Shown here one piece after another: positions 1 through 64,000 of a stretch of 64,000 bases of DNA; the first letter of the stretch is position 1, and each line of letters starts with the position of its first letter. Origin of the DNA: a virus; IMG/VR virus record IMGVR_UViG_3300036939_000021, positions 41,885 through 105,884 of that record. One strand, given 5' to 3'. A program made the translations under genes and the position numbers. The notes beneath the pieces are model-generated. The model was given only the letters and a program-made list of their open reading frames with translations, searched no databases and had not been told where the DNA came from.

Positions 1-33
1 GAGAGGTTTTGAATGATTTTATTTGGCGATAGG

Positions 34-183
34 CTAGGTGATGCCTCTTGCTAGCCGTTCTAGAGTGTCGGATAGACTAGTAGCGTTTATTTCTGTTTGT
101 TTTTCTTCAAGCCACTTGAGTACTGTTGGAGTAACGGTAAGGGTGAGTTTTTGCTTAGATTCTTTATATACATTTTTTCTCAT
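34..183 (-). CDS. small ribbon-helix-helix-like DNA-binding protein (49 aa, not in ORF track)
   Basis: Manual translation MRKNVYKESKQKLTLTVTPTVLKWLEEKQTEINATSLSDTLERLARGIT*; beta-strand/helix/S-x-S-helix pattern; divergent from the KilA-N gene. Confidence 0.6.
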   Translation of the reverse strand: MRKNVYKESKQKLTLTVTPTVLKWLEEKQTEINATSLSDTLERLARGIT

Positions 184-253
184 AAGTAGTGTAATACCCG
201 TTTAAAATACGTGCTATAATTAAAGAGTAACGCAAATAGAAGGATTTTGCAAG

Positions 254-973
254 ATGTCAGTTATTCAACAATGGCAGGGATCGGATATAAGATTTGAGAC
301 GCGTAAGGATGGACGTGTTTGGGGATGCCTTACAGATATGGCACAAGCAACAGGCAAACTAGTAGCCGATTATCTACGTCTTGTATCTACCCAAGATTAT
401 TTACAAGCTTTATCAGATGATATGGGAATCCCCATAGCTAACATACTTTATGCTATTCCAGGTCAAAAAACAGGAACTTGGGCTATTGATGAAGTAGTAA
501 TAGATTTTGCACAGTGGTGCAATGTAAAGTTTCGGATTTGGGTGAATCGTGTTATTCGGAGTTTGATTATAGAGAAATCAGCATCATTTTTAGATGATTC
601 TGTAGAAGAAAAAGCTTTATCGATGATTAGCAATTTAATTAATCAGATGGAAGCAAGTGTGAGTGATCCGTTAGCTGTTAGTCGTTATGGTAAGGCTATT
701 GATGTTTTGAATGTAACATTACATCGTAATCAAACGGCAATGTTAAAGGATATCAAAACTAACTCTGTTTCTGATTTCTTAGAACAACACGTAGAAGAGT
801 TTAAAGGAGAGAAGATGATAGCGAAAGACTTGTATCACAGTTATTGCCGTTTTTGCTTAAAAAATAAATATACAAAAGAGACATTAACATCTTTTGGTAA
901 ATATGTTAGTACAGTGTATGAAAAACATCGTACAAATAAAGGAGTAATTTATTTAGATATGCGGTTAAAATAA
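254..973 (+). CDS. KilA-N domain protein with C-terminal primase-type winged-helix domain
   Basis: CLTDMAQATGK..DYLRL..TQDYL..GTW..FAQWC..F.IWV KilA-N signature; C-terminus LYHSYCRFC..FGK..RTNKGVIY resembles the primase C-terminus ending at 56630. Confidence 0.85.
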   Translation: MSVIQQWQGSDIRFETRKDGRVWGCLTDMAQATGKLVADYLRLVSTQDYLQALSDDMGIPIANILYAIPGQKTGTWAIDEVVIDFAQWCNVKFRIWVNRVIRSLIIEKSASFLDDSVEEKALSMISNLINQMEASVSDPLAVSRYGKAIDVLNVTLHRNQTAMLKDIKTNSVSDFLEQHVEEFKGEKMIAKDLYHSYCRFCLKNKYTKETLTSFGKYVSTVYEKHRTNKGVIYLDMRLK

Positions 974-1006
974 AAATTGAAATGCGGTTTTTTGTCAAGT
1001 ATACAA

Positions 1007-1038
1007 ATCTGACTTTCCCAGAGGTCAGATTTTTTTTT
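1007..1038 (+). terminator. intrinsic terminator
   Basis: TCTGAC..GTCAGA stem followed by a T run; near-identical copy at 2221-2250. Confidence 0.75.
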
Positions 1039-1047
1039 AATATTTTA

Positions 1048-1086
1048 TTGACATCTTAGATTTTTATTACCATAATAGAGGAGTCG
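1048..1086 (+). promoter_or_regulatory. phage early sigma70-type promoter (repeat family)
   Basis: TTGACA-17-CATAAT then AGAGGAGTCG. Confidence 0.85.
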
Positions 1087-1111
1087 AAAGAGAAAGCTAA
1101 GGAAAACCAAA

Positions 1112-1333
1112 ATGAGCTTATACATTAAGAATGCTGACCCTCTTTTATTTGTCTATGAGACTAGCGATCCAGAATCGGGAGAACCTGATTATCTTTTGAC
1201 TACAACTTGCCCTTGTCTGGTAGGAAAGACTTCAATAGAACAAGCGATTATTCGAGATTCGTATGTAAATGAAACGGATGAAGATGAAGAAAAAGGAATA
1301 GCTTTAGTTTCTGAATGGCTTAGAACACACTAA
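1112..1333 (+). CDS. hypothetical early protein
   Basis: ORF with AAGGA RBS downstream of early promoter. Confidence 0.7.
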   Translation: MSLYIKNADPLLFVYETSDPESGEPDYLLTTTCPCLVGKTSIEQAIIRDSYVNETDEDEEKGIALVSEWLRTH

Positions 1334-1395
1334 GAAATTTTCAATAATTCCAGGGATGCATCTACTAGGACAAAACACATAACTAAGGAAAAAAG

Positions 1396-1656
1396 ATGAC
1401 ATATATACCACAAAAAATAATAGTCATAGATTTATATGGATCAGGATATGCTGTCTTAATAGATGCTAAGAGAGAACATGAAAAAGTTTGGTTTTCACAT
1501 TCAGGTTTAACAGCTTGTGTAAGGAATAGACATCGAGTCAATGGGATTATAGAAAAAACAAGAATGAAAAATCCCAATATAGAGATTATTGAACACTATC
1601 ATGATGGACATAATGAATATATGCCATTAACTGAAGAAAGCAGACGTATTTTATAA
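1396..1656 (+). CDS. hypothetical early protein
   Basis: ORF with AAGGA RBS, preceded by intergenic repeat. Confidence 0.7.
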   Translation: MTYIPQKIIVIDLYGSGYAVLIDAKREHEKVWFSHSGLTACVRNRHRVNGIIEKTRMKNPNIEIIEHYHDGHNEYMPLTEESRRIL

Positions 1657-1708
1657 ATTATTAGAATGCATATACTAAGACAAAAAACCTCACATGGAAT
1701 AATTCAAA

Positions 1709-1966
1709 ATGACAACGACACAACAGACAGAACAAGATCAAGCAGAACATTACAAACGGTTATTTAACAAGTTTGCTGAAGGTGTCATAATGCTTTACAA
1801 ACAAGCACTTGTTCTAAAAACACCTGAAGCATATCGATTCTGGAACTTACGAGAAGAAAACCTCTACAAGCAAATTACAGAGAATTTGAATGAGACAGAC
1901 AAAAAGGAATTGCTCCGAATTCTGGTAATTGCTAATGAACGAGCGGTCAAAGTAATTCGTAAGTAA
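1709..1966 (+). CDS. hypothetical early protein
   Basis: ORF preceded by intergenic repeat and GGAATAAT motif. Confidence 0.7.
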   Translation: MTTTQQTEQDQAEHYKRLFNKFAEGVIMLYKQALVLKTPEAYRFWNLREENLYKQITENLNETDKKELLRILVIANERAVKVIRK

Positions 1967-2025
1967 TTTAATAATAAAAATTAGGGAGCATCTACTATTA
2001 AAAGTGAACACCCAATGGAATAATC

Positions 2026-2211
2026 ATAAAATTTGCAAAATTAGCTCTAGGTTTAACTCTTACGTTTTCTATCATTGTTGGTAATATTTATATTGTTGTA
2101 AAACCTTTGATAGCTTCTGAGACTCAAAGTTAGTGTAAAAAAGAAAAATCTAGTCCTTGTCCTGGTATGGGTAGGAGAGAGTACAATAGAATGATGTTTT
2201 CTTTTTCTTAG
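2026..2211 (+). pseudogene. degenerate secreted small peptide gene (signal peptide + PatX-like GxGRR C-terminus)
   Basis: ATA at the expected start, then KFAKLALGLTLTFSIIVGNIYIVVKPLIASETQS*CKKEKSSPCPGMGRREYNRMMFSFS*; in-frame TAG at 2131-2133. Confidence 0.5.
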
Positions 2212-2220
2212 CTACCACAG

Positions 2221-2250
2221 TCTGACTTTTTATCAGGTCAGACTTTTTTT
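2221..2250 (+). terminator. intrinsic terminator
   Basis: TCTGAC..GTCAGA stem + T7. Confidence 0.75.
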
Positions 2251-2471
2251 GTTTTAAATATTTTAATATTTTACTAATTTAGACTTTTCTAGAAGCCTCA
2301 ATAATATTGGATAAGGGAATAGGTCATTTTCTTTATTTTTAAGGCTCTAGAGCCATTCTAGAGGGCACCTAGAAGATTAGAAAAGTCTGCTAGCTTTCGA
2401 GATTTTTCGAAATTTATATATTTTCTAATAAAACAAAACAAAAAAAAATGGGGGATAGCTCCCCCAAGTCT

Positions 2472-2825
2472 TTATTCTTTTGTTTCCATCCAGTCTGCTA
2501 GTTTGGCTTTTCCTCCTTTTTTAATTATTCTCGTGTATTCTTTGTATTTTTCTTTGTCAGCTTTGCAAATTTCGGTCAAGTCTTTCAGAGTCATTTTAGA
2601 GAAGTTTGTCGGTTTTTCTGGAGGACTTTCTATAGGAATAATTTCTTGTTTTGGTTCTGGTTTTTTGATGATTTCTTTTGGCTTTTCTTCTGGTGTGTAG
2701 GGCTTGACTGGTGGACAGTAAGTAGCCATCCAGGTTATGTGAGAGTGGTAGAAAGCATGAGCGATGATTCCAGAGAATCCTATGATTGCAATAGACTCGA
2801 TTGCTGAGGTGAGAAGTGCTTGCAT
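2472..2825 (-). CDS. membrane-anchored protein with C-terminal HeH/Rho-N-like domain
   Basis: N-terminal hydrophobic segment, Pro/Lys/Glu linker, NFSKMTLKDLTEICK...KAKL motif. Confidence 0.6.
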   Translation of the reverse strand: MQALLTSAIESIAIIGFSGIIAHAFYHSHITWMATYCPPVKPYTPEEKPKEIIKKPEPKQEIIPIESPPEKPTNFSKMTLKDLTEICKADKEKYKEYTRIIKKGGKAKLADWMETKE

Positions 2826-2906
2826 TGTCTATTTCCTTAGATTTTCTTAGCTAGGCGATTTAGAGAGGTTTTAGAGCTTTTTGAGGCGTCGCTCTTTTTC
2901 TTCCCT

Positions 2907-2943
2907 ACTCTTCTATTTTATTAATAAAAATCTAAGATGTCAA
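2907..2943 (-). promoter_or_regulatory. phage early promoter (repeat family)
   Basis: minus strand TTGACATCTTAGATTTTTATTAA-TAAAAT-AGAAGAGT. Confidence 0.85.
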
Positions 2944-3028
2944 TAAATATAATATAAAGTTTTTATGAATAATTTTTTTTAAACTAATAGATTCACGATA
3001 AGATATTAAAAATAGATTTGATGAATAA

Positions 3029-3775
3029 ATGGTTGAATTATTAAAAGATCCATATTTTCGAGTACAACTAGATAAAGATGCAAGTTCACCTAATCCGGAA
3101 GCTGCGATATGGAATGCACAACATATTTGTGTAGCTGAGAAAGATTCTTATCATGATCAGCTACCTTTAGAACCTGGAAAAGCAATAATAAAACATCAAT
3201 TAGAAGGTGGAAAGGGTCACTATTCAGTAGCTGCTTTTGCTTTTGCAAAAATAGATTTTTATGGTTTCTCGCATGATGCTATTATGCAGATGAGAACTCA
3301 TCACACTAGTGGTAGTGATGTAAGATTTCTAGTACAAAGTTCTCGTTATACTTCTCAGAGATTTATAGATGTAGCTGAAGGAAAACTAAAACCAGAGGAA
3401 GTATTTTATTGGCGTCCTTTAGGAAAATATACAAGTCGTAATGGTTGGTATGAAAATAGTGATTTAGTACAGAATATTTTTTATGAGCAATGTAGAGAAA
3501 ATTGTAAAGTCTATGCTGATTTAGTTTTAGAGTACAATCAACCTTATGAACAGGCAAGAAACGTACTTTCACAAGGAATACGACAAGATTTCACAATAGC
3601 AGCAACGTTAAAAGGATTTTGGCATTTACTCGATCAAAGAACAAAAAAAGATTCTCAACTAGAAATTCAAACTTTAGCAGAAATGTTACAGCAAGAATTA
3701 GAAAAATGGTGTCCTACACTTTCTTATTGGTACAGAGAGAATCATATTAAAAAATCTAAGAAATTATTACCTTAA
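3029..3775 (+). CDS. thyX: FAD-dependent thymidylate synthase
   Basis: GHYS, QMRTH...VQSSRY, EQARNVL, R..KDSQLEIQ ThyX motifs. Confidence 0.9.
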   Translation: MVELLKDPYFRVQLDKDASSPNPEAAIWNAQHICVAEKDSYHDQLPLEPGKAIIKHQLEGGKGHYSVAAFAFAKIDFYGFSHDAIMQMRTHHTSGSDVRFLVQSSRYTSQRFIDVAEGKLKPEEVFYWRPLGKYTSRNGWYENSDLVQNIFYEQCRENCKVYADLVLEYNQPYEQARNVLSQGIRQDFTIAATLKGFWHLLDQRTKKDSQLEIQTLAEMLQQELEKWCPTLSYWYRENHIKKSKKLLP

Positions 3776-3781
3776 AACAAG

Positions 3782-4312
3782 ATGACTATATTAGTTGACT
3801 GGCAGATAAGACAAGAAGCCTTACGAAATAATTTAGTAGTGCCTTTTGATGAGGAGATGCTCAATCCTTGTTCTATTGATGTGAGAGTAGGACATACAGC
3901 AAAACTTCGGATAGTTGGAGGATGGCAAGATATAGAATTAGCACATTATGGGGAAACATTTCCTTATATGCTTTATCCAGGAGATAGAGTTTTAATAGCT
4001 AGTTTAGAGACTTATAATTTTTCTGAAAATTTAGCTGGACAGTTTAAATTAAAATCTAGTCGAGGTAGAGAATGGTATGAACATTTAGAAGCGGGATGGA
4101 TAGATCCAGGATGGCACGGAAGTAAATTAACAATGGAAATTATTGCAATGGATGTATCACCATTGCCTTTATATCCAGGTTTAAGAATGGGTCAAATAAT
4201 ATTTTTTAAATTAGATGAAATACCAGAGAAATCTTATAGTGTGACTGGAAAGTATAATAATGATGTAACGGTACAAGAGAGTAAAGATAATATTTTTAGT
4301 ATAAAATATTGA
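3782..4312 (+). CDS. dcd: dCTP deaminase
   Basis: LNPCSIDVR, KSSRGR, AGWIDPGWHG, GLRMGQIIF, Y..GKY motifs. Confidence 0.9.
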   Translation: MTILVDWQIRQEALRNNLVVPFDEEMLNPCSIDVRVGHTAKLRIVGGWQDIELAHYGETFPYMLYPGDRVLIASLETYNFSENLAGQFKLKSSRGREWYEHLEAGWIDPGWHGSKLTMEIIAMDVSPLPLYPGLRMGQIIFFKLDEIPEKSYSVTGKYNNDVTVQESKDNIFSIKY

Positions 4313-4738
4313 TTATATTTTCTCTAACTCTTCTTCTAAATCTAATAAAGTTCCCCAAGTTCTAGCATTTAACACACCGGAATCGTAAAGCATTTTTATA
4401 ATCCTGGCTGTTTGTTTGCTGAGTTCTTGGGGATTATTTTCTTTAAGTGCTTCGGGAAAAGGTAAGAAATCCTCAAAAGTTGCATTCTCACCTGCCAACA
4501 TTAGAGCAACTTTTGCTATCGACTTTGCATTAATATTTGCGTTAAGTCTCTCTAATTTTCCTATTTCTTTAAGCGTTTCCCTGATGATGTGACAGGGACA
4601 TCTATGATAGATTCTTCTGTGGAAGATTGGATCGCTAATATTTCTGGCTGTAAGTTTGTAGTATCCGGTTCTGTAAAATTCTTGTTGCTCTCTGACGGAA
4701 TCGCGATAACTTCGTAACCGTTCAAGTATTGTTTTTTT
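4313..4738 (-). CDS. tail chaperone -1 frameshift extension (gpT-like)
   Basis: -1 frame open from the slippery site (TILERLRSYRDSVREQQEFYRTGYY...KVAL) and continuous with the 4313..4501 ORF. Confidence 0.75.
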   Translation of the reverse strand, partial: KKTILERLRSYRDSVREQQEFYRTGYYKLTARNISDPIFHRRIYHRCPCHIIRETLKEIGKLERLNANINAKSIAKVALMLAGENATFEDFLPFPEALKENNPQELSKQTARIIKMLYDSGVLNARTWGTLLDLEEELEKI

Positions 4739-5370
4739 TCCTGTGGAACTGTATCATCTACCGATTCCCATTCTCTCTCCTCAGCTAGAGCAAAACCAGC
4801 TAGTTCTCGAATATCAGACATAGGAAGTTTAGAAATTATTCTATTAAAAATCGCAATACGTTTTTCAGAACTTAACCACTGTTCCTCAGGAATTGCTAAT
4901 AATTCTGATGTTTCTTTAGGTTCTAGGGATAATCTGTAAGTTTTATTTATTTTAGTAAGATTTTCTACAAGCCATTGTGAATCTAGACGGCTAGAAAGAA
5001 TCATTAAAGCTACTGCTTTAGTTTGTATAGTATTTATTTTTTCAGGATTATTTTGTTGAGAAAGTACAGTCATATGCTCTTTAAATTTTATCGAGAATGA
5101 CATGAGCTTCAGTTGTTCATTCTCATCAGCTATTACTTTATTTTCTAAAATTTTTGAAATAAAACTTAAAGCTTCTTCTAGCGGTATATTTTCTTTTTCT
5201 GATACTGCTATTGCAAACTTTTCAATAGCATCGAGTTTTTGGAGTTCATGACCTCTAACTTTATCAGCCATGTATTCTGTTTCTTCTACTGTGAGACTTC
5301 CCATTTTTGCTAGAGGAAAGGGGAAAGAACCAACAGGGTAAAGAGAAGAGAAAACACTGGAATCATTCAT
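4561..5370 (-). CDS. tail assembly chaperone (gpG-like)
   Basis: Downstream of the tail tube genes on the same strand; contains slippery A AAA AAA; ATG at 5370 preferred over the track start. Confidence 0.7.
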   Translation of the reverse strand: MNDSSVFSSLYPVGSFPFPLAKMGSLTVEETEYMADKVRGHELQKLDAIEKFAIAVSEKENIPLEEALSFISKILENKVIADENEQLKLMSFSIKFKEHMTVLSQQNNPEKINTIQTKAVALMILSSRLDSQWLVENLTKINKTYRLSLEPKETSELLAIPEEQWLSSEKRIAIFNRIISKLPMSDIRELAGFALAEEREWESVDDTVPQEKKQYLNGYEVIAIPSESNKNFTEPDTTNLQPEILAIQSSTEESIIDVPVTSSGKRLKK

Positions 5371-5463
5371 ACAAAAGTAATATAAATTGTTCAATATATT
5401 AATTTAACACATATAGAAGTTAAAAATATTAAAATAAAGATTTTATAAATTTTTTAATAGATA

Positions 5464-5502
5464 TTGACAGCATATTAGATTTTAGCTATTATAGAGAAGT
5501 CG
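5464..5502 (+). promoter_or_regulatory. phage early promoter (repeat family)
   Basis: TTGACA-17-TATTAT-AGAGAAGTCG. Confidence 0.8.
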
Positions 5503-5523
5503 AGCTAAGAGAAGCAAAGAAAA

Positions 5524-5745
5524 ATGAAATTAACTTACTGGGTAGCTGTCAATAAGCAGGATGCTTCTTGCTATAATCTTCGAGCTAAAACTAAGAAACG
5601 GGTTTTAGAATTAATAAAACTTTCAGGGCATGATGATGAACACTATGGAACACCGAAAAAAGTAGAAATAGAGTATGATGATGGATTTGATTTATTAACA
5701 CAAGCTTTAGGAGAAGGAGGACTAAGCTATTTAGAAGAAGATTAA
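5524..5745 (+). CDS. hypothetical early protein (inserted cassette)
   Basis: Own promoter and terminator, opposite strand to the surrounding tail genes. Confidence 0.75.
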   Translation: MKLTYWVAVNKQDASCYNLRAKTKKRVLELIKLSGHDDEHYGTPKKVEIEYDDGFDLLTQALGEGGLSYLEED

Positions 5746-5755
5746 GATGATTAAA

Positions 5756-5797
5756 AAACAAAAAATCTCTTAGATAGCTCTAAGAGATTTTTTGTTT
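5756..5797. terminator. bidirectional terminator, 19-bp inverted repeat
   Basis: AAACAAAAAATCTCTTAGA / TCTAAGAGATTTTTTGTTT between convergent genes. Confidence 0.8.
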
Positions 5798-5814
5798 AAT
5801 AGTTTCATATGGAA

Positions 5815-6084
5815 TCATTCATTTAGTTTTTCAAAATAAACTTTAATATTATTGTTTATATCACATAATCGAGCATATGTTTCTACTTGTAGTTCTTTTG
5901 GTACAAGTAATCTACGACCATCTTTAATTAATTCTGAGCCGTAAAATAAACGTTGTGGATTTTTAGTAAAAAAGAGAGCGCAACCACAAGTTACATGATT
6001 TTCAAAAAGTTTACAATTTATTAATATTATTGTTTGTCCTTTAGAAGCTAAATAATTATAGAAATTATTATCCATATTAAACAA
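5815..6084 (-). CDS. hypothetical protein
   Basis: ORF overlapping the stop of the tail tube paralogue. Confidence 0.55.
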   Translation of the reverse strand: MFNMDNNFYNYLASKGQTIILINCKLFENHVTCGCALFFTKNPQRLFYGSELIKDGRRLLVPKELQVETYARLCDINNNIKVYFEKLNE

Positions 6085-6772
6085 TATTTAAGGAGTTGTA
6101 AGTATTAGGTTGAACTCTTGCATCAATACGGAAACTCCTCAAACTTTGCATATTTGCGGTAGGACTACAACTAGTAACTATAGCAGCACCACGTTTATAA
6201 TTACCATCCGGATAAGTATGTAAAAACCAAAATTCGTGATTTCTAAAACTTAAATCTTCGCATAGTTTTATAAGTAAAGCCCCACCAACATCACCGTAAA
6301 TTTCAATAAGGTCTATATTTATTTTTTTAGAATTAAAAGTTTGTTTTTCTTCTCGTTCTGCTCCATGAGATACATTACTGGTATCAGTTGTTTGTATTTC
6401 TGGACTAATTATAAAATTTTTACATCCTGCCACTAACCATAAAGCCTGAGTAGTAGAGGTTGTATTTATTGGAATAATAACTCCACTAGATTGATCTAAA
6501 ATGCTTACTGGTGTTGATGTTGTAGTTAAATTAACATCTTCAGCAATTTCTATGATTATTCCATTGAATATTAATTGTGTTTCTGCTGTTAAATATGTTT
6601 CTAAATTTGATTTTAAAAATATTATTCCAGGATTAGTATTACTATTAAATTCTTGAGTTACGGTAATATTGTGATTTTTAGGTATTCTAACGCCAAGAGG
6701 CAAGAGAGCTATACGCAATCTTGCCCCTAATGTAGTTTTTCGAGTAGATGGGTAAGTATGGGATTTAGCCAT
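6077..6772 (-). CDS. tail tube protein paralogue
   Basis: Full-length similarity to 6772..7542 (PSTRKTTLG, GC..ISPEIQ, YGD.GG, EF.F, G.A). Confidence 0.7.
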   Translation of the reverse strand: MAKSHTYPSTRKTTLGARLRIALLPLGVRIPKNHNITVTQEFNSNTNPGIIFLKSNLETYLTAETQLIFNGIIIEIAEDVNLTTTSTPVSILDQSSGVIIPINTTSTTQALWLVAGCKNFIISPEIQTTDTSNVSHGAEREEKQTFNSKKINIDLIEIYGDVGGALLIKLCEDLSFRNHEFWFLHTYPDGNYKRGAAIVTSCSPTANMQSLRSFRIDARVQPNTYNSLNIV

Positions 6773-7542
6773 TAAACAACAGCAACAGCGGTTACAGTAG
6801 CCTTAGTATGTACATAGGAGTCACCTTGTACCTGAGCAGAACCTGAAATATTTACAAGTTGTTGAACTCCACCTTGAGGCGATGCAGAATTAAGAATTGC
6901 CACACCTTCGTGAATTTCTCCTGAACTTTCTCGAACTTCAAAATAAAATTCACGTCCAATGTCGCTGTCTTCATACATGATGTCATAAAGAACGTCTCCA
7001 CCTCTATCACCATATATTGCACGAAATTCAAATGCAAGTTCTTTAGCATTTGAAACTGTTACCATTTCTTTTCCTGTTCCTGAAAGATAAGTTGTTCCGT
7101 CTTCATTCTGTATCTGAGGACTTACAGTAGCGTTAGAGCAACCATTTACAAAAATAAGAGCTTTTGTAATAGTTGTATCTGTTGTAGCGAGAGTAACTGG
7201 AGCATCAGGATCGATAATAGTTACAGGTGTAGCAGTAGTGCCAACTTCTTTACCTTCAGCAACTTTTACCACTTTATTAGTTCCAAAATTTAAGATTAAT
7301 CCACCATCAACATATACTTTAGTACCAGCTGTAGGAGCTGTACCATTAACTTGGGTAAGAGTTAATGAAAGTTGATCAGAACTCGCACTAGTAAAAGCTG
7401 AAGCAACTGTTAAAGTATATAATGGCGCTTTACGAATAGTAGAAATTTGTTCACCATATAAAATAATAGGTAGTCTACCAATTGCAAAAGTTTTGCCGAT
7501 GGTAGTTCTACGTGTAGATGGTCTAACTACTGTCTTAGCCAT
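6772..7542 (-). CDS. major tail tube protein
   Basis: T/V-rich beta protein with YFEVRESSGEIHEGVA...ISGSAQVQG tail-tube C-terminal pattern; preceded by the late motif. Confidence 0.7.
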   Translation of the reverse strand: MAKTVVRPSTRRTTIGKTFAIGRLPIILYGEQISTIRKAPLYTLTVASAFTSASSDQLSLTLTQVNGTAPTAGTKVYVDGGLILNFGTNKVVKVAEGKEVGTTATPVTIIDPDAPVTLATTDTTITKALIFVNGCSNATVSPQIQNEDGTTYLSGTGKEMVTVSNAKELAFEFRAIYGDRGGDVLYDIMYEDSDIGREFYFEVRESSGEIHEGVAILNSASPQGGVQQLVNISGSAQVQGDSYVHTKATVTAVAVV

Positions 7543-7572
7543 TTTAATAAATAAAAATAGTACGGTACTATT

Positions 7573-7585
7573 TACAATATTCCAC
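7573..7585 (-). promoter_or_regulatory. candidate late promoter GTGGAATATTGTA
   Basis: Same 13-mer upstream of tail tube, scaffold, capsid and tape measure genes. Confidence 0.65.
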
Positions 7586-7605
7586 TAGTGGAAGTCTCAG
7601 AAAGT

Positions 7606-9516
7606 ATGGAAGATTTTAAGAATAAAAACATCCCCGGAATAATCGAAGGTGCTGGTATTGGAGGTAAAGGAGGTGGCACTCCTGATCAAGATAGGATTTC
7701 TGGTACTTCTACAGCATATGTATACGCTCTTTTTGGTATAGGTGAAGGCACTATTGAAGGTTTAAAAGCGGGTGCAAAGTCTATTCAACTTGATGGCACA
7801 CCTATAGAGAATGCTGATGGCACTAAAAATTTTAGTGATTTTAAATTTATATTTACTCCAGGTTTGCAAAGTCAAGCTAATATACCATCAGAAGCAAATG
7901 AAGTAAGTTCTGAATCTGCTGTAGGTGTAGAAGTTCTAAAATTATTTCCTGTAACTCGACAAATAACAAATCCAGATATTAATGGTATTCGTATAAGACT
8001 CGGTTTTCAATTACAAGAACAAGAAAAAGAAAGTGGTGATATTAATTCTTTAGCTTGTAATTTTGCAATATATATAAAAGAAGGTAATGGTGCTTTTGTA
8101 GAAAGATTAGCTTATAGAAATAATGAGTTTAAATACCGTTTTACAAGTCTTACAGAATTTACTTATTTTTTTCCTGTTAATTCACAAATAACAGATACCT
8201 TTCAAATAAAAGTTGAAAAAATTTCAGAAGATGCTGTAGATAATGAAGATGTTGTACAGCAACGTACTGTAAGGTGGCAAGCATATGCAGAAGTTATTCA
8301 AGATACATTAGAGTATCCTTGGACTGCATTATGTTATATGCAATTTCCAGGAAATGCCTTTAAAAGTGTCCCAACACGTAAATATTTAGTTGGGGGTATA
8401 AAGTGGCTTATTCCGACGGTATTTACTGTAGGTGCTGATAGAGGATTAGATTATAACGGTCAAGCTTGGGGTGGAGGTTTTTACGAACCTGATAAAGCAC
8501 CAGCTGATGCTGCTTGGGTAGTATGGGGATTGCTTACAAATAATAGATATGGTTTAGGAAGAAAAATAGCAGGTCGTTTAGGATTAGGTAGAGGATTACA
8601 AGAATCTGACATAGATAAATTTGCGCTGTATCAGTGTTCTTTGCATAACAACGGTATTATTCCAGACGGATTTGGAAATACTGAAAGACGTTATAGTGCT
8701 AACGGAATCTTACAAGGCTCTCAAGATGCTTGGGAGATGATACAGAGTGTTTGTAGTAATTTTGCTGCAAAAGCTTATTGGAATGGTTCACAGATAAGTT
8801 TTTGGCAAGATCGCCCTTGGATTGGATTACCAAGAGCTATTTTTACTAATGCAAAAGTTGTAGATGGAAGGTTTATATATACAAGTCAGGAATGGAAGGG
8901 AATTACAACAGTTGCAAAAGTAAGTTGGAATGATCCGGCTCAGGATTATGGCTTAGTCCCCGAACCTATAGAATATCAACAAGGTATTTTAGATTGGGGA
9001 GTACATGAAGATGAGTTTTCTGCTTTTCTCTGTACTTCTCGTGGTCAAGCTTATCGATTAGGTTTAAAAAATATTTTAACTTCTTTACTTGAGACTGAAA
9101 TGGTAAGTTTTCGAGCATTACCAGAATCTTTTTATTGCCGTCCTGGAGATGTAATTCAAGTTCAAGATAATCGTAGAACACAAACTAGAAAGGGTGGATT
9201 AATAACTTCTGCTACCACAACTTCTATTACAGTAGATTTAAAAAATCCAGTAACTCTAGTCGGTACATCTCCATATAAAGTAAGAGTAACTTTACCCAAT
9301 TTACAAGTAGAAGAAAGATTTATAAGTAATGGTGCTGGAACGCATTTAACTTTATTACCAACACAGCCTTTTAGTATGCCACCTCTTTCTCATGCAATTT
9401 GGTTAGTACAAGATGGAGCTGCTCTTGAGATGCTATATCGAATTATTTCTATAACTCCTGGTGAAGCAGAAAATAAAATGATTTATGAAATCAGCGCTAA
9501 AACTTATGCTGGTTAG
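7606..9516 (+). CDS. tail tip/host-specificity protein J, N-terminal part (lambda gpJ-like)
   Basis: GGKGG, GEGTIEGL..I.LDGTPI.N.DG..NF, YP.TA, N.RYGLG, DKFALY, CTSRGQAYR.G, PGDVIQVQD motifs; ends before the FN3 region. Confidence 0.9.
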   Translation: MEDFKNKNIPGIIEGAGIGGKGGGTPDQDRISGTSTAYVYALFGIGEGTIEGLKAGAKSIQLDGTPIENADGTKNFSDFKFIFTPGLQSQANIPSEANEVSSESAVGVEVLKLFPVTRQITNPDINGIRIRLGFQLQEQEKESGDINSLACNFAIYIKEGNGAFVERLAYRNNEFKYRFTSLTEFTYFFPVNSQITDTFQIKVEKISEDAVDNEDVVQQRTVRWQAYAEVIQDTLEYPWTALCYMQFPGNAFKSVPTRKYLVGGIKWLIPTVFTVGADRGLDYNGQAWGGGFYEPDKAPADAAWVVWGLLTNNRYGLGRKIAGRLGLGRGLQESDIDKFALYQCSLHNNGIIPDGFGNTERRYSANGILQGSQDAWEMIQSVCSNFAAKAYWNGSQISFWQDRPWIGLPRAIFTNAKVVDGRFIYTSQEWKGITTVAKVSWNDPAQDYGLVPEPIEYQQGILDWGVHEDEFSAFLCTSRGQAYRLGLKNILTSLLETEMVSFRALPESFYCRPGDVIQVQDNRRTQTRKGGLITSATTTSITVDLKNPVTLVGTSPYKVRVTLPNLQVEERFISNGAGTHLTLLPTQPFSMPPLSHAIWLVQDGAALEMLYRIISITPGEAENKMIYEISAKTYAG

Positions 9517-9815
9517 CTTAAAACATTATCTGGTAAACTTTTAGTTTTTATTTTAGGTATTGAAATTTTTTGATAGTCTTTTAATTGAGATAAAGCAAAA
9601 GATATATCTGAGTTATTTGTAGTTTTAGGATTAATAAGATGTCCATACATATTATAACTTTCGGATAATTTTTCTAATAAATCTTCTTCTATTAAATTAG
9701 CAAGATAGTTATCAGGAGTTTCTACAAATATATCAATAGAAGTTTTTGTATCAGATTTGTCGTTATCTGTTAATAATCTAATTGAGATATTGTCTTGTTT
9801 TATTATGAATTCCAT
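9513..9815 (-). CDS. hypothetical protein, possible inhibitor/partner of the upstream peptidase
   Basis: Starts 4 nt after the stop of the HExxH protein on the same strand. Confidence 0.6.
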   Translation of the reverse strand: MEFIIKQDNISIRLLTDNDKSDTKTSIDIFVETPDNYLANLIEEDLLEKLSESYNMYGHLINPKTTNNSDISFALSQLKDYQKISIPKIKTKSLPDNVLS

Positions 9816-9819
9816 AAAA

Positions 9820-11301
9820 TTAGTTATTTAAGAGATGTCCTAAAACTAAATTAAAATGTTCAGGATCTTTATTATATAAAGATCTCATAGTTTGTGGTGA
9901 ATGGAAATGTTCCATACCAACTGCGTGTACTTCGGTAGCTTCAACGTCTGAAGTATAAACTCTTCCTACATAAGGAGTTATATAATTACCTCTATAAGCT
10001 ATTTCATCATTTCTATATTTGCTACTATTAGTTATATCATTAAGTTTTTCTGCATTTTGAGTTAGACTTCTCTCTTCTCGCCATTTTTCATTTGCTCTTA
10101 ATATATTTTTATTTTCAGTTTCAGCATGATGGGATACTTCATGCCATAAAGCATAAGATGGGGCATTTTTACCAACTTCAATTAATTTTTTATTTTTATC
10201 GGCATAGGCTCTGTCGCCCTCTGCTTTAATTGATTGAAGTAGAGATTGACCTTTACCGCCTGTGTGATAATAATAGTCAGTTAGATCATCTAAAACTCTT
10301 TGTTTAATTTGAGGATCTTTAATATCTATATCTACTTTTTCTGCTAAAGCTCTGGCTTCTTGTTTTGATAAAGGAGTAGATTTGCCTAAATCTTCTCTTA
10401 AATTTATAAAAGCTTGCTCTTGTTCTTTTTTTAATTTTTCTTGTTCTTGCTGTAAATTTTCTATATTTTTTTGTATATTTTTACGATCTTTAACAGATGC
10501 TTTAGGTAGACGCTTTTTTTCGTTTCTTAATTTAATACTAATATCTACTAATTTTTTTCCATGATCTTTAATACTATCTAAATGTTTATTAGATAAAGTA
10601 GCACCAATACTAATAATTTCTTTTGGTGATGATTTTATCGATTTAGAAGAAGACTCTAGAGAAACTTCAACAGCTTTTTTAATTTCTGTTTTTTGTCTTT
10701 TGGGTATTTCATCGTTATTTAGTAATTTACTGACTTTTTCTTTTAATACTGTTTTTTTCGTTTTACTAGGAAGTTCATCAGCAAATAAGGTTTTTTTAAC
10801 ATCTTTAACGTCTTGAGCTATAGGTTTACCTATTTTAGATATTTCATCTAATTTACTTTTTAAAGTATCTAATTTTGTTTTTTGTTTTAATATAGACGAC
10901 GTTTCAGGCTTAGGATGTGTTTTAGTAGAAGTTGTAGGAAGTATAGATTTTTTGGATCTAGCTTCTTCTATAGCTTCACGCCAACTATCAGTTTTTCTAC
11001 CATCTTTAGCTTTAACACCATATTCAGCAGCAACTTTTTTAAGAGTTGCTAATTTCATTCCTTTTAAATCATTATCAGCATTATTAGAAGAAACTGTAGA
11101 AGTTTTAGAAGTAGTATTTTTTGTAGTAGATGCTTTAGTTTCAGTTTTTTTAGTAGATTTAGTTGTACTTTTTTTTGTTTTATCTCCTCCTTTAGGCATA
11201 AACTGACCACCTAAAGGATGTCCTGGAGGATAACGAGGATGCTCACTCTCTTTAAAAGAACTTGCTATTTTCTTTCTTGTTGATCCTAATTTTGTAGGCA
11301 T
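9820..11301 (-). CDS. putative virion-packaged protein with HPR..GQF leader, HeH domain and C-terminal zincin metallopeptidase
   Basis: FKESEHPR...GGQF; LKGMKLATLKKVAAEYGV; LWHEVSHHAE...YVGRVY...TEVHAVGME. Confidence 0.7.
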   Translation of the reverse strand: MPTKLGSTRKKIASSFKESEHPRYPPGHPLGGQFMPKGGDKTKKSTTKSTKKTETKASTTKNTTSKTSTVSSNNADNDLKGMKLATLKKVAAEYGVKAKDGRKTDSWREAIEEARSKKSILPTTSTKTHPKPETSSILKQKTKLDTLKSKLDEISKIGKPIAQDVKDVKKTLFADELPSKTKKTVLKEKVSKLLNNDEIPKRQKTEIKKAVEVSLESSSKSIKSSPKEIISIGATLSNKHLDSIKDHGKKLVDISIKLRNEKKRLPKASVKDRKNIQKNIENLQQEQEKLKKEQEQAFINLREDLGKSTPLSKQEARALAEKVDIDIKDPQIKQRVLDDLTDYYYHTGGKGQSLLQSIKAEGDRAYADKNKKLIEVGKNAPSYALWHEVSHHAETENKNILRANEKWREERSLTQNAEKLNDITNSSKYRNDEIAYRGNYITPYVGRVYTSDVEATEVHAVGMEHFHSPQTMRSLYNKDPEHFNLVLGHLLNN

Positions 11302-11324
11302 GGTTGATAAAAAATAGATTTAAA

Positions 11325-11337
11325 GTGGAATATTGTA
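11325..11337 (+). promoter_or_regulatory. candidate late promoter GTGGAATATTGTA
   Basis: About 30 nt upstream of the scaffold ATG. Confidence 0.65.
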
Positions 11338-11366
11338 AATACGGCTTTTATTAGAAAATATCTATT

Positions 11367-12215
11367 ATGGCACTTGATCCAGAAGTATTAGCAGCTATTC
11401 AAGAAACTGTCAAGGAATCTTTTACTGAGTTTAATTCTACTATAGAATCTAAATTTCGTGAATTAACAAGAAAACAAGACTCAATAAAAAAAGATTTTAC
11501 AAATATTATTGATACACAACTTAATGAACGCTTTGACAGTATTACTCCGAATCTAGCATTTATTGAAGATGTAAGAAAAGAGTATGAAGAGGAAATTAGA
11601 CAAAATCAGTATAATCCTGAACCTGAAGTAGAAATTGAAGAAGGTAATAAAAATAACAAACGTTCTAAAGGTAAGCGAGATGTTGTGGAAGAAACCACAC
11701 TTTTAGAACAAAAATTAAGAGCAGAGTTCGAGGCTAAATTGATCGAAGATCGTAAACGTGTTACAGAACTTGAAACACAACTTAAAGCCGATCAAGAAAA
11801 AACTAGAGAAGAACAAGAAAAAGCACGTCTTACCAGTTTACGTAATGATGCTCTAAACACTATTCGAGAAATGGGTTTAGTTTCTCCAGGTAAAGAGAAT
11901 CGTTTGTTTACTCTTTTAGAGCAAGACGGCAGACTTGTAAAAACAGAAGAAGGTTTTAAGATTGCGGCTAAAGATAAATTTGGTGATGATGTTCAATTAG
12001 CTATTTCAGAGCAATTACCTGAATTAATTAAAACATCATATGATGAATATTCAATACCTAGAGGTGGAACAGGTACGGGAGGAGTAAACACACCACGGAA
12101 TAATAATGTACCCACTCAGGATTTCTCAGGATTGACCGCACAACAAATTTACGAACAAAAAAATTTGCTTGGTGCTGATTTGATTAAAACTCTTGAACAA
12201 AATTACTCTGTGTAA
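11367..12215 (+). CDS. capsid scaffolding protein
   Basis: Acidic coiled coil with GGTGTGG near the C-terminus, immediately upstream of the capsid gene. Confidence 0.75.
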   Translation: MALDPEVLAAIQETVKESFTEFNSTIESKFRELTRKQDSIKKDFTNIIDTQLNERFDSITPNLAFIEDVRKEYEEEIRQNQYNPEPEVEIEEGNKNNKRSKGKRDVVEETTLLEQKLRAEFEAKLIEDRKRVTELETQLKADQEKTREEQEKARLTSLRNDALNTIREMGLVSPGKENRLFTLLEQDGRLVKTEEGFKIAAKDKFGDDVQLAISEQLPELIKTSYDEYSIPRGGTGTGGVNTPRNNNVPTQDFSGLTAQQIYEQKNLLGADLIKTLEQNYSV

Positions 12216-12220
12216 TTTTT

Positions 12221-12233
12221 GTGGAACATTGTA
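12221..12233 (+). promoter_or_regulatory. candidate late promoter GTGGAACATTGTA
   Basis: One mismatch to the motif; upstream of the capsid gene. Confidence 0.6.
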
Positions 12234-12258
12234 ATTAAAGGAATATTATTAAAAAATA

Positions 12259-13623
12259 ATGCCACCTACACAAACTCCTAATGCTGGTGCATTGCTTGAG
12301 ACGGCTATTGCATCAGCAGCATTAACACAACTTAATCATGTTGCTATATATCCTCGTGTTGCGACTCGTGACTATGAACTGGGAGCATTTGCAAGAGGAA
12401 ATGTAGTTAGGATTAGACGCCCTAAGCGTAGACGTGCTGTAGATTTAGATCCTCGTACTGGTGGATTTAATTTTACAGAAGCAGAATTCTTTTCTGGGGA
12501 AGTAAAGCTAGAGCGTTTGTGGACTGACGGATTTTTGATGTATGGTCATGATTCACAGCAAACAATGGCTTTATATTTGGCTGAAACTGCTAGTCAAATT
12601 TCTGATGCTATCATTACACCGAATGATGAGTATCTTTATACAAAATTTAGAGATTGGAGTCCCTTCGCTAGTGTTTTAAGCACGGGTGCTTATGCGCTTG
12701 GTGATACTCCACCATTTAATATTTCTTTTTGTATAAAAGATGATGGCACTCTTACAGAATTTAATAATGAAGGACTAAGAGGTGCTAGTGTTTTCTTAGA
12801 TAAAGAAAATGCAGGTAATGATCGTTATGCTGTGATCTCTAGTTCTGCTAAAGGTGCTTTTCTTGGAGATAGTATAGCAATCGAAGGATCTAAAGTTGAA
12901 GCGGAAAAAGATCCACTCTCTCAATTAATTATTGCTGGTATCAGACAAGGGCAATTTGTTGAGAGATATGGATTTAGACTTGCAGGATCTAATACCGTAG
13001 GTGGTCAAACAGGTACACCTGATTTAGATACAGTCGCAGGAATTCAGGGGACTTTACCTATTAGTGCTAGTGCTGCGAATACTCAGTTATCGTATGCTGA
13101 TTTTAGTTCTACCTATGGTGTAGGTTCTTTGATTGGTGCCGTAGATATTACTCTGACAGCCGGAACGGCTTTACCTCCAAGTATTGCAGTAGGTAAAATT
13201 GCTAGACTTGCACCAGGAACACCCAATAAGAGTAACGTATTTTATGGTGTTATTCTACGAGTAAATCTTACAACACCAACAGCACCTATTGTAACGATGG
13301 TTCCATATAAATGGAATGGTCAAAAAATTCCTGCAACGGGAATTATTCCAGGTACTTACGTATTTAGCGTTCCTGACATTCCTAGCGTAAATACTGTAAA
13401 CACTACTGAAGGTTTGTTGATGGCAAATCGTTTCTTACGTGAGCCACGTTTAGGAAGTGGAGCGGTTGCAGCAAGTATCCGTGACCCTCAGACTAATAAT
13501 GTAATTCAAGTCTTTACAGGGAATTATGACTTGGGTACTGTGAGCGAAAAGAATGCAGCTTATATGCTAACAGGTGCTAAAATTTCTGATTGTCGTAAGA
13601 CTGGTTTGATTCTTTCACTATAG
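12259..13623 (+). CDS. major capsid protein (P22-coat-like, with insertion domain)
   Basis: RDYE...RGNVVRIRRP N-terminal motif; size and position after the scaffold. Confidence 0.8.
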   Translation: MPPTQTPNAGALLETAIASAALTQLNHVAIYPRVATRDYELGAFARGNVVRIRRPKRRRAVDLDPRTGGFNFTEAEFFSGEVKLERLWTDGFLMYGHDSQQTMALYLAETASQISDAIITPNDEYLYTKFRDWSPFASVLSTGAYALGDTPPFNISFCIKDDGTLTEFNNEGLRGASVFLDKENAGNDRYAVISSSAKGAFLGDSIAIEGSKVEAEKDPLSQLIIAGIRQGQFVERYGFRLAGSNTVGGQTGTPDLDTVAGIQGTLPISASAANTQLSYADFSSTYGVGSLIGAVDITLTAGTALPPSIAVGKIARLAPGTPNKSNVFYGVILRVNLTTPTAPIVTMVPYKWNGQKIPATGIIPGTYVFSVPDIPSVNTVNTTEGLLMANRFLREPRLGSGAVAASIRDPQTNNVIQVFTGNYDLGTVSEKNAAYMLTGAKISDCRKTGLILSL

Positions 13624-13639
13624 GATTTTAATAATAAAA

Positions 13640-14215
13640 ATGCCTGAATACGAATATACTTTGATGTATGAACCCCGTAATGGGACACCTGTTTCGGTTC
13701 CATCTGCTGAGGTTCAAGCAAGGCTTAATGAAGGTTTTAGAACAGCTAAACCTGATGAAGATACGGTTTTAAAACCTGGTACAGGAATAGCAAGAGTAGA
13801 TATTTCTCCTAGTGCAACTATTGCAGCTAGAGAAATGGTGCCTATTGAAATTAATGCAGCAACTCTTAAAGATTTACAAGTGCGTTTAGGTCTTTCTACT
13901 GCTTATGCAAAATTAGTAAAAGAAAAAAGACCTTACACCGATTTAGAGGATTTAATTGCAAAAGTCCCAGAGATTAACAACTGGGCTAATCTTGAACATA
14001 TTATTAGCTTTAAGGAACAAGAGCAACCTAAAGAGCTTGAGCAAGAAAAGGCAGTAATCCCACAGATTACTCAAAATCAAGATTTAAGTCCTACAGGTAC
14101 AGATAAAGCAACGCCTGTTGAAGGTGAACTGAAAGTACTTTCAACAAAAGAAAAACTTGAGACAGATACTCAACAAAAGCTAGAAGCTAAACCAGAAGAA
14201 AAATCGAAGAAATAA
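13640..14215 (+). CDS. putative capsid-associated protein with helix-hairpin-helix domain
   Basis: IEINAATLKDLQ..LGLS...AK.V...RPY..LEDL HhH motif; N-terminal motif shared with the 17267 ORF. Confidence 0.65.
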   Translation: MPEYEYTLMYEPRNGTPVSVPSAEVQARLNEGFRTAKPDEDTVLKPGTGIARVDISPSATIAAREMVPIEINAATLKDLQVRLGLSTAYAKLVKEKRPYTDLEDLIAKVPEINNWANLEHIISFKEQEQPKELEQEKAVIPQITQNQDLSPTGTDKATPVEGELKVLSTKEKLETDTQQKLEAKPEEKSKK

Positions 14216-14220
14216 GTATT

Positions 14221-14592
14221 ATGGCATTGTCTGAGCGTTCAGTATCTCTATTACATGAAATATATGAGATTACGACAATGCCTAACACGGTTTTTGCCGG
14301 AGGTGAAGGTACATCTCGTTTAGTACCAGATTTATTTAATGCTGGTTTGAGTGTTAGAGAACAACTTGAAAAAGCAATAGAGCAAATAAATCAGAATCCT
14401 TCTGTTATTACTAGAATTGAAGAAATTCTAGCAGAATGGGAAGAGTTATCTATTGACCCTAGTAAAATAGAACAAGAGGGTTATTTTTTAAAACCCGAAA
14501 AAAATATAAAAGCAATAAGAAAAAGACTCTACACATACACTGGAATAATATTTTCTGGTGATATTTCTTTTAATAGAATACCGTTAGGTTAA
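14221..14592 (+). CDS. putative head-tail connector
   Basis: Size, helical character and position after capsid genes. Confidence 0.45.
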   Translation: MALSERSVSLLHEIYEITTMPNTVFAGGEGTSRLVPDLFNAGLSVREQLEKAIEQINQNPSVITRIEEILAEWEELSIDPSKIEQEGYFLKPEKNIKAIRKRLYTYTGIIFSGDISFNRIPLG

Positions 14593-14604
14593 AGGAAGAT
14601 ATTA

Positions 14605-17262
14605 ATGCCTTTACCTACAACAGCTAAAAAAGGTACTACATTTAACTTTGAAATAGTGGCAGTGTTAGATAAAGATTATCCTAACGCTATTTTAGTTTAT
14701 TATGGTGAAGCTACAGAATATAATCATAAAAAACGTGAAACATTTACTTTAGGTTCTGTACCTAATCAAGGTATTACATTAAAATCAAAAGTTCAATCTT
14801 TAGGGCAATATACTTATATCTGGAAAGTTGAAATAGTTGATAGCATTACTTCTAATTTAACAAAAACAGAATTTCAAACTTACTGTAAAATATTTTTAGA
14901 TCAATATCGTTCTATTGAGATTGAGCGACAAATTTTAACATTAGAAGATAGTAAACCTTATATCAATCCTTTTATTATTTTTGATGTCGTTGTTCCTGAT
15001 GTTCCTATTAATCAAAATCCTTTAATTTCTATTACATCGCCTATATCCGGTGTTTCAATTGTTGCAGGAACATTAATAACAATTACAGCACAAGCATCTG
15101 ATTCAGATGGGACAGTAGCCAGTGTTAGTTTTTATGCTAATAATATTTTAATAGGAACCGATACAACATCACCCTATTTTATACCTTGGACACCTACACA
15201 AGGAAATTATAATTTAACTGCTAGAGCAACAGACGATAAAGGTGCTATAACAACTTCTGCTATTATTCCGGTTGTTGTTTCTGCTTCTTCTACTCCGACA
15301 CCTACAGAGCCTATTTTAAGAAGTGAAGCAAATTTATTAGGAATAAATATTCCTGCAATGGGGGATTATTTTGCACCATATTTTAGAGATGCTGCAAGAC
15401 AGTCACGACCCTATGAGGCAATAGGGGGAGGAGTTATAGCAAAAAATGCTAATGGTTATCCGACTGTTGCAAACTTTCAAGTTTATATATGGGCAGGAGG
15501 ATATAAAAGACATGGAACATATTTTATAGAAATATTACATTCAGATTCTTATTCTGGTGAAGGTATTTTAGATAGATTAGGTGGAGAGTTATCTAATATT
15601 ATTTACGATATAAATATTAATAAAACTACAGCAACTTGGATACATACAAATCCTGATGAATCTGTAGGAATGTTAATATTTCAAGGATTTACTGGAGGGA
15701 TAACACATTTAAAAGTTTTGCGTCCTTCAAGTTCGGGTAGTAATATACCTTACGATGAATCTAAGATTTTTATGGATTCTATCGTAGATATTATGGGTAA
15801 GTTTGATGGAGCAAGATTTTTAGATACAACGGGCGTAAATAGTTCTAGTATTCGTACTTGGAATCAAAGAACTTTAATTACCGATTATTCGCAAGCTAGA
15901 GATCAAGGAGAACCTGAATCAGGTTTTGGATTTGCTGGACGTGGATTAGCTTGGGAATACGTTGCAGATTTAGCCAATGAAGTAAAAGCAAAATATCCAA
16001 GTTTTAAAGCAATATGGATAAATATTCCGGTACTTGCTGATAATGATTATGTACTACAGTTATTTACTTTATTAAAAACTAGATTAAACACCGGAATAAT
16101 AGTACATTGCGAATTTGGTAATGAAAACTGGAATTATACAAGACCTTTTTTACACGCTGAATATAATAAAAATGAAGCAGTTTTAGATGCACAGAAACCA
16201 GGTAGTTTATTAGTTTTTGATGGAAATACTGGTGAGTACACATTATCTTGGAGAAGGCAAGCTTTAAGAACTATTGAATTTTATTCTATTGCTCAAACAG
16301 TATGGGGAGCTGATGTAGATAATAAAATTCAATTTCAACTTCAATGGCAACAAAGAAATGGGCAAAACACTGCTGGTGTGATGCTCTCTTTTGTTGATAA
16401 AGCTTTGAATGCTCTTGATATTATTGGAAAATTTGGTTTAGGTGGAAGTTGGTATTATAACCCTATTCATAACGATCCAAATTTAACTATAGATAATATT
16501 TGGAATTCAGGTACTATGAATTCTGAAACATGGGCAAATGAATGGTTACAGACTGATGTAGATTGGGTTACCGCATATTCTAAACCTAATGGTTTTTTAC
16601 AATGGAATGGGTATGAGGGTGGTACAAGTTTTGATAAAGTATTTGAAAGTTTAGAGACGACTAAAGAAGTTGCAGATAAAAATAATGCAATAATGAAACT
16701 TGCAAATTATGATTCCAGAATGACAACTAATCATGTAGAACATATAGATATGGGTTCAAAACATGGTCGTAACTGGAATTATTGTTATAAGTTAGGGGGT
16801 GCAAGAGAAAATCAATATGAATGGGCATATTTATATAATCACGATGACTTTAATACACCTAAAATCAATGCAATAGATATTCTTAGATCTAGAAACAGGG
16901 CTGCTTTAACATATGGTAGAATTGTACCTTTTATTATTAATGCTGGATTGTATTCTATCAACGACAAAGGATATGGTGATAGAATTGATGGTGATTATAA
17001 ATTAGATGGTGAGGAAACTGTTAGTTATACGTTTAGGGTAGTAACAGCAGGAAACTATACATTCAGTTTTGTTTCTAATGATACTAATAGTTATAAGATT
17101 TTATTTGGTACAACAGTTTTAAATAATAATATTAATGCATTAGCAAATCAGAGTATAGAACCTATTATTATTAATTGTCCAAATAGTGGATTATATGCAA
17201 TTAGAATAAAAAATTTATCAACAGGTCAAGCATATTTAAAAGAAATTTCTATACAGGTTTAA
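14605..17262 (+). CDS. virion protein: bacterial Ig-like domain + putative GH-A-type glycoside hydrolase
   Basis: ASDSDGTVASVSFY..DTTSPY..LTARATDDKG Ig repeat; RFLD..N..W..R, GLAWEY.ADLANE, WINIP..ADNDYV, EFGNENWN, YEGG. Confidence 0.7.
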   Translation: MPLPTTAKKGTTFNFEIVAVLDKDYPNAILVYYGEATEYNHKKRETFTLGSVPNQGITLKSKVQSLGQYTYIWKVEIVDSITSNLTKTEFQTYCKIFLDQYRSIEIERQILTLEDSKPYINPFIIFDVVVPDVPINQNPLISITSPISGVSIVAGTLITITAQASDSDGTVASVSFYANNILIGTDTTSPYFIPWTPTQGNYNLTARATDDKGAITTSAIIPVVVSASSTPTPTEPILRSEANLLGINIPAMGDYFAPYFRDAARQSRPYEAIGGGVIAKNANGYPTVANFQVYIWAGGYKRHGTYFIEILHSDSYSGEGILDRLGGELSNIIYDININKTTATWIHTNPDESVGMLIFQGFTGGITHLKVLRPSSSGSNIPYDESKIFMDSIVDIMGKFDGARFLDTTGVNSSSIRTWNQRTLITDYSQARDQGEPESGFGFAGRGLAWEYVADLANEVKAKYPSFKAIWINIPVLADNDYVLQLFTLLKTRLNTGIIVHCEFGNENWNYTRPFLHAEYNKNEAVLDAQKPGSLLVFDGNTGEYTLSWRRQALRTIEFYSIAQTVWGADVDNKIQFQLQWQQRNGQNTAGVMLSFVDKALNALDIIGKFGLGGSWYYNPIHNDPNLTIDNIWNSGTMNSETWANEWLQTDVDWVTAYSKPNGFLQWNGYEGGTSFDKVFESLETTKEVADKNNAIMKLANYDSRMTTNHVEHIDMGSKHGRNWNYCYKLGGARENQYEWAYLYNHDDFNTPKINAIDILRSRNRAALTYGRIVPFIINAGLYSINDKGYGDRIDGDYKLDGEETVSYTFRVVTAGNYTFSFVSNDTNSYKILFGTTVLNNNINALANQSIEPIIINCPNSGLYAIRIKNLSTGQAYLKEISIQV

Positions 17263-17266
17263 ATTA

Positions 17267-18964
17267 ATGGTTATTCTATACAATAAACAAGGTATTTCGG
17301 TTGATGTTCCTGAAGGAGCGGTTGAACAGGCTTTAAATGAAGGTTTTACTAGAGATTTTCCTACTTTAGCTGTTTTAATAAAAAACTATAATCCTAATGT
17401 TAATCAGGATGAAATACCTGTAGATATACAAGGAACGTTAAAACAAGTAGAATTTATTTTACAAAATCGTTCGGATACTGTTATTAATGTTCGTTATGGC
17501 GATACAGGTAGTGAAACTAATATACCTGGAGGTGTACCTGCTAATGGTAAATTAAGATTTACTGCTTTTTCTGGTACAACACAAGTAAGTAGTTTACCTA
17601 CGGTCTTAGTAACTTCTTCTGATTCTGATAATTTTGTAGAGTTAGAAAAATTTATTATATTTACAGCTACGCAACAAAAAAGTGGAACTATAACAAAAGT
17701 TGAGTTTTATTCTGGTGCAAGATTATTAGGTACTGTAGTATCAGCACCTTATACACTACAGCATACTTTTACAGCTACAGGAAAATATAAAATATACGCA
17801 CGTTGTTATAGTGGTACTGATTATACAACGAGTAATTTTTTAGATGTTTTTGCCATACCTAATAGAAGACAAGATCGAAATTTTACTCCTACCGTAACGC
17901 TAACAGCACCAAACACCGGAATAATAAATCAAGCTGTTTTATTACAAGCGATTGCTACAGATTTAGATGGTACGGTTAATAAAGTTGAATTTTATTCTAA
18001 TGATTTAAAAATAGGCGAAGATATAACAACACCATATTCTTTAAGTTATACTTTTGTTACTGGTGGAACTTATGTAGTAAAAGCAAGAGTTTATGATAAT
18101 TTAGGTGCAACATCAGAATCTAATATTATACAGATTGTTATTTCAGCACCTTCTGTTCCTATTCCTACAATTTCTGTAACAGCACCAAGTACAGCTAATA
18201 CAAATACCGCTCTTACTTTAAATGCTACTGCAAGTATTACAGGAGATACGATAGCAGGTGTTCAATTTTTAGTAAATGGTATTAATCAAGGTAGTGCTGA
18301 TACAACATCACCTTATTCCATAAGTTGGACTCCTACCACACCGGGAAATTATACAATTACTGCTATTGCAACCGGAGTTTTAGGAGGTAGTGCTACAAGT
18401 GCAGGAGTAACGGTAACGGTAACAACCCCAGCTGTACCAACTCCTACAATATCTATTGCTAATACAACACCAAAAGCAGGATTAATAAATGAAGTTTTTA
18501 TAATAACCGCAACAGCAGCTTTAACAGGAGATACATTAACTTCTGTTCAATTTAGAGTTGATGGATCGAATATAGGAAGTCCGGATACAGTAGCACCTTA
18601 TAGTTTAAGTCATACTTTTACAACAAAAGGTATTAAGCAATTATCAGCTATTGCTTTAGGTTCTCAAGGTGGAACAGCAACATCAGCTAACTACTCTATA
18701 CAAATATTTGACTCAAAGGTCGTTGGTGGAGGTGCTGGTGCTGGTGGTGCTTCCTTAGGTGCTGATCCTGCCGATTTTATGTTATTTGACACTAATTTAG
18801 CTGGGGGCAATGCTTCAACTATGGCGATATTCGTAGGAGCAACACAAGTGGGGGCATTTAATTATGATGATACAAGTTATGCAGGTAAACCTTTTGCTTA
18901 TTTTCATAATGCAACTAGCACTATGTACACAGGAACTATTCAACCTACTGTTAACTTTTCCTAA
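17267..18964 (+). CDS. Ig-like repeat virion decoration protein
   Basis: Four V.F......G.D...PY repeats (Big_7-like). Confidence 0.75.
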   Translation: MVILYNKQGISVDVPEGAVEQALNEGFTRDFPTLAVLIKNYNPNVNQDEIPVDIQGTLKQVEFILQNRSDTVINVRYGDTGSETNIPGGVPANGKLRFTAFSGTTQVSSLPTVLVTSSDSDNFVELEKFIIFTATQQKSGTITKVEFYSGARLLGTVVSAPYTLQHTFTATGKYKIYARCYSGTDYTTSNFLDVFAIPNRRQDRNFTPTVTLTAPNTGIINQAVLLQAIATDLDGTVNKVEFYSNDLKIGEDITTPYSLSYTFVTGGTYVVKARVYDNLGATSESNIIQIVISAPSVPIPTISVTAPSTANTNTALTLNATASITGDTIAGVQFLVNGINQGSADTTSPYSISWTPTTPGNYTITAIATGVLGGSATSAGVTVTVTTPAVPTPTISIANTTPKAGLINEVFIITATAALTGDTLTSVQFRVDGSNIGSPDTVAPYSLSHTFTTKGIKQLSAIALGSQGGTATSANYSIQIFDSKVVGGGAGAGGASLGADPADFMLFDTNLAGGNASTMAIFVGATQVGAFNYDDTSYAGKPFAYFHNATSTMYTGTIQPTVNFS

Positions 18965-19287
18965 TGGCAACTCTTACGGCTAACGCTCAAAGACTAGGAA
19001 CTAATTATAAAAACGCTGCTTTTGTTTCTACTGGTAGTGTTTTTGCTGTAGGAACTACTACAGTTTTTATCAGAGAAGCTAACGGTACTTTAAGAAGTTG
19101 GCAAAATGGCAGAGCATCTTTTTTGAATACCTTGCCTGGAACTAATAAAGATGAAATTCCAGCCTACACAGCTTTTCAAGTACTGCCAAGTCAGGAAATA
19201 ATAACAGATGATAGTTTATTATCATTTGGAACCACCATTGCTACGGGTGGCGGCACGACTGTAAATGCTAACGGATTTATTCTCTAA
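18964..19287 (+). CDS. putative structural protein
   Basis: Translationally coupled within the virion operon. Confidence 0.6.
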   Translation: MATLTANAQRLGTNYKNAAFVSTGSVFAVGTTTVFIREANGTLRSWQNGRASFLNTLPGTNKDEIPAYTAFQVLPSQEIITDDSLLSFGTTIATGGGTTVNANGFIL

Positions 19288-19289
19288 TC

Positions 19290-20018
19290 ATGACTCAAAA
19301 TACTAGACCAGTTGACGTTTCAGCAAATGGCAGCACTTCACAGGTTAATCTAATCGTAGATAGAAACGCATCAGGACACGAGGCAATGGGACGAGCGTTA
19401 GTTCACAACGAAAACCTGGTCAGTGCCGCAAATCCTTTGCCTATCACCAATGCAAGCTTGCCTAGTACATTAGGTGCTAAAATAGCTGCTCAAAGTTTTG
19501 CGGTAACTCTTTCTACTGACGGTGCGTTTGCTACTGCTTTCGGTGCTGCGACTGACGCTGCGTCTGCAACAGATACGGGAAACACTGGATTTATATCGCT
19601 TTTTAAACGTTTGTTTTCCAAGCTCCCAGCTGCTTTGGTAAACAATAGATTTGCTGTAGATTCAGTTGTCCGTACTGCTGTAACAAATCCATTGCAATAT
19701 GCCGCCATAGGTACTAGTGCAGGCGCAAATATTAAAAATACAACAGGCTCACTTTATTCGTTGTCTTGTTTGAATTCAAATGCAAGCACTCGCTATGTTC
19801 AGCTTTTTAATAAGAATACTGCTCCAGTGGCTAGTGATATACCGTTAGAAAGTTTTGCTGTCTACGGAAATGATGGTCAATTAGTGCTAGGTCAAGACTA
19901 TTTTACGTTGAATGGTATTGATTTTTCTACTGGTATTAGTTGGGGAATATCAACTACGCGTAACTTATATACAGCAGCTACAGCAGCAGATACTATTTTT
20001 ACAGCGAGGTATTTATGA
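19290..20018 (+). CDS. putative fibre/collar protein
   Basis: A/T-rich; GFISLFKRL trimer motif; C-terminal jelly-roll-like GIDFSTGI motif. Confidence 0.6.
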   Translation: MTQNTRPVDVSANGSTSQVNLIVDRNASGHEAMGRALVHNENLVSAANPLPITNASLPSTLGAKIAAQSFAVTLSTDGAFATAFGAATDAASATDTGNTGFISLFKRLFSKLPAALVNNRFAVDSVVRTAVTNPLQYAAIGTSAGANIKNTTGSLYSLSCLNSNASTRYVQLFNKNTAPVASDIPLESFAVYGNDGQLVLGQDYFTLNGIDFSTGISWGISTTRNLYTAATAADTIFTARYL

Positions 20019-20884
20019 GCGGTTCTTTCCCTCCTCCATCTCTTGATCCTGTTGCTTTAACTTACGCGGCTCCTGGAACTTTTACTCTGACGATTCCTGC
20101 AAATGCAAAGTTGTTGCGCTTGATTGCAATAGCTTCCGGTAGTGGCGGTGCTAGCGGTCGTAGAGGTGCAGCGGGTACAGCCAGATTCGGTGGTGGTTCC
20201 GGTGCTTCTGGAAACACTTCTGACGTAACCTATTCAGTCTCCTCTTTGGAATCCAGGATTCTCACAATTACTGTTCCTGCTGGTGGTGTTGGAGGAGCTG
20301 CTGTAACAACAGATGATACTAATGGTGCTAATAGCGTAGCTGGAAGTTCTGCTTTTGTGACTATACCTGAACGAACTCTAATAGCCGCCAGTGGTAACGG
20401 GTTAGCGTCTGGTGGTACTAACGCCGCTGGTGCGGGTGCGAGTATGTTCGCAGCCACTCAGCCCGGTACATTTTCAGGAGTGGCAGGAGTTTCAGCAATT
20501 GTCAATGGTACATCTACGACAGGGCTATCTAATGCAAACGGCGCTGCTTCTGGTGGTGCCGGGGGGGGGATCGATGCAAGTAATGTCGTCAGAGCTGGAG
20601 GAAACGGAGGACTAGGTGGAAGAACTAATGCTCGGTCGTTAGCCGATGCTGGCAGTGGTGGTGCGATAGATACACCTGGAACTTCAGCAGGTGTACGACA
20701 GCCCGGAAATCTCGGAGGTTCTGGTGGTGGTGGCGGTGGGGCAAGTATCACTGCTGCTGGCGGCAATGGCGGTGACGGAATACTAGGTGGTGGCGGTGGC
20801 GGTGGCGGTGCCTCTGCTAACGGATTCAATTCTGGTGCTGGCGGTAAGGGTGGAGACGGAGCTGTGTATATTTACTACTGGTAA
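20015..20884 (+). CDS. glycine-rich fibre domain protein
   Basis: GGGGGG tracts and GGKGGDGAVYIYYW terminus typical of phage Gly-rich domains. Confidence 0.75.
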   Translation: MSGSFPPPSLDPVALTYAAPGTFTLTIPANAKLLRLIAIASGSGGASGRRGAAGTARFGGGSGASGNTSDVTYSVSSLESRILTITVPAGGVGGAAVTTDDTNGANSVAGSSAFVTIPERTLIAASGNGLASGGTNAAGAGASMFAATQPGTFSGVAGVSAIVNGTSTTGLSNANGAASGGAGGGIDASNVVRAGGNGGLGGRTNARSLADAGSGGAIDTPGTSAGVRQPGNLGGSGGGGGGASITAAGGNGGDGILGGGGGGGGASANGFNSGAGGKGGDGAVYIYYW

Positions 20885-20890
20885 CAAATT

Positions 20891-22813
20891 ATGAGTGGAT
20901 CGTTTAGTTCGCCTTCAACAGCATCAGCAGGGTCTACTAACTTTAAACAACCGCAAACAGGAACTATTACTAGAACCCTGTCTGCGAAATTAGCTGAAAG
21001 CGTAAGTGTTAAAGACTTCGGGGCTGTAGGCAATAATATTGCTGATGATACCGCAGCTATTCAAGCAGCTATTGATGCCGTTAAAAATACGGGAGTAAAA
21101 CTTGTTATTCCCGCTGGAAACTACAAAATTACCGATACCATCAAGATTGGATACGGAAATAGCCAATATGTAGCTATCCATATTGAAGGTGCCGGACGGA
21201 ATCAAGACTTTGGTACGTGTCGATTTATTGCAACCTTCAATGATAGACCCGCAATTAATATCCAGGGAGCTAGAGGGGTAACACTTTCTGGAATATCTGT
21301 AAAAGGTGTAAATGTTGCCCCAGAGTCAAGAAGTGATTTTCTAACTAATCCTGACTATCTCGACTGGATAACGGCAGGTTGCACTTTTGGCACTTACAAC
21401 CCTTATTGTGGGATTGCTATTGACGCTTACTCAGGTGCCGATCCTGGAGCAGGCATTGATTATCCTAACGATCCTTACGGACGTTTTCACACAAGTAGAG
21501 TAACTGTCAAAGAGGTTGAGGTTCGTAACTTTGTTGTAGGATATTGTGTCAAACCAGCGAATGACGACAACAACGCCGAGGATATTGCCTTTAGAGATTG
21601 TGTGGCAAAGGGATGTACATTTGGTTTGACAACAGGAGGAAAACAAAACAAAGGAATTAGCTATACCGATGGAGCGATGATTAATTGCTTCTGTGCTTAT
21701 TCTGGCTTGCGCTATGGCAAACAAAATGGTTCAATCCCCAGATTATTTAATTTAGATATTGTAGTATGCCATCGGATTCTAGAAGTTGCACATACTGTAT
21801 ACTCAGGTTCTATAACAGGACTGTATTGTGAAAATATCTGTGAACTAGGGTATTTTGGAAGTGGTTATGCTAGCGCTAGCAATACTCTGTCTATAACAGG
21901 CTGTACATTCAACAGAACAGAATACAATAGTGGGGTTTTCGCAGCTTTCTACATGAACGTAGCTTTTCATGGCTGTTCATTTCAAGCTGCCGATCCCGAA
22001 GGTGTAATCAACTTTTATCTTGACCCTTTAAACGTATATATCGCTTTTAATAACTGTACTTTTGGTCACACTCAAGGAAACGCAAATACTAAGCGTGTTG
22101 TCTATTCCGGCACCAATCAACTGAGTATGGCTCAAGGGTGCAAGATGATTTATGGCTCACAATTTCTTTGTGACAACACCTTGCGCTTATCAAGTATTCC
22201 GAATAGACAAATTATTTACGAAACTATTTGGGAACTAGTCACAAGGACAACTACAACCACAAATAGATATAAGATTACTCGTGGCTTCACTCCTACGGTA
22301 TTTTTTGGAGATGCACGAAGCATTTCTGCTGACAAAACAACTGTAACTATTACGGCAAGTAGCGGTAGCTTTCCCTCTTACATGATTGGCGATTTTATTC
22401 TTTGGAACATCAAAGTTAAAAGCCCTGTAGGGACTCTTGTTAACTGGTTGGCTCCAGCTTTTAAAGTATCTGCAATAGATACGGGGACACTTACCGTCAC
22501 AGCAACTTGTTTTATTTTGCCTGCAAATATCAGCGACACAGTTCCTAGTAATACCGTGTTATATAGAGAAACGTTTTTTAATGCAACCCTTTCAACTGCG
22601 ACTGTGACAGCTGGCAGCAATGTTCTTACGAGTGTTACTGGTTTAGCCACAAACTTTCAACCAGGAGACTGGATAAGGGGAACGGGTTTACCAGGCTCTA
22701 CAAGAGTAGTCAGTGTTGATTCTTCAGCAGGAACACTGACTATGAATGTTAACGCTACAGCTAGCGGGACTGGAGTCACAATTGACAATTCTACAGTAAC
22801 TTTAACTAATTAA
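20891..22813 (+). CDS. tailspike with pectate-lyase-like beta-helix
   Basis: RTLSAKLAESVSVKDFGAVG...DDTAAIQAAID...IPAGNY motif. Confidence 0.85.
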   Translation: MSGSFSSPSTASAGSTNFKQPQTGTITRTLSAKLAESVSVKDFGAVGNNIADDTAAIQAAIDAVKNTGVKLVIPAGNYKITDTIKIGYGNSQYVAIHIEGAGRNQDFGTCRFIATFNDRPAINIQGARGVTLSGISVKGVNVAPESRSDFLTNPDYLDWITAGCTFGTYNPYCGIAIDAYSGADPGAGIDYPNDPYGRFHTSRVTVKEVEVRNFVVGYCVKPANDDNNAEDIAFRDCVAKGCTFGLTTGGKQNKGISYTDGAMINCFCAYSGLRYGKQNGSIPRLFNLDIVVCHRILEVAHTVYSGSITGLYCENICELGYFGSGYASASNTLSITGCTFNRTEYNSGVFAAFYMNVAFHGCSFQAADPEGVINFYLDPLNVYIAFNNCTFGHTQGNANTKRVVYSGTNQLSMAQGCKMIYGSQFLCDNTLRLSSIPNRQIIYETIWELVTRTTTTTNRYKITRGFTPTVFFGDARSISADKTTVTITASSGSFPSYMIGDFILWNIKVKSPVGTLVNWLAPAFKVSAIDTGTLTVTATCFILPANISDTVPSNTVLYRETFFNATLSTATVTAGSNVLTSVTGLATNFQPGDWIRGTGLPGSTRVVSVDSSAGTLTMNVNATASGTGVTIDNSTVTLTN

Positions 22814-22826
22814 AAATATAGATCAA

Positions 22827-23027
22827 ATGGCATGATTAGCTAAATTTGATAATACCGAAAAAATATTATATTTTCGAGAAAGTTCTAATTTGCCTTGGAG
22901 AGTATATAACACAACACCTTATGCAACTCTTGGTTATAAAATTTCAAAAGGTTCTAAAGGTTGGACAACATACCAAAAGCTAAAAAAACTTAATTGGAAA
23001 TTAATAGCAACCGAAAAAATAGAATAA
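22827..23027 (+). pseudogene. paralogue of 62229..62444 with TGA at codon 3
   Basis: MA*LAKFDNTEKILYFRESSNLPWRVY...GSKGWTTYQKLKKLNWKLI aligns with MCWLS...LYLR...PWKLY...GSHGYATQQVL..GWKLV. Confidence 0.7.
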
Positions 23028-23038
23028 GAAATTAAAAA

Positions 23039-23386
23039 TTATATTCCTGTATAATTCCGATGGGAATGTTCTAGTTTTAACGAAAGTTTCCAAATATCGG
23101 AAGCATCCCAACTCCAAGAACGCTCTATAACTTTATAGAGTCTAGCCTCAAACCAAAACGGTTTTCCGGCACGTTCTTTTAAAAAATTATCTATTGCTGT
23201 CTTGTCAGTAAAAGATTTTATTGTTAGATTTAACGACCAATCATCATCTACTGTATTTATTGCTGTTAAATTTGAGCGTGTCTCAATACCTCCATTACGT
23301 CTAGAAGATTGCACATCCAAGGAATAATTTTGAGAATCACCAAAGCTACGTTTTAGGGCTGTAGGTGCGAAAGGATAAGTAGACAT
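23039..23386 (-). CDS. minor tail protein M-like
   Basis: W.L....AIDNFL.ERAGKPFWF pattern of lambda gpM-type proteins. Confidence 0.7.
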   Translation of the reverse strand: MSTYPFAPTALKRSFGDSQNYSLDVQSSRRNGGIETRSNLTAINTVDDDWSLNLTIKSFTDKTAIDNFLKERAGKPFWFEARLYKVIERSWSWDASDIWKLSLKLEHSHRNYTGI

Positions 23387-23446
23387 ACAAAAAAGAAGCT
23401 AGATTTTTTAAGTCTAGCTTCTTTTTTATTCCGGGGGGATTGAATT

Positions 23447-23683
23447 TTAGCCTTGTTCTATAAGTCTAATCATGTAATTCATTGCTTTCCATGCTTTTTC
23501 GTTACGGGCATCTAGAAAGCAATTTTGAAAAATAATTTTTTGCTCTTGTGTCAGATTGTTTGTATTAATTCTTTGACTAATAAAAATTTGAAGATCTCTA
23601 GCTGTTTTGAGTTTTTTATTAAAATATTTTTCAACTAAAGTTAAAGTCTCTTGTCTAGCTACTCTTAGATTTTTAGAAGTCAT
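23447..23683 (-). CDS. hypothetical early protein (inserted cassette)
   Basis: Own promoter at 23710-23748 and terminator at about 23389-23427. Confidence 0.7.
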   Translation of the reverse strand: MTSKNLRVARQETLTLVEKYFNKKLKTARDLQIFISQRINTNNLTQEQKIIFQNCFLDARNEKAWKAMNYMIRLIEQG

Positions 23684-23709
23684 TTTTCTTAGTCCTTAGC
23701 TTTTTTTTC

Positions 23710-23748
23710 CGACTCCTATATCATAACTAAAATCTAAGATGTTGTCAA
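23710..23748 (-). promoter_or_regulatory. phage early promoter (repeat family)
   Basis: TTGACA-17-TATGAT-ATAGGAGTCG. Confidence 0.8.
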
Positions 23749-23798
23749 GCATATAGTAAAAATAAATTTTAAAGAAAAGCACACACCGGAATAATAAA

Positions 23799-24128
23799 TT
23801 ATCTTGCTTCTTGGATACTCAGTGATATTTTCCATAATCCGGGTGATTCTTCTACAGTATTAAAATTAGAACACCAAAAATTTTTAAGAGGCATAAAATT
23901 ATAGGGACGCCATTGAAAAGGGATTACACCAGCATGATTTTCTATAAATAATATATAAGTTTCAATTTCTAAATCAGATAAACCATTACATGAAAGACTC
24001 CATTCTTCACGTTCACTATCTGTAACAGTAATATCTAAACTATAGCCATCACCTAATTTTATTCGATTACTTACTGGTTTATTAGTTTGAGAAAATCCCC
24101 AATTAGGAGAAAGTACAAGTTCAGTCAT
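23799..24128 (-). CDS. minor tail protein M
   Basis: LGDGY...WSL...F...HAG..PF.W.P motif of lambda gpM. Confidence 0.85.
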   Translation of the reverse strand: MTELVLSPNWGFSQTNKPVSNRIKLGDGYSLDITVTDSEREEWSLSCNGLSDLEIETYILFIENHAGVIPFQWRPYNFMPLKNFWCSNFNTVEESPGLWKISLSIQEAR

Positions 24129-24133
24129 AATTT

Positions 24134-24787
24134 TTAATCATATCGTCTAACTCCAGGGAATCCTCCATAACGTCTAACATGACCATGATAAAGTTTACAC
24201 ATATCTAAATCATGACGACATTCTCTGATTCCATTACTTGTTACTTGTCCAGCAAGATTATAATTAATATCTAATCGTGCTTGACAGTTTCCATCATCAT
24301 ATGTAGAAGTTCTAAGAATCCATTGACAACGTCTAAAGTAGCCTCTAGCTGGTACAGTTAAGCGTTGAAAATCCATTCCACCTATACAGTCAAATTCGAT
24401 TTGTACTTGTGGTTCCCAAGTACGTTGATTTATTATTAGTTTTAAATCTCCTTGAAATTGTGTAGGATCGCTTGTAATTTGATTATCAAGGTAAGCTTTC
24501 CAAGTACGTTTTACACTTAAAATAGTGCCTATAAATCCCCCCATACTTTGAATGAGTCCACCAAGATAACCTGATTCATCGGATACTGTTAATTTAGATC
24601 CAGGTACAGCACCATCAGCCGTTAAACCTGTCCAGTTAAAACTTATAGGTACTGGTTCGTATTCTTGACCATTAAAACTTACTCCGGCAATATTACAGAA
24701 AAAGATAGTTTGATTTCTTCCATTAATTTGAAAAAGATCTATACCATCCTCTAAGTCCAGTCCTTGTACATCTTCAATAATCGGCAT
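24134..24787 (-). CDS. minor tail protein L
   Basis: FNGQEY.P.PI, P..KLTVS, V.RT...YLD, C.W..R...C...C...L..C...YGGFPG. Confidence 0.85.
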   Translation of the reverse strand: MPIIEDVQGLDLEDGIDLFQINGRNQTIFFCNIAGVSFNGQEYEPVPISFNWTGLTADGAVPGSKLTVSDESGYLGGLIQSMGGFIGTILSVKRTWKAYLDNQITSDPTQFQGDLKLIINQRTWEPQVQIEFDCIGGMDFQRLTVPARGYFRRCQWILRTSTYDDGNCQARLDINYNLAGQVTSNGIRECRHDLDMCKLYHGHVRRYGGFPGVRRYD

Positions 24788-24792
24788 AATCT

Positions 24793-25248
24793 ATGAATAA
24801 ATATGAAATGTTAGATAATGTTCAAGATCGAATTACTCATTATAGAGAAATAAGTAAACCTCCTGTAATAGTACCATCACCTAGAAATATAAGACTTAAT
24901 ATTATTTCTATAAAAATAGAAGAAAATTATACCTATACTTTAGAAGTTCTTTGGGGAAAACCTTTAAAACATGATAATACTACAGAAGATTATATTTCTA
25001 GTTATATTGTAGAAATATCAAAAAATGGAAACAATTATAGTAATAGGCAAGAGATTGAGGAAAACTCTCAACGAATAGCACGATTTGAAAATATGATGAT
25101 TGGTGACTATAAAGCTCGTGTAGCTGCTGTTGTAGCGACTTCAGACAAAATGAGTAGTTGGGAATATTCTAAAACACTTTTTAATCACTTTCCTAATAAT
25201 GCCAGATTAAATTATAATAATCCAGATACATATTGGTGGGAATTATAA
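24793..25248 (+). CDS. FN3-domain protein, probable detached C-terminal part of tail tip J
   Basis: NKYEMLDN...PSPRNI...V.W.KP...Y.VE.......G.Y.ARV.AV....SSW FN3 pattern. Confidence 0.65.
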   Translation: MNKYEMLDNVQDRITHYREISKPPVIVPSPRNIRLNIISIKIEENYTYTLEVLWGKPLKHDNTTEDYISSYIVEISKNGNNYSNRQEIEENSQRIARFENMMIGDYKARVAAVVATSDKMSSWEYSKTLFNHFPNNARLNYNNPDTYWWEL

Positions 25249-25251
25249 ATT

Positions 25252-26196
25252 ATGGGTAGTCGTAGATATAGAGCGCCAAAAGACGATAACACTTTAGATT
25301 ATTTTTATAAAGATATAGAAGGTGAAGGAACAAAAGAAAATCCTGATAAAACAGGAGTAGTTATAAGACCAAATAACTTAACAGGAGATGTAACAGATGT
25401 AGCTAACAAAGATGGTAATTTTATTGAAGTTCTAAAATACATTGCAAATACTCAATTTCAATTAAATAATAATTCTACGGCAAATAAAGACGGTGACTTA
25501 CTAGGAGTTTTGCGTTATATATCAAATAATCTAGCTGTTAGCAATAATCAATCAGCTCCCAATAAAGATGGAGATTTACTTGGAGTTTTACGTTATATTG
25601 CCAATAATTTAGTAACAACTACAAATAATTCTATACCTAATAAAGATGGTGATGTTTTAGCTATACTTCGATACATCTCTAATAATTTAGCTTTAAATAA
25701 TAGTAATTCTACAGCTAACAAAGATGGTGATTTATTAGGAACTTTAAGATATATAAGCAATAATCTAACTTTGATAAGTTCTCAAAATAGATCATCTAAA
25801 GTAACTACTGTAACTAATAGGACTGTATCAACAACTTTAACTACAATTTTTGATACTGTTTGTGCTAATCATAATCAGCTTTCATTAAGATTACAAAACA
25901 CTGGTAGTGTAGCTTTAAATGCTTTACAAGTACACGGCTTTGAGTCAGAAGATTTTCCTAATGATTTTCAAATAATTGCCGATACAGGTGCTAGTTATAC
26001 TAGTCAAAATGGAAGACAAACAAATAATAATATTATTCCAGTGGTAGATGCATCTGGCACTTTTCCCGGAGTGCCAGGAAATCAAGGAAAAGCCGGAATT
26101 TTATTAAATGTCAGATTTTATCAAAGAATACGCTTACAAGCTAGTGTAAGCGCAGGAACTACAACAATGTCAGTAGGAGGTACTTTAATGTGCTAA
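25252..26196 (+). CDS. fibre-like protein with five 26-aa repeats
   Basis: NKDGDLLGVLRYISNNL repeats; C-terminal RIRLQASV jelly-roll-like region. Confidence 0.7.
   Translation: MGSRRYRAPKDDNTLDYFYKDIEGEGTKENPDKTGVVIRPNNLTGDVTDVANKDGNFIEVLKYIANTQFQLNNNSTANKDGDLLGVLRYISNNLAVSNNQSAPNKDGDLLGVLRYIANNLVTTTNNSIPNKDGDVLAILRYISNNLALNNSNSTANKDGDLLGTLRYISNNLTLISSQNRSSKVTTVTNRTVSTTLTTIFDTVCANHNQLSLRLQNTGSVALNALQVHGFESEDFPNDFQIIADTGASYTSQNGRQTNNNIIPVVDASGTFPGVPGNQGKAGILLNVRFYQRIRLQASVSAGTTTMSVGGTLMC
25405..25794 (+). repeat. 5 x 78-bp coding tandem repeat
   Basis: AAYAAAGAYGGW units at 25405, 25483, 25561, 25639, 25717. Confidence 0.85.
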
Positions 26197-27038
26197 ATAT
26201 TCAAGATATTTTCAAAAAAGATTTAGATAAGCTTATTCGTGGATATAGTTGTTCCGCTGCAAACAATCAAAAAGAATCCTGTGGAATAATAACCAAAGAT
26301 TTTGATTATATACATTGTGATAATCAACATTTAGAGCCTAATAATTATTTTGCTTTTAATCCTGGATTAATTAAAGGTTTAAAATCTGAAGATATTTTAT
26401 TAGTCTGGCATTCACATATTTTAGAATCTAGTCCTAGTTTTCTTAGTTTTCAAGATTTAGAGGCTTGTAGAGGTTTTGGTAAATCTCCAGATAAATATCC
26501 CTATTTGGTTTATCATACGTTATTTAATGAATGGGATTTTTATGATTCCATGTCACCTAATCCCTATCTTTTATCGCCCTATAAGCCTAAGCCCTCTAAA
26601 ATGGCTTTAAGCGATGACCCTAAGCGATATGACTTCTATATGGGCTTGCCTTTTGTATGGGGTCGTACCGACTGTTTTGGGGTCATTAGACATTATTTTT
26701 TAGGGGTCTTAGGATTAGATATCGGAGATTTCCGACGCCCTACGGAAGAAGAACAGAAAAACTTTCCGGGTGGGGATTGGATAAACCCTTGGGATTATTC
26801 TAAAAATAATTTTGAGTTAATGCCTAGAGGAGAAGATATTAGATTACATGATGTTTTCGAGATTGCACAAAATGGAGGAAAAGAAAGTAATCATATAGCT
26901 GTTGTGGTAGATGCGGTAAATATGCAAATATTACATTCCCCTGGAATAATTACTAGTAATGTAAGTAATGTCGAATTTTACGGTAAACATTGGCAAGTAA
27001 GAACAACACGACATTTGAGGCATAAAAGTTTAATATGA
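26190..27038 (+). CDS. tail tip protein K (JAB/MPN + NlpC/P60)
   Basis: ESCG..WHSH...S.QD JAB motif; FVWGRTDCFG..R..F...NHIAV...ILH NlpC/P60 motif. Confidence 0.9.
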   Translation: MLNIQDIFKKDLDKLIRGYSCSAANNQKESCGIITKDFDYIHCDNQHLEPNNYFAFNPGLIKGLKSEDILLVWHSHILESSPSFLSFQDLEACRGFGKSPDKYPYLVYHTLFNEWDFYDSMSPNPYLLSPYKPKPSKMALSDDPKRYDFYMGLPFVWGRTDCFGVIRHYFLGVLGLDIGDFRRPTEEEQKNFPGGDWINPWDYSKNNFELMPRGEDIRLHDVFEIAQNGGKESNHIAVVVDAVNMQILHSPGIITSNVSNVEFYGKHWQVRTTRHLRHKSLI

Positions 27039-27214
27039 ATATTTTTTATAATTGTGATTTTTGCTTAAATACAGGTTTTACTAAAAAATATCAATTAAAT
27101 AATAAGCCGTTTTATATAGCACCTAATATTTTAAGTTGGGGTTTTTATCAAATAAAAAAAGATTTTTGTGAATGCTTATACGGTAAACAACAGAAATGTC
27201 TAAAAAGCCTGTAA
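27035..27214 (+). CDS. small Cys-rich protein (59 aa, not in ORF track)
   Basis: MNIFYNCDFCLNTG...FCECLYGK; ATGA overlap with the K stop. Confidence 0.5.
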   Translation: MNIFYNCDFCLNTGFTKKYQLNNKPFYIAPNILSWGFYQIKKDFCECLYGKQQKCLKSL

Positions 27215-27765
27215 AAATAGTACTTTGGGGTGTATTAGGAGAGTTAGTAGTACCAGAAATTGAAGCGGAAGTTTCTACAGTAAAAGAAGCGCTTCTATGT
27301 TTAGACGCTAACTATCCTCATTTCTTTCAAACAATTTTAGATTTATCAGCACAAGGATATCATTATCAAGTTGTACTTAGCGATGAAAATATTTGTTTAG
27401 AATTTGATGGCACTAAACCAGAAGTTTATGCAAACTTTCAAATAGAAGGAAAAACTTTAACAATATCTCCAGTAATAGCTGGTGCTGGTGGATTAGGAAA
27501 GTTATTTATGGGTTTAGCATTAATTGGTATTGGAATTGCTACAGGAGGTACTGGATTTATTCTTGCTGGTATAGCAATGGGATTACAAAGTATCTTTAGT
27601 GGTAATCCTGATAAACCTAAAGAAAATGATCCAGAGAGTTTAGTTGTTAGTGGTCAAACAAATACAACTTCTGAAGGTACAAGAATACCTATTATTATTG
27701 GAGAATATTTAGTAGGTGATATGGTATTGAGTGCTACATATAAGACGGAATATAAAGCGTTATAA
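27196..27765 (+). CDS. tail tip protein I
   Basis: L.G.LG......V....EAL..L..., I.PVIAGAG, G..NT..EG..IP...GE..VG. Confidence 0.9.
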   Translation: MSKKPVKIVLWGVLGELVVPEIEAEVSTVKEALLCLDANYPHFFQTILDLSAQGYHYQVVLSDENICLEFDGTKPEVYANFQIEGKTLTISPVIAGAGGLGKLFMGLALIGIGIATGGTGFILAGIAMGLQSIFSGNPDKPKENDPESLVVSGQTNTTSEGTRIPIIIGEYLVGDMVLSATYKTEYKAL

Positions 27766-27810
27766 AAATAAACCATAGAATTATTTATATAATTCTATGG
27801 TTTATTTTTA
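27763..27810. terminator. bidirectional terminator, 22-bp inverted repeat
   Basis: TAAAAATAAACCATAGAATTAT / ATAATTCTATGGTTTATTTTTA. Confidence 0.75.
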
Positions 27811-27828
27811 ATATAAAAAACAAACTAG

Positions 27829-27978
27829 TTATTGATGATTTTCTGCTAATCCCGATCCTCCACAAGTTTTACAATCTCCTACTTCTTGCCAACCGTCATC
27901 CTTATAATTATATTCTGTTCCTGTACCTCCACAATCTTGACAAGTATCTAAATCGTCATCATCATAAGTTGAAGGCAT
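27829..27978 (-). CDS. DnaJ-type zinc-finger microprotein (49 aa, not in ORF track)
   Basis: MPSTYDDDDLDTCQDCGGTG...CKTCGGSGLAENHQ*: two CxxCxGxG motifs; AAGGA RBS. Confidence 0.7.
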   Translation of the reverse strand: MPSTYDDDDLDTCQDCGGTGTEYNYKDDGWQEVGDCKTCGGSGLAENHQ

Positions 27979-28069
27979 TTTTTGAAGTCCTTAATTTTCT
28001 ACTTCTCTAATATAGCAATTTTACTAGATGCTTGACAGCATATAGTAAAAATTATTTTTAATTAAAATA

Positions 28070-29626
28070 ATGGTAACACTCGATTCTCTCAAATACAGAC
28101 ACGCTGAACATCGGAATAATGCAGCATATTGGCAATTGTTAGAAGCCACAATCGAAGGTGGTGATAAAGTATCTGATTCCATAAAAAGAGAACTTCTGCC
28201 AAATCCAGACGGAAGACCGGAAGCGGTTATAAGAGAACGAATAAAATTAGCAACTTTTATAAATAAAATTTCTCCTATTCTTAATCGTTTTAATTCAGAA
28301 TTATTTTCTCGTCCTGGTATACCTACAGGTAGTAATGATCCGTGGTGGAAAGAGAAATTCTTTGCAATGGGAGGTTTATTAGATGATGATGATGACGCTA
28401 GAGCTAATTTTAACAATTATTTGCAACGATCTATGCATAATGCATTGGCAACAGGAAAAGCAATTGCACAGATCGATACACGAGTTAGTGCGTACCCGAA
28501 CAATAAAGGCACTCAACAAAGAATAGGTGAATTAGATCCCTATGTAATTTTGCATCCTCGTACTGCTTTATGGGATTGGGATAATTCTAGTGAAGGATTT
28601 AATTTTGTAAAATTACAACAATTTCGATTAGTTCGAGAAAATTGGGAAAACTCTCCAATACCTGAACATATTTTTACAATTTATTTTCGTAATGGCTCAA
28701 GAGTTTTAGTATCAAAATATCGAGTGCGACTACGAAATAATAAAGAAAAATTAGTAACACCTTTTATAGAACGTGTAGAAGAAAAAGATATAGTAATTAT
28801 TCCAGATAATGCTAACGGTGTTAGTTTAGAGAATCAGGAGATTTTTAATATTGGCGGATATTTTAAATTTCCTGTTGTAACGCTTACTCTACCGACTCCT
28901 CTTTGGATGGGGTCACAATTATTTGAGTGTCAGAAAAGTTATTTTAGACAAACAGCAGCTATTGAGTATGCACTTTATACAGGGAATTACGGTATTCTTA
29001 CAATAAATAATGTTGAAGATGAAACTGAAGATCCATTAGCAGGTAGACAAATAGGAGACGGTTATTATCTGTGTCTAAAAGAAGGTCAGAGTATCAATTG
29101 GTTAGAGCGAAGTGGAGGGACTGTAACGACAGCAATAAATTATCGTGCCGAAATCAAGAGAGATATTTACGACACATTACAACAAATAGCCATGAGTGCT
29201 GCTGATGGAGCTAGCATTTTAAGTCGTAGTGGTGAAAGTAAAAAAGAAGATCGTAGACCAGAAGAAATTTTATTATTAAAATATGGAGAACTTGTTAAAG
29301 AATATTCTAAAAATATTTTAGATTGTGCAAGTGTAGCTAGAGGAGAACGTGTAGAGTGGGAAGTAAAAGGATATGATGATTTTCTTACCGCAGGTCTTAC
29401 AGATGTTTTAGCTGATTATGCCGGAATAGCAACCGCTAATATACAATCACAAACATTTAAAAAAGAGCTTCAAAAGCATCTTATTACACAAGCAGCTAAA
29501 GCAATGGATATGAACCCTGATGCTGTGCAAAAAAGTATTGATGAAATAGATCAAGCAAAAAATATATCATTATTACCAGAAGCACAAGAAGCGTCACCAG
29601 TAAATATGAATGGGAATGGTTTATAA
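28070..29626 (+). CDS. portal protein
   Basis: W.....EGG..V...LLP...R...A.F.N, SGESK..D motifs; 518 aa. Confidence 0.8.
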   Translation: MVTLDSLKYRHAEHRNNAAYWQLLEATIEGGDKVSDSIKRELLPNPDGRPEAVIRERIKLATFINKISPILNRFNSELFSRPGIPTGSNDPWWKEKFFAMGGLLDDDDDARANFNNYLQRSMHNALATGKAIAQIDTRVSAYPNNKGTQQRIGELDPYVILHPRTALWDWDNSSEGFNFVKLQQFRLVRENWENSPIPEHIFTIYFRNGSRVLVSKYRVRLRNNKEKLVTPFIERVEEKDIVIIPDNANGVSLENQEIFNIGGYFKFPVVTLTLPTPLWMGSQLFECQKSYFRQTAAIEYALYTGNYGILTINNVEDETEDPLAGRQIGDGYYLCLKEGQSINWLERSGGTVTTAINYRAEIKRDIYDTLQQIAMSAADGASILSRSGESKKEDRRPEEILLLKYGELVKEYSKNILDCASVARGERVEWEVKGYDDFLTAGLTDVLADYAGIATANIQSQTFKKELQKHLITQAAKAMDMNPDAVQKSIDEIDQAKNISLLPEAQEASPVNMNGNGL

Positions 29627-29631
29627 ATATT

Positions 29632-30159
29632 ATGGGTAAACTTTCTACTTTAAAAAGAAAAACTGCTGCAAAATGGGCAGAATCAAAACACGCTAGAAAT
29701 CGATTAGGACAATTTGCTAGAAAAAATGCACCTGATTTAATTGTTAATACTGGTGGTACTGTTGGATCAATTATTGGAGGAAAGTTAGGAGGTGCTGTTG
29801 GTGCATATGCTGGCGATTTAATTGGTGGATTAGTTACAAGACAAGTTGTAAATGTTTCTACTTCAGCTTTAAGTGCTAGACAAAAATTAAAAGCTAATGA
29901 AGTCTACCAAAAAGCGAAACGTTTACAAAAACTTAAGATGCTTGGAGCTGCAACAAAAAGTGAACTTAAAAATCGTACAGAACAATTAGGAGACGATATA
30001 ACCGGAGATGTTACAGGATGGGCAATAGGTAATACAGCTGCTAATGTAGTAACAAATACTTTAGGTCGTAGTATTCCTTTAAGTGGTGCTGGTGTAGCAA
30101 TGGCAACAGTTCCAAAACTTGTAAAACTTAGACGAAAGATAGCAAATAGTACAAAATAG
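29632..30159 (+). CDS. basic glycine-zipper protein with W.ESKH.R..GQF leader (putative internal virion protein)
   Basis: Directly after portal; GGTVGSIIGGKLGGAVGAYAG zipper. Confidence 0.6.
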   Translation: MGKLSTLKRKTAAKWAESKHARNRLGQFARKNAPDLIVNTGGTVGSIIGGKLGGAVGAYAGDLIGGLVTRQVVNVSTSALSARQKLKANEVYQKAKRLQKLKMLGAATKSELKNRTEQLGDDITGDVTGWAIGNTAANVVTNTLGRSIPLSGAGVAMATVPKLVKLRRKIANSTK

Positions 30160-30218
30160 AAAACCACTGGAATTATATAGATTATTCCAGTGGTTTTCTA
30201 TTTTGTACTATTTGCTAT
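30139..30218. terminator. 35-bp perfect inverted repeat, bidirectional terminator
   Basis: Arms 30139-30173 and 30184-30218, 10-nt loop. Confidence 0.85.
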
Positions 30219-30478
30219 TATTGTATTTCGATTTCTAGGTCACGTTCAGAGACATCGCTACCATCACTCTGACGATATTCCATATCATCAAAACCAGATC
30301 TTACAGCATCTAGAATAAAAGCTTTTGCAATATCTTGTATAGAAGCTTCTGCTGTTAAACCTAAATTTAAAGCTAATTTTTTGAGTTTAGCTTTATTAGC
30401 AGGAAGTTCTAACGGAACACTAACATCAATTTGACCTGTTACAATAATCTCTAAAGTTTTTTCTGTTTTAGTTGCCAT
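30218..30478 (-). CDS. hypothetical early protein
   Basis: Driven by the promoter at 30495-30533. Confidence 0.7.
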   Translation of the reverse strand: MATKTEKTLEIIVTGQIDVSVPLELPANKAKLKKLALNLGLTAEASIQDIAKAFILDAVRSGFDDMEYRQSDGSDVSERDLEIEIQ

Positions 30479-30494
30479 TTTTTAGATTTCTTAG

Positions 30495-30575
30495 CGACTC
30501 CTCTATTATGGCTATAAATTTAATAGATGTCAAGTATTGACAGATGTTAATTTTTGTTATATATTTAAAGAGTCG
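30495..30575. promoter_or_regulatory. back-to-back early promoters
   Basis: minus TTGACA(30533)-17-CATAAT-AGAGGAGTCG; plus TTGACA(30537)-17-TATATT-TAAAGAGTCG. Confidence 0.85.
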
Positions 30576-30589
30576 AGTTAAACAATCTT

Positions 30590-30832
30590 ATGCTACATCT
30601 CTCAAATATTTCCATACATCCAGAATATATTATTTGTATAAAATGGTTAGTGACAAAAAAACATACTGGTGATGATATTCAACCAAGTGTTGCAATATTT
30701 TTAGATATTACCGAAAGTCATGCTTTAGATTCTGTTCTCTACTTTCCTATAGATTCGCCAAATGCTAAGTTATTAAGATATGCCGCTGATACAGGTTTAT
30801 TAGGAACATCAATCGAATCTTTTGATTTATAA
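30590..30832 (+). CDS. hypothetical protein
   Basis: ORF after promoter. Confidence 0.6.
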   Translation: MLHLSNISIHPEYIICIKWLVTKKHTGDDIQPSVAIFLDITESHALDSVLYFPIDSPNAKLLRYAADTGLLGTSIESFDL

Positions 30833-31064
30833 GAAAATGAAAAAAGTACAAGAAGAAGCTGATCAACTTTTAAAAGAGATGGTAAAGGATTTAAACGATC
30901 TTTTACCTGAAGGTTCTAGGTGCATGGAACTTCTCTATCAAGATGTTTTAAAAGAAAATATTTGGGTAGGTCGTTACTACGGATATCATAAAGGAGAAAA
31001 AGGACATTTTCAGTTTTCGGTAAATTTACTTAAAGATTCTATAACAGTGGCTAAAGAAGTATAA
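30822..31064 (+). CDS. hypothetical protein
   Basis: Coupled ORF (ATG at 30837 possible). Confidence 0.6.
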   Translation: MIYKKMKKVQEEADQLLKEMVKDLNDLLPEGSRCMELLYQDVLKENIWVGRYYGYHKGEKGHFQFSVNLLKDSITVAKEV

Positions 31065-31095
31065 AAAGCAAAAACATAATCGGATAACAACAGTT

Positions 31096-31141
31096 AAAAA
31101 GAAACCTCGGAATAATAAAGATTATTCCGAGGTTTCTTTTT
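31096..31141. terminator. 21-bp inverted repeat terminator carrying GGAATAAT
   Basis: AAAAAGAAACCTCGGAATAAT-AAAG-ATTATTCCGAGGTTTCTTTTT. Confidence 0.85.
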
Positions 31142-31166
31142 TGCTAAAACTTTTTTATATATGCTC

Positions 31167-31203
31167 TTGACATCTAGTATTTTTATAAGCATAATAGAGG
31201 AGT
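31167..31203 (+). promoter_or_regulatory. phage early promoter (repeat family)
   Basis: TTGACA-17-CATAAT-AGAGGAGT. Confidence 0.85.
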
Positions 31204-31227
31204 AGCTAAAGAAAAGGAAAAAATCAA

Positions 31228-31455
31228 ATGAGTCTTCAAGAAGTCGCACAAATAGCTCAAGCTTCTCAGAATATTCAGCTAGTAGTCGATACTATGTCTA
31301 ATGCTATGGTCTATCATCCCGAACTTTACACAAACAGAAAATGCTACACGGATGGCTATTTTGTAATGGATAAGACATCCGGGCGAATTTGGAGCTTTCA
31401 AACTCTAGATGAGACTGTTCGCTTTATTTATGGTTTAACATACTGGACACATTAA
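31228..31455 (+). CDS. hypothetical early protein
   Basis: Single-gene cassette with AAGGA RBS. Confidence 0.7.
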   Translation: MSLQEVAQIAQASQNIQLVVDTMSNAMVYHPELYTNRKCYTDGYFVMDKTSGRIWSFQTLDETVRFIYGLTYWTH

Positions 31456-31472
31456 GCTGACGAAAAGTAAAT

Positions 31473-31522
31473 AAAAAATCAAACACCGGAATAAGTAATA
31501 TTATTCCGGTGTTTGATTTTTT
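31473..31522. terminator. 22-bp inverted repeat terminator
   Basis: AAAAAATCAAACACCGGAATAA / TTATTCCGGTGTTTGATTTTTT. Confidence 0.85.
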
Positions 31523-31562
31523 GTTAGTTTAAATAAAATAAAAATTAAATTTAAATATACTA

Positions 31563-31597
31563 TTGACATCTATTAATTTTATAGCTAAAATAGAGAA
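31563..31597 (+). promoter_or_regulatory. phage early promoter (repeat family)
   Basis: TTGACA-17-TAAAAT-AGAGAA. Confidence 0.85.
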
Positions 31598-31616
31598 AAG
31601 CTAGAAAATTAGGAAA

Positions 31617-32012
31617 ATGAAAGCAAAATACAAAACTACAGAAATTACTGCTTATCCTTCTGGATATAAAGCTGAAAGAGAATTCAATAAGATTTTTACA
31701 GATGCTAATTATCAGAAAGGATTAGAACTTATAAAAGAGAGGATAGGAGAAATAGAGGAGGATTTGATTAAAGAAGATTACAACTCTATTAAATCTCGCT
31801 CTACTAAACGGCTTTACCCGCATTATGATAGACCTTTAGCCGGATATTTTTATCTAGCTTTATCTACTTATCGAGATAGCTTTAATAAATTAATTATCAT
31901 GCAATCACCAGAGACTTTAGAATGGGATAGCTTTGATAGAGATGAAGTCATATACAAAAATCCTGAAGGAGAGACAAAAGCTTTAGAAATTTTAAATCTG
32001 ATGCTAGCTTAA
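31617..32012 (+). CDS. hypothetical early protein
   Basis: Single-gene cassette with AGGA RBS. Confidence 0.7.
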   Translation: MKAKYKTTEITAYPSGYKAEREFNKIFTDANYQKGLELIKERIGEIEEDLIKEDYNSIKSRSTKRLYPHYDRPLAGYFYLALSTYRDSFNKLIIMQSPETLEWDSFDRDEVIYKNPEGETKALEILNLMLA

Positions 32013-32023
32013 AGATTGAGAAA

Positions 32024-32073
32024 AACAAAAAGAATCTCCTAAATAATGTATTATTTAGGAGATTCTTTTTGTT
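32024..32073. terminator. 24-bp inverted repeat, bidirectional terminator
   Basis: AACAAAAAGAATCTCCTAAATAAT-GT-ATTATTTAGGAGATTCTTTTTGTT. Confidence 0.85.
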
Positions 32074-35000
32074 AAAAATAGCATATGTCTTTGATATATG
32101 TACAGCAATCTGATATCCTTAAATTATTGACATTTGTTTTTAGAAGTGCTATACTTTCTACTGCTTCCAAATGCCAGAAACCAAAGTATTCAAATAGTTG
32201 CATACTATTAAAATTGAATATTGGTTGACCTCTACTGAAAGATCCTTCCATCAAACCTGAAGTAACAAAATTGCATTTAAGAAAATCGTAAGAAGCTTTT
32301 ATTCCTCTTAAAGTTACAGATGAATTTCTACCAGAGATATCAGCTATATTTGCATAAATAAACATTCTAAGAGCTATTGCAGCAAAATGAATAGTTCGAT
32401 AATTACTTACTGGATCAATTTCAGCATAAAAGTCTGTTGGAGGTTGAAACTTTTTATTTCTTAAATAGTAACTACTTAACCAATTAATAAAGCCCATACT
32501 AATTTTTTTAGCTTGTGCTTTTAATTTTTCAAAATCAGTAGGTAGCGGAATATTAGTAGGAAATTCACCGATAGCCATTCTGTACCAAGCATGAGCTACA
32601 CTTTCAGCTGGTCTAATTTGATAACCTTCCCAATTTGTATTAGGGTCAACACCCTGAAAAGAGAAAAAGTCATATTGACCTTTTTCAAGTTGAAGTGAGT
32701 CCCAATACCCCCAGACGTAGGTAGGAGCAAAAACACCATAAGTTTTATTTTTATTTTGTTGTCGATAAGCTTCTTGTGCGTCTTCTAAAAATTGTAAAAC
32801 TTGTCGAAGTCGATCCCAATAACCCATTTTGACGTACCAACCCGGATATTGATAACCTGTTGCTGGCGCGCCTCTCCAACCTTCTACAGTTTGTCGAGTA
32901 CCACTACCATCATCAAAAACATTTACAGTAAACGGAACAACACCGGGATTATAAGGAAGAATATCGCTAGGACTTCCTATAGGTTTAAAATCTCCTATCC
33001 ATAGAGTATGAGCAACTTTAAGACGGCTAACTATGACAGCTTTATAACTTTTAAGTGTTCCAAGTAATCTATAAGGTTCTTGACCTACCCAAAATATCCA
33101 AACTTGGCTAGCTGTTGGGCTAGCTACAAATTCAAAATTTGTAATAATATTTCCGCTGGGTGTTTTATTATCAAAATCTTTAAATTCGTTAGATTGAAAA
33201 CTAGATTTTACCCAATCAGTAGTCTGAATTGTTTTTCGATATTCTTTACCTGCAATCGTAAGTTTTATTATTGCAGTACCCTGTACTTTGTATTCCATCG
33301 TAAAAGGTAACGTTGGCAATCTTCCTAATAAATCTGGTGCAATACCTTTTGTTACTAAACCAGCACCAGCAAAATTACCATTAGCTGATAAGGTTATCTT
33401 AAAAACTTCATTTCTTATTCCGTTTATTTCTGGATACTCCTTTACAATATTTGCTACACCATCATCACCTTTATAGGTGTAAATAGGATTATCAGCGATC
33501 CTAGTATGCCAGACAGTTTGTGCCTCATCCCATAAAATAAATTCATTTTTATTAAAATTTGCAATAGTTGTTACATTAGCAACTACAGGTAAATATCTTT
33601 TATAATATTGTGAAAAATCAAAAGGATTGGGTTTAAGACTAATAATTAATTCTAATTCTGTTGTAATACTACAAGCTACTTCTACATATACTGTAGTATC
33701 GTCATCAAGTGTCGCAGTAACAGCATAGTTAGAAAATTCAATACTTGGATATTGAGCGGTAGAAGTTGGTATAACAACTTGTAAAAAATCTTTTTTATCT
33801 CCAGATATTACTCTGGAATTATTAACAATTCGATCATTTTTTGGAACTATTACAATTTGAGAACCCGGATAAGCAAAAGGATTTAATACATCATCTTTTT
33901 TATACCAATGTGTTAAATTTATGACTTCTGCTGAGATTGCCTCTGTATATTTATTACAGTTATAGGCTACTGCCCAAATAGGATTAGTAGGCTCTATTTG
34001 AGTCATACTCTCATAAGCATCAGATGCCCAGGGGAAAACATCAATAGCACCAAGAGCTTCTATAGGTCTTAAAAGTCTCCACATCGGATAAGCTTCAAAA
34101 CCTGTATTAGCGGGTACTACAGCACCAACATATGCAGCATAAACAACTTTAGCAGTACCAGTATAATTAGTTTTTAATTTTATTATTCCAGGGTTTTCGT
34201 TTGTTTGTGTAGGTGCTTTTCCTCCAGGTTGTGAAGATTCTGGATAATATCGAACTATTACACCTTCTAATAAAATATTGCTAGTCCAATATTCGATATC
34301 CCACCAAAATCCTCCTAGCGGTTCAGCATAAACATTTTGCCAAAGTAATTGATCTGTTTCTGGATAAACTCGATAGACATCACTAAGCAATTCTCCAAAA
34401 TTAGGAGAACCATTAGGAATAGTAGTAATCCCATTATTAAAATTTAGTATTAAATCAAAAAAGCCATAGTTTAAAGGATCGCTTGAAACTTTACCTTTAG
34501 TAACAAAAGATTCTGTTGTTATCAACCAATGAGGTACTCTAATACCTTTGTCGGGTGTCCAATTGGATTCTATTTTTAATGGATAAAAATAATTTAATAA
34601 CGCATTACCACAAGCAATTGCTAAATTTTTATATCGGACATCTCCCGTAACTTGGAAAGCATAAGCACAAGCTCTAGTAATAACAGCTTGTGCCTCTGTA
34701 GGAGCGCCAGAACTAGGAAAATATCCACCACGACCTAAAACCTTGTGGAAACTATTTCTAAGTACATATTGAGCATTAAGAATATATGGATAATCAGCTT
34801 TTTGCCATCTTAACAACCAACTAATAGCACCATTTAAATGCAAATCTAAATTTGTATCATTAACCGATTCTTGTAATTTTGCTAGAGTTTCTTCTTTAGT
34901 TTTTGTTATATCGTAATCCTCAGCAGCTTGTTTAAGAGCTGATTTTCTAAAAGGTTGATAGCTTCTTTTAAAACTTAAATCTATTTGCCAAAAATAGGGA

Positions 35001-35674
35001 GCAATGTAAGTATTACTCCAAGCCATACAAGTGTATATATTATTACGAAATCTAAACGGGCGTGATGCCAAATCACGCATAAAATTGTTAGTAAGCTGTC
35101 TCTCTGACTCCGAGACAGTTTTTGACAAAGACCAAGTATCAACACTGGAATTATAACCATATCTTGTTCTTGTTTCTATTCCACCATTTTTACGAGTTGT
35201 AAGAGTTTTTATATTAAAACTTCTATTAGAATTATATGTAATTTCAAAAGGAAAATTAGGATAATCTTCTAATAAATCAATATCTTTAATAGAACATTCA
35301 TCAATATACCAATGATTCCACTTAGAAAATGTAAATTGTACTTTCCATAATCCAGATGCAATCTGATTAATATTCCATTTATCAGCTATATATTCTCCTA
35401 AATTATCGATGCCCAATTCCCAATTGTATGTTGTTTCTCCTACAGGTTTAGGTTTACGTAATCGCCATTCTAAAGGATTAATACCCTGATAGTTTTGAAT
35501 AATATCTACAGAACTTAGATCGGTTACGGTTCCTGATAAATTCCAAGATTCCTCTATAATTTTTCCTGTTGGTATTCCAAGAATTTCAAAACAATCACCA
35601 AGTTCTTTATTATTAGAAAAGATACTATAATTTACCGATACTCCATATTCAGGGTTAAATTGAAATTCTGGCAT
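32072..35674 (-). CDS. tail protein: two gpM-like domains fused to a putative (alpha/alpha)6 glycosidase-like domain
   Basis: N-terminal repeats resemble ORFs 23799 and 23039; APTEAQ..I...AYA..VTGD.RY..LA...LL.YFY and PG..PF motifs. Confidence 0.6.
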   Translation of the reverse strand: MPEFQFNPEYGVSVNYSIFSNNKELGDCFEILGIPTGKIIEESWNLSGTVTDLSSVDIIQNYQGINPLEWRLRKPKPVGETTYNWELGIDNLGEYIADKWNINQIASGLWKVQFTFSKWNHWYIDECSIKDIDLLEDYPNFPFEITYNSNRSFNIKTLTTRKNGGIETRTRYGYNSSVDTWSLSKTVSESERQLTNNFMRDLASRPFRFRNNIYTCMAWSNTYIAPYFWQIDLSFKRSYQPFRKSALKQAAEDYDITKTKEETLAKLQESVNDTNLDLHLNGAISWLLRWQKADYPYILNAQYVLRNSFHKVLGRGGYFPSSGAPTEAQAVITRACAYAFQVTGDVRYKNLAIACGNALLNYFYPLKIESNWTPDKGIRVPHWLITTESFVTKGKVSSDPLNYGFFDLILNFNNGITTIPNGSPNFGELLSDVYRVYPETDQLLWQNVYAEPLGGFWWDIEYWTSNILLEGVIVRYYPESSQPGGKAPTQTNENPGIIKLKTNYTGTAKVVYAAYVGAVVPANTGFEAYPMWRLLRPIEALGAIDVFPWASDAYESMTQIEPTNPIWAVAYNCNKYTEAISAEVINLTHWYKKDDVLNPFAYPGSQIVIVPKNDRIVNNSRVISGDKKDFLQVVIPTSTAQYPSIEFSNYAVTATLDDDTTVYVEVACSITTELELIISLKPNPFDFSQYYKRYLPVVANVTTIANFNKNEFILWDEAQTVWHTRIADNPIYTYKGDDGVANIVKEYPEINGIRNEVFKITLSANGNFAGAGLVTKGIAPDLLGRLPTLPFTMEYKVQGTAIIKLTIAGKEYRKTIQTTDWVKSSFQSNEFKDFDNKTPSGNIITNFEFVASPTASQVWIFWVGQEPYRLLGTLKSYKAVIVSRLKVAHTLWIGDFKPIGSPSDILPYNPGVVPFTVNVFDDGSGTRQTVEGWRGAPATGYQYPGWYVKMGYWDRLRQVLQFLEDAQEAYRQQNKNKTYGVFAPTYVWGYWDSLQLEKGQYDFFSFQGVDPNTNWEGYQIRPAESVAHAWYRMAIGEFPTNIPLPTDFEKLKAQAKKISMGFINWLSSYYLRNKKFQPPTDFYAEIDPVSNYRTIHFAAIALRMFIYANIADISGRNSSVTLRGIKASYDFLKCNFVTSGLMEGSFSRGQPIFNFNSMQLFEYFGFWHLEAVESIALLKTNVNNLRISDCCTYIKDICYF

Positions 35675-35741
35675 ATTTTATAATAAAAAAATACTAGCTC
35701 CCTAAAGCTAGTATAGAAGTGTTACCACATATTAGAACATT

Positions 35742-35954
35742 TTATCTTTTTATTGGCAAATTACAACAGGGTGTTACTAATAAAAAACAAGATTCTCTAT
35801 AATATCCATAAACTCTAAGAGAAGCATACCCAACACCACTAAGAGAGCCTAGGGGTTTATAAGAAACCTGATTAGGTATTTCAGCATCATTTATTACAGC
35901 ATAGCAATCTGTTTTTTCTAAATCTATAATTCGTTTGTGTTCTGTTGTGTGCAT
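35742..35954 (-). CDS. hypothetical protein
   Basis: ORF overlapping the upstream gene. Confidence 0.4.
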   Translation of the reverse strand: MHTTEHKRIIDLEKTDCYAVINDAEIPNQVSYKPLGSLSGVGYASLRVYGYYRESCFLLVTPCCNLPIKR

Positions 35955-36349
35955 AATTCCAGTGTTTGATTTTTCGTAAATCGATTTCCTGAGTATTCTA
36001 ATTTATTAACTTTTTCTATAAAATTTTTAAGAGGTCGTACCCAAGCTAAAGACTCTCTATTAGTTTGAGCAGCTGGATATAAAATCCAATGATTTTTTTC
36101 TTCAATCTGAACTAAATATAAATCTTCTGTTTCGCTATCTCTAGCAATAAAGTTACCGTAAATTGATATCTCTTTAAATGTGTTAAACCAGTTATCTGTA
36201 TATATTACAGGAAATTTTTTAGTAAGTTCTATATAAAAGAAATTTGCAGAGTAACTTCCAATACCAATTATCCAGTAATTTGTACCTTTAAAATGTTTCC
36301 AGTTTTCCCCGGATTTTGGAATTTCACGATCAAACATAAAAGCTATCAT
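35924..36349 (-). CDS. DUF1653-like protein
   Basis: WKHFKG..Y.IIG...SETE...Y.....WVRPL..F......RF. Confidence 0.7.
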   Translation of the reverse strand: MIAFMFDREIPKSGENWKHFKGTNYWIIGIGSYSANFFYIELTKKFPVIYTDNWFNTFKEISIYGNFIARDSETEDLYLVQIEEKNHWILYPAAQTNRESLAWVRPLKNFIEKVNKLEYSGNRFTKNQTLELCTQQNTNEL

Positions 36350-36399
36350 ATATTATTTTTATTATTATAACAGATAAGAAACACTGGAATAATACATTA

Positions 36400-36412
36400 G
36401 TGGAATATTGTA
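36400..36412 (+). promoter_or_regulatory. candidate late promoter GTGGAATATTGTA
   Basis: About 30 nt upstream of the tape measure ATG. Confidence 0.65.
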
Positions 36413-36440
36413 TTTATATATTTTAATTTTTTATTGTTAA

Positions 36441-39400
36441 ATGTCTACATCTCTTGGACGGTTAACACTAGATTTAGCCGCAGATCCGACACAACTTAAT
36501 AATGATTTAAATGCTGTTAAAGCTCATGCTCAACAGATAGCAAAAGATATAGAAAATAGTTTAAGACAAGCTTTTCAAACAGCAGGATCAGCAGCAACTA
36601 ATGCAGCAAACCAAGCTAACCGAAATAATAATACGGGTACGAGTAATAATTTTTTTTCTGGTTTAAATAATAGTTTAACAAGTTTTACTACAAATATTAG
36701 AACTACTTTTGCATCTTTACGTACTTTAAATTTTACTAATATTTTTAGAGGCTTAAAAACTTCATTTCAAAATATACCACAAATAGCCCAAAATGCTATT
36801 AGAAATTTACCAAGAATATTAAAAGCGGGTGTAGCAACTTTACCTATTGTTTTAGCTGCTGTCGGAATAGAGGCAGGAAAACGTTTAGGTCAAGGAGTAT
36901 TAAGTGCAACAAGAACAGGATTAAGCGGTTTAGGACGTTTAGCACAAAAAGCAGGAAGTACAGTAGCTAGTAGTTTTAATGCAGGTTTGGGTGCTATAGC
37001 TTTTGGTGCTTTTACAAGTGCTGGAGTTTCTGCATTTAATACCGTTACAGGTGTTATAGGAGGTGCAATTAATCAAGTTAAAGGATTTGGAGGAGAGTTA
37101 TTTAACACTTTAAAAGAAGTTCAAAAATTTGATGCACGTCTTAAAACTTTTGTAACCGATACAGAAAAACGAGCTGAACTAAATAAACGTTTAAATTCTT
37201 TTGCTGCAACCACACCTTTTGAATTAAAAGATATTCGTGAATCTGCAATAAAAAATCTCAGCACTATGGCTGATCCGTCTAAATTAAATTTAGATAAATA
37301 TATGGCAGATTTAAAAGCACTAGGAGATGTTGCAGCAGGTTCTCAACAACCAGTTGGAGAATTAGCGGATAAATTTGCTAAAGCACGTTCAGAAGGAAAA
37401 GCACAAAATGAAGATTTACAAGAATGGGCAGGTAGAGGCATACCCATTTATCAAGAGTTAGGAAAACTCTTAGGAGCTACAGCAGCAGAAGTCAGACAAA
37501 TGGCTACAGATGGAAAAGTAGATTTTGAAATGCTTTCTGCTGCTGTTAGTTCAATGACTCAAGAAGGAGGAGTATTTTTCAAAAGTATGGAAAATCAAGC
37601 TGGAACATTAGAAGGTAAAATTTCTAATATTTCAGATACTTTCTACCAATTTAAAGAACAATTAGGTAAAGCTTTTGAGCCTCTAGCTAATTTAGGCGTT
37701 GATATCTTTGGTGAAATAGTCTCAAGCCTTAAAGATTCTAAAGGTGTAATGGAAGATATTACAAAAGAAACTCAAAAACTTGCAGATTATTTTAAAGAAA
37801 ATCCAGAAATAGCAAAATCTTTAAACAAGGCACTACAAGACATTATTCGTGGTGCAATGAAAGGTCTAGTTAATGGTGTTAAAAGTTTTACAGAATTTCT
37901 AAAAGATAATCCAGATATTATAAAACAAATTGCAACCGGAATAGCTACAGTATCTAAAACTATTGCACAAGTCGTTGGATATGTTGTAGATTTAGCTTCT
38001 ACTTTTGGTGGTGCTGTTGCCGATAATATAGCAAAAAACCAGGATTTAATTACTGGAATAATAAATATAATTCGGGATATTGTTGATAAAGCAATAGAAA
38101 TTGCTTCAGTTTTTGGTAACACGATTCTTAATGCTGTAAATGAAAATAATTTTCTCATTGAAGGAATGAGAAATATTGTTACAGCCATTTTAGATTTATG
38201 GTATCAACATAAAGATACTTTATTATTAATTGCACAATCTATCGGCTCTCTTGTAGTAACAGCTTTAAAAGTTGTTATAGATTTAGTTTTAGGTATTCTT
38301 AATTATCTTAAAGAACATCCAGCAATTATACAAACTATAGTTAAAACAGTACAATTTCTTTCTGCAATATTTGAAGGAATTCTTAAAACTATTGGTTTAT
38401 TACTTCAGGGTTTAGGTTGGGTGATAGAGAAAGTTACTCAATGGGTAGCAGCTAATCAACCAATACAAACATTTTTTGATGGTGTTAGTACAGCAGTCAC
38501 CGGAATAATAACCGGAATGGATAATATTATTGCAAAAACTTTTGATTGGTTAAAAAAATTAGAACCTGTTCAAAAAGCTTTAGAGTGGATAGGTAATTTA
38601 AGTAATAGTGGTGGTGATAATAGTGGTAATGAGAATAATGGAGAAGTTCAAGATATAGGTAATTCCATGAATGGGATGCTTAATACTATGGGAGGGAGTT
38701 TTGATCCTTTTGCTGGTGGTTCTAATTCTTTTGCTGCCAAAGTTGTAGGACATAGCGAAGGGAACAGAACTGCTACAGGCGGTTTTAATGCTAGTTATAA
38801 AGGACATAGCGATCCTGGTAATGCTCAACATAACGTGGGTAGTTTCAGTATGCAAACTGGAACTCATGGAATGAAATCACCCGAACAAGCTGATATATAT
38901 TGGCAAGGAAAACTAAAAGGTGTATGGAATCAGTTCGTACAAGCCGCACAAAAAGCAGGATTAGATCCAAACAATCCAACACTTGCAGCAAATTTTTTAG
39001 ATTTGTATACTCAATCTCCTGCTGCTGCTGTAGAAGGTATGACATCTTTTATTAATAATCTTGACAAAATTAAAGCAGGTGGAGGAACAGAAGAAGCAAT
39101 ATTAAAAACACGATTAGCGGCATTTCATAATAGTGCTGGAAGATTAGAAGCATGGACAGATATAGGAGGTTTAACAGCAGATCAAAAAAGAAGAATGTCA
39201 GCATTACAAGCAGCGATGCCTAATGCCACTAAAGGTATGCAAATGAGTAGTAGTGGAGGATTAGAAAATTTTCCTGAAAAAAATACAGGTAGCAGACGTG
39301 GTGGGAAAACTATAGCTCATCCAAGTGGTGGATTAACTATACATGATTCCGCTGGTGGAACTATCGATAAATATAGTCAGCTAACGGTACATCATCCTAG

Positions 39401-42400
39401 TAGAGGAACTAGAGGTAGAGAATCCGGACGGAATTATTTAGATATTGGTGGACGTTTAGAAGAAGCAAGAATAGGTGGTGATGTAGCTGGTGGTGTTCCT
39501 CATATTAAAAAAGATTTTGTATTAGAGGATAAAAATGGAAGTCTTGATGTAGGTATGCCAGCACCTACATCAGGTATTGTTTCTGCTATTTATCCAGAAG
39601 TAGGAGCTGTTGTAATTGGAGACGGTAAAGGAGGACGTAAAGGTGCTGCTCTACATATGAAAAATATTAGAGTAAAAGTAGGGGATAGAGTTTCTTATGG
39701 TCAGATAATTGGTACACAGTCTTATACAGGTAGTGAAGCTGTACACGCTCACGTAGAACTACCATTAAATGAATTTCCTAGATATATTGCAGATTTAAGA
39801 TCAGGTCGTTTTGGTTCAGCTCCAGAATCTTCTAATTCCGATGATAAAAGTTTAGGTAACTTTAACGAAAGAGGTACTGGTAGTAACAAACCTTCTAATA
39901 AAACTACACCAAAAGTTAGCAGTTCAAGTGGAGGTTCTAGAGTTGCTGCTGCTACGAGTACAAGTAATGTTAGTGGTACTTCTTCTAGTAAAAGTTCTGT
40001 TTCTAGCTCTAGCACTACAAGTAATAGCAGTGGAGGTCTTGTAGCACCTAAAGTAAGCTCTATCACAGTATCGCCTCAAGCTAAAAGAGATTTACTTACC
40101 GCTCGTCAAAAAGAACAAGAAAAATCTTATAAAGAGATTGCTGATGAAATAGCATTCTCTCAACGTACTGGTAATGCTCAACAAAAACAACAACGAGAAT
40201 TAGAAGATACAGCAAGAAAGCGTCAAACAGAAGAAGTAAAAGCCAGATTACAATTACAGATAGCTAAAGCAGAATCACCGGAAGCTAAGAAAATTTTAGA
40301 GAAAAATCTTCAACAGTTTGATGTTGACACTAAATATGAAGACGAACTCAAAAAATTACAACGTCAACGAGAAGATTTAGTAAAATCTCAACAAAATAAA
40401 ATAGCCGCTATTAAAAAAGCAGAAGAACGTAAAAACGAATTTATAGAACAAAAACGAAAAGCGGGTGAAGAATATACACCAGCAGATTTAGAAAAATTCA
40501 AAGTAACACCTGATGAAGGTGCAATGATGGATTTCTCAAAAGCAATCAAAGACGTTGATAAAATGATTGCTTCTCAGAAAACTTTAAAAGAATTAGAACT
40601 CCAAACCCTTGGAATAAGTGAATCTATCGAAGAACGTCAGGAACGACGTGCTAAACAACGAGAACGTGATATAGAACAACTTAAACGTCAAAGTGCTATT
40701 GAAATTGATAGTTTGAAAAAACTGGAATCTTCGGTAACTGATGAAGATTTAAAAAAACAAATACAAGAAAAATTATCTAAAACTGAATTACAACTTAATG
40801 CAAAAATAGAGCTAATGCCAATTGATGACCAATTGGAAGATTTACAGTTAGCATTATCAGAAGTACTTGCAGCAGGAATTAAAAAAGATGCACCAGAAGC
40901 ACAAGAAATACAAAAACAAATAGACGAATTAAATAAACAAAAAGCAGAAATAGCTAGAAAATCAGGATTAGATTTAACCCTCTTAGAAAACGAGCGTAAG
41001 CAAGCTGATATAGAACGAGAACGTGAAAAGAAAGCCGAAACTAATGCTTTAACACATCGTACTAAAATAGCTGAAATTGATAGTAAAATTACTTCAGCTC
41101 GTTCTGATACGGAAAGAGCTACTTTAGAATTTGAAAAAGAAAGATTAAGTTTATTACAAGAACAATCAGAAGAACAACAACCTCTATTAGATAAATTAGC
41201 TGATTTACAAAAAGATAAATCAACACTCTTAGGAAACGGTATTAAAGAATCATCGGAGGAAATGAAAATCCTTAATGATTCCATTGGTACTGTTACTCAG
41301 CAATTACTTTTATTACAAAAAGAAGGTAAGACAGCTTTAGGCACTCTTACTAAAGAATCTCAAAAAGCTATAGATGAAGCTAAACGTGCTGACTCTAGCA
41401 GATTATTAGAAAAAGAATCTTTACTATCAGGTAGCGATCTCAAATCTTCACGTTTAGAACAAATGCGTGAAAGAGATGCTGATCCATATAAAACATCAGC
41501 TTTCGAGAAAGAGATAGCAGCATCACAAGAAGCATTACGCTATCGTCAAGAAATGTTAGACATTGAAGAGAGAATAGCAAGTTTTCGTGATACTAATGCA
41601 GAATTATCGGTAACAGAAGAAAACCAACTCCGGAATAATGCAAGAGCAATTCATGAAATTAATTTAGAAAAAGTAAATGATAACGTCAGAACACTTGGAA
41701 AAGATTTAAGTAGTATAGGTAAAGGTGCTGTTAAAGATTTTTTTGGTCAGTTAGTTTCTGGCAGTATGGACTTTAACAGTATTATGCAAAATATAATTTC
41801 TCAAATAGGTAATCTTGCGGTAGAACTTATTCAATCACATATTTTCGGAGAAGATGGATGGTTTGGTAAAAAATCTAAAAAAGAAGAAAAATCTGGGGGT
41901 GGTTTCTTAAGTGGGTTATTAGATGGCTCTCAAACACCCTCTAGCTTATTAGGTGGAAGTGGAGCGGGTGCAAGTCCTCTACAACCTGCTTTTGTGTCTG
42001 TAGTAGGCAGTGGAGGAGGTATAGGAGGATTGATAGGAGGTGCTACAGGTACAAGTAGCTTTGGAGGTGGAACCGATTTTATTAGTGCAATATTTGGTGG
42101 AGGAGGTTCTATTAATAAAACCAATCCCTTACCGATAGATATGGTTAGCGCTGATAAAAATGCCTTTAGCGGTCTAGGGGATATCTTCTCTGGTATCTTT
42201 GGAGGTGGCTCTAGTGGAGGTCTAGGAGGGATGCTAGGGGGATTATTCGGAGGAGCTACCGGGGGATCTACAAGCTCACCTGGAGGAGGATTATTTGGAA
42301 GTATTCTTGGAATCTTACCTAGTATTTTTGGATTTGCTGATGGTGGAAGAGTTCAAGGTGTAAAAATAGATAAACTTCCTAATCCAAGCGAAAATCCTAT

Positions 42401-42740
42401 TGCAAAAGCTCTTAGAGCCGAAAGTATCGCAAGTGGTCAAAAACCTATTCTTGCTGTACTTCATGAAGGCGAATTAGTTCTTAATCGAGAACAACAACAA
42501 AGAGCAGGTATTTTTGATGTTCCTAGATTTGATAATGGTGGACGTGTTGGTAATAATAGTATGAGTTTTGGAAATACAAATAATAATAATATTAATATGA
42601 GTTTTAATGTCGGTGAAGGTGTTGATAATTCCGGATTAGACGTAAATATGATCCGTGCTGTCGTAAATAACGAAATTATTAGACAGCAAGGATCAGGAGG
42701 AAGTTTAGGACGTGGTTCTTATTCCAGACGTGGGAGATAA
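36441..42740 (+). CDS. tape measure protein with lysozyme-like and M23 peptidase domains
   Basis: LGRLTLDL N-terminus; FAATTPFEL..LGDVAAG..GIPIY..L tape-measure domain; VGHSEG..GHSDPGN; HM..I.VKVGDRV..GQIIG..TG...HAH.E (M23); FADGG..AVLHEGELVL. Confidence 0.92.
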   Translation: MSTSLGRLTLDLAADPTQLNNDLNAVKAHAQQIAKDIENSLRQAFQTAGSAATNAANQANRNNNTGTSNNFFSGLNNSLTSFTTNIRTTFASLRTLNFTNIFRGLKTSFQNIPQIAQNAIRNLPRILKAGVATLPIVLAAVGIEAGKRLGQGVLSATRTGLSGLGRLAQKAGSTVASSFNAGLGAIAFGAFTSAGVSAFNTVTGVIGGAINQVKGFGGELFNTLKEVQKFDARLKTFVTDTEKRAELNKRLNSFAATTPFELKDIRESAIKNLSTMADPSKLNLDKYMADLKALGDVAAGSQQPVGELADKFAKARSEGKAQNEDLQEWAGRGIPIYQELGKLLGATAAEVRQMATDGKVDFEMLSAAVSSMTQEGGVFFKSMENQAGTLEGKISNISDTFYQFKEQLGKAFEPLANLGVDIFGEIVSSLKDSKGVMEDITKETQKLADYFKENPEIAKSLNKALQDIIRGAMKGLVNGVKSFTEFLKDNPDIIKQIATGIATVSKTIAQVVGYVVDLASTFGGAVADNIAKNQDLITGIINIIRDIVDKAIEIASVFGNTILNAVNENNFLIEGMRNIVTAILDLWYQHKDTLLLIAQSIGSLVVTALKVVIDLVLGILNYLKEHPAIIQTIVKTVQFLSAIFEGILKTIGLLLQGLGWVIEKVTQWVAANQPIQTFFDGVSTAVTGIITGMDNIIAKTFDWLKKLEPVQKALEWIGNLSNSGGDNSGNENNGEVQDIGNSMNGMLNTMGGSFDPFAGGSNSFAAKVVGHSEGNRTATGGFNASYKGHSDPGNAQHNVGSFSMQTGTHGMKSPEQADIYWQGKLKGVWNQFVQAAQKAGLDPNNPTLAANFLDLYTQSPAAAVEGMTSFINNLDKIKAGGGTEEAILKTRLAAFHNSAGRLEAWTDIGGLTADQKRRMSALQAAMPNATKGMQMSSSGGLENFPEKNTGSRRGGKTIAHPSGGLTIHDSAGGTIDKYSQLTVHHPSRGTRGRESGRNYLDIGGRLEEARIGGDVAGGVPHIKKDFVLEDKNGSLDVGMPAPTSGIVSAIYPEVGAVVIGDGKGGRKGAALHMKNIRVKVGDRVSYGQIIGTQSYTGSEAVHAHVELPLNEFPRYIADLRSGRFGSAPESSNSDDKSLGNFNERGTGSNKPSNKTTPKVSSSSGGSRVAAATSTSNVSGTSSSKSSVSSSSTTSNSSGGLVAPKVSSITVSPQAKRDLLTARQKEQEKSYKEIADEIAFSQRTGNAQQKQQRELEDTARKRQTEEVKARLQLQIAKAESPEAKKILEKNLQQFDVDTKYEDELKKLQRQREDLVKSQQNKIAAIKKAEERKNEFIEQKRKAGEEYTPADLEKFKVTPDEGAMMDFSKAIKDVDKMIASQKTLKELELQTLGISESIEERQERRAKQRERDIEQLKRQSAIEIDSLKKLESSVTDEDLKKQIQEKLSKTELQLNAKIELMPIDDQLEDLQLALSEVLAAGIKKDAPEAQEIQKQIDELNKQKAEIARKSGLDLTLLENERKQADIEREREKKAETNALTHRTKIAEIDSKITSARSDTERATLEFEKERLSLLQEQSEEQQPLLDKLADLQKDKSTLLGNGIKESSEEMKILNDSIGTVTQQLLLLQKEGKTALGTLTKESQKAIDEAKRADSSRLLEKESLLSGSDLKSSRLEQMRERDADPYKTSAFEKEIAASQEALRYRQEMLDIEERIASFRDTNAELSVTEENQLRNNARAIHEINLEKVNDNVRTLGKDLSSIGKGAVKDFFGQLVSGSMDFNSIMQNIISQIGNLAVELIQSHIFGEDGWFGKKSKKEEKSGGGFLSGLLDGSQTPSSLLGGSGAGASPLQPAFVSVVGSGGGIGGLIGGATGTSSFGGGTDFISAIFGGGGSINKTNPLPIDMVSADKNAFSGLGDIFSGIFGGGSSGGLGGMLGGLFGGATGGSTSSPGGGLFGSILGILPSIFGFADGGRVQGVKIDKLPNPSENPIAKALRAESIASGQKPILAVLHEGELVLNREQQQRAGIFDVPRFDNGGRVGNNSMSFGNTNNNNINMSFNVGEGVDNSGLDVNMIRAVVNNEIIRQQGSGGSLGRGSYSRRGR

Positions 42741-42742
42741 AG

Positions 42743-42985
42743 CTATTTTAAATATATAGCTTTAACGATGTCTAAAGATTGTTTTTGTTTTTCATCAAGC
42801 CAATCTATATTTTCATGCTCACCTTGATAAGTTCCTGATAAAGCATTAAGTCCTATTTCTACGAGATCACATCCAGAAATATCATCATATCCTGTTCCAT
42901 TATTTCCAGAAACAACAATTCGAGTCTCCGAGTCTAAACCTTCAAGCAATTTTTGTAATTTACCAACTGTTAGATATTCTTTCAT
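42743..42985 (-). CDS. hypothetical early protein
   Basis: LTVGKL...L..LD pattern common in phage small proteins; own promoter. Confidence 0.7.
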   Translation of the reverse strand: MKEYLTVGKLQKLLEGLDSETRIVVSGNNGTGYDDISGCDLVEIGLNALSGTYQGEHENIDWLDEKQKQSLDIVKAIYLK

Positions 42986-43020
42986 TTTCTATAATCCTTC
43001 GATTTTCTACTTACTTCTTA

Positions 43021-43049
43021 ATTTTAACTATAAAAATCTAAGATGTCAA
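43021..43049 (-). promoter_or_regulatory. phage early promoter (repeat family)
   Basis: TTGACATCTTAGATTTTTATAGT-TAAAAT. Confidence 0.85.
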
Positions 43050-43157
43050 CAAAAGCTATAATTTTTATTTTATTCCCATTTTATTTCTAAATTCTTACGT
43101 TTTAACATTTTTATCAATTCTTAAAAAAAATATCTTGATGATAACAGCTAGAAGTAA

Positions 43158-43340
43158 TTATTTTATGTAATCACTAAAAGTTTTATTCAATAAATAATAT
43201 TTCATATCATAACTTTTAATCTCTTTTAAATGCTTTTTACAGCAATGTAATAAATTTATCTCTCCCTCATATTCAGCAACAGCCAGAGATAGCCTACCGT
43301 CTTCTTTACAGATATCACAAAAAGGTATAGTAACTTTCAT
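43158..43340 (-). CDS. small zinc-binding protein (tandem paralogue 2)
   Basis: IPFCDIC..GRLSLAVAEY...LHCCKKHL. Confidence 0.65.
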   Translation of the reverse strand: MKVTIPFCDICKEDGRLSLAVAEYEGEINLLHCCKKHLKEIKSYDMKYYLLNKTFSDYIK

Positions 43341-43342
43341 AT

Positions 43343-43534
43343 TTATTTTAGATAATTAATAAGAGTTTTATTCAATAACCAATAATAGGAGTATTTTTCT
43401 TTAATTTCGATTAAATGTGTTATACAACAATGTAAAACTTTTAGATCATTATCGTATTCTGTATATTCAGCAACGCCTAAAGATAAACGTCCTTTTATTG
43501 CACATTGATTACAAATTGGAATGTTAACCTGCAT
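43343..43534 (-). CDS. small zinc-binding protein (tandem paralogue 1)
   Basis: IPICNQC..GRLSLGVAEY...LHCCITHL. Confidence 0.65.
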   Translation of the reverse strand: MQVNIPICNQCAIKGRLSLGVAEYTEYDNDLKVLHCCITHLIEIKEKYSYYWLLNKTLINYLK

Positions 43535-43935
43535 TATTCTTTTAATCCTCGATTAGCTATAATACTCCCTCTTCCTGCACAAGATTGGGAGCAATATTTA
43601 TCTTGTTTTCCTTTTAAATCTCTACAGCAAACTACACAACTTTTACCATTAAATTTTCTATTAATTGCTATTGCTTCTCCATAACATTTTTTTGAACAAT
43701 ACTTATTCTTAAGAACTTTATTTTCTTCTCCACATATTAAACATTTTGGCTTTTCTTTTGGTATGCGTCTTTCTTTTCGTATTTGTTGTTTAAACTTTTT
43801 TTTATCTTTTTTCTTCAAAATTACTTTTTCTTGTGATAAAACTTTTATTTTAACAGGCTCTTGATTTGTTTTCTTTTTTGCTTCTATCCGCTCTAGAGCA
43901 TCTAACTTGCGAATTTCTGTATAATCAATATTCAT
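43534..43935 (-). CDS. basic protein with two CxxC...KYCSxxC zinc fingers
   Basis: CLICG..KYCSKKC and CVVC..KYCSQSC. Confidence 0.7.
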   Translation of the reverse strand: MNIDYTEIRKLDALERIEAKKKTNQEPVKIKVLSQEKVILKKKDKKKFKQQIRKERRIPKEKPKCLICGEENKVLKNKYCSKKCYGEAIAINRKFNGKSCVVCCRDLKGKQDKYCSQSCAGRGSIIANRGLKE

Positions 43936-43939
43936 AGTC

Positions 43940-44386
43940 TTAATTCTCCAAAAATCCCGATTCTGTTATAAAAGTAGCAAGCCCAAAAGCTTGCCATAAA
44001 TGTGATTTTAAATATTTTGTAGTTTGCTTACCATACTTTTCTATAAGACACTTACGCATACCGGAATCATTAGTAACACCATGATGTTTTTTAATGGTTG
44101 TTCTTAAAATCATAGTATCGTCTATATCTGTTATAATATCAGCTTTTTTCTTTTCCCAAACTTGATAAAATCTCCCACTCCAAAAAGCCGTATCTAAGAT
44201 TTCACGTCCAATAACTTGCCCCATATTTGCAAGTTTCTCAATGAATAAATATTCAGCTTGTGATGATTCCAGTAGTGTTACTATTTGTCCATTTGTGGTA
44301 ATGCAAGCCTTATATATTTGTGTTCCATCCCATTCAAGATAGGCTGATATTTTATTACCCGGATCGATTGCGATTATTAAAGGCAT
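43940..44386 (-). CDS. RuvC-like Holliday junction resolvase
   Basis: IIAIDPG...FIE......G.F...H.WQAFGLA RNase H-fold pattern. Confidence 0.7.
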   Translation of the reverse strand: MPLIIAIDPGNKISAYLEWDGTQIYKACITTNGQIVTLLESSQAEYLFIEKLANMGQVIGREILDTAFWSGRFYQVWEKKKADIITDIDDTMILRTTIKKHHGVTNDSGMRKCLIEKYGKQTTKYLKSHLWQAFGLATFITESGFLEN

Positions 44387-44447
44387 AAAAAACTAGGTAA
44401 GTCTTACTGTGAGCTTACCTAGTTTTTTAGTATATGTCAAGAGTATA

Positions 44448-45350
44448 TTAAAAATTAAATTCTTTATCGAGTGATTCTAGATAATGCTGAATCTCTTCAT
44501 TAGATGGTTTTAAGCTGTCTCGATCACTAATAATTTTAAACTGCGTAGTTGCTTTAGATTTTGATGTTCCTAATTGTGGCAGGTCTAAAGCTAATTTAAC
44601 CTCATGACACGCTAACCAAATGCTATGAGTTAAAGAAGGCTTACGTCCTAAACTTAAAGCACCGTCATAATAATAAGCAGCTAACTCTTCAGCACGTCCT
44701 ACAGCGTGTATTTGTAAAGCTTCTGGTATGTGATTACGTCCTATTTGGATAATGCCATTTATTACAGGCATTGATCGTAATTTATCAGCGGTTGTACCAA
44801 GTAAAAACTGATAAGTCATATTAGTATACTTGGCATAAGCTCTTTCATCGTGTCCACAATGAGCTTTAATTACATCTGTAAAACTTCTACGGTGAATCTT
44901 ACGTTTAGCTCTTTCTTCTTCCCAGGTGCCTATAATAAACTTTTGATGATCTGTTAAATCTACTGGCTGATTATCTTTAATACCTATTTGATATCCAGCC
45001 ATCCGATAAAGGAATTGGTTAGCACCTGCATCGATCATCTCATCAAATAACTCTGGGTTATCTTTAGCTAACCAACGTCCCATAATCTTTGCTGGTATTA
45101 AAATAACCTGAGATGATCCTTTACCAATACCATGTTGAATGCTTGCTTTCACTAACTTTGTGAATTTTTTCACAGTGCCCTCAAACTCATTTATATCAAT
45201 AGTTTCAAGATTTTGACAACGTTTAGTTACAGTAGTACGATCAATATTTTGCCAACGTGAATAACTAGATTGTGTACAAAAAGCTTGACCATTATTTAAA
45301 ATTACTACTTCAAGACCAGAATCACTGCGAGAATATGTTAAACTAGACAT
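44448..45350 (-). CDS. antirepressor-like DNA-binding protein
   Basis: G.AF..QS.Y.R HTH-like start; GAN.FLY.MAGY; RRSFTD.IK...YA.YTN..Y..L.G. Confidence 0.55.
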   Translation of the reverse strand: MSSLTYSRSDSGLEVVILNNGQAFCTQSSYSRWQNIDRTTVTKRCQNLETIDINEFEGTVKKFTKLVKASIQHGIGKGSSQVILIPAKIMGRWLAKDNPELFDEMIDAGANQFLYRMAGYQIGIKDNQPVDLTDHQKFIIGTWEEERAKRKIHRRSFTDVIKAHCGHDERAYAKYTNMTYQFLLGTTADKLRSMPVINGIIQIGRNHIPEALQIHAVGRAEELAAYYYDGALSLGRKPSLTHSIWLACHEVKLALDLPQLGTSKSKATTQFKIISDRDSLKPSNEEIQHYLESLDKEFNF

Positions 45351-45439
45351 ACAACAATTTTCCTTAGATTATCTACATGGGGCTAGCAACCGTTAATTGC
45401 TAGCCTTCTTTTTTATTTTAACATATTATATCGACATCT

Positions 45440-45499
45440 AGCAAAAAGAAACATACACCGGAATCATAAAGATTATTCCGGTGTATGTTTCTTTTTGCT
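45440..45499. terminator. 25-bp inverted repeat terminator carrying CCGGAAT
   Basis: AGCAAAAAGAAACATACACCGGAAT / ATTCCGGTGTATGTTTCTTTTTGCT. Confidence 0.85.
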
Positions 45500-45507
45500 T
45501 TCTACTA

Positions 45508-47127
45508 TTACCGTCTAGTAAAAACCCATAAGTCCTCAGATGCTCTTGTAATAGCCGTATAGAGCAATCGATATATCACCGAATTATTCTCGTATGGCGT
45601 TAGATTAGGATTGCGAGAGAAGCAATCCGCATAGTTGTAAAAGACTTTATTAAGTGTCGTTCCTTGGGATTTGTGGACAGTAATTACCCAAGAACTATAA
45701 AGCTTATTTGTTACTTTGTATGTTTTATTACCGTCTTCAAAACAATAAGGTTTGTCTGATTCTGCTGTCCAATGCTGAAACTCAAATTGTGTATTAAAAG
45801 TATTATTGAGCAAAGATTTATATTTTACTAAAATAGGTTCTGGTATTCGATATTGTTTCCAAAAATCAAGGACATATTGCATAAATCTTGCATAAGCTTT
45901 ACGTTGAGAATCTGTAAGTACTGCTACCTCATATTCTCTACCTTTATAAGTTAGAGTAAGCAAGCAATATTCAATACATATTTGAGGTTCCCAATATTGA
46001 AAATATTTTAAAAATTCAGCATGATTATTAGATCTTGTTAAAGGAGAGAAAAAATAATGCTCTTTTATTTCGCAAGATTTTACATAAAAATCCTCAGAGT
46101 TTGCTAAACGTTTTCTTGCTTTATCACGCTCATCTACTAAATATTTTGTTTTATTTGTTTGTTCTTCTGTCCGTCTAGATACCCAACTTAAATCAAATAG
46201 TTCTAAATGTTTAGTCAAACTATAATAAGCATGAAAAGGTTGATGACTGAAAAGACACTCACCAGGTACATACTGGAATAATGCTGTTTCCCCATAGACA
46301 GCTGTTCTAATAAGAGTTGAAAATGTTTCTAGTGTTCGGCGTTTATAGACAAGCATTCTTAAATAATCCGGGCGAGGATTACCCATAAAATTTGCTTCCT
46401 GTAAAGCCATATGTAAGAAGTCAGCAAACCAGTGAGAATTCTCCGGTGCTACTTTTTCCTTACAAACTGTTATGGATTCTACTGATTTAGGGAATACATA
46501 AGCGTAATCTATTTCCTCATTTTCTATGCGTTCTCTAATACGAGAAGCTGTTTTTAAAATATTTCCTTGATATCTTACTATTCCCTCTAAATAAAATACT
46601 TTTTTAATTTGTCTAAAAGGTGCTGAAACTCTATTCTCTTTGACTGGATATAATTGATAAGGATCACCAATAAATAATAATTTACCTTTTATAGATTCCA
46701 TAATCATTTCAAAAAGCAAATTATTAATCATGCTTGCTTCATCTACAAAAACATAATCATATAAACCATACGGTCTTGTTTCTACAGGATCAGACGTAAA
46801 TTCTAATTCAGAATCGTCTTCCTCTTCTTCTGTGGGAATAGATTTTAAAAATTTATGAATAGTACCTAGTGCTATAGTTTTATACTGAGGTTTTCCTACT
46901 AATTTATTAATATTAAATTGTGATAATTTTTCTTCTAAAACTCTTACAGCTTTATTTGTTGGAGCGCTAACACCTATAAGAGCATCAGGATCTTTATCTA
47001 AAATATCGTCTATTAAAGTTGCAACTAGAAAGGTCTTACCACTACCAGCAGCACCTATAAGAGTACCTGTACCTTCTAGTTGAAAAAACCATTCTCTAGC
47101 TTGCTGCTGACTTTCTGTAAGTTGCAT
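45508..47127 (-). CDS. Dda/RecD-like SF1B DNA helicase
   Basis: GAAGSGKT, APTNKA, TIH, VDEASM, GDPYQL.PV, ITVHKSQG.T, LYTAITRA. Confidence 0.92.
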   Translation of the reverse strand: MQLTESQQQAREWFFQLEGTGTLIGAAGSGKTFLVATLIDDILDKDPDALIGVSAPTNKAVRVLEEKLSQFNINKLVGKPQYKTIALGTIHKFLKSIPTEEEEDDSELEFTSDPVETRPYGLYDYVFVDEASMINNLLFEMIMESIKGKLLFIGDPYQLYPVKENRVSAPFRQIKKVFYLEGIVRYQGNILKTASRIRERIENEEIDYAYVFPKSVESITVCKEKVAPENSHWFADFLHMALQEANFMGNPRPDYLRMLVYKRRTLETFSTLIRTAVYGETALFQYVPGECLFSHQPFHAYYSLTKHLELFDLSWVSRRTEEQTNKTKYLVDERDKARKRLANSEDFYVKSCEIKEHYFFSPLTRSNNHAEFLKYFQYWEPQICIEYCLLTLTYKGREYEVAVLTDSQRKAYARFMQYVLDFWKQYRIPEPILVKYKSLLNNTFNTQFEFQHWTAESDKPYCFEDGNKTYKVTNKLYSSWVITVHKSQGTTLNKVFYNYADCFSRNPNLTPYENNSVIYRLLYTAITRASEDLWVFTRR

Positions 47128-47157
47128 CTTCTTTTTAGGCTATAAATCTATATCTCT

Positions 47158-47186
47158 ACTATATGCCTAAAAATGCAATATGTCAA
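47158..47186 (-). promoter_or_regulatory. phage early/middle promoter
   Basis: TTGACA-17-TATAGT. Confidence 0.8.
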
Positions 47187-47191
47187 TAAAA

Positions 47192-47551
47192 TTATTTTCT
47201 TAAAACATCTCGAATAGTACCAAGTATATCTGAGATACTGTAAGGCTTAGTAATATAACGATCAGCACCTAATTTAAAACCTATTTTTTGATCTACATAA
47301 CGAACGTGAGCAGAAACAAAAATAAAAGGTGTTTTTGGATATAATTCTTTTGCTTCAGTTATTACGTTATATCCTGTAATACCTGGCATCGTTATATCAC
47401 AAAGTATTAAATCAAATTCTTTTTTTCTTATTACATCAATTGCATCACGTCCACCAGATACAGATACTACCTCGTATCCCTCCATTTTTAAAAGTTCTTC
47501 TAAAGCAAACCTATTACCCTCGTCATCTTCAACAACTAAAATTACACACAT
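47192..47551 (-). CDS. single-domain response regulator (CheY-like receiver)
   Basis: ILVVEDD, DLILCDITMPG (phosphoacceptor Asp), FVSA, GADRYITKPY. Confidence 0.93.
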   Translation of the reverse strand: MCVILVVEDDEGNRFALEELLKMEGYEVVSVSGGRDAIDVIRKKEFDLILCDITMPGITGYNVITEAKELYPKTPFIFVSAHVRYVDQKIGFKLGADRYITKPYSISDILGTIRDVLRK

Positions 47552-47814
47552 TTCTTTTTAAAAATTACTATATTTTTCTCTTCTATTTGCTTATTCTTTT
47601 GTTCTAAAATTTGTAACTCTTTTTCAAACGATTGCTCTATAATATCTAAATGTTTTTGTATTTGTTCTGAAGTAAGTTTTCCTGAATCTAAGTATTTTTT
47701 TAAAATAGCTACAGATGTTAAACCGGAAGTTATCACATTTCTAGATTCATGATTACGTGCTTGTATAAGTTGCAAAGGACATTGTTCCTCGTATTCGCAA
47801 TTTATCTTAATCAT
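47542..47814 (-). CDS. stand-alone histidine kinase DHp (HisKA-like) protein without ATPase domain
   Basis: NHESRNVITSGLTSVAILKKY...L.SEQIQKHLDII matches the H-box helical hairpin; overlaps the receiver gene by 10 nt. Confidence 0.7.
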   Translation of the reverse strand: MIKINCEYEEQCPLQLIQARNHESRNVITSGLTSVAILKKYLDSGKLTSEQIQKHLDIIEQSFEKELQILEQKNKQIEEKNIVIFKKKCV

Positions 47815-47900
47815 GATTTTGCTTAAGTGAATATTATATCAAGTCTATTGCAAAATAATTATTATTTATCTCAATCGCTCGATAGTTGTTATTTAAAAAA

Positions 47901-50000
47901 TTACCAGTTAACACCAGACCAATTATGTTTTACTATCATTTGTTCCCAAGTCTCTTCAGGTTCATAATCTGGTATGTAATACTGCATTTCTTCAGTTATT
48001 ACATCAACGGCTATAGGTGCTATCTCAGGTAATAATTCTTTTCTAATCTCTAACATCAAAGAATCATGAGAAAAATTTACAAGATGTGCATTATCTATTC
48101 CCCAAGTAAACTGACATAACTCATCTATTATTCCAAGTGAGTTTTTCATAACCGTTGCTTCAGGTCGTAACCATTGACAAGAAACAACATCAGAAATTTT
48201 TAATTTATATTTTGTTTGTCCATACCAGTTTTCTTGTGCTTGCGCTCTATGCCAAATAAGACCTCCATCTAATGTTTCAGAATATCCGAATACTCCTAAA
48301 CAATCTTGATTACCTGTTAGTTTATTATCAATATAAATAGTTTCTAGAGTATTCTGAGCTTTAGCGTAAATGCCATCCTGGAATAATCGCAAATCTTCGT
48401 AAGCTTCAGCACAAGCTTCTAAATAATTTTTACAATCTTCAAGACTTACAGAAAGTTCATAACCATAAAAAGATTGTTGAAGCCTAGCACCTCCAGAATA
48501 GTTTAAGAAAGAGTAAATTACAGTTTTAGCTAATTTATAAAGATGTTTATAGTGAGATTGTTTATTTGAAGGTTTTTCTACTAATTCCTTTGCCTCTAAC
48601 GGTGTTACCGTTAAATCTTCAAACTTAAGCATTGCGGCTAAAGTAATGTAATGTAATTTAATTCCCTCTTTTTTTGCTTTCTGAAGATTTTTATCATTAC
48701 TAAGAATACGTGCAAACTGTAAATGACTTGCTGCTAAATCTATTTCTAAAAGTTGATAACCAGGTCTAGCTGATACTATAGAACGTACTGGTGGAAGATT
48801 TTGCGATTGATGACTTGGAAGATGTTTACTAAAATTTTGAGTGTTATGTAAATGCTTATCTCTTTTAGAGCCACTGGAACTTCTTCCCATTCCTTGAGTA
48901 GCAAGAATAGAAAACGTAGTTTGAATACATTTTCTATTTCTATCTAAAGTATCTATATAACCTTTAATTGTTGATGCTGCACGATTTATACCACGAAAAT
49001 TAATAAGTTCTCTTATCTCATAATCATCAGGAAATTTCTCTGTAATAATATAGAGATTTTCCTTACCACTAGATTCTTTCCATTCTTTAGTTTTAGTATC
49101 AAATTTTAAAAGCATATCCTCACCAAATTTATTACGAATGTAATATCTAATCTGATCAGGACTGTTAGGGTTAAATACAGAGGGCTTAGGTATCTTTATT
49201 GGTTGACCTTTTTTACCTAAAATAGGATTCTTCCAATATTCTTGTATTTTCTCTCGTTGACATGGATTTTCTGGTAATAATTTCTCTAATTTTTCTTTTA
49301 AATATTGAGCAGCTTGTTGATAACCTTCTAATACAAATTCAGCTTTTCTAATATCTCCTACAGGTAAACCCTGATGAATAAGTTCTATAAAAGCAGGTAT
49401 GCAAGACATCTCTGCTTCTAATACTTCTTTTTGTGATATTACTAATTCTTTATACTGAGCATCACCTATTTTATATGTTACTATTGCATCTTTACCCGCA
49501 TACATAAACTGTTCATCTGATAATTCCAGTTGTGACCAGTCACTCTTCTGATATTGTTTATCATGAATATATCCATATTCTTCGCACAAATACTCTAAAC
49601 TATTAGAATTTTGTATCCCTAGCTCATATACATAACCATCATATCTTCCAGCTTTTAGAATTTGAGACATTAATCTAGTGTCTCTAATATTTCTAATTTT
49701 TATGTTATATTTTGCCCTAAACCATAAGGCGTCAAATACAGCATTCTGAATATACTTAACAACTTTAGGATTATCAAGAACTTGTAATAATTTTTGAAAC
49801 CATATTTCTTGTTCTTCGGTCATAAACCACAAATCTATTATGGCTACTTGCGCTATTTTTGGTAAATATATTTGCACCAATCTTAAGTCATCTACATAAG
49901 CATTTAATCCCGTTGTTTCAGTATCTAATGCTAATTCTGGAGTATCGAGAATACTAAGATTAGACCAATCTTGGAATAATATAACTTTAAGTTCTTTCAT
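47901..50000 (-). CDS. polA: family A DNA polymerase with 3'-5' exonuclease
   Basis: LDTETTGL, NAVFD, DT, YA..D exonuclease motifs; FNPNSPDQ, GRSSS, EIDLAASH, AKTVIYSFLNY, SHDS polymerase motifs (divergent). Confidence 0.9.
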   Translation of the reverse strand: MKELKVILFQDWSNLSILDTPELALDTETTGLNAYVDDLRLVQIYLPKIAQVAIIDLWFMTEEQEIWFQKLLQVLDNPKVVKYIQNAVFDALWFRAKYNIKIRNIRDTRLMSQILKAGRYDGYVYELGIQNSNSLEYLCEEYGYIHDKQYQKSDWSQLELSDEQFMYAGKDAIVTYKIGDAQYKELVISQKEVLEAEMSCIPAFIELIHQGLPVGDIRKAEFVLEGYQQAAQYLKEKLEKLLPENPCQREKIQEYWKNPILGKKGQPIKIPKPSVFNPNSPDQIRYYIRNKFGEDMLLKFDTKTKEWKESSGKENLYIITEKFPDDYEIRELINFRGINRAASTIKGYIDTLDRNRKCIQTTFSILATQGMGRSSSGSKRDKHLHNTQNFSKHLPSHQSQNLPPVRSIVSARPGYQLLEIDLAASHLQFARILSNDKNLQKAKKEGIKLHYITLAAMLKFEDLTVTPLEAKELVEKPSNKQSHYKHLYKLAKTVIYSFLNYSGGARLQQSFYGYELSVSLEDCKNYLEACAEAYEDLRLFQDGIYAKAQNTLETIYIDNKLTGNQDCLGVFGYSETLDGGLIWHRAQAQENWYGQTKYKLKISDVVSCQWLRPEATVMKNSLGIIDELCQFTWGIDNAHLVNFSHDSLMLEIRKELLPEIAPIAVDVITEEMQYYIPDYEPEETWEQMIVKHNWSGVNW

Positions 50001-50072
50001 TACTTTTATTAGTAAAATAGGGTAAAAACAACAGAATCATAAATATAATATTTATGATTCTGTTGTGAGTTT

Positions 50073-50291
50073 TTAAAAAGTATCTTTCGCTTGCTCTAAT
50101 AATTTTGCTAAATATTCATCAAAAATATCTACCGGAAAATCAAAAGCCTTATCATTATCATCATGTGTTGTTACTAATAAGCCCTCTTCATTATCATAAT
50201 CAAAATCCCATAAACCTAGATTTGGGTTTCTTTCTAGTATTTCTGGATATTTTTCTTTTAGGTAATTATAAAAAATTTCTACATCGTTCAT
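50073..50291 (-). CDS. hypothetical acidic protein
   Basis: ATG at 50291 lies downstream of the promoter at 50319-50347; hairpin 50028-50066 follows. Confidence 0.65.
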   Translation of the reverse strand: MNDVEIFYNYLKEKYPEILERNPNLGLWDFDYDNEEGLLVTTHDDNDKAFDFPVDIFDEYLAKLLEQAKDTF

Positions 50292-50343
50292 GATAAATTC
50301 CTTAAAAGCTTCATTTCTACTATATGTCAAAATTTAATAGATG

Positions 50344-51786
50344 TCAACCTAAATACATCTCTATTGTTTGCTCATTTAATCCCAAAACTTTAAGAGCTTT
50401 TTGTTTCGTATTCACTCCTATTTTTTTATGCTCAATAATACGTTTTACCTTTTTTTGGTGAAGCATATTTGTTGATTCCATAATTCTTTTAATATATTGC
50501 CAGTCGTCTAGTTCCTCTTTATACTCTACTAATTCTCCGTCTACTTCTATTGGTGCTTCTCTTTTTTCTCGTTTTTCTGGAATAATTAACCACTCATTTA
50601 AAGTTCCACATTCACATAATTTTTTATAGCCTTCTTCTCCTTTCATTACTACAACATTTTTAAAAACTAAAGGTAAACCACATCCAGAACATTTAAGCTT
50701 TTCTGGACTTCCTTTAGTTGTTATATCAGGGAATAATGAGTATTCTCGTTGAAATCTAGGACTACCATGAAAATGAGCATTTCCAGCATGATCTAATATT
50801 GTTAGCCTCTTACCATTAGGCTTTGGTCTTAGACCTCTACCCCATATCTGAGTAAGCAATCCAGGACTACCCACAAAGCGCTGTAAGCTCAAGCAAGACA
50901 CCAATGGAATATCGATACCCTCGGTAATTAGAGAGACATTTACAAGTCCTGTAAGCTCACCATAAAGATATGATTCCAGTGTGTCTCTTCTTTGTGTAGC
51001 TGTAAGAGTACTGCCGATATATGCAAACTTATATTTACCATCAAAATAAGTATTAAATTTTTCTACAATAGCGTAGCAATGCTCAGTGGTTGTTGCATAT
51101 ACTAATGTTTTTTCTCCTAATGCAAATCGTTCCCACTCTTTACAAGCATCTGCTATCAACTCGCCTCTATTGAAGTGTAAATCTTGTTCGACTAAATCAT
51201 CTTTAGAACTCTTAGCTTTGTAATCTGTTTTCCAAGATTTCAAATAATAATCAGCTAAATATCCTTGATCTATAAACCAACCAATATCATTATTTTCATA
51301 AGAATTTATATAATCATAATAATGTCCTAAAGGTTGTCCGTCAGTACGCTCTGGAGTAGCTGTATAACCAATATGCCAAGCATTAGGAAAATATTTAAGA
51401 ATTTTTGAATAGGTGTTAGATGGTGATCGATGAATCTCATCACCTATAACAATGTCATACTCTGGAATAACATCAAGACGGTTAGCAATACTTTTATAAA
51501 CACCAATACTAATTTTATTAAAAGTATTTTCTTTACCCATACCTAATCGGCTAACAAAAGGTTTTAAATAAGGTTTAGGTGAAGTAATACGTGCATATAG
51601 GTCTTCTACAAGCTCCCCCATAGGCACAACTATCAAAACACTTAAACCTTTTTTATAGGCATCCCATACATTTTTTGTTATTAAAGTTCCTTTTCCTGTA
51701 CCAGTTGGTAGTAGTTGTAAAACTTTTTTACCTTGTAGTTCCCAAAGTTTTGTATCTATTGCAATTTGATAATCTCTAAGCTTCAT
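50344..51786 (-). CDS. SF2 DEAD/DEAH-like helicase with C-terminal zinc ribbon
   Basis: LRDYQ, PTGTGKG, DEIHR, TATPERTDG, EGIDIP, Q..GRGLR; promoter at 51813-51841. Confidence 0.92.
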   Translation of the reverse strand: MKLRDYQIAIDTKLWELQGKKVLQLLPTGTGKGTLITKNVWDAYKKGLSVLIVVPMGELVEDLYARITSPKPYLKPFVSRLGMGKENTFNKISIGVYKSIANRLDVIPEYDIVIGDEIHRSPSNTYSKILKYFPNAWHIGYTATPERTDGQPLGHYYDYINSYENNDIGWFIDQGYLADYYLKSWKTDYKAKSSKDDLVEQDLHFNRGELIADACKEWERFALGEKTLVYATTTEHCYAIVEKFNTYFDGKYKFAYIGSTLTATQRRDTLESYLYGELTGLVNVSLITEGIDIPLVSCLSLQRFVGSPGLLTQIWGRGLRPKPNGKRLTILDHAGNAHFHGSPRFQREYSLFPDITTKGSPEKLKCSGCGLPLVFKNVVVMKGEEGYKKLCECGTLNEWLIIPEKREKREAPIEVDGELVEYKEELDDWQYIKRIMESTNMLHQKKVKRIIEHKKIGVNTKQKALKVLGLNEQTIEMYLG

Positions 51787-51934
51787 CTGGAATAATATAG
51801 AAACCTATATCTACTATATGCCATATTTTAATAGATGTCAATATTACAAAAAAAAAATAACCGCTAGTTTGCTCAAGACTAACGGTTAATAGTAGAGATT
51901 CAGTTAAAACTATTCAAATTTTCAACTATTTCTA

Positions 51935-53068
51935 TTAAAACACAAAATACTCCATATTCTTTTGTTCCTCAAGCAATCGTTGATATTTAGCAGGTAATCC
52001 GCTAGTGAAAACTTGATGTTCCGGCATTTTATTACCCTTAGCATTTGGAGCAGAAATATAAAGATACCAAGGTTTTAAAGGTGTTGGAGGTTTATCTTTA
52101 ACTAAATTTGTAGTTGCAATACTGCCAAGACTGCCACGATCTCCACATTGAATACTTCCAACAGTGTTTAAAGGAATATCATCGCTATCCATACCAAGAT
52201 AAGCTTTTACTGGTACTCCAGGCATATCACTAAGAGAGACTCCAAAAGTTGCCTGGAAGAATTTACCTGTTCCATCTTTTTTCTCGATTTTTCCTGTTTT
52301 AATTACCGAAGTAATAGGAATAATAACCCCTCGTTTAGGAAAAGTACCTTCTTTCATCATGTTTTCAAAAATTGTTTGAATTTTTGCACTAGCTGATATT
52401 CCAGAAGATATATTGAGTTTTAGATCTTTCCAAGCTTCTTGCCGTTCATCTTCATTTAAAGATGTTAAATCATCCCAAGTAGATTTAAAATTACCGTAAT
52501 CAAAATCAGGTGTTACTGAAATCCCTATTTGAAAACTAAGTTTATTAGTTTTCCTTTCTGGATGAGCAATAATAGCTAAAGGAATTCGATAACTTGTATT
52601 ATCATTTCTTTTAAGTTCTATAGAATCTAAACCCAAACCATTAATTATAGTTCCTTCAAACGTTAAACGATTTTCAAAAACTTTCAAAGGAAAAAATTGA
52701 TAATCTTCTACATTCCCTTTATCATCACCAATTACTAATCCGACTACATCATCAATCTTTTTAATTGTTGGTGCTTTTACATATTTGGGCGTATCTCCCA
52801 AATATGTAACAGAAATAAATTTTTGAGCAACAGGTAATTCTGTATACTCTTTACCAAAAAGCGCAAGTAAAAGACCATGTACGTTATCAGCAACACTATA
52901 TAGATCGCCTTCATAAGTCATATCAAGATTTTCAAGATCTTCAAGACTCACAAAGATATTAGTACGTTCATTATCTTGAGGATCAAAATCTTCCCCCATT
53001 TTTTGATATAAAAGAGAAGCATTAAACAGAGGAGCAAAGTAATTAGCAGTTAAATTGACTAAAGGCAT
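51935..53068 (-). CDS. hypothetical replication-module protein (possible SSB/annealing protein)
   Basis: Likely start MPLVNL at 53068, after the promoter at 53108-53136; function inferred from position only. Confidence 0.6.
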   Translation of the reverse strand: MPLVNLTANYFAPLFNASLLYQKMGEDFDPQDNERTNIFVSLEDLENLDMTYEGDLYSVADNVHGLLLALFGKEYTELPVAQKFISVTYLGDTPKYVKAPTIKKIDDVVGLVIGDDKGNVEDYQFFPLKVFENRLTFEGTIINGLGLDSIELKRNDNTSYRIPLAIIAHPERKTNKLSFQIGISVTPDFDYGNFKSTWDDLTSLNEDERQEAWKDLKLNISSGISASAKIQTIFENMMKEGTFPKRGVIIPITSVIKTGKIEKKDGTGKFFQATFGVSLSDMPGVPVKAYLGMDSDDIPLNTVGSIQCGDRGSLGSIATTNLVKDKPPTPLKPWYLYISAPNAKGNKMPEHQVFTSGLPAKYQRLLEEQKNMEYFVF

Positions 53069-53097
53069 TTTTCTATTTCCGTTAAGTGGTTTTTCCT

Positions 53098-53136
53098 CGA
53101 CTCCTATATAGTAGCTATAAAAATCTAAGATGTCAA
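53098..53136 (-). promoter_or_regulatory. phage early promoter (repeat family)
   Basis: TTGACATCTTAGATTTTTATAGC-TACTAT-ATAGGAGTCG. Confidence 0.85.
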
Positions 53137-53207
53137 GAGTATATAGCAAAAATCTTTAGAAAATAATTTCTAAAGATTTTTAAAGTTGTTTTAATTTTTT
53201 AATAAAA

Positions 53208-53660
53208 TTAAGTTTCATCCTCATCTACTAAATTTTCTTTTAACCATTCTTCATATAGCCAAGCAGTTAAAGAAACAAGAGAATGATGAGTTTTATTCAT
53301 CTTTTCTTTCAATTTTTGGGTAATCGCTTCAGGTTGCCTAATCGCTACCACAGGGCAATTAGTAGGTAACATAACTTTAGGTAGTGAATTCACTTGTTCA
53401 TATTCACCATCAAGATATCTATCAAACAGATATCTTGTTAAAGCGTTAAAATTCTTCAAGTACGATAATACAATACCTGCTTCCTTCAATCCTCTTCTCG
53501 TTTTATCCATCTTAGTTTTAACCCTAAGTATCAGTTCCTCAGAAACCCTTATAGTTAATTGAGGGTGTAAATTCTTGCCACTACTCCTAACCCTTTTGAC
53601 AGGCTTAACCCTATATGGGGAGTTTTCCAATTTTTTTAATGTTTCTTCTCGAATAAGCAT
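53208..53660 (-). CDS. tandem ribbon-helix-helix-like regulator
   Basis: Internal duplication PQLTIRVSEEL..RVK.KMDKT / PVVAIRQPEAI..KLK.KMNKT; divergent from the primase. Confidence 0.55.
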   Translation of the reverse strand: MLIREETLKKLENSPYRVKPVKRVRSSGKNLHPQLTIRVSEELILRVKTKMDKTRRGLKEAGIVLSYLKNFNALTRYLFDRYLDGEYEQVNSLPKVMLPTNCPVVAIRQPEAITQKLKEKMNKTHHSLVSLTAWLYEEWLKENLVDEDET

Positions 53661-53804
53661 ATTTTTAGGTTTTACGTGATAGTTTAACGTATAGTGATTT
53701 TTCTATATGTTAAACCATATATTTTGCAATGTCAACAAAAATCTTGTTTGACAGAACCTTCTTTTTTGTTATATGCTGTAAGCATCTTTTATCCTTTTAA
53801 GCCT

Positions 53805-62840: not shown

Positions 62841-62878
62841 TTGACATATATTAGAAATGTCGATAGAGTTAGAGAAGT
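62841..62878 (+). promoter_or_regulatory. phage early promoter (repeat family)
   Basis: TTGACA-17-TAGAGT-TAGAGAAGT. Confidence 0.7.
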
Positions 62879-62924
62879 TCAAGAAAACACAGAAATTCAA
62901 CAATAAAACGTTATAGGAAAATAT

Positions 62925-63149
62925 ATGCAAGTCACACAAAGCAAGAAAACAGGCAAATTTAGCATTACACAGCTAGAAGATTCGGATCTCACCAAATTTC
63001 ATAATATCCTTACGGATATGGCGATGAAGTATCAAATCCGGCTAGCCTTGTTAGAACTCTATAATAAGGACAAAGAAGAAGCTGATAAGTTGTCAGATCC
63101 AGAAGAAATTAAAGAGTATTGGGAGCAAAAAGGTTTGGTACTCGAATAA
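62925..63149 (+). CDS. hypothetical early protein
   Basis: AGGA RBS after promoter. Confidence 0.65.
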   Translation: MQVTQSKKTGKFSITQLEDSDLTKFHNILTDMAMKYQIRLALLELYNKDKEEADKLSDPEEIKEYWEQKGLVLE

Positions 63150-63329
63150 ATTAAAAGTTTCAATTGGTGGATAAAAGATGCGATTGCTCGGTTTAGAAAT
63201 AAGCCGAGTTTTTTTTATGGGAAGATTATCAATGTCAAGTTTTGTAATATATTCGTAGATTAAGCCGAAAATCACGTAAAATAGATATATTCAACCTTCC
63301 AGACGTTTTACTTAGAAACGTGATACCAA

Positions 63330-64000
63330 ATGCAGTACAAAACTTTTCCTCTTATTTGTGTTAATTCTGAATTACCTGCAATTTTGTTAGATAACGGTGA
63401 ATGGCTTTTTCATGCTCCTGATGTTTGTATATTTGCTGATTTAGTTATTCGTCGAGATAATGCCTCACATTGGGTAAGAACAAATTTACCTTCTAAATGG
63501 TTTATTGAATTCCGTCCTACAGGTAAAGTTGGGCGTCCTGGATTATATCTAACTCTTCCAGGTTTGCTTAATGCTTTAACTCAGGGTACTTCAGAAATCT
63601 CTTTAAAATTTCGTGATGAAGTTTTTGAAAAAATTTTACCGTCGATTATTACAGACGGTTTTTATATTTCTAAAACAGCCACAAACGAACAATTAGAGGC
63701 AGCACAAAAAGAGATAGCACAACTTCAACTAGAAAAGAAATATCTAAAAGCTTGGAGTCCTAATATTAGTCTTCCGAAAATGCGTTTATTAGATCTCATC
63801 AATTATAAAGCACATGAATACTCACCTTTTTTAACGAGCAATGGTTATGGTACGAATCAACCATTAGATTCTTATAATAAAAATCGTTTTACTGCTGCTC
63901 AACTTGAAGGTCAAATTTTGTTTGACTTGATTGATACTTTATTTACTGATGAAAAATTAGAGTGTTCTAAATATGGATTTAAAAAAGCTGAAGGATTACA
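63330..64000 (+). CDS. Bro-N domain protein (partial, runs off the window; not in ORF track)
   Basis: NGEWLFHAPDVC...LYLTLPGL...KFRDEVFEKILPSII.DGFYI Bro-N signature. Confidence 0.8.
   Translation, partial: MQYKTFPLICVNSELPAILLDNGEWLFHAPDVCIFADLVIRRDNASHWVRTNLPSKWFIEFRPTGKVGRPGLYLTLPGLLNALTQGTSEISLKFRDEVFEKILPSIITDGFYISKTATNEQLEAAQKEIAQLQLEKKYLKAWSPNISLPKMRLLDLINYKAHEYSPFLTSNGYGTNQPLDSYNKNRFTAAQLEGQILFDLIDTLFTDEKLECSKYGFKKAEGL

What the first reader, a model, noticed from the sequence alone, without database searches (positions are those of the whole stretch)
7606..25248. Tail-tip protein J appears split into two genes 15 kb apart
Seen: the J homologue stops at ...MIYEISAKTYAG* (9516), and a separate ORF at 24793 begins MNKYEMLDN...PPVIVPSPRNI followed by an FN3 domain. 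Known: lambda-type J proteins run Y.I.A..Y...KY..+D directly into FN3 domains. Inference: the break lies at that domain junction and the halves assemble in trans. The C-terminal half starts only 5 nt from the divergent L gene, which suggests a rearrangement breakpoint.
Basis: partly seen in the sequence, partly recalled or inferred. Interest (0 to 1): 0.7.

Follow-up and report, generated by a model that had tools for sequence, protein, structure and literature searches.

The report
Split phage tail-tip hub protein J
In this 106-kb cyanophage-like virus the tail-tip hub protein J has been cut just before the flexible linker that leads to its fibronectin-type domain. The two pieces are separate genes 15 kb apart, the same cut has arisen several times in related phages, and so the hub and its trigger arm can probably work without being one chain.

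Summary
ORF 7606-9516 (+) encodes only the hub part of a lambda-type J protein and ends ...YEISAKTYAG*. ORF 24793-25248 (+), 15.3 kb downstream and 5 nt from the divergent L gene, encodes the next piece of J: a short helix, a Pro-rich linker, one FN3 domain and a C-terminal hairpin.

Fused homologues of about 750-775 aa exist. The two window proteins align to one of them (P0007) at residues 34-616 and 619-740. They align to phage T1 gp33 up to residue 599 and from residue 602.

The split is not an assembly artefact and not unique:
- On a hub-only tree, split forms fall into four clades, and an AU test rejects a single clade.
- Cylindrospermopsis phages are cut about 12 residues further along the linker, so that cut is an independent event.
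- The pieces overlap stop and start in some relatives and lie 1.5 kb apart in another. They are 15 kb apart here, in a phage group whose tail-tip genes are generally shuffled.
- No intein remnant, intron or recoding site could rejoin the pieces.

In-trans assembly through the linker arm is inferred, not shown. This is a new fission point in a protein family already known to be divided differently among phages (T5 pb3/pb4, lambda L/I/J, RcGTA gp13/gp15). The scan has noted splits inside FN3 domains on other genomes, but among the notes returned none describes this hub/linker cut on other DNA.

The parts
7606..9516 (+). J-N: hub part of the lambda-type tip attachment protein J (HDII, HDII-insertion with FNIII-A, HDIII, HDIV). 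636 aa from the ATG, or 642 aa from GTG 7588. Ends two residues after the last hub motif.
   Evidence: Pfam FNIII-A_GpJ 2.5e-19 and Phage-tail_3 2.9e-19; phrog_31 5e-136 at positions 253-841. Aligns to lambda J residues 2-577 and to T1 gp33 residues 27-599. 44% identical to residues 34-616 of the fused homologue P0007.
24793..25248 (+). Jc: 151-aa protein made of the HDIV-FNIII linker (helix at residues 3-8, Pro-rich loop to about 30), a complete FN3 domain (about 31-132) and a C-terminal beta-hairpin (138-150).
   Evidence: phrog_31 positions 855-957. 31% identical to P0007 residues 619-740. A Jc-only profile hits T1 gp33 at 602-719 (6.5e-14) and the F2-pyocin fibre at 597-711 (1.3e-10). AF2 model with pLDDT 83.8. 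Best Foldseek PDB hit is the T1 tail tip chain 9l9p_S, followed by FN3 domains.
9517..24792 (.). 15.3-kb stretch between the two J pieces. It holds a head-morphogenesis-like protein (minus strand), unassigned proteins that may be scaffold and capsid, two Ig-domain proteins, a Gly-rich tail protein, a pectate-lyase-like spike, and the minus-strand M', M and L genes.
   Evidence: ORF list. PHROG and Pfam hits. GC rises to 0.39-0.47 at 18-22 kb.
24134..24787 (-). Minor tail protein L homologue, divergent from Jc with 5 nt between the start codons.
   Evidence: Pfam Phage_tail_L 1.5e-18; phrog_18; sequence.
23799..24128 (-). Minor tail protein M homologue.
   Evidence: Pfam Phage_min_tail 5.5e-9 (36.8 bits, below Pfam's cutoff of 39); phrog_14 7.5e-12.
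23039..23386 (-). Second, weaker M-like paralogue (M').
   Evidence: phrog_14 6.3e-5. It has homologues next to Jc in L005 and in the minus-strand block of L006.
25252..26196 (+). 314-aa protein starting 4 nt after Jc: five 26-aa repeats plus a C-terminal beta domain. Candidate distal fibre or knob that travels with Jc.
   Evidence: Repeats are visible in the translation. Its homologue follows the fused J directly in L006 and lies 0.4 kb from Jc in L005. Atlas structure leads point to small phage knob-like domains and DUF6385 (lead only).
26190..27038 (+). Tail protein K homologue; overlaps the end of the 314-aa gene.
   Evidence: phrog_30 2.8e-26. 39% identical to the K homologue of L005 and 30% to CrV 'phage tail protein K'.
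27196..27765 (+). Tail assembly protein I homologue.
   Evidence: phrog_32 9e-24.

Best explanation
This is a true gene fission of the lambda-type tail-tip hub protein J, at the start of the linker that joins hub domain IV to the first FN3 domain.

J-N (636 aa) builds the trimeric cone together with L, M, I and K. Jc (151 aa) is made separately. It most likely joins the tip through its N-terminal arm, the short helix and Pro-rich loop. In T5 pb3 the corresponding linker is inserted between neighbouring hub subunits, and in both T5 and lambda it runs along the hub. Once docked, Jc places its FN3 domain and C-terminal hairpin at the apex, where the co-transcribed 314-aa repeat/knob protein may attach.

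Shown:
- The two proteins are the collinear halves of fused homologues.
- Jc is a linker plus a complete FN3 domain.
- The fission recurs in relatives, with the genes overlapping, 1.5 kb apart or 15 kb apart.
- Nothing in the sequence can rejoin the pieces.

Inferred:
- Non-covalent assembly through the linker arm.
- The 15-kb separation is a secondary effect of the gene-by-gene shuffling of tail-tip genes in this phage group.
- The cut leaves Jc and the 314-aa gene as a separately encoded distal unit.
For: Collinearity:
- J-N aligns to P0007 residues 34-616 and Jc to 619-740.
- J-N aligns to T1 gp33 up to residue 599 and the Jc profile from residue 602.
- A joint profile runs unbroken through the junction motif Y....KYD.I.NG...PP..P.P.N in three solved J-like proteins.

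Fold:
- The AF2 model has pLDDT 83.8, with a seven-strand sandwich and a low-confidence N-terminal arm.
- The top PDB match is the T1 tail tip chain.

Recurrence:
- 12 J homologues of 611-639 aa and 6 of 607-608 aa end at the same motif; fused forms are 750-775 aa.
- Jc is a separate ORF in 10 group B loci (8 distinct sequences) of 68 IMG/VR loci (overlap ATGGTTGA), in two Cylindrospermopsis phages (overlap TAATG, cut about 12 residues later) and in L005 (1.5 kb away, with a KilA-N gene between).
- The hub tree puts split forms in 4 clades, at least 3 of them forced by well-supported branches. The AU test rejects a single clade, p 4e-39.

Constraint:
- The linker residues E8, P24 and P30 and the FN3 core are conserved across split and fused forms.
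- Independent split homologues at 34-43% identity all start M-x-K-Y/F-D.

Known mechanics: in T5 and lambda the HDIV-FNIII linker runs along the hub, and it repositions or unzips on receptor binding; in T5 it lies between neighbouring subunits.

Same sequence in separate sources: the identical Jc sequence is on record on two contigs (105,884 and 105,898 bp) from NCBI, JGI and Logan.
Against: - There is no direct evidence that Jc is in the virion or binds J-N. No multimer model, proteome or structure was available.
- The window's Jc has diverged somewhat more than the hub. The ratio of Jc identity to hub identity is 0.67-0.81 for the window, against about 0.89 for pairs of fused proteins.
Whether the 15-kb arrangement is conserved in the nearest clade is therefore unknown.
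- The direction of change cannot be rooted with confidence, so some fused forms could be re-fusions.
Confidence: 0.7

Rival explanations
1. The fission is real, but Jc is no longer part of the tail tip. It would be a freed FN3 module that has taken another role, for example a decoration or carbohydrate-binding accessory attached elsewhere, or it would be dispensable.
For: The window's Jc is more diverged relative to its hub than in fused proteins. FN3 and Ig domains on phage particles are often accessory (citing the paper's statement). Jc is not linked to J-N in this genome.
Against: The linker arm has no reason to persist outside the hub context, yet its invariant Pro/Arg/Glu positions are kept in four split lineages and in fused forms. 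Jc stays in a tight operon with tail-tip genes: the 314-aa gene, K and I here, and M' in L005. The ORF is intact at 34-43% identity.
Confidence: 0.17
2. Assembly artefact: a chimeric or mis-joined contig separated a normal J gene into two pieces.
For: The genome comes from a metagenome-derived virus record. The separation of 15 kb is seen only in this genome.
Against: - J-N ends with a clean stop at the same residue as at least 17 other database proteins.
- Jc has its own ATG directly after an in-frame stop, at the same position as independent 150-151-aa homologues.
- A mis-join would not create matching stop and start signals.
- The same Jc sequence occurs on two records.
- Both genes are internal to a DTR-bounded contig.
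- L005 also has the pieces apart.
Confidence: 0.03
3. The two pieces are rejoined after transcription or translation, by a split intein, trans-splicing introns or programmed recoding, so that the virion carries a full-length J.
For: HINT/intein-like domains do occur in J relatives of cyanobacterial phages, but at the N-terminus. In group B relatives the stop/start overlap TAT GGT TGA C would allow a +1 shift that gives a collinear fusion.
Against: In the window only two residues on each side (AG* and MN) lie outside the homology with fused J, so there is no room for intein halves. No Rfam family, and hence no group I or II intron, is found in the 64-kb window. Recoding cannot bridge 15 kb.
Confidence: 0.02

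Closest known systems
Bacteriophage lambda tip attachment protein gpJ (PDB 8IYK, 8XCG; PMC10721106, PMC11101478) and its close structural relatives: T1 gp33 (9L9P), the F2-pyocin fibre (25VF) and gp24 (23GD)
   Same: The hub domains (HDII, HDII-insertion with FNIII-A, HDIII, HDIV) are the same, followed by a linker of a short helix plus a long loop and then FNIII-1. The sequences are collinear across the junction. L, M, K and I partners are present.
   Different: Here the chain is cut before the linker and the pieces are separate genes 15 kb apart. There is no FNIII-2, alpha-helical shaft, central straight fibre or receptor-binding domain. Even the fused relatives end after one FN3 plus about 25 residues.
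Phage T5 tail tip: baseplate hub protein pb3 plus central fibre protein pb4 (bioRxiv 10.1101/2022.09.20.507954, also held as PMC10038345)
   Same: The string of FNIII domains below the hub is divided between two polypeptides that associate non-covalently. The long HDIV-FNIII linker lies between hub subunits and acts as the zip that opens the cone.
   Different: In T5 the division lies after the second FNIII of pb3, so the linker stays covalently attached to the hub. Here the cut is upstream of the linker, so the trigger arm itself is the detachable part. The T5 genes are neighbours.
Distribution of the four hub domains over several proteins: lambda gpL/gpI/gpJ and RcGTA gp13/gp15, compared with the single-chain T5 pb3 (PMC10721106)
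   Same: These are precedents showing that the baseplate hub module has been cut at different points in different lineages.
   Different: Those cuts separate HDI or the plug from HDII-IV. A cut between HDIV and the linker/FNIII was not mentioned in the papers read here.
Cylindrospermopsis phages CrV-01T (MH636380, gp038/gp039) and Cr-LKS4 (OQ625504, g39/g40)
   Same: These are the nearest cultured relatives (J 33-35% identical). J ends in the same linker, and a 147-148-aa linker/FN3 ORF follows (Jc HMM E 1e-9 to 1e-10; phrog_31 positions 898-957).
   Different: The genes are adjacent (TAATG overlap). The cut is about 12 residues further downstream, after the KY.LIDG helix. The small ORF is annotated only as a hypothetical protein.

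Membership tests
Lambda-type tip attachment protein J / baseplate hub (Pfam PF13550 Phage-tail_3 and PF24801 FNIII-A_GpJ; phrog_31) | Phage-tail_3 and FNIII-A_GpJ domains above Pfam's curated cutoffs | tested here: met
   J-N scores 70.0 bits (cutoff 23) and 70.1 bits (cutoff 27); phrog_31 5e-136.
Lambda-type tip attachment protein J / baseplate hub (Pfam PF13550 Phage-tail_3 and PF24801 FNIII-A_GpJ; phrog_31) | Collinear alignment with the hub domains of solved J proteins | tested here: met
   Lambda J residues 2-577, E 9e-63. Also F2 pyocin, gp24 and T1 gp33, up to residues 590-599.
Lambda-type tip attachment protein J / baseplate hub (Pfam PF13550 Phage-tail_3 and PF24801 FNIII-A_GpJ; phrog_31) | Linker plus FNIII-1 following HDIV on the same polypeptide | tested here: not met
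   J-N stops two residues after the last hub motif. The linker and FN3 are encoded at 24793-25248.
Lambda-type tip attachment protein J / baseplate hub (Pfam PF13550 Phage-tail_3 and PF24801 FNIII-A_GpJ; phrog_31) | C-terminal central fibre and receptor-binding domain | tested here: not met
   Neither piece extends beyond one FN3 domain. Fused relatives of this clade also end at about 750-775 aa. The only phrog_31 match in the genome at E <= 0.1 by that search is J-N.
Lambda-type tip attachment protein J / baseplate hub (Pfam PF13550 Phage-tail_3 and PF24801 FNIII-A_GpJ; phrog_31) | Companion tail-tip genes M, L, K and I in the genome | tested here: met
   L, M, M', K and I are identified, but their order and strands are shuffled.
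Lambda-type tip attachment protein J / baseplate hub (Pfam PF13550 Phage-tail_3 and PF24801 FNIII-A_GpJ; phrog_31) | Trimer closing the tail tube in the virion | not testable with these tools
   This needs cryo-EM or biochemistry.
Fibronectin type III fold (the Jc domain) | Seven-strand beta sandwich with the conserved Trp (strand B) and Tyr (strand C) core | tested here: met
   AF2 model with pLDDT 83.8 and strands at 31-42, 45-55, 68-77, 82-89, 95-99, 104-114 and about 120-132. Foldseek hits to many FN3 domains with probability 1.00. The profile hits titin, sorLA and neogenin FN3 domains. W54 and Y71 are invariant. Pfam fn3 itself is not reached by the window protein; the fused relative P0016 gives a weak fn3 hit, 5.5e-4.
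Split intein / protein trans-splicing pair | An N-intein of about 100 aa after the N-extein and a C-intein of about 35 aa before the C-extein | tested here: not met
   Only AG* and MN lie outside the homology with fused J. No HINT domain is found in either protein.
T5-type two-protein central fibre (pb3 + pb4) | The second protein contributes FNIII domains followed by a beta-helix spike, and the division lies between FNIII domains | tested here: not met
   Jc has one FN3 domain and no spike. The division lies upstream of the linker. The resemblance is functional only.

The most novel reading that the evidence does not exclude
The HDIV-FNIII linker is held to be the mechanical zip that carries the receptor signal from the distal fibre to the hub and opens the cone in T5 and lambda. 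In several cyanophage lineages it would be a separate, non-covalently inserted latch. Repeated natural fissions at this one site would show that force need not pass through a continuous chain: pulling the arm out from between hub subunits would be enough. The fission would also leave the distal module (arm, FN3 and the attached 314-aa fibre) encoded apart from the hub gene.
Probability: 0.3. Interest if true: 0.6.

Novelty: new variant of a known kind. Interest (0 to 1): 0.45.

Why it matters
Current models of how siphophage tails open (T5, lambda) give the HDIV-FNIII linker the role of transmitting receptor binding to the hub. A set of natural phages in which this linker is cut from the hub offers a ready-made test of whether covalent continuity is needed. 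The set has at least three independent cuts, fused controls at 50% identity, and cultured members (the Cylindrospermopsis phages). It also shows where a hub protein tolerates being divided.

For annotation, J genes of about 610-640 aa in cyanophages should not be called truncated. The small ORF now labelled hypothetical (for example CrV gp039 and Cr-LKS4 g40) is the missing J piece. The finding also illustrates how far tail-tip gene order can be scrambled in this phage group without loss of the parts.

Tried and rejected
- Word-based homologue search with Jc found only itself. tblastn of Jc against cultured phages found nothing. The exhaustive HMMER search was needed.
- The single-sequence AF2 model of Jc was useless, pLDDT 43. 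It worked with a 22-row alignment.
- The third homologue search, with alignment A1, was dominated by the long fused row and gave no new small Jc proteins.
The contigs of the closest J-N relatives (P0010-P0015) and of the split Jc homologues P0002-P0004 could therefore not be read.
- A single-protein scan of viral contigs with J-N found nothing.
- Promoter and terminator scans around both genes gave counts no higher than shuffled sequence.
- The over-represented GGAATAAT motif is not placed at either end of the intervening block.
- The split-intein, intron and recoding readings were rejected for the window.
- A single origin of all split forms was rejected. Joining the window clade with the L005 clade was only weakly rejected, p 0.017, and that group was chosen after the tree had been seen.
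Full report
WHAT IS THERE

The window is bases 41885-105884 of a 105,884-bp IMG/VR virus record with direct terminal repeats. It is AT-rich, about 32% GC. Its nearest cultured relatives by J are the roughly 100-kb Cylindrospermopsis siphoviruses CrV-01T and Cr-LKS4, at 33-35% identity.

ORF 7588/7606-9516 (+) ends ...YEISAKTYAG*. It carries Pfam FNIII-A_GpJ and Phage-tail_3 and matches phrog_31 ('central tail fiber J') at profile positions 253-841 of 1565. Against solved structures it aligns to lambda gpJ residues 2-577, and to the J-like proteins of F2 pyocin, gp24 and phage T1 up to residues 590-599. It is therefore the hub part of J and nothing more.

ORF 24793-25248 (+, 151 aa) starts one codon after an in-frame TAA and 5 nt from the divergent L start codon. 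It matches phrog_31 at positions 855-957, directly after the stretch matched by J-N.

IS THE SMALL PROTEIN THE MISSING PIECE?

An exhaustive HMMER search with the 151-aa protein found three kinds of relative:
- Three independent proteins of 150-151 aa that start at the same position (M-x-K-Y-D).
- A fragment of a fused protein.
- A complete fused protein, P0007 (765 aa).

J-N is 44% identical to P0007 residues 34-616, and Jc is 31% identical to residues 619-740. In the multiple alignment the split proteins begin exactly where the fused ones read ...Y-x-x-x-K-Y/H....

A profile of Jc alone (22 sequences) hits T1 gp33 at residues 602-719 (E 6.5e-14), the F2-pyocin fibre at 597-711 (1.3e-10) and gp24 at 604-725 (2.3e-5). 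J-N ends at residue 599 of T1 gp33. A joint profile runs without a break through the junction in those three proteins.

With the 22-row alignment AlphaFold2 gives a confident model, mean pLDDT 83.8:
- Residues 1-20 have low confidence and include a short helix at 3-8.
- A Pro-rich loop runs to about residue 30.
- A seven-strand sandwich covers about 31-132.
- A less confident C-terminal hairpin covers 138-150.

The best Foldseek match in the PDB is the T1 tail tip chain 9l9p_S, followed by classical FN3 domains. [quoted passage not shown] Jc is therefore linker plus FNIII-1, and the cut lies just before the linker's helix.

IS IT AN ARTEFACT, OR UNIQUE?

Neither. Among 120 listed J homologues:
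- Twelve proteins of 611-639 aa (the window's own clade at 67-80% identity, and a second clade at 47-49%) end at ...Y-x-G/N/S*.
- Six proteins of 607-608 aa also end at ...Y-x-G/N/S*.
- Fused forms are 750-775 aa.
- Forms of about 890 aa add an N-terminal HINT domain.
- Forms over 1000 aa have longer C-termini.

In 68 IMG/VR loci a Jc HMM finds the domain inside J in most cases. It finds a separate ORF in these cases:
- The group with 608-aa J proteins, where the Jc start overlaps the J-N stop (ATGGTTGA...AKTYG* / MVDFYALVE...).
- L005, a 103-kb relative, where Jc lies 1.5 kb downstream and a minus-strand KilA-N gene sits between.
- CrV and Cr-LKS4, where the annotated 'hypothetical' gp039/g40 is Jc (HMM E 1e-9 to 1e-10; phrog_31 positions 898-957).

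In the Cylindrospermopsis phages the cut lies about 12 residues further along the linker (...KYNLIDGMSLL* / MAWEFDPLP...). That is an independent event.

A maximum-likelihood tree of the hub part alone places split forms in four clades, at least three of which are forced by well-supported branches. An AU test rejects one clade of all split forms, with a log-likelihood difference of 644 and p 4e-39. Uniting the window clade with the L005 clade is only weakly rejected, p 0.017, and that group was chosen post hoc.

The identical Jc sequence is on record on two contigs, from NCBI, JGI and Logan.

WHY 15 KB APART?

Comparison of gene order shows that tail-tip genes in this phage group are shuffled one by one:
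- CrV: M(-) | I J Jc x x K x L.
- L006 (fused J): tube, M, L, M'(-) | I J 314aa-homologue.
- L005: L K x I J-N [KilA-N(-), x(-)] Jc M' 314aa-homologue(-) ...
- Window: tube(-) | J-N ... head and fibre genes ... M' M L(-) | Jc 314aa K I portal.

Tight divergent junctions (2-5 nt) between the minus-strand M/L block and the plus-strand block occur in CrV as well. What differs is which gene comes first. The reading that 'I J-N' was removed from in front of Jc is thus consistent with the data but not proven.

The association of Jc with the 314-aa gene is kept in the window. In L006 the homologue follows the fused J directly, and in L005 it is nearly kept.

The intervening 15.3 kb holds core structural genes, so it is not a simple mobile insertion.

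CAN THE PIECES BE REJOINED?

Only two residues on each side lie outside the homology, so a split intein is excluded. Neither protein has a HINT domain. No Rfam family, and therefore no group I or II intron, is found in the window. Recoding cannot bridge 15 kb.

HOW IT PROBABLY WORKS (INFERENCE)

[quoted passage not shown] On receptor binding it is pulled 'like a zip', which frees the plug. In lambda the corresponding elongated linker disengages and repositions on LamB binding.

The cut here leaves the whole linker on Jc. The linker positions E8, P24 and P30 (with K3, P23, P28 and R31 in the closer set) are conserved in split and fused forms alike. The simplest reading is that the arm still occupies the same groove between J-N subunits and holds Jc on the tip non-covalently.

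The FN3 domain, the C-terminal hairpin and probably the 314-aa protein would then form the apex. The 314-aa protein has five 26-aa repeats and a C-terminal beta domain; the atlas leads are no more than leads.

The window's Jc is somewhat more diverged relative to its hub than in fused proteins: the ratio is 0.67-0.81 against about 0.89. This is compatible with a slightly relaxed or shifted constraint and is the main point in favour of the rival reading that Jc has changed role.

COMPARISON WITH WHAT IS KNOWN

Division of the hub module among proteins is known: lambda gpL/gpI/gpJ, RcGTA gp13/gp15 and the single-chain T5 pb3. So is division of the FNIII string, in T5 pb3/pb4. A cut between HDIV and the linker, its recurrence, and the dispersal of the two genes were not mentioned in the papers read here. 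I therefore class this as a new variant of a known kind, of moderate interest.

The earlier notes of this scan that the look-ups returned describe splits inside FN3 or PKD domains on other genomes. Here the FN3 domain is complete and the cut lies in the linker.

LIMITS

The arrangement in the window's closest relatives is therefore unknown.
- No multimer prediction or virion data were available.

Noticed in passing
P0027, P0048, P0036 (J relatives of about 890 aa; not in the window): A HINT/intein-like domain (PF07591, PF13403, PF01079) sits at residues about 17-151, before the hub, in many cyanobacterial phage and prophage J proteins, including one from a Leptothoe genome.
   Followed up: partly
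L008:11740-11860, L013:8020-8140 (group B relatives): The J-N stop and the Jc start overlap as TAT GGT TGA C / ATGGTTGA. A +1 shift at GGT-TGA-C would give ...AKTYG-DFYALVE..., which is collinear with fused relatives (...AKTYS-ADYYNQIE...). Both reinitiation and programmed +1 frameshifting are therefore conceivable. Their Jc also carries an insert of about 80 aa inside the FN3 domain.
   Followed up: partly
L005:8445-8795 (-): A KilA-N domain gene on the opposite strand, related to window 254-973 and 60894-61679, lies between J-N and Jc in the 103-kb relative. It looks like a moron-type insertion that pushed the two pieces apart.
   Followed up: partly
window 25252-26196 (+): A 314-aa protein with five tandem 26-aa repeats (NKDGDLLGVLRYIxNNL...) and a C-terminal beta domain that resembles small phage knob-like domains and DUF6385 in the ESM Atlas. 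It is syntenic with Jc or with fused J in relatives and is a candidate distal fibre.
   Followed up: partly
window 18000-22000: GC content rises to 0.39-0.47 against about 0.32 elsewhere. The region encodes a glycine-rich tail protein (PF21722) and a pectate-lyase-like spike, so it may be an acquired host-recognition module.
   Followed up: no
window 6077-6772 (-) and 6772-7542 (-): Two adjacent paralogous proteins of 231 and 256 aa share an N-terminus (MAK..-PSTR.TT.G) and have no Pfam hit. L006 has one homologue, which lies in the same minus-strand block as the M and L genes. They may be tail tube or tube-associated proteins.
   Followed up: no
window, whole: The octamer GGAATAAT occurs 47 times against 4.5 expected. 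It is dispersed and not placed at the ends of the block between the J pieces.
   Followed up: partly
window 23039-23386 (-), 23799-24128 (-), 32072-35674 (-): There are two M-like paralogues, plus an M-like stretch (residues 138-241) inside a protein of about 1200 aa that is 40% identical to a 1205-aa protein of L005.
   Followed up: no
window 9820-11301 (-): A 493-aa protein with a Lys/Ser/Thr-rich N-terminal half and a conserved C-terminal domain (phrog_20397) that contains an HEVSHH motif. It may be a head-morphogenesis or metallopeptidase-like protein and sits directly after J-N on the opposite strand.
   Followed up: no

What the first reader, a model, noticed from the sequence alone, without database searches (positions are those of the whole stretch)
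47192..47814. Phage-encoded minimal phosphotransfer module: ATPase-less HisKA protein coupled to a single-domain receiver
Seen: a 90-aa ORF with an H-box-like helix (NHESRNVITSGLTSVAILKKY...QKHLDII) and no room for a HATPase or sensor domain overlaps by 10 nt a 119-aa receiver that keeps all catalytic residues (EDD, phospho-Asp in CDITMPG, Ser in FVSA, Lys in KPY) and has no output domain. The pair sits between the DNA polymerase and the Dda-like helicase. Known: DHp domains determine kinase-regulator specificity and can act as phosphotransfer or phosphatase scaffolds; single-domain receivers can act as phosphate sinks. Inference: a two-gene phosphate drain or decoy that heterodimerises with, or siphons phosphoryl groups from, a host histidine kinase to rewire host signalling during infection.
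Basis: partly seen in the sequence, partly recalled or inferred. Interest (0 to 1): 0.85.

Follow-up and report, generated by a model that had tools for sequence, protein, structure and literature searches.

The report
Phage kinase-less DHp protein plus receiver
A phage carries a conserved two-gene module, a 90-residue relic of a histidine kinase that keeps only the phospho-histidine helical hairpin, coupled to a CheY-like receiver; related phages add their own kinase, so it looks like a stripped-down viral signalling switch and not a broken host gene.

Summary
ORF 47542..47814(-) (90 aa) overlaps by 10 nt ORF 47192..47551(-), a 119-aa single-domain receiver (Pfam Response_reg, 96.5 bits) with all catalytic residues.

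The 90-aa protein has no Pfam HisKA hit of its own. It belongs to a small family of 8 sequences (77-97 aa), found only in viral or metagenomic DNA, with an invariant N-H-x-x-R-N motif. Several lines point to a diverged HisKA/DHp hairpin:
- Two members touch Pfam HisKA (best E 5e-5, below cut-off).
- Profile-profile P is 5e-6, with the His in register.
- The family HMM scores 32 bits on a canonical stand-alone HisKA.
- The AF2 hairpin's top PDB matches are HK853 chains.

Every family member I could see in DNA sits directly upstream of a receiver. dN/dS is 0.03 for the DHp gene and 0.16 for the receiver gene.

New here: three complete related phages also carry a divergent full kinase whose H-box keeps the kinase residue (H+1 Asp) but has Leu at the phosphatase position (H+4). 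The small protein keeps H+4 Asn and varies at H+1. This window's complete genome has no kinase.

Best reading: a dedicated DHp partner that removes phosphoryl groups from the receiver, with input from outside the pair. The scan has noted only this same stretch before, not other DNA.

The parts
47542..47814 (-). Gene for a 90-aa stand-alone DHp (HisKA-like) protein. Predicted helix 14-41, loop 42-48, helix 49-78. H-box N21-H22-E23-S24-R25-N26. Conserved C-terminal tail around I82 and F85.
   Evidence: ORF. Family of 8 with invariant N21 H22 R25 N26 S34 L38 E50 Q51 L56 I59 E71 N74 F85. hhalign against 30 HisKA domains: P 4.8e-6, His in register, controls lower. Pfam HisKA touches on P0014 and P0013. 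AF2 core pLDDT 89-96. Top Foldseek PDB hits are HK853.
47192..47551 (-). Gene for a 119-aa single-domain receiver (CheY-like, OmpR-type sequence) with E8/D9, phospho-acceptor D52, S80, switch Y99 and K102-P103. No output domain.
   Evidence: Pfam PF00072 at 96.5 bits. PDB alignments to RegX3 and YycF. Alignment of five phage receivers keeps E8 D9 D52 A81 K102 P103 Y104, with S/T80 and Y/F99. It is the only receiver in the complete genome.
47542..47551 (-). 10-nt overlap: the receiver's ATG lies inside the last codons of the DHp gene, suggesting translational coupling.
   Evidence: In relatives the two genes are 4-18 nt apart on the same strand. In Acidobacteriota the analogous pair is 12 nt apart or overlaps by 14 nt.
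47815..47900 (-). 86-nt spacer between the DNA polymerase stop and the DHp start. It holds only a weak promoter-like match, so the pair is probably read with the replication genes.
   Evidence: 9/12 match at 47842..47813; no terminator-like site between 46900 and 48100.
47901..50000 (-). Context: family A DNA polymerase with 3'-5' exonuclease, upstream on the same strand.
   Evidence: Pfam DNA_pol_A_exo1 1.5e-25 and DNA_pol_A 1.1e-9.
45508..47127 (-). Context: SF1 (RecD/Dda-like) helicase, downstream on the same strand, with its own strong promoter-like site at 47186..47158.
   Evidence: Pfam AAA_30, AAA_19 and UvrD_C_2. TTGACA-17-TATAGT, 11/12.

Best explanation
The 90-aa protein is a diverged histidine-kinase DHp domain with no ATPase and no sensor. 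It most likely forms a homodimeric four-helix bundle that docks the co-translated receiver on the face carrying His22 and Asn26. There it takes the phosphoryl group off receiver Asp52, either by hydrolysis positioned by Asn26 or by back-transfer to His22. In effect it is the receiver's dedicated 'off' enzyme. The receiver is the output: a CheY-like single domain with intact S80/Y99 switch residues that would bind an unknown phage or host target depending on its phosphorylation. The 'on' input comes from outside the pair. In related phages it is a phage-encoded kinase that keeps the kinase residue (H+1 Asp) but has Leu at the phosphatase position (H+4). In this phage, which has no kinase, it must be a host kinase or a small phosphodonor such as acetyl phosphate. 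Shown: homology, fold, conservation, synteny, selection, and the complementary motifs. Inferred: dimerisation, docking, phosphatase chemistry, the source of phosphoryl groups, and the output.
For: 1. DHp identity.
- hhalign of the family against 30 HisKA domains gives P 4.8e-6 (score 33.2) with His22 on the phospho-His. Reversed gives 9.3, and 40 column shuffles reach at most 24.4. With 8 sequences the score is 31.0 against at most 16.4 in 60 shuffles.
- Pfam HisKA scores E 5.4e-5 on P0014 and 0.009 on P0013.
- The family HMM scores 32 bits on a canonical 88-aa HisKA and 16.8 bits on a full kinase, with His in register.
- The AF2 hairpin core has pLDDT 89-96. Foldseek ranks 1-3, 5-7 and 9 are HK853, prob 0.94-0.99, rmsd 2.6-4.4 A.
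- ESM Atlas neighbours include a 100-aa cluster that is all HisKA.

2. Partnership with the receiver.
- A receiver lies directly downstream in all five loci where DNA could be read: the window, L002, L003, L095 and L096. P0022 and receiver P0003 come from contigs of identical length, 26,527 bp.
- The phage receivers form one clade (SH-aLRT 81).
- The L096 receiver is 45% identical to the window's, more than any cellular receiver found.
- G000 and G003 share only 5 proteins, and two of them are this pair.

3. Selection. dN/dS is 0.03 (DHp), 0.16 (REC) and 0.09 (HK).

4. Phosphatase reading.
- H+4 Asn is invariant, while H+1 is E/F/M/N/Y/Y/T/Q.
- Willett & Kirby 2012 (PMC3510030) show that H+1 acid is needed only for kinase activity and H+4 Thr/Asn only for phosphatase activity. 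They also state that the EnvZ and NtrB DHp domains alone suffice for phosphatase activity.
- The phage kinases in two lineages that are 39% identical read AHD[LV][RK]L, with H+1 Asp and H+4 Leu.

5. Receiver as output. S/T80 and Y/F99 are kept and there is no FATGUY motif (PMC9981736).

6. No kinase in this complete genome.
Against: - The window protein itself does not reach any Pfam HisKA score, and no family member reaches the curated cut-off.
- A two-helix hairpin is a generic fold, and the Foldseek E-values are only 0.4-1.
- Strict invariance of His22 fits a phosphotransfer role better than pure hydrolysis. The His is helpful but not essential for HisKA phosphatase activity (PMC3510030).
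- The window's own member keeps H+1 Glu, so trans-phosphorylation of His22 cannot be excluded.
- Only four or five lineages exist, so the motif complementarity rests on few independent observations.
- No target for the receiver is known.
- No biochemical data exist.
Confidence: 0.5

Rival explanations
1. Spo0B/ChpT-like histidine phosphotransferase. The receiver is phosphorylated by a phage or host kinase, passes the phosphoryl group to His22 of the DHp dimer, and His22 passes it on to a host response regulator. This would be a phage-inserted relay that feeds into or drains a host pathway.
For: - His22 is invariant in all 8 members.
- In an Acidobacteriota genome, a stand-alone HisKA lies between a hybrid kinase's C-terminal receiver and a REC-GGDEF-EAL regulator. 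That is the layout expected of a relay.
- The window member keeps the complete H-E-x-x-N motif.
- HK-like RedE accepts phosphoryl groups from a receiver (PMC2755868).
Against: - Each complete phage genome (G000, G003, G004, G309) has exactly one receiver, so the second acceptor would have to be a host protein.
- The receiver keeps the allosteric switch pair typical of terminal regulators and lacks the FATGUY motif of receiver-only intermediaries.
- There is no Spo0B-like C-terminal domain.
Confidence: 0.2
2. The DHp-only protein heterodimerises with, or competes for the regulator of, a host histidine kinase, and the receiver soaks up host phosphoryl groups. Together they shut down a host pathway during infection.
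For: - This complete phage genome has no kinase.
- Phage proteins that bind host kinase domains exist: PIT4 (PMC10714779).
- Phage phiCDHM1 carries the kinase AgrC without a regulator (PMC4124054).
- The receiver resembles OmpR-family receivers.
Against: - No cellular kinase has a DHp close to this family. A full HMMER scan of 1.84 billion proteins found only small viral or metagenomic homologues, so there is no sign of mimicry of a particular host kinase.
- Relatives pair the module with their own kinase.
- The two genes co-vary as a unit across otherwise unrelated phages, which points to each other as partners.
Confidence: 0.12
3. The small protein has lost phospho-chemistry. It is only a helical binding partner (anti-receiver, adaptor or chaperone) of the receiver, or a coiled-coil protein unrelated in function to kinases.
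For: - There is no Pfam hit for the window protein.
- The H+1 acid is lost in most members.
- The conserved C-terminal tail (N74, I82, F85) has no counterpart in the HisKA model.
Against: The residues that stay invariant are exactly the H-box ones (N-H-x-x-R-N), under strong purifying selection. A mere binding helix would not need them.
Confidence: 0.1

Closest known systems
Isolated DHp domain ('domain A') of EnvZ and the DHp of NtrB
   Same: A DHp hairpin without the ATP-binding domain, with His and H+4 Thr/Asn. Reported to be sufficient for phosphatase activity on the cognate regulator and to give a constitutive phosphatase phenotype in vivo (as summarised in PMC3510030).
   Different: Those are laboratory fragments of full kinases. 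Here the truncated form is the natural gene, is conserved in several phages, has lost the H+1 acid in most members, and falls below the Pfam HisKA cut-off.
RedCDEF of Myxococcus xanthus (kinase RedC, kinase-like RedE, single-domain regulator RedF)
   Same: A kinase phosphorylates a single-domain receiver, and a separate kinase-like protein that cannot autophosphorylate removes the phosphoryl group (PMC2755868). This matches the HK + DHp-only + REC triad of G003, G004 and G309.
   Different: RedE is a full-length kinase-like protein and needs a second regulator (RedD). The phage protein is 80-97 aa and each phage has one receiver. This window's phage has no kinase at all.
Spo0B / ChpT histidine phosphotransferases
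   Same: DHp-type helical bundle with a phosphorylatable His and no autokinase activity, acting on a single-domain receiver.
   Different: Spo0B and ChpT carry a C-terminal pseudo-ATPase domain and shuttle between two receivers. Neither feature is present in the phage genomes.
Stand-alone HisKA genes upstream of REC-GGDEF-EAL regulators in Acidobacteriota
   Same: A protein of 77-88 aa that is only HisKA, directly upstream of or overlapping a receiver-containing gene. The phage family HMM scores 32 bits against it.
   Different: The bacterial proteins have the canonical S-H-E-[LF]-R-T-P box (Pfam 55 bits), and their partner has output domains. The phage family is divergent and pairs with a receiver-only protein. 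I found no functional study of either.
Phage proteins that touch two-component signalling: PIT4 of phage LSL4, AgrC of phiCDHM1, PHROG kinase and receiver families
   Same: Phage-encoded interference with, or copies of, two-component parts (PMC10714779, PMC4124054). The receiver and the relatives' kinase hit PHROGs of unknown function.
   Different: PIT4 is not a DHp homologue. phiCDHM1 carries a full kinase. No PHROG, GenBank phage record or paper found here contains the DHp-only protein.

Membership tests
HisKA / DHp domain (Pfam PF00512) | Score above the curated Pfam gathering cut-off (26.9 bits) | tested here: not met
   The window protein has no HisKA hit at E up to 1. The best family member, P0014, scores 23.6 bits at E 5.4e-5, and P0013 scores 16.4 bits.
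HisKA / DHp domain (Pfam PF00512) | Detectable profile homology with the phospho-acceptor His in register | tested here: met
   hhalign P 4.8e-6 and 1.5e-5, above all reversed and shuffled controls. The family HMM scores 32 bits on a canonical HisKA protein and 16.8 bits on a full kinase, with His aligned.
HisKA / DHp domain (Pfam PF00512) | Two antiparallel helices (hairpin) with the His on helix 1 | tested here: met
   AF2 with the family alignment gives helices 14-41 and 49-78, with pLDDT 89-96 for residues 31-70. HK853 chains top the Foldseek list. Weak E-values are expected for a 70-residue hairpin.
HisKA / DHp domain (Pfam PF00512) | Conserved H-box: His, H+1 Glu/Asp, H+4 Thr/Asn | tested here: inconclusive
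   His and H+4 Asn are invariant in 8 sequences, and H+3 Arg is also invariant. H+1 is Glu only in the window protein and is F/M/N/Y/T/Q elsewhere.
HisKA / DHp domain (Pfam PF00512) | Homodimeric four-helix bundle; phosphorylatable His | not testable with these tools
   No multimer prediction or biochemistry was available.
Complete sensor histidine kinase | HATPase_c catalytic domain on the same protein or in the genome | tested here: not met
   The protein is 90 aa. There is no HATPase_c in the complete 105,884-bp genome, while controls were positive in 14 of 14 genomes.
Response regulator receiver (Pfam PF00072) | Score above the cut-off and the catalytic set: acidic pair, phospho-Asp, Ser/Thr, Tyr/Phe, Lys-Pro | tested here: met
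   96.5 bits against a cut-off of 30.2. E8 D9 D52 S80 Y99 K102 P103 are present and conserved across five phage receivers.
Single-domain (CheY-like) response regulator | No output domain | tested here: met
   The protein is 119 aa, and the receiver profile covers residues 4-113.
Spo0B/ChpT-type phosphotransferase | C-terminal pseudo-ATPase domain and two distinct receiver partners | tested here: not met
   No residues beyond the hairpin and a 12-residue tail. One receiver per complete phage genome.
Dedicated aspartyl-phosphate phosphatases (CheZ, CheX, Spo0E, Rap) | Sequence membership in those families | tested here: not met
   No such Pfam or NCBIfam hit at E up to 1 and 0.01 respectively.

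The most novel reading that the evidence does not exclude
A group of phages carries a three-part version of two-component signalling in which the two opposing activities of a normal bifunctional kinase are split into separate genes. One is a kinase-only enzyme (H+1 Asp, H+4 Leu). The other is an ATPase-less DHp that is phosphatase-only (H+4 Asn, no H+1 acid). Both act on one CheY-like receiver. The phage in this window has shed the kinase, so its receiver's phosphorylation now reports a host kinase or the host acetyl-phosphate pool. That would let the virus read host physiology to time replication.
Probability: 0.25. Interest if true: 0.75.

Novelty: new variant of a known kind. Interest (0 to 1): 0.62.

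Why it matters
Natural stand-alone DHp proteins have been listed only as 'incomplete kinases' and, as far as my searches show, never studied. Here one is conserved under strong selection, always beside a receiver, in phages that otherwise share almost nothing. If the motif complementarity holds, it is a natural experiment. It would separate kinase and phosphatase functions of the HisKA domain into different polypeptides and give a minimal 90 + 119 residue system for studying DHp-receiver recognition. It would also show that viruses run their own His-Asp signalling, or tap the host's, during infection. Such behaviour is documented for quorum-sensing receptors but hardly at all for two-component phosphotransfer.

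Tried and rejected
- Word-based protein search and pattern scans with the single 90-aa sequence found nothing. The family appeared only with the exhaustive HMMER scan and the profile search.
- A PDB sequence search gave only coiled-coil noise: myosin VI and NEMO.
- The single-sequence AF2 model plus Foldseek was uninformative.
- tblastn of three family members against 50,697 GenBank phage records found no match.
- The metagenome pattern scan with the alignment found none.
The Logan contigs holding P0011, P0012, P0014, P0022 and P0003 could therefore not be read, and their synteny is untested.
- Host inference failed. Cellular receiver relatives are 40% identical or less and come from many phyla. 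The relatives' kinase has only 23-34% hits. The helicase has no IMG/VR relatives. The window has no tRNAs.
- I tested whether the FHA-like and membrane coiled-coil genes next to the kinase in L002 match the FHA and membrane genes at 57055-58061 of the window. There is no detectable similarity, so I dropped the link.
- The tape-measure proteins of G000 and G003 are unrelated.
- I considered a pseudogene or fragment of a host hybrid kinase and rejected it. Reasons: intact ORFs in all lineages, dN/dS of 0.03-0.16, and no close full-length relative among 1.84 billion proteins.

Full report
**1. What is in the sequence**

The window is the right-hand 64 kb of a complete 105,884-bp viral genome with direct terminal repeats (IMG/VR record). 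GC content is 32.6%.

On the minus strand, a family A DNA polymerase (47901..50000) is followed after 86 nt by a 90-aa ORF (47542..47814). That ORF overlaps by 10 nt a 119-aa ORF (47192..47551). After 64 nt containing a strong promoter-like site comes an SF1 helicase (45508..47127).

The 119-aa protein is a full-length receiver domain (Pfam Response_reg, E 1.4e-27, 96.5 bits). It carries E8/D9, D52, S80, Y99 and K102-P103 and has no output domain. By sequence it is closest to OmpR-family receivers and to Spo0F and DivK.

**2. Is the 90-aa protein a DHp domain?**

On its own it gives no Pfam HisKA hit, no PDB sequence hit and no word-based homologues.

An exhaustive HMMER scan of 1.84 billion representatives found four small homologues. 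A profile search added two more. With the near-identical P0021, this makes a family of eight sequences of 77-97 aa, all from viral or metagenomic DNA.

The alignment has these invariant residues: N21, H22, R25, N26, S34, L38, E50, Q51, L56, I59, E71, N74 and F85. The H-box therefore reads N-H-x-x-R-N.

Evidence that this is a diverged HisKA:
- Two members touch Pfam HisKA below the cut-off (E 5.4e-5 and 0.009). A source annotates P0013 as a signal transduction histidine kinase.
- hhalign of the family against 30 HisKA domains that I cut from two Bacteroidota genomes gives P 4.8e-6 with His22 on the phospho-His. The reversed alignment gives P 0.37, and the best of 40 column shuffles gives 2.8e-4. 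With eight sequences the score is 31.0, against at most 16.4 in 60 shuffles.
- The family HMM scores 32 bits on a canonical 88-aa HisKA-only protein and 16.8 bits on an ordinary kinase, both with the His in register.
- AF2 with the family alignment predicts a hairpin (helices 14-41 and 49-78) with pLDDT 89-96 in its core. HK853 chains take ranks 1-3, 5-7 and 9 of the Foldseek PDB list.
- ESM Atlas neighbours at 0.97 include a 100-aa cluster that is entirely HisKA.

I put the DHp identity at about 0.85. It is not a Pfam-threshold member.

**3. Is the pair a unit?**

In every locus I could read, a receiver follows the small gene on the same strand. These loci are the window, L002 and L003 (complete 67-kb phages G003 and G004), L096 (complete 107.7-kb phage G309) and L095 (a fragment).

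P0022 and the receiver P0003 (65% identical to the window's) come from Logan contigs of identical length, 26,527 bp.

Further points:
- The phage receivers form one clade among 36 receivers (SH-aLRT 81).
- The L096 receiver is 45% identical to the window's, more than any cellular one found.
- G000 and G003 share only five proteins by BLASTP, and two of them are this pair.
- Between G003 and G004, dN/dS is 0.03 for the DHp gene (14 synonymous, 2 non-synonymous changes), 0.16 for the receiver and 0.09 for the kinase.

All three were tested and none was met.

**4. What the surroundings add**

G003, G004 and G309 each carry, divergently transcribed right next to the small gene, a 456-459-aa histidine kinase (HATPase_c E 1.2e-19, a weak HisKA hit). 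Each of these genomes has exactly one receiver.

The two kinase lineages are 39% identical, yet both read A-H-D-[LV]-[RK]-L at the H-box. So H+1 is Asp and H+4 is Leu.

Willett & Kirby (PMC3510030) showed for four HisKA kinases that the H+1 acid is needed only for kinase activity and the H+4 Thr/Asn only for phosphatase activity. They also summarise that the DHp domains of EnvZ and NtrB alone are sufficient for phosphatase activity.

The phage kinases therefore look kinase-only. The small proteins (H+4 Asn invariant, H+1 variable, no ATPase) look phosphatase-only. This complementarity is the main new point. It rests on two kinase lineages and eight small proteins.

The window's genome has no HATPase_c and no other HisKA or receiver.

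**5. Mechanism**

Best reading (0.5): the small protein is the receiver's own DHp partner and removes its phosphoryl group. The receiver is the output, since it keeps S/T80 and Y/F99 and has no FATGUY motif (PMC9981736). Phosphoryl input comes from the phage kinase in relatives. In this phage it would come from a host kinase or acetyl phosphate.

Rivals:
- A Spo0B-like relay to a host regulator (0.2). The invariant His favours it, as does the layout of a bacterial locus, hybrid kinase then HisKA-only then REC-GGDEF-EAL. The single receiver per phage counts against it.
There is no close cellular DHp, and relatives carry their own kinase.
- A binding-only protein (0.1).

**6. Relation to known things**

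Bacterial counterparts exist. Two of the 301 sampled Acidobacteriota genomes have a 77-88-aa canonical HisKA-only gene directly upstream of, or overlapping, a REC-GGDEF-EAL gene. 'Incomplete kinases' lacking HATPase are catalogued (bioRxiv 10.64898/2026.02.27.708494).

The closest studied analogues are:
- isolated EnvZ and NtrB DHp domains;
- RedE/RedF of Myxococcus (PMC2755868);
- Spo0B and ChpT.

Phage links to two-component signalling are known for PIT4 (PMC10714779) and for AgrC of phiCDHM1 (PMC4124054). PHROGs hold kinase and receiver families of unknown function. No PHROG, GenBank phage record or paper I found contains a DHp-only protein.

**7. Verdict**

This is a real, conserved and selected module. 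I class it as a new variant of a known kind.

Still unknown: the host, the receiver's target, and the role of the conserved C-terminal tail. With a permissive hhalign setting, the tail lines up with the K-I-E-S-G-K-L-E-L stretch at the DHp-ATPase junction of kinases.

Noticed in passing
L002:6557-7927(-), L096:6571-7950(-), L095:3712-5091(-): Phage-encoded 456-459-aa histidine kinases, divergent from the DHp-only gene. Their H-box reads AHD[LV][RK]L, so the phosphatase-determining Thr/Asn at H+4 is Leu in two lineages that are 39% identical.
   Followed up: partly
L092:1444-1710(+) with 1723-3183(+); L094:703-936(+) with 923-2419(+): Acidobacteriota genomes with a canonical stand-alone HisKA protein of 77-88 aa, directly upstream of or overlapping a REC-GGDEF-EAL gene. 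One has a Ser/Thr kinase upstream, and the other has the end of a hybrid kinase. This is a bacterial counterpart of the phage pair.
   Followed up: partly
window 47542-47580 (C-terminal residues 74-90 of the 90-aa protein): A conserved tail, N-x-Q-V-E-x-G-N-I-L-I-F-R-K-K in the family consensus, modelled at low confidence. It resembles the K-I-E-S-G-K-L-E-L stretch at the DHp-ATPase junction of kinases. Its role is unexplained.
   Followed up: partly
window 47399-47401 (Cys51 of the receiver): The residue just before the phospho-accepting Asp is an invariant Cys in all five phage receivers (C-D-[IV]). I have no explanation.
   Followed up: no
window 47158-47186(-): A near-consensus promoter-like site, TTGACA-17-TATAGT, lies between the receiver stop and the helicase start. 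The region as a whole has no more promoter-like sites than its shuffles.
   Followed up: no
window 44448-45350(-) and 50344-51786(-): Apart from the DHp-receiver pair, these are two of only three further proteins with BLASTP similarity between G000 and the 67-kb phage G003 (35% over 127 aa; 23% over 342 aa).
   Followed up: no
window 57055-58061(-) and L002:5689-6541(+): Both phages have an FHA-like gene overlapping a membrane coiled-coil gene. In L002 this gene pair abuts the kinase. The proteins show no detectable sequence similarity, so a link to the signalling module is not supported.
   Followed up: yes
window 1-64000: ARAGORN finds no tRNA or tmRNA genes in the window.
   Followed up: yes
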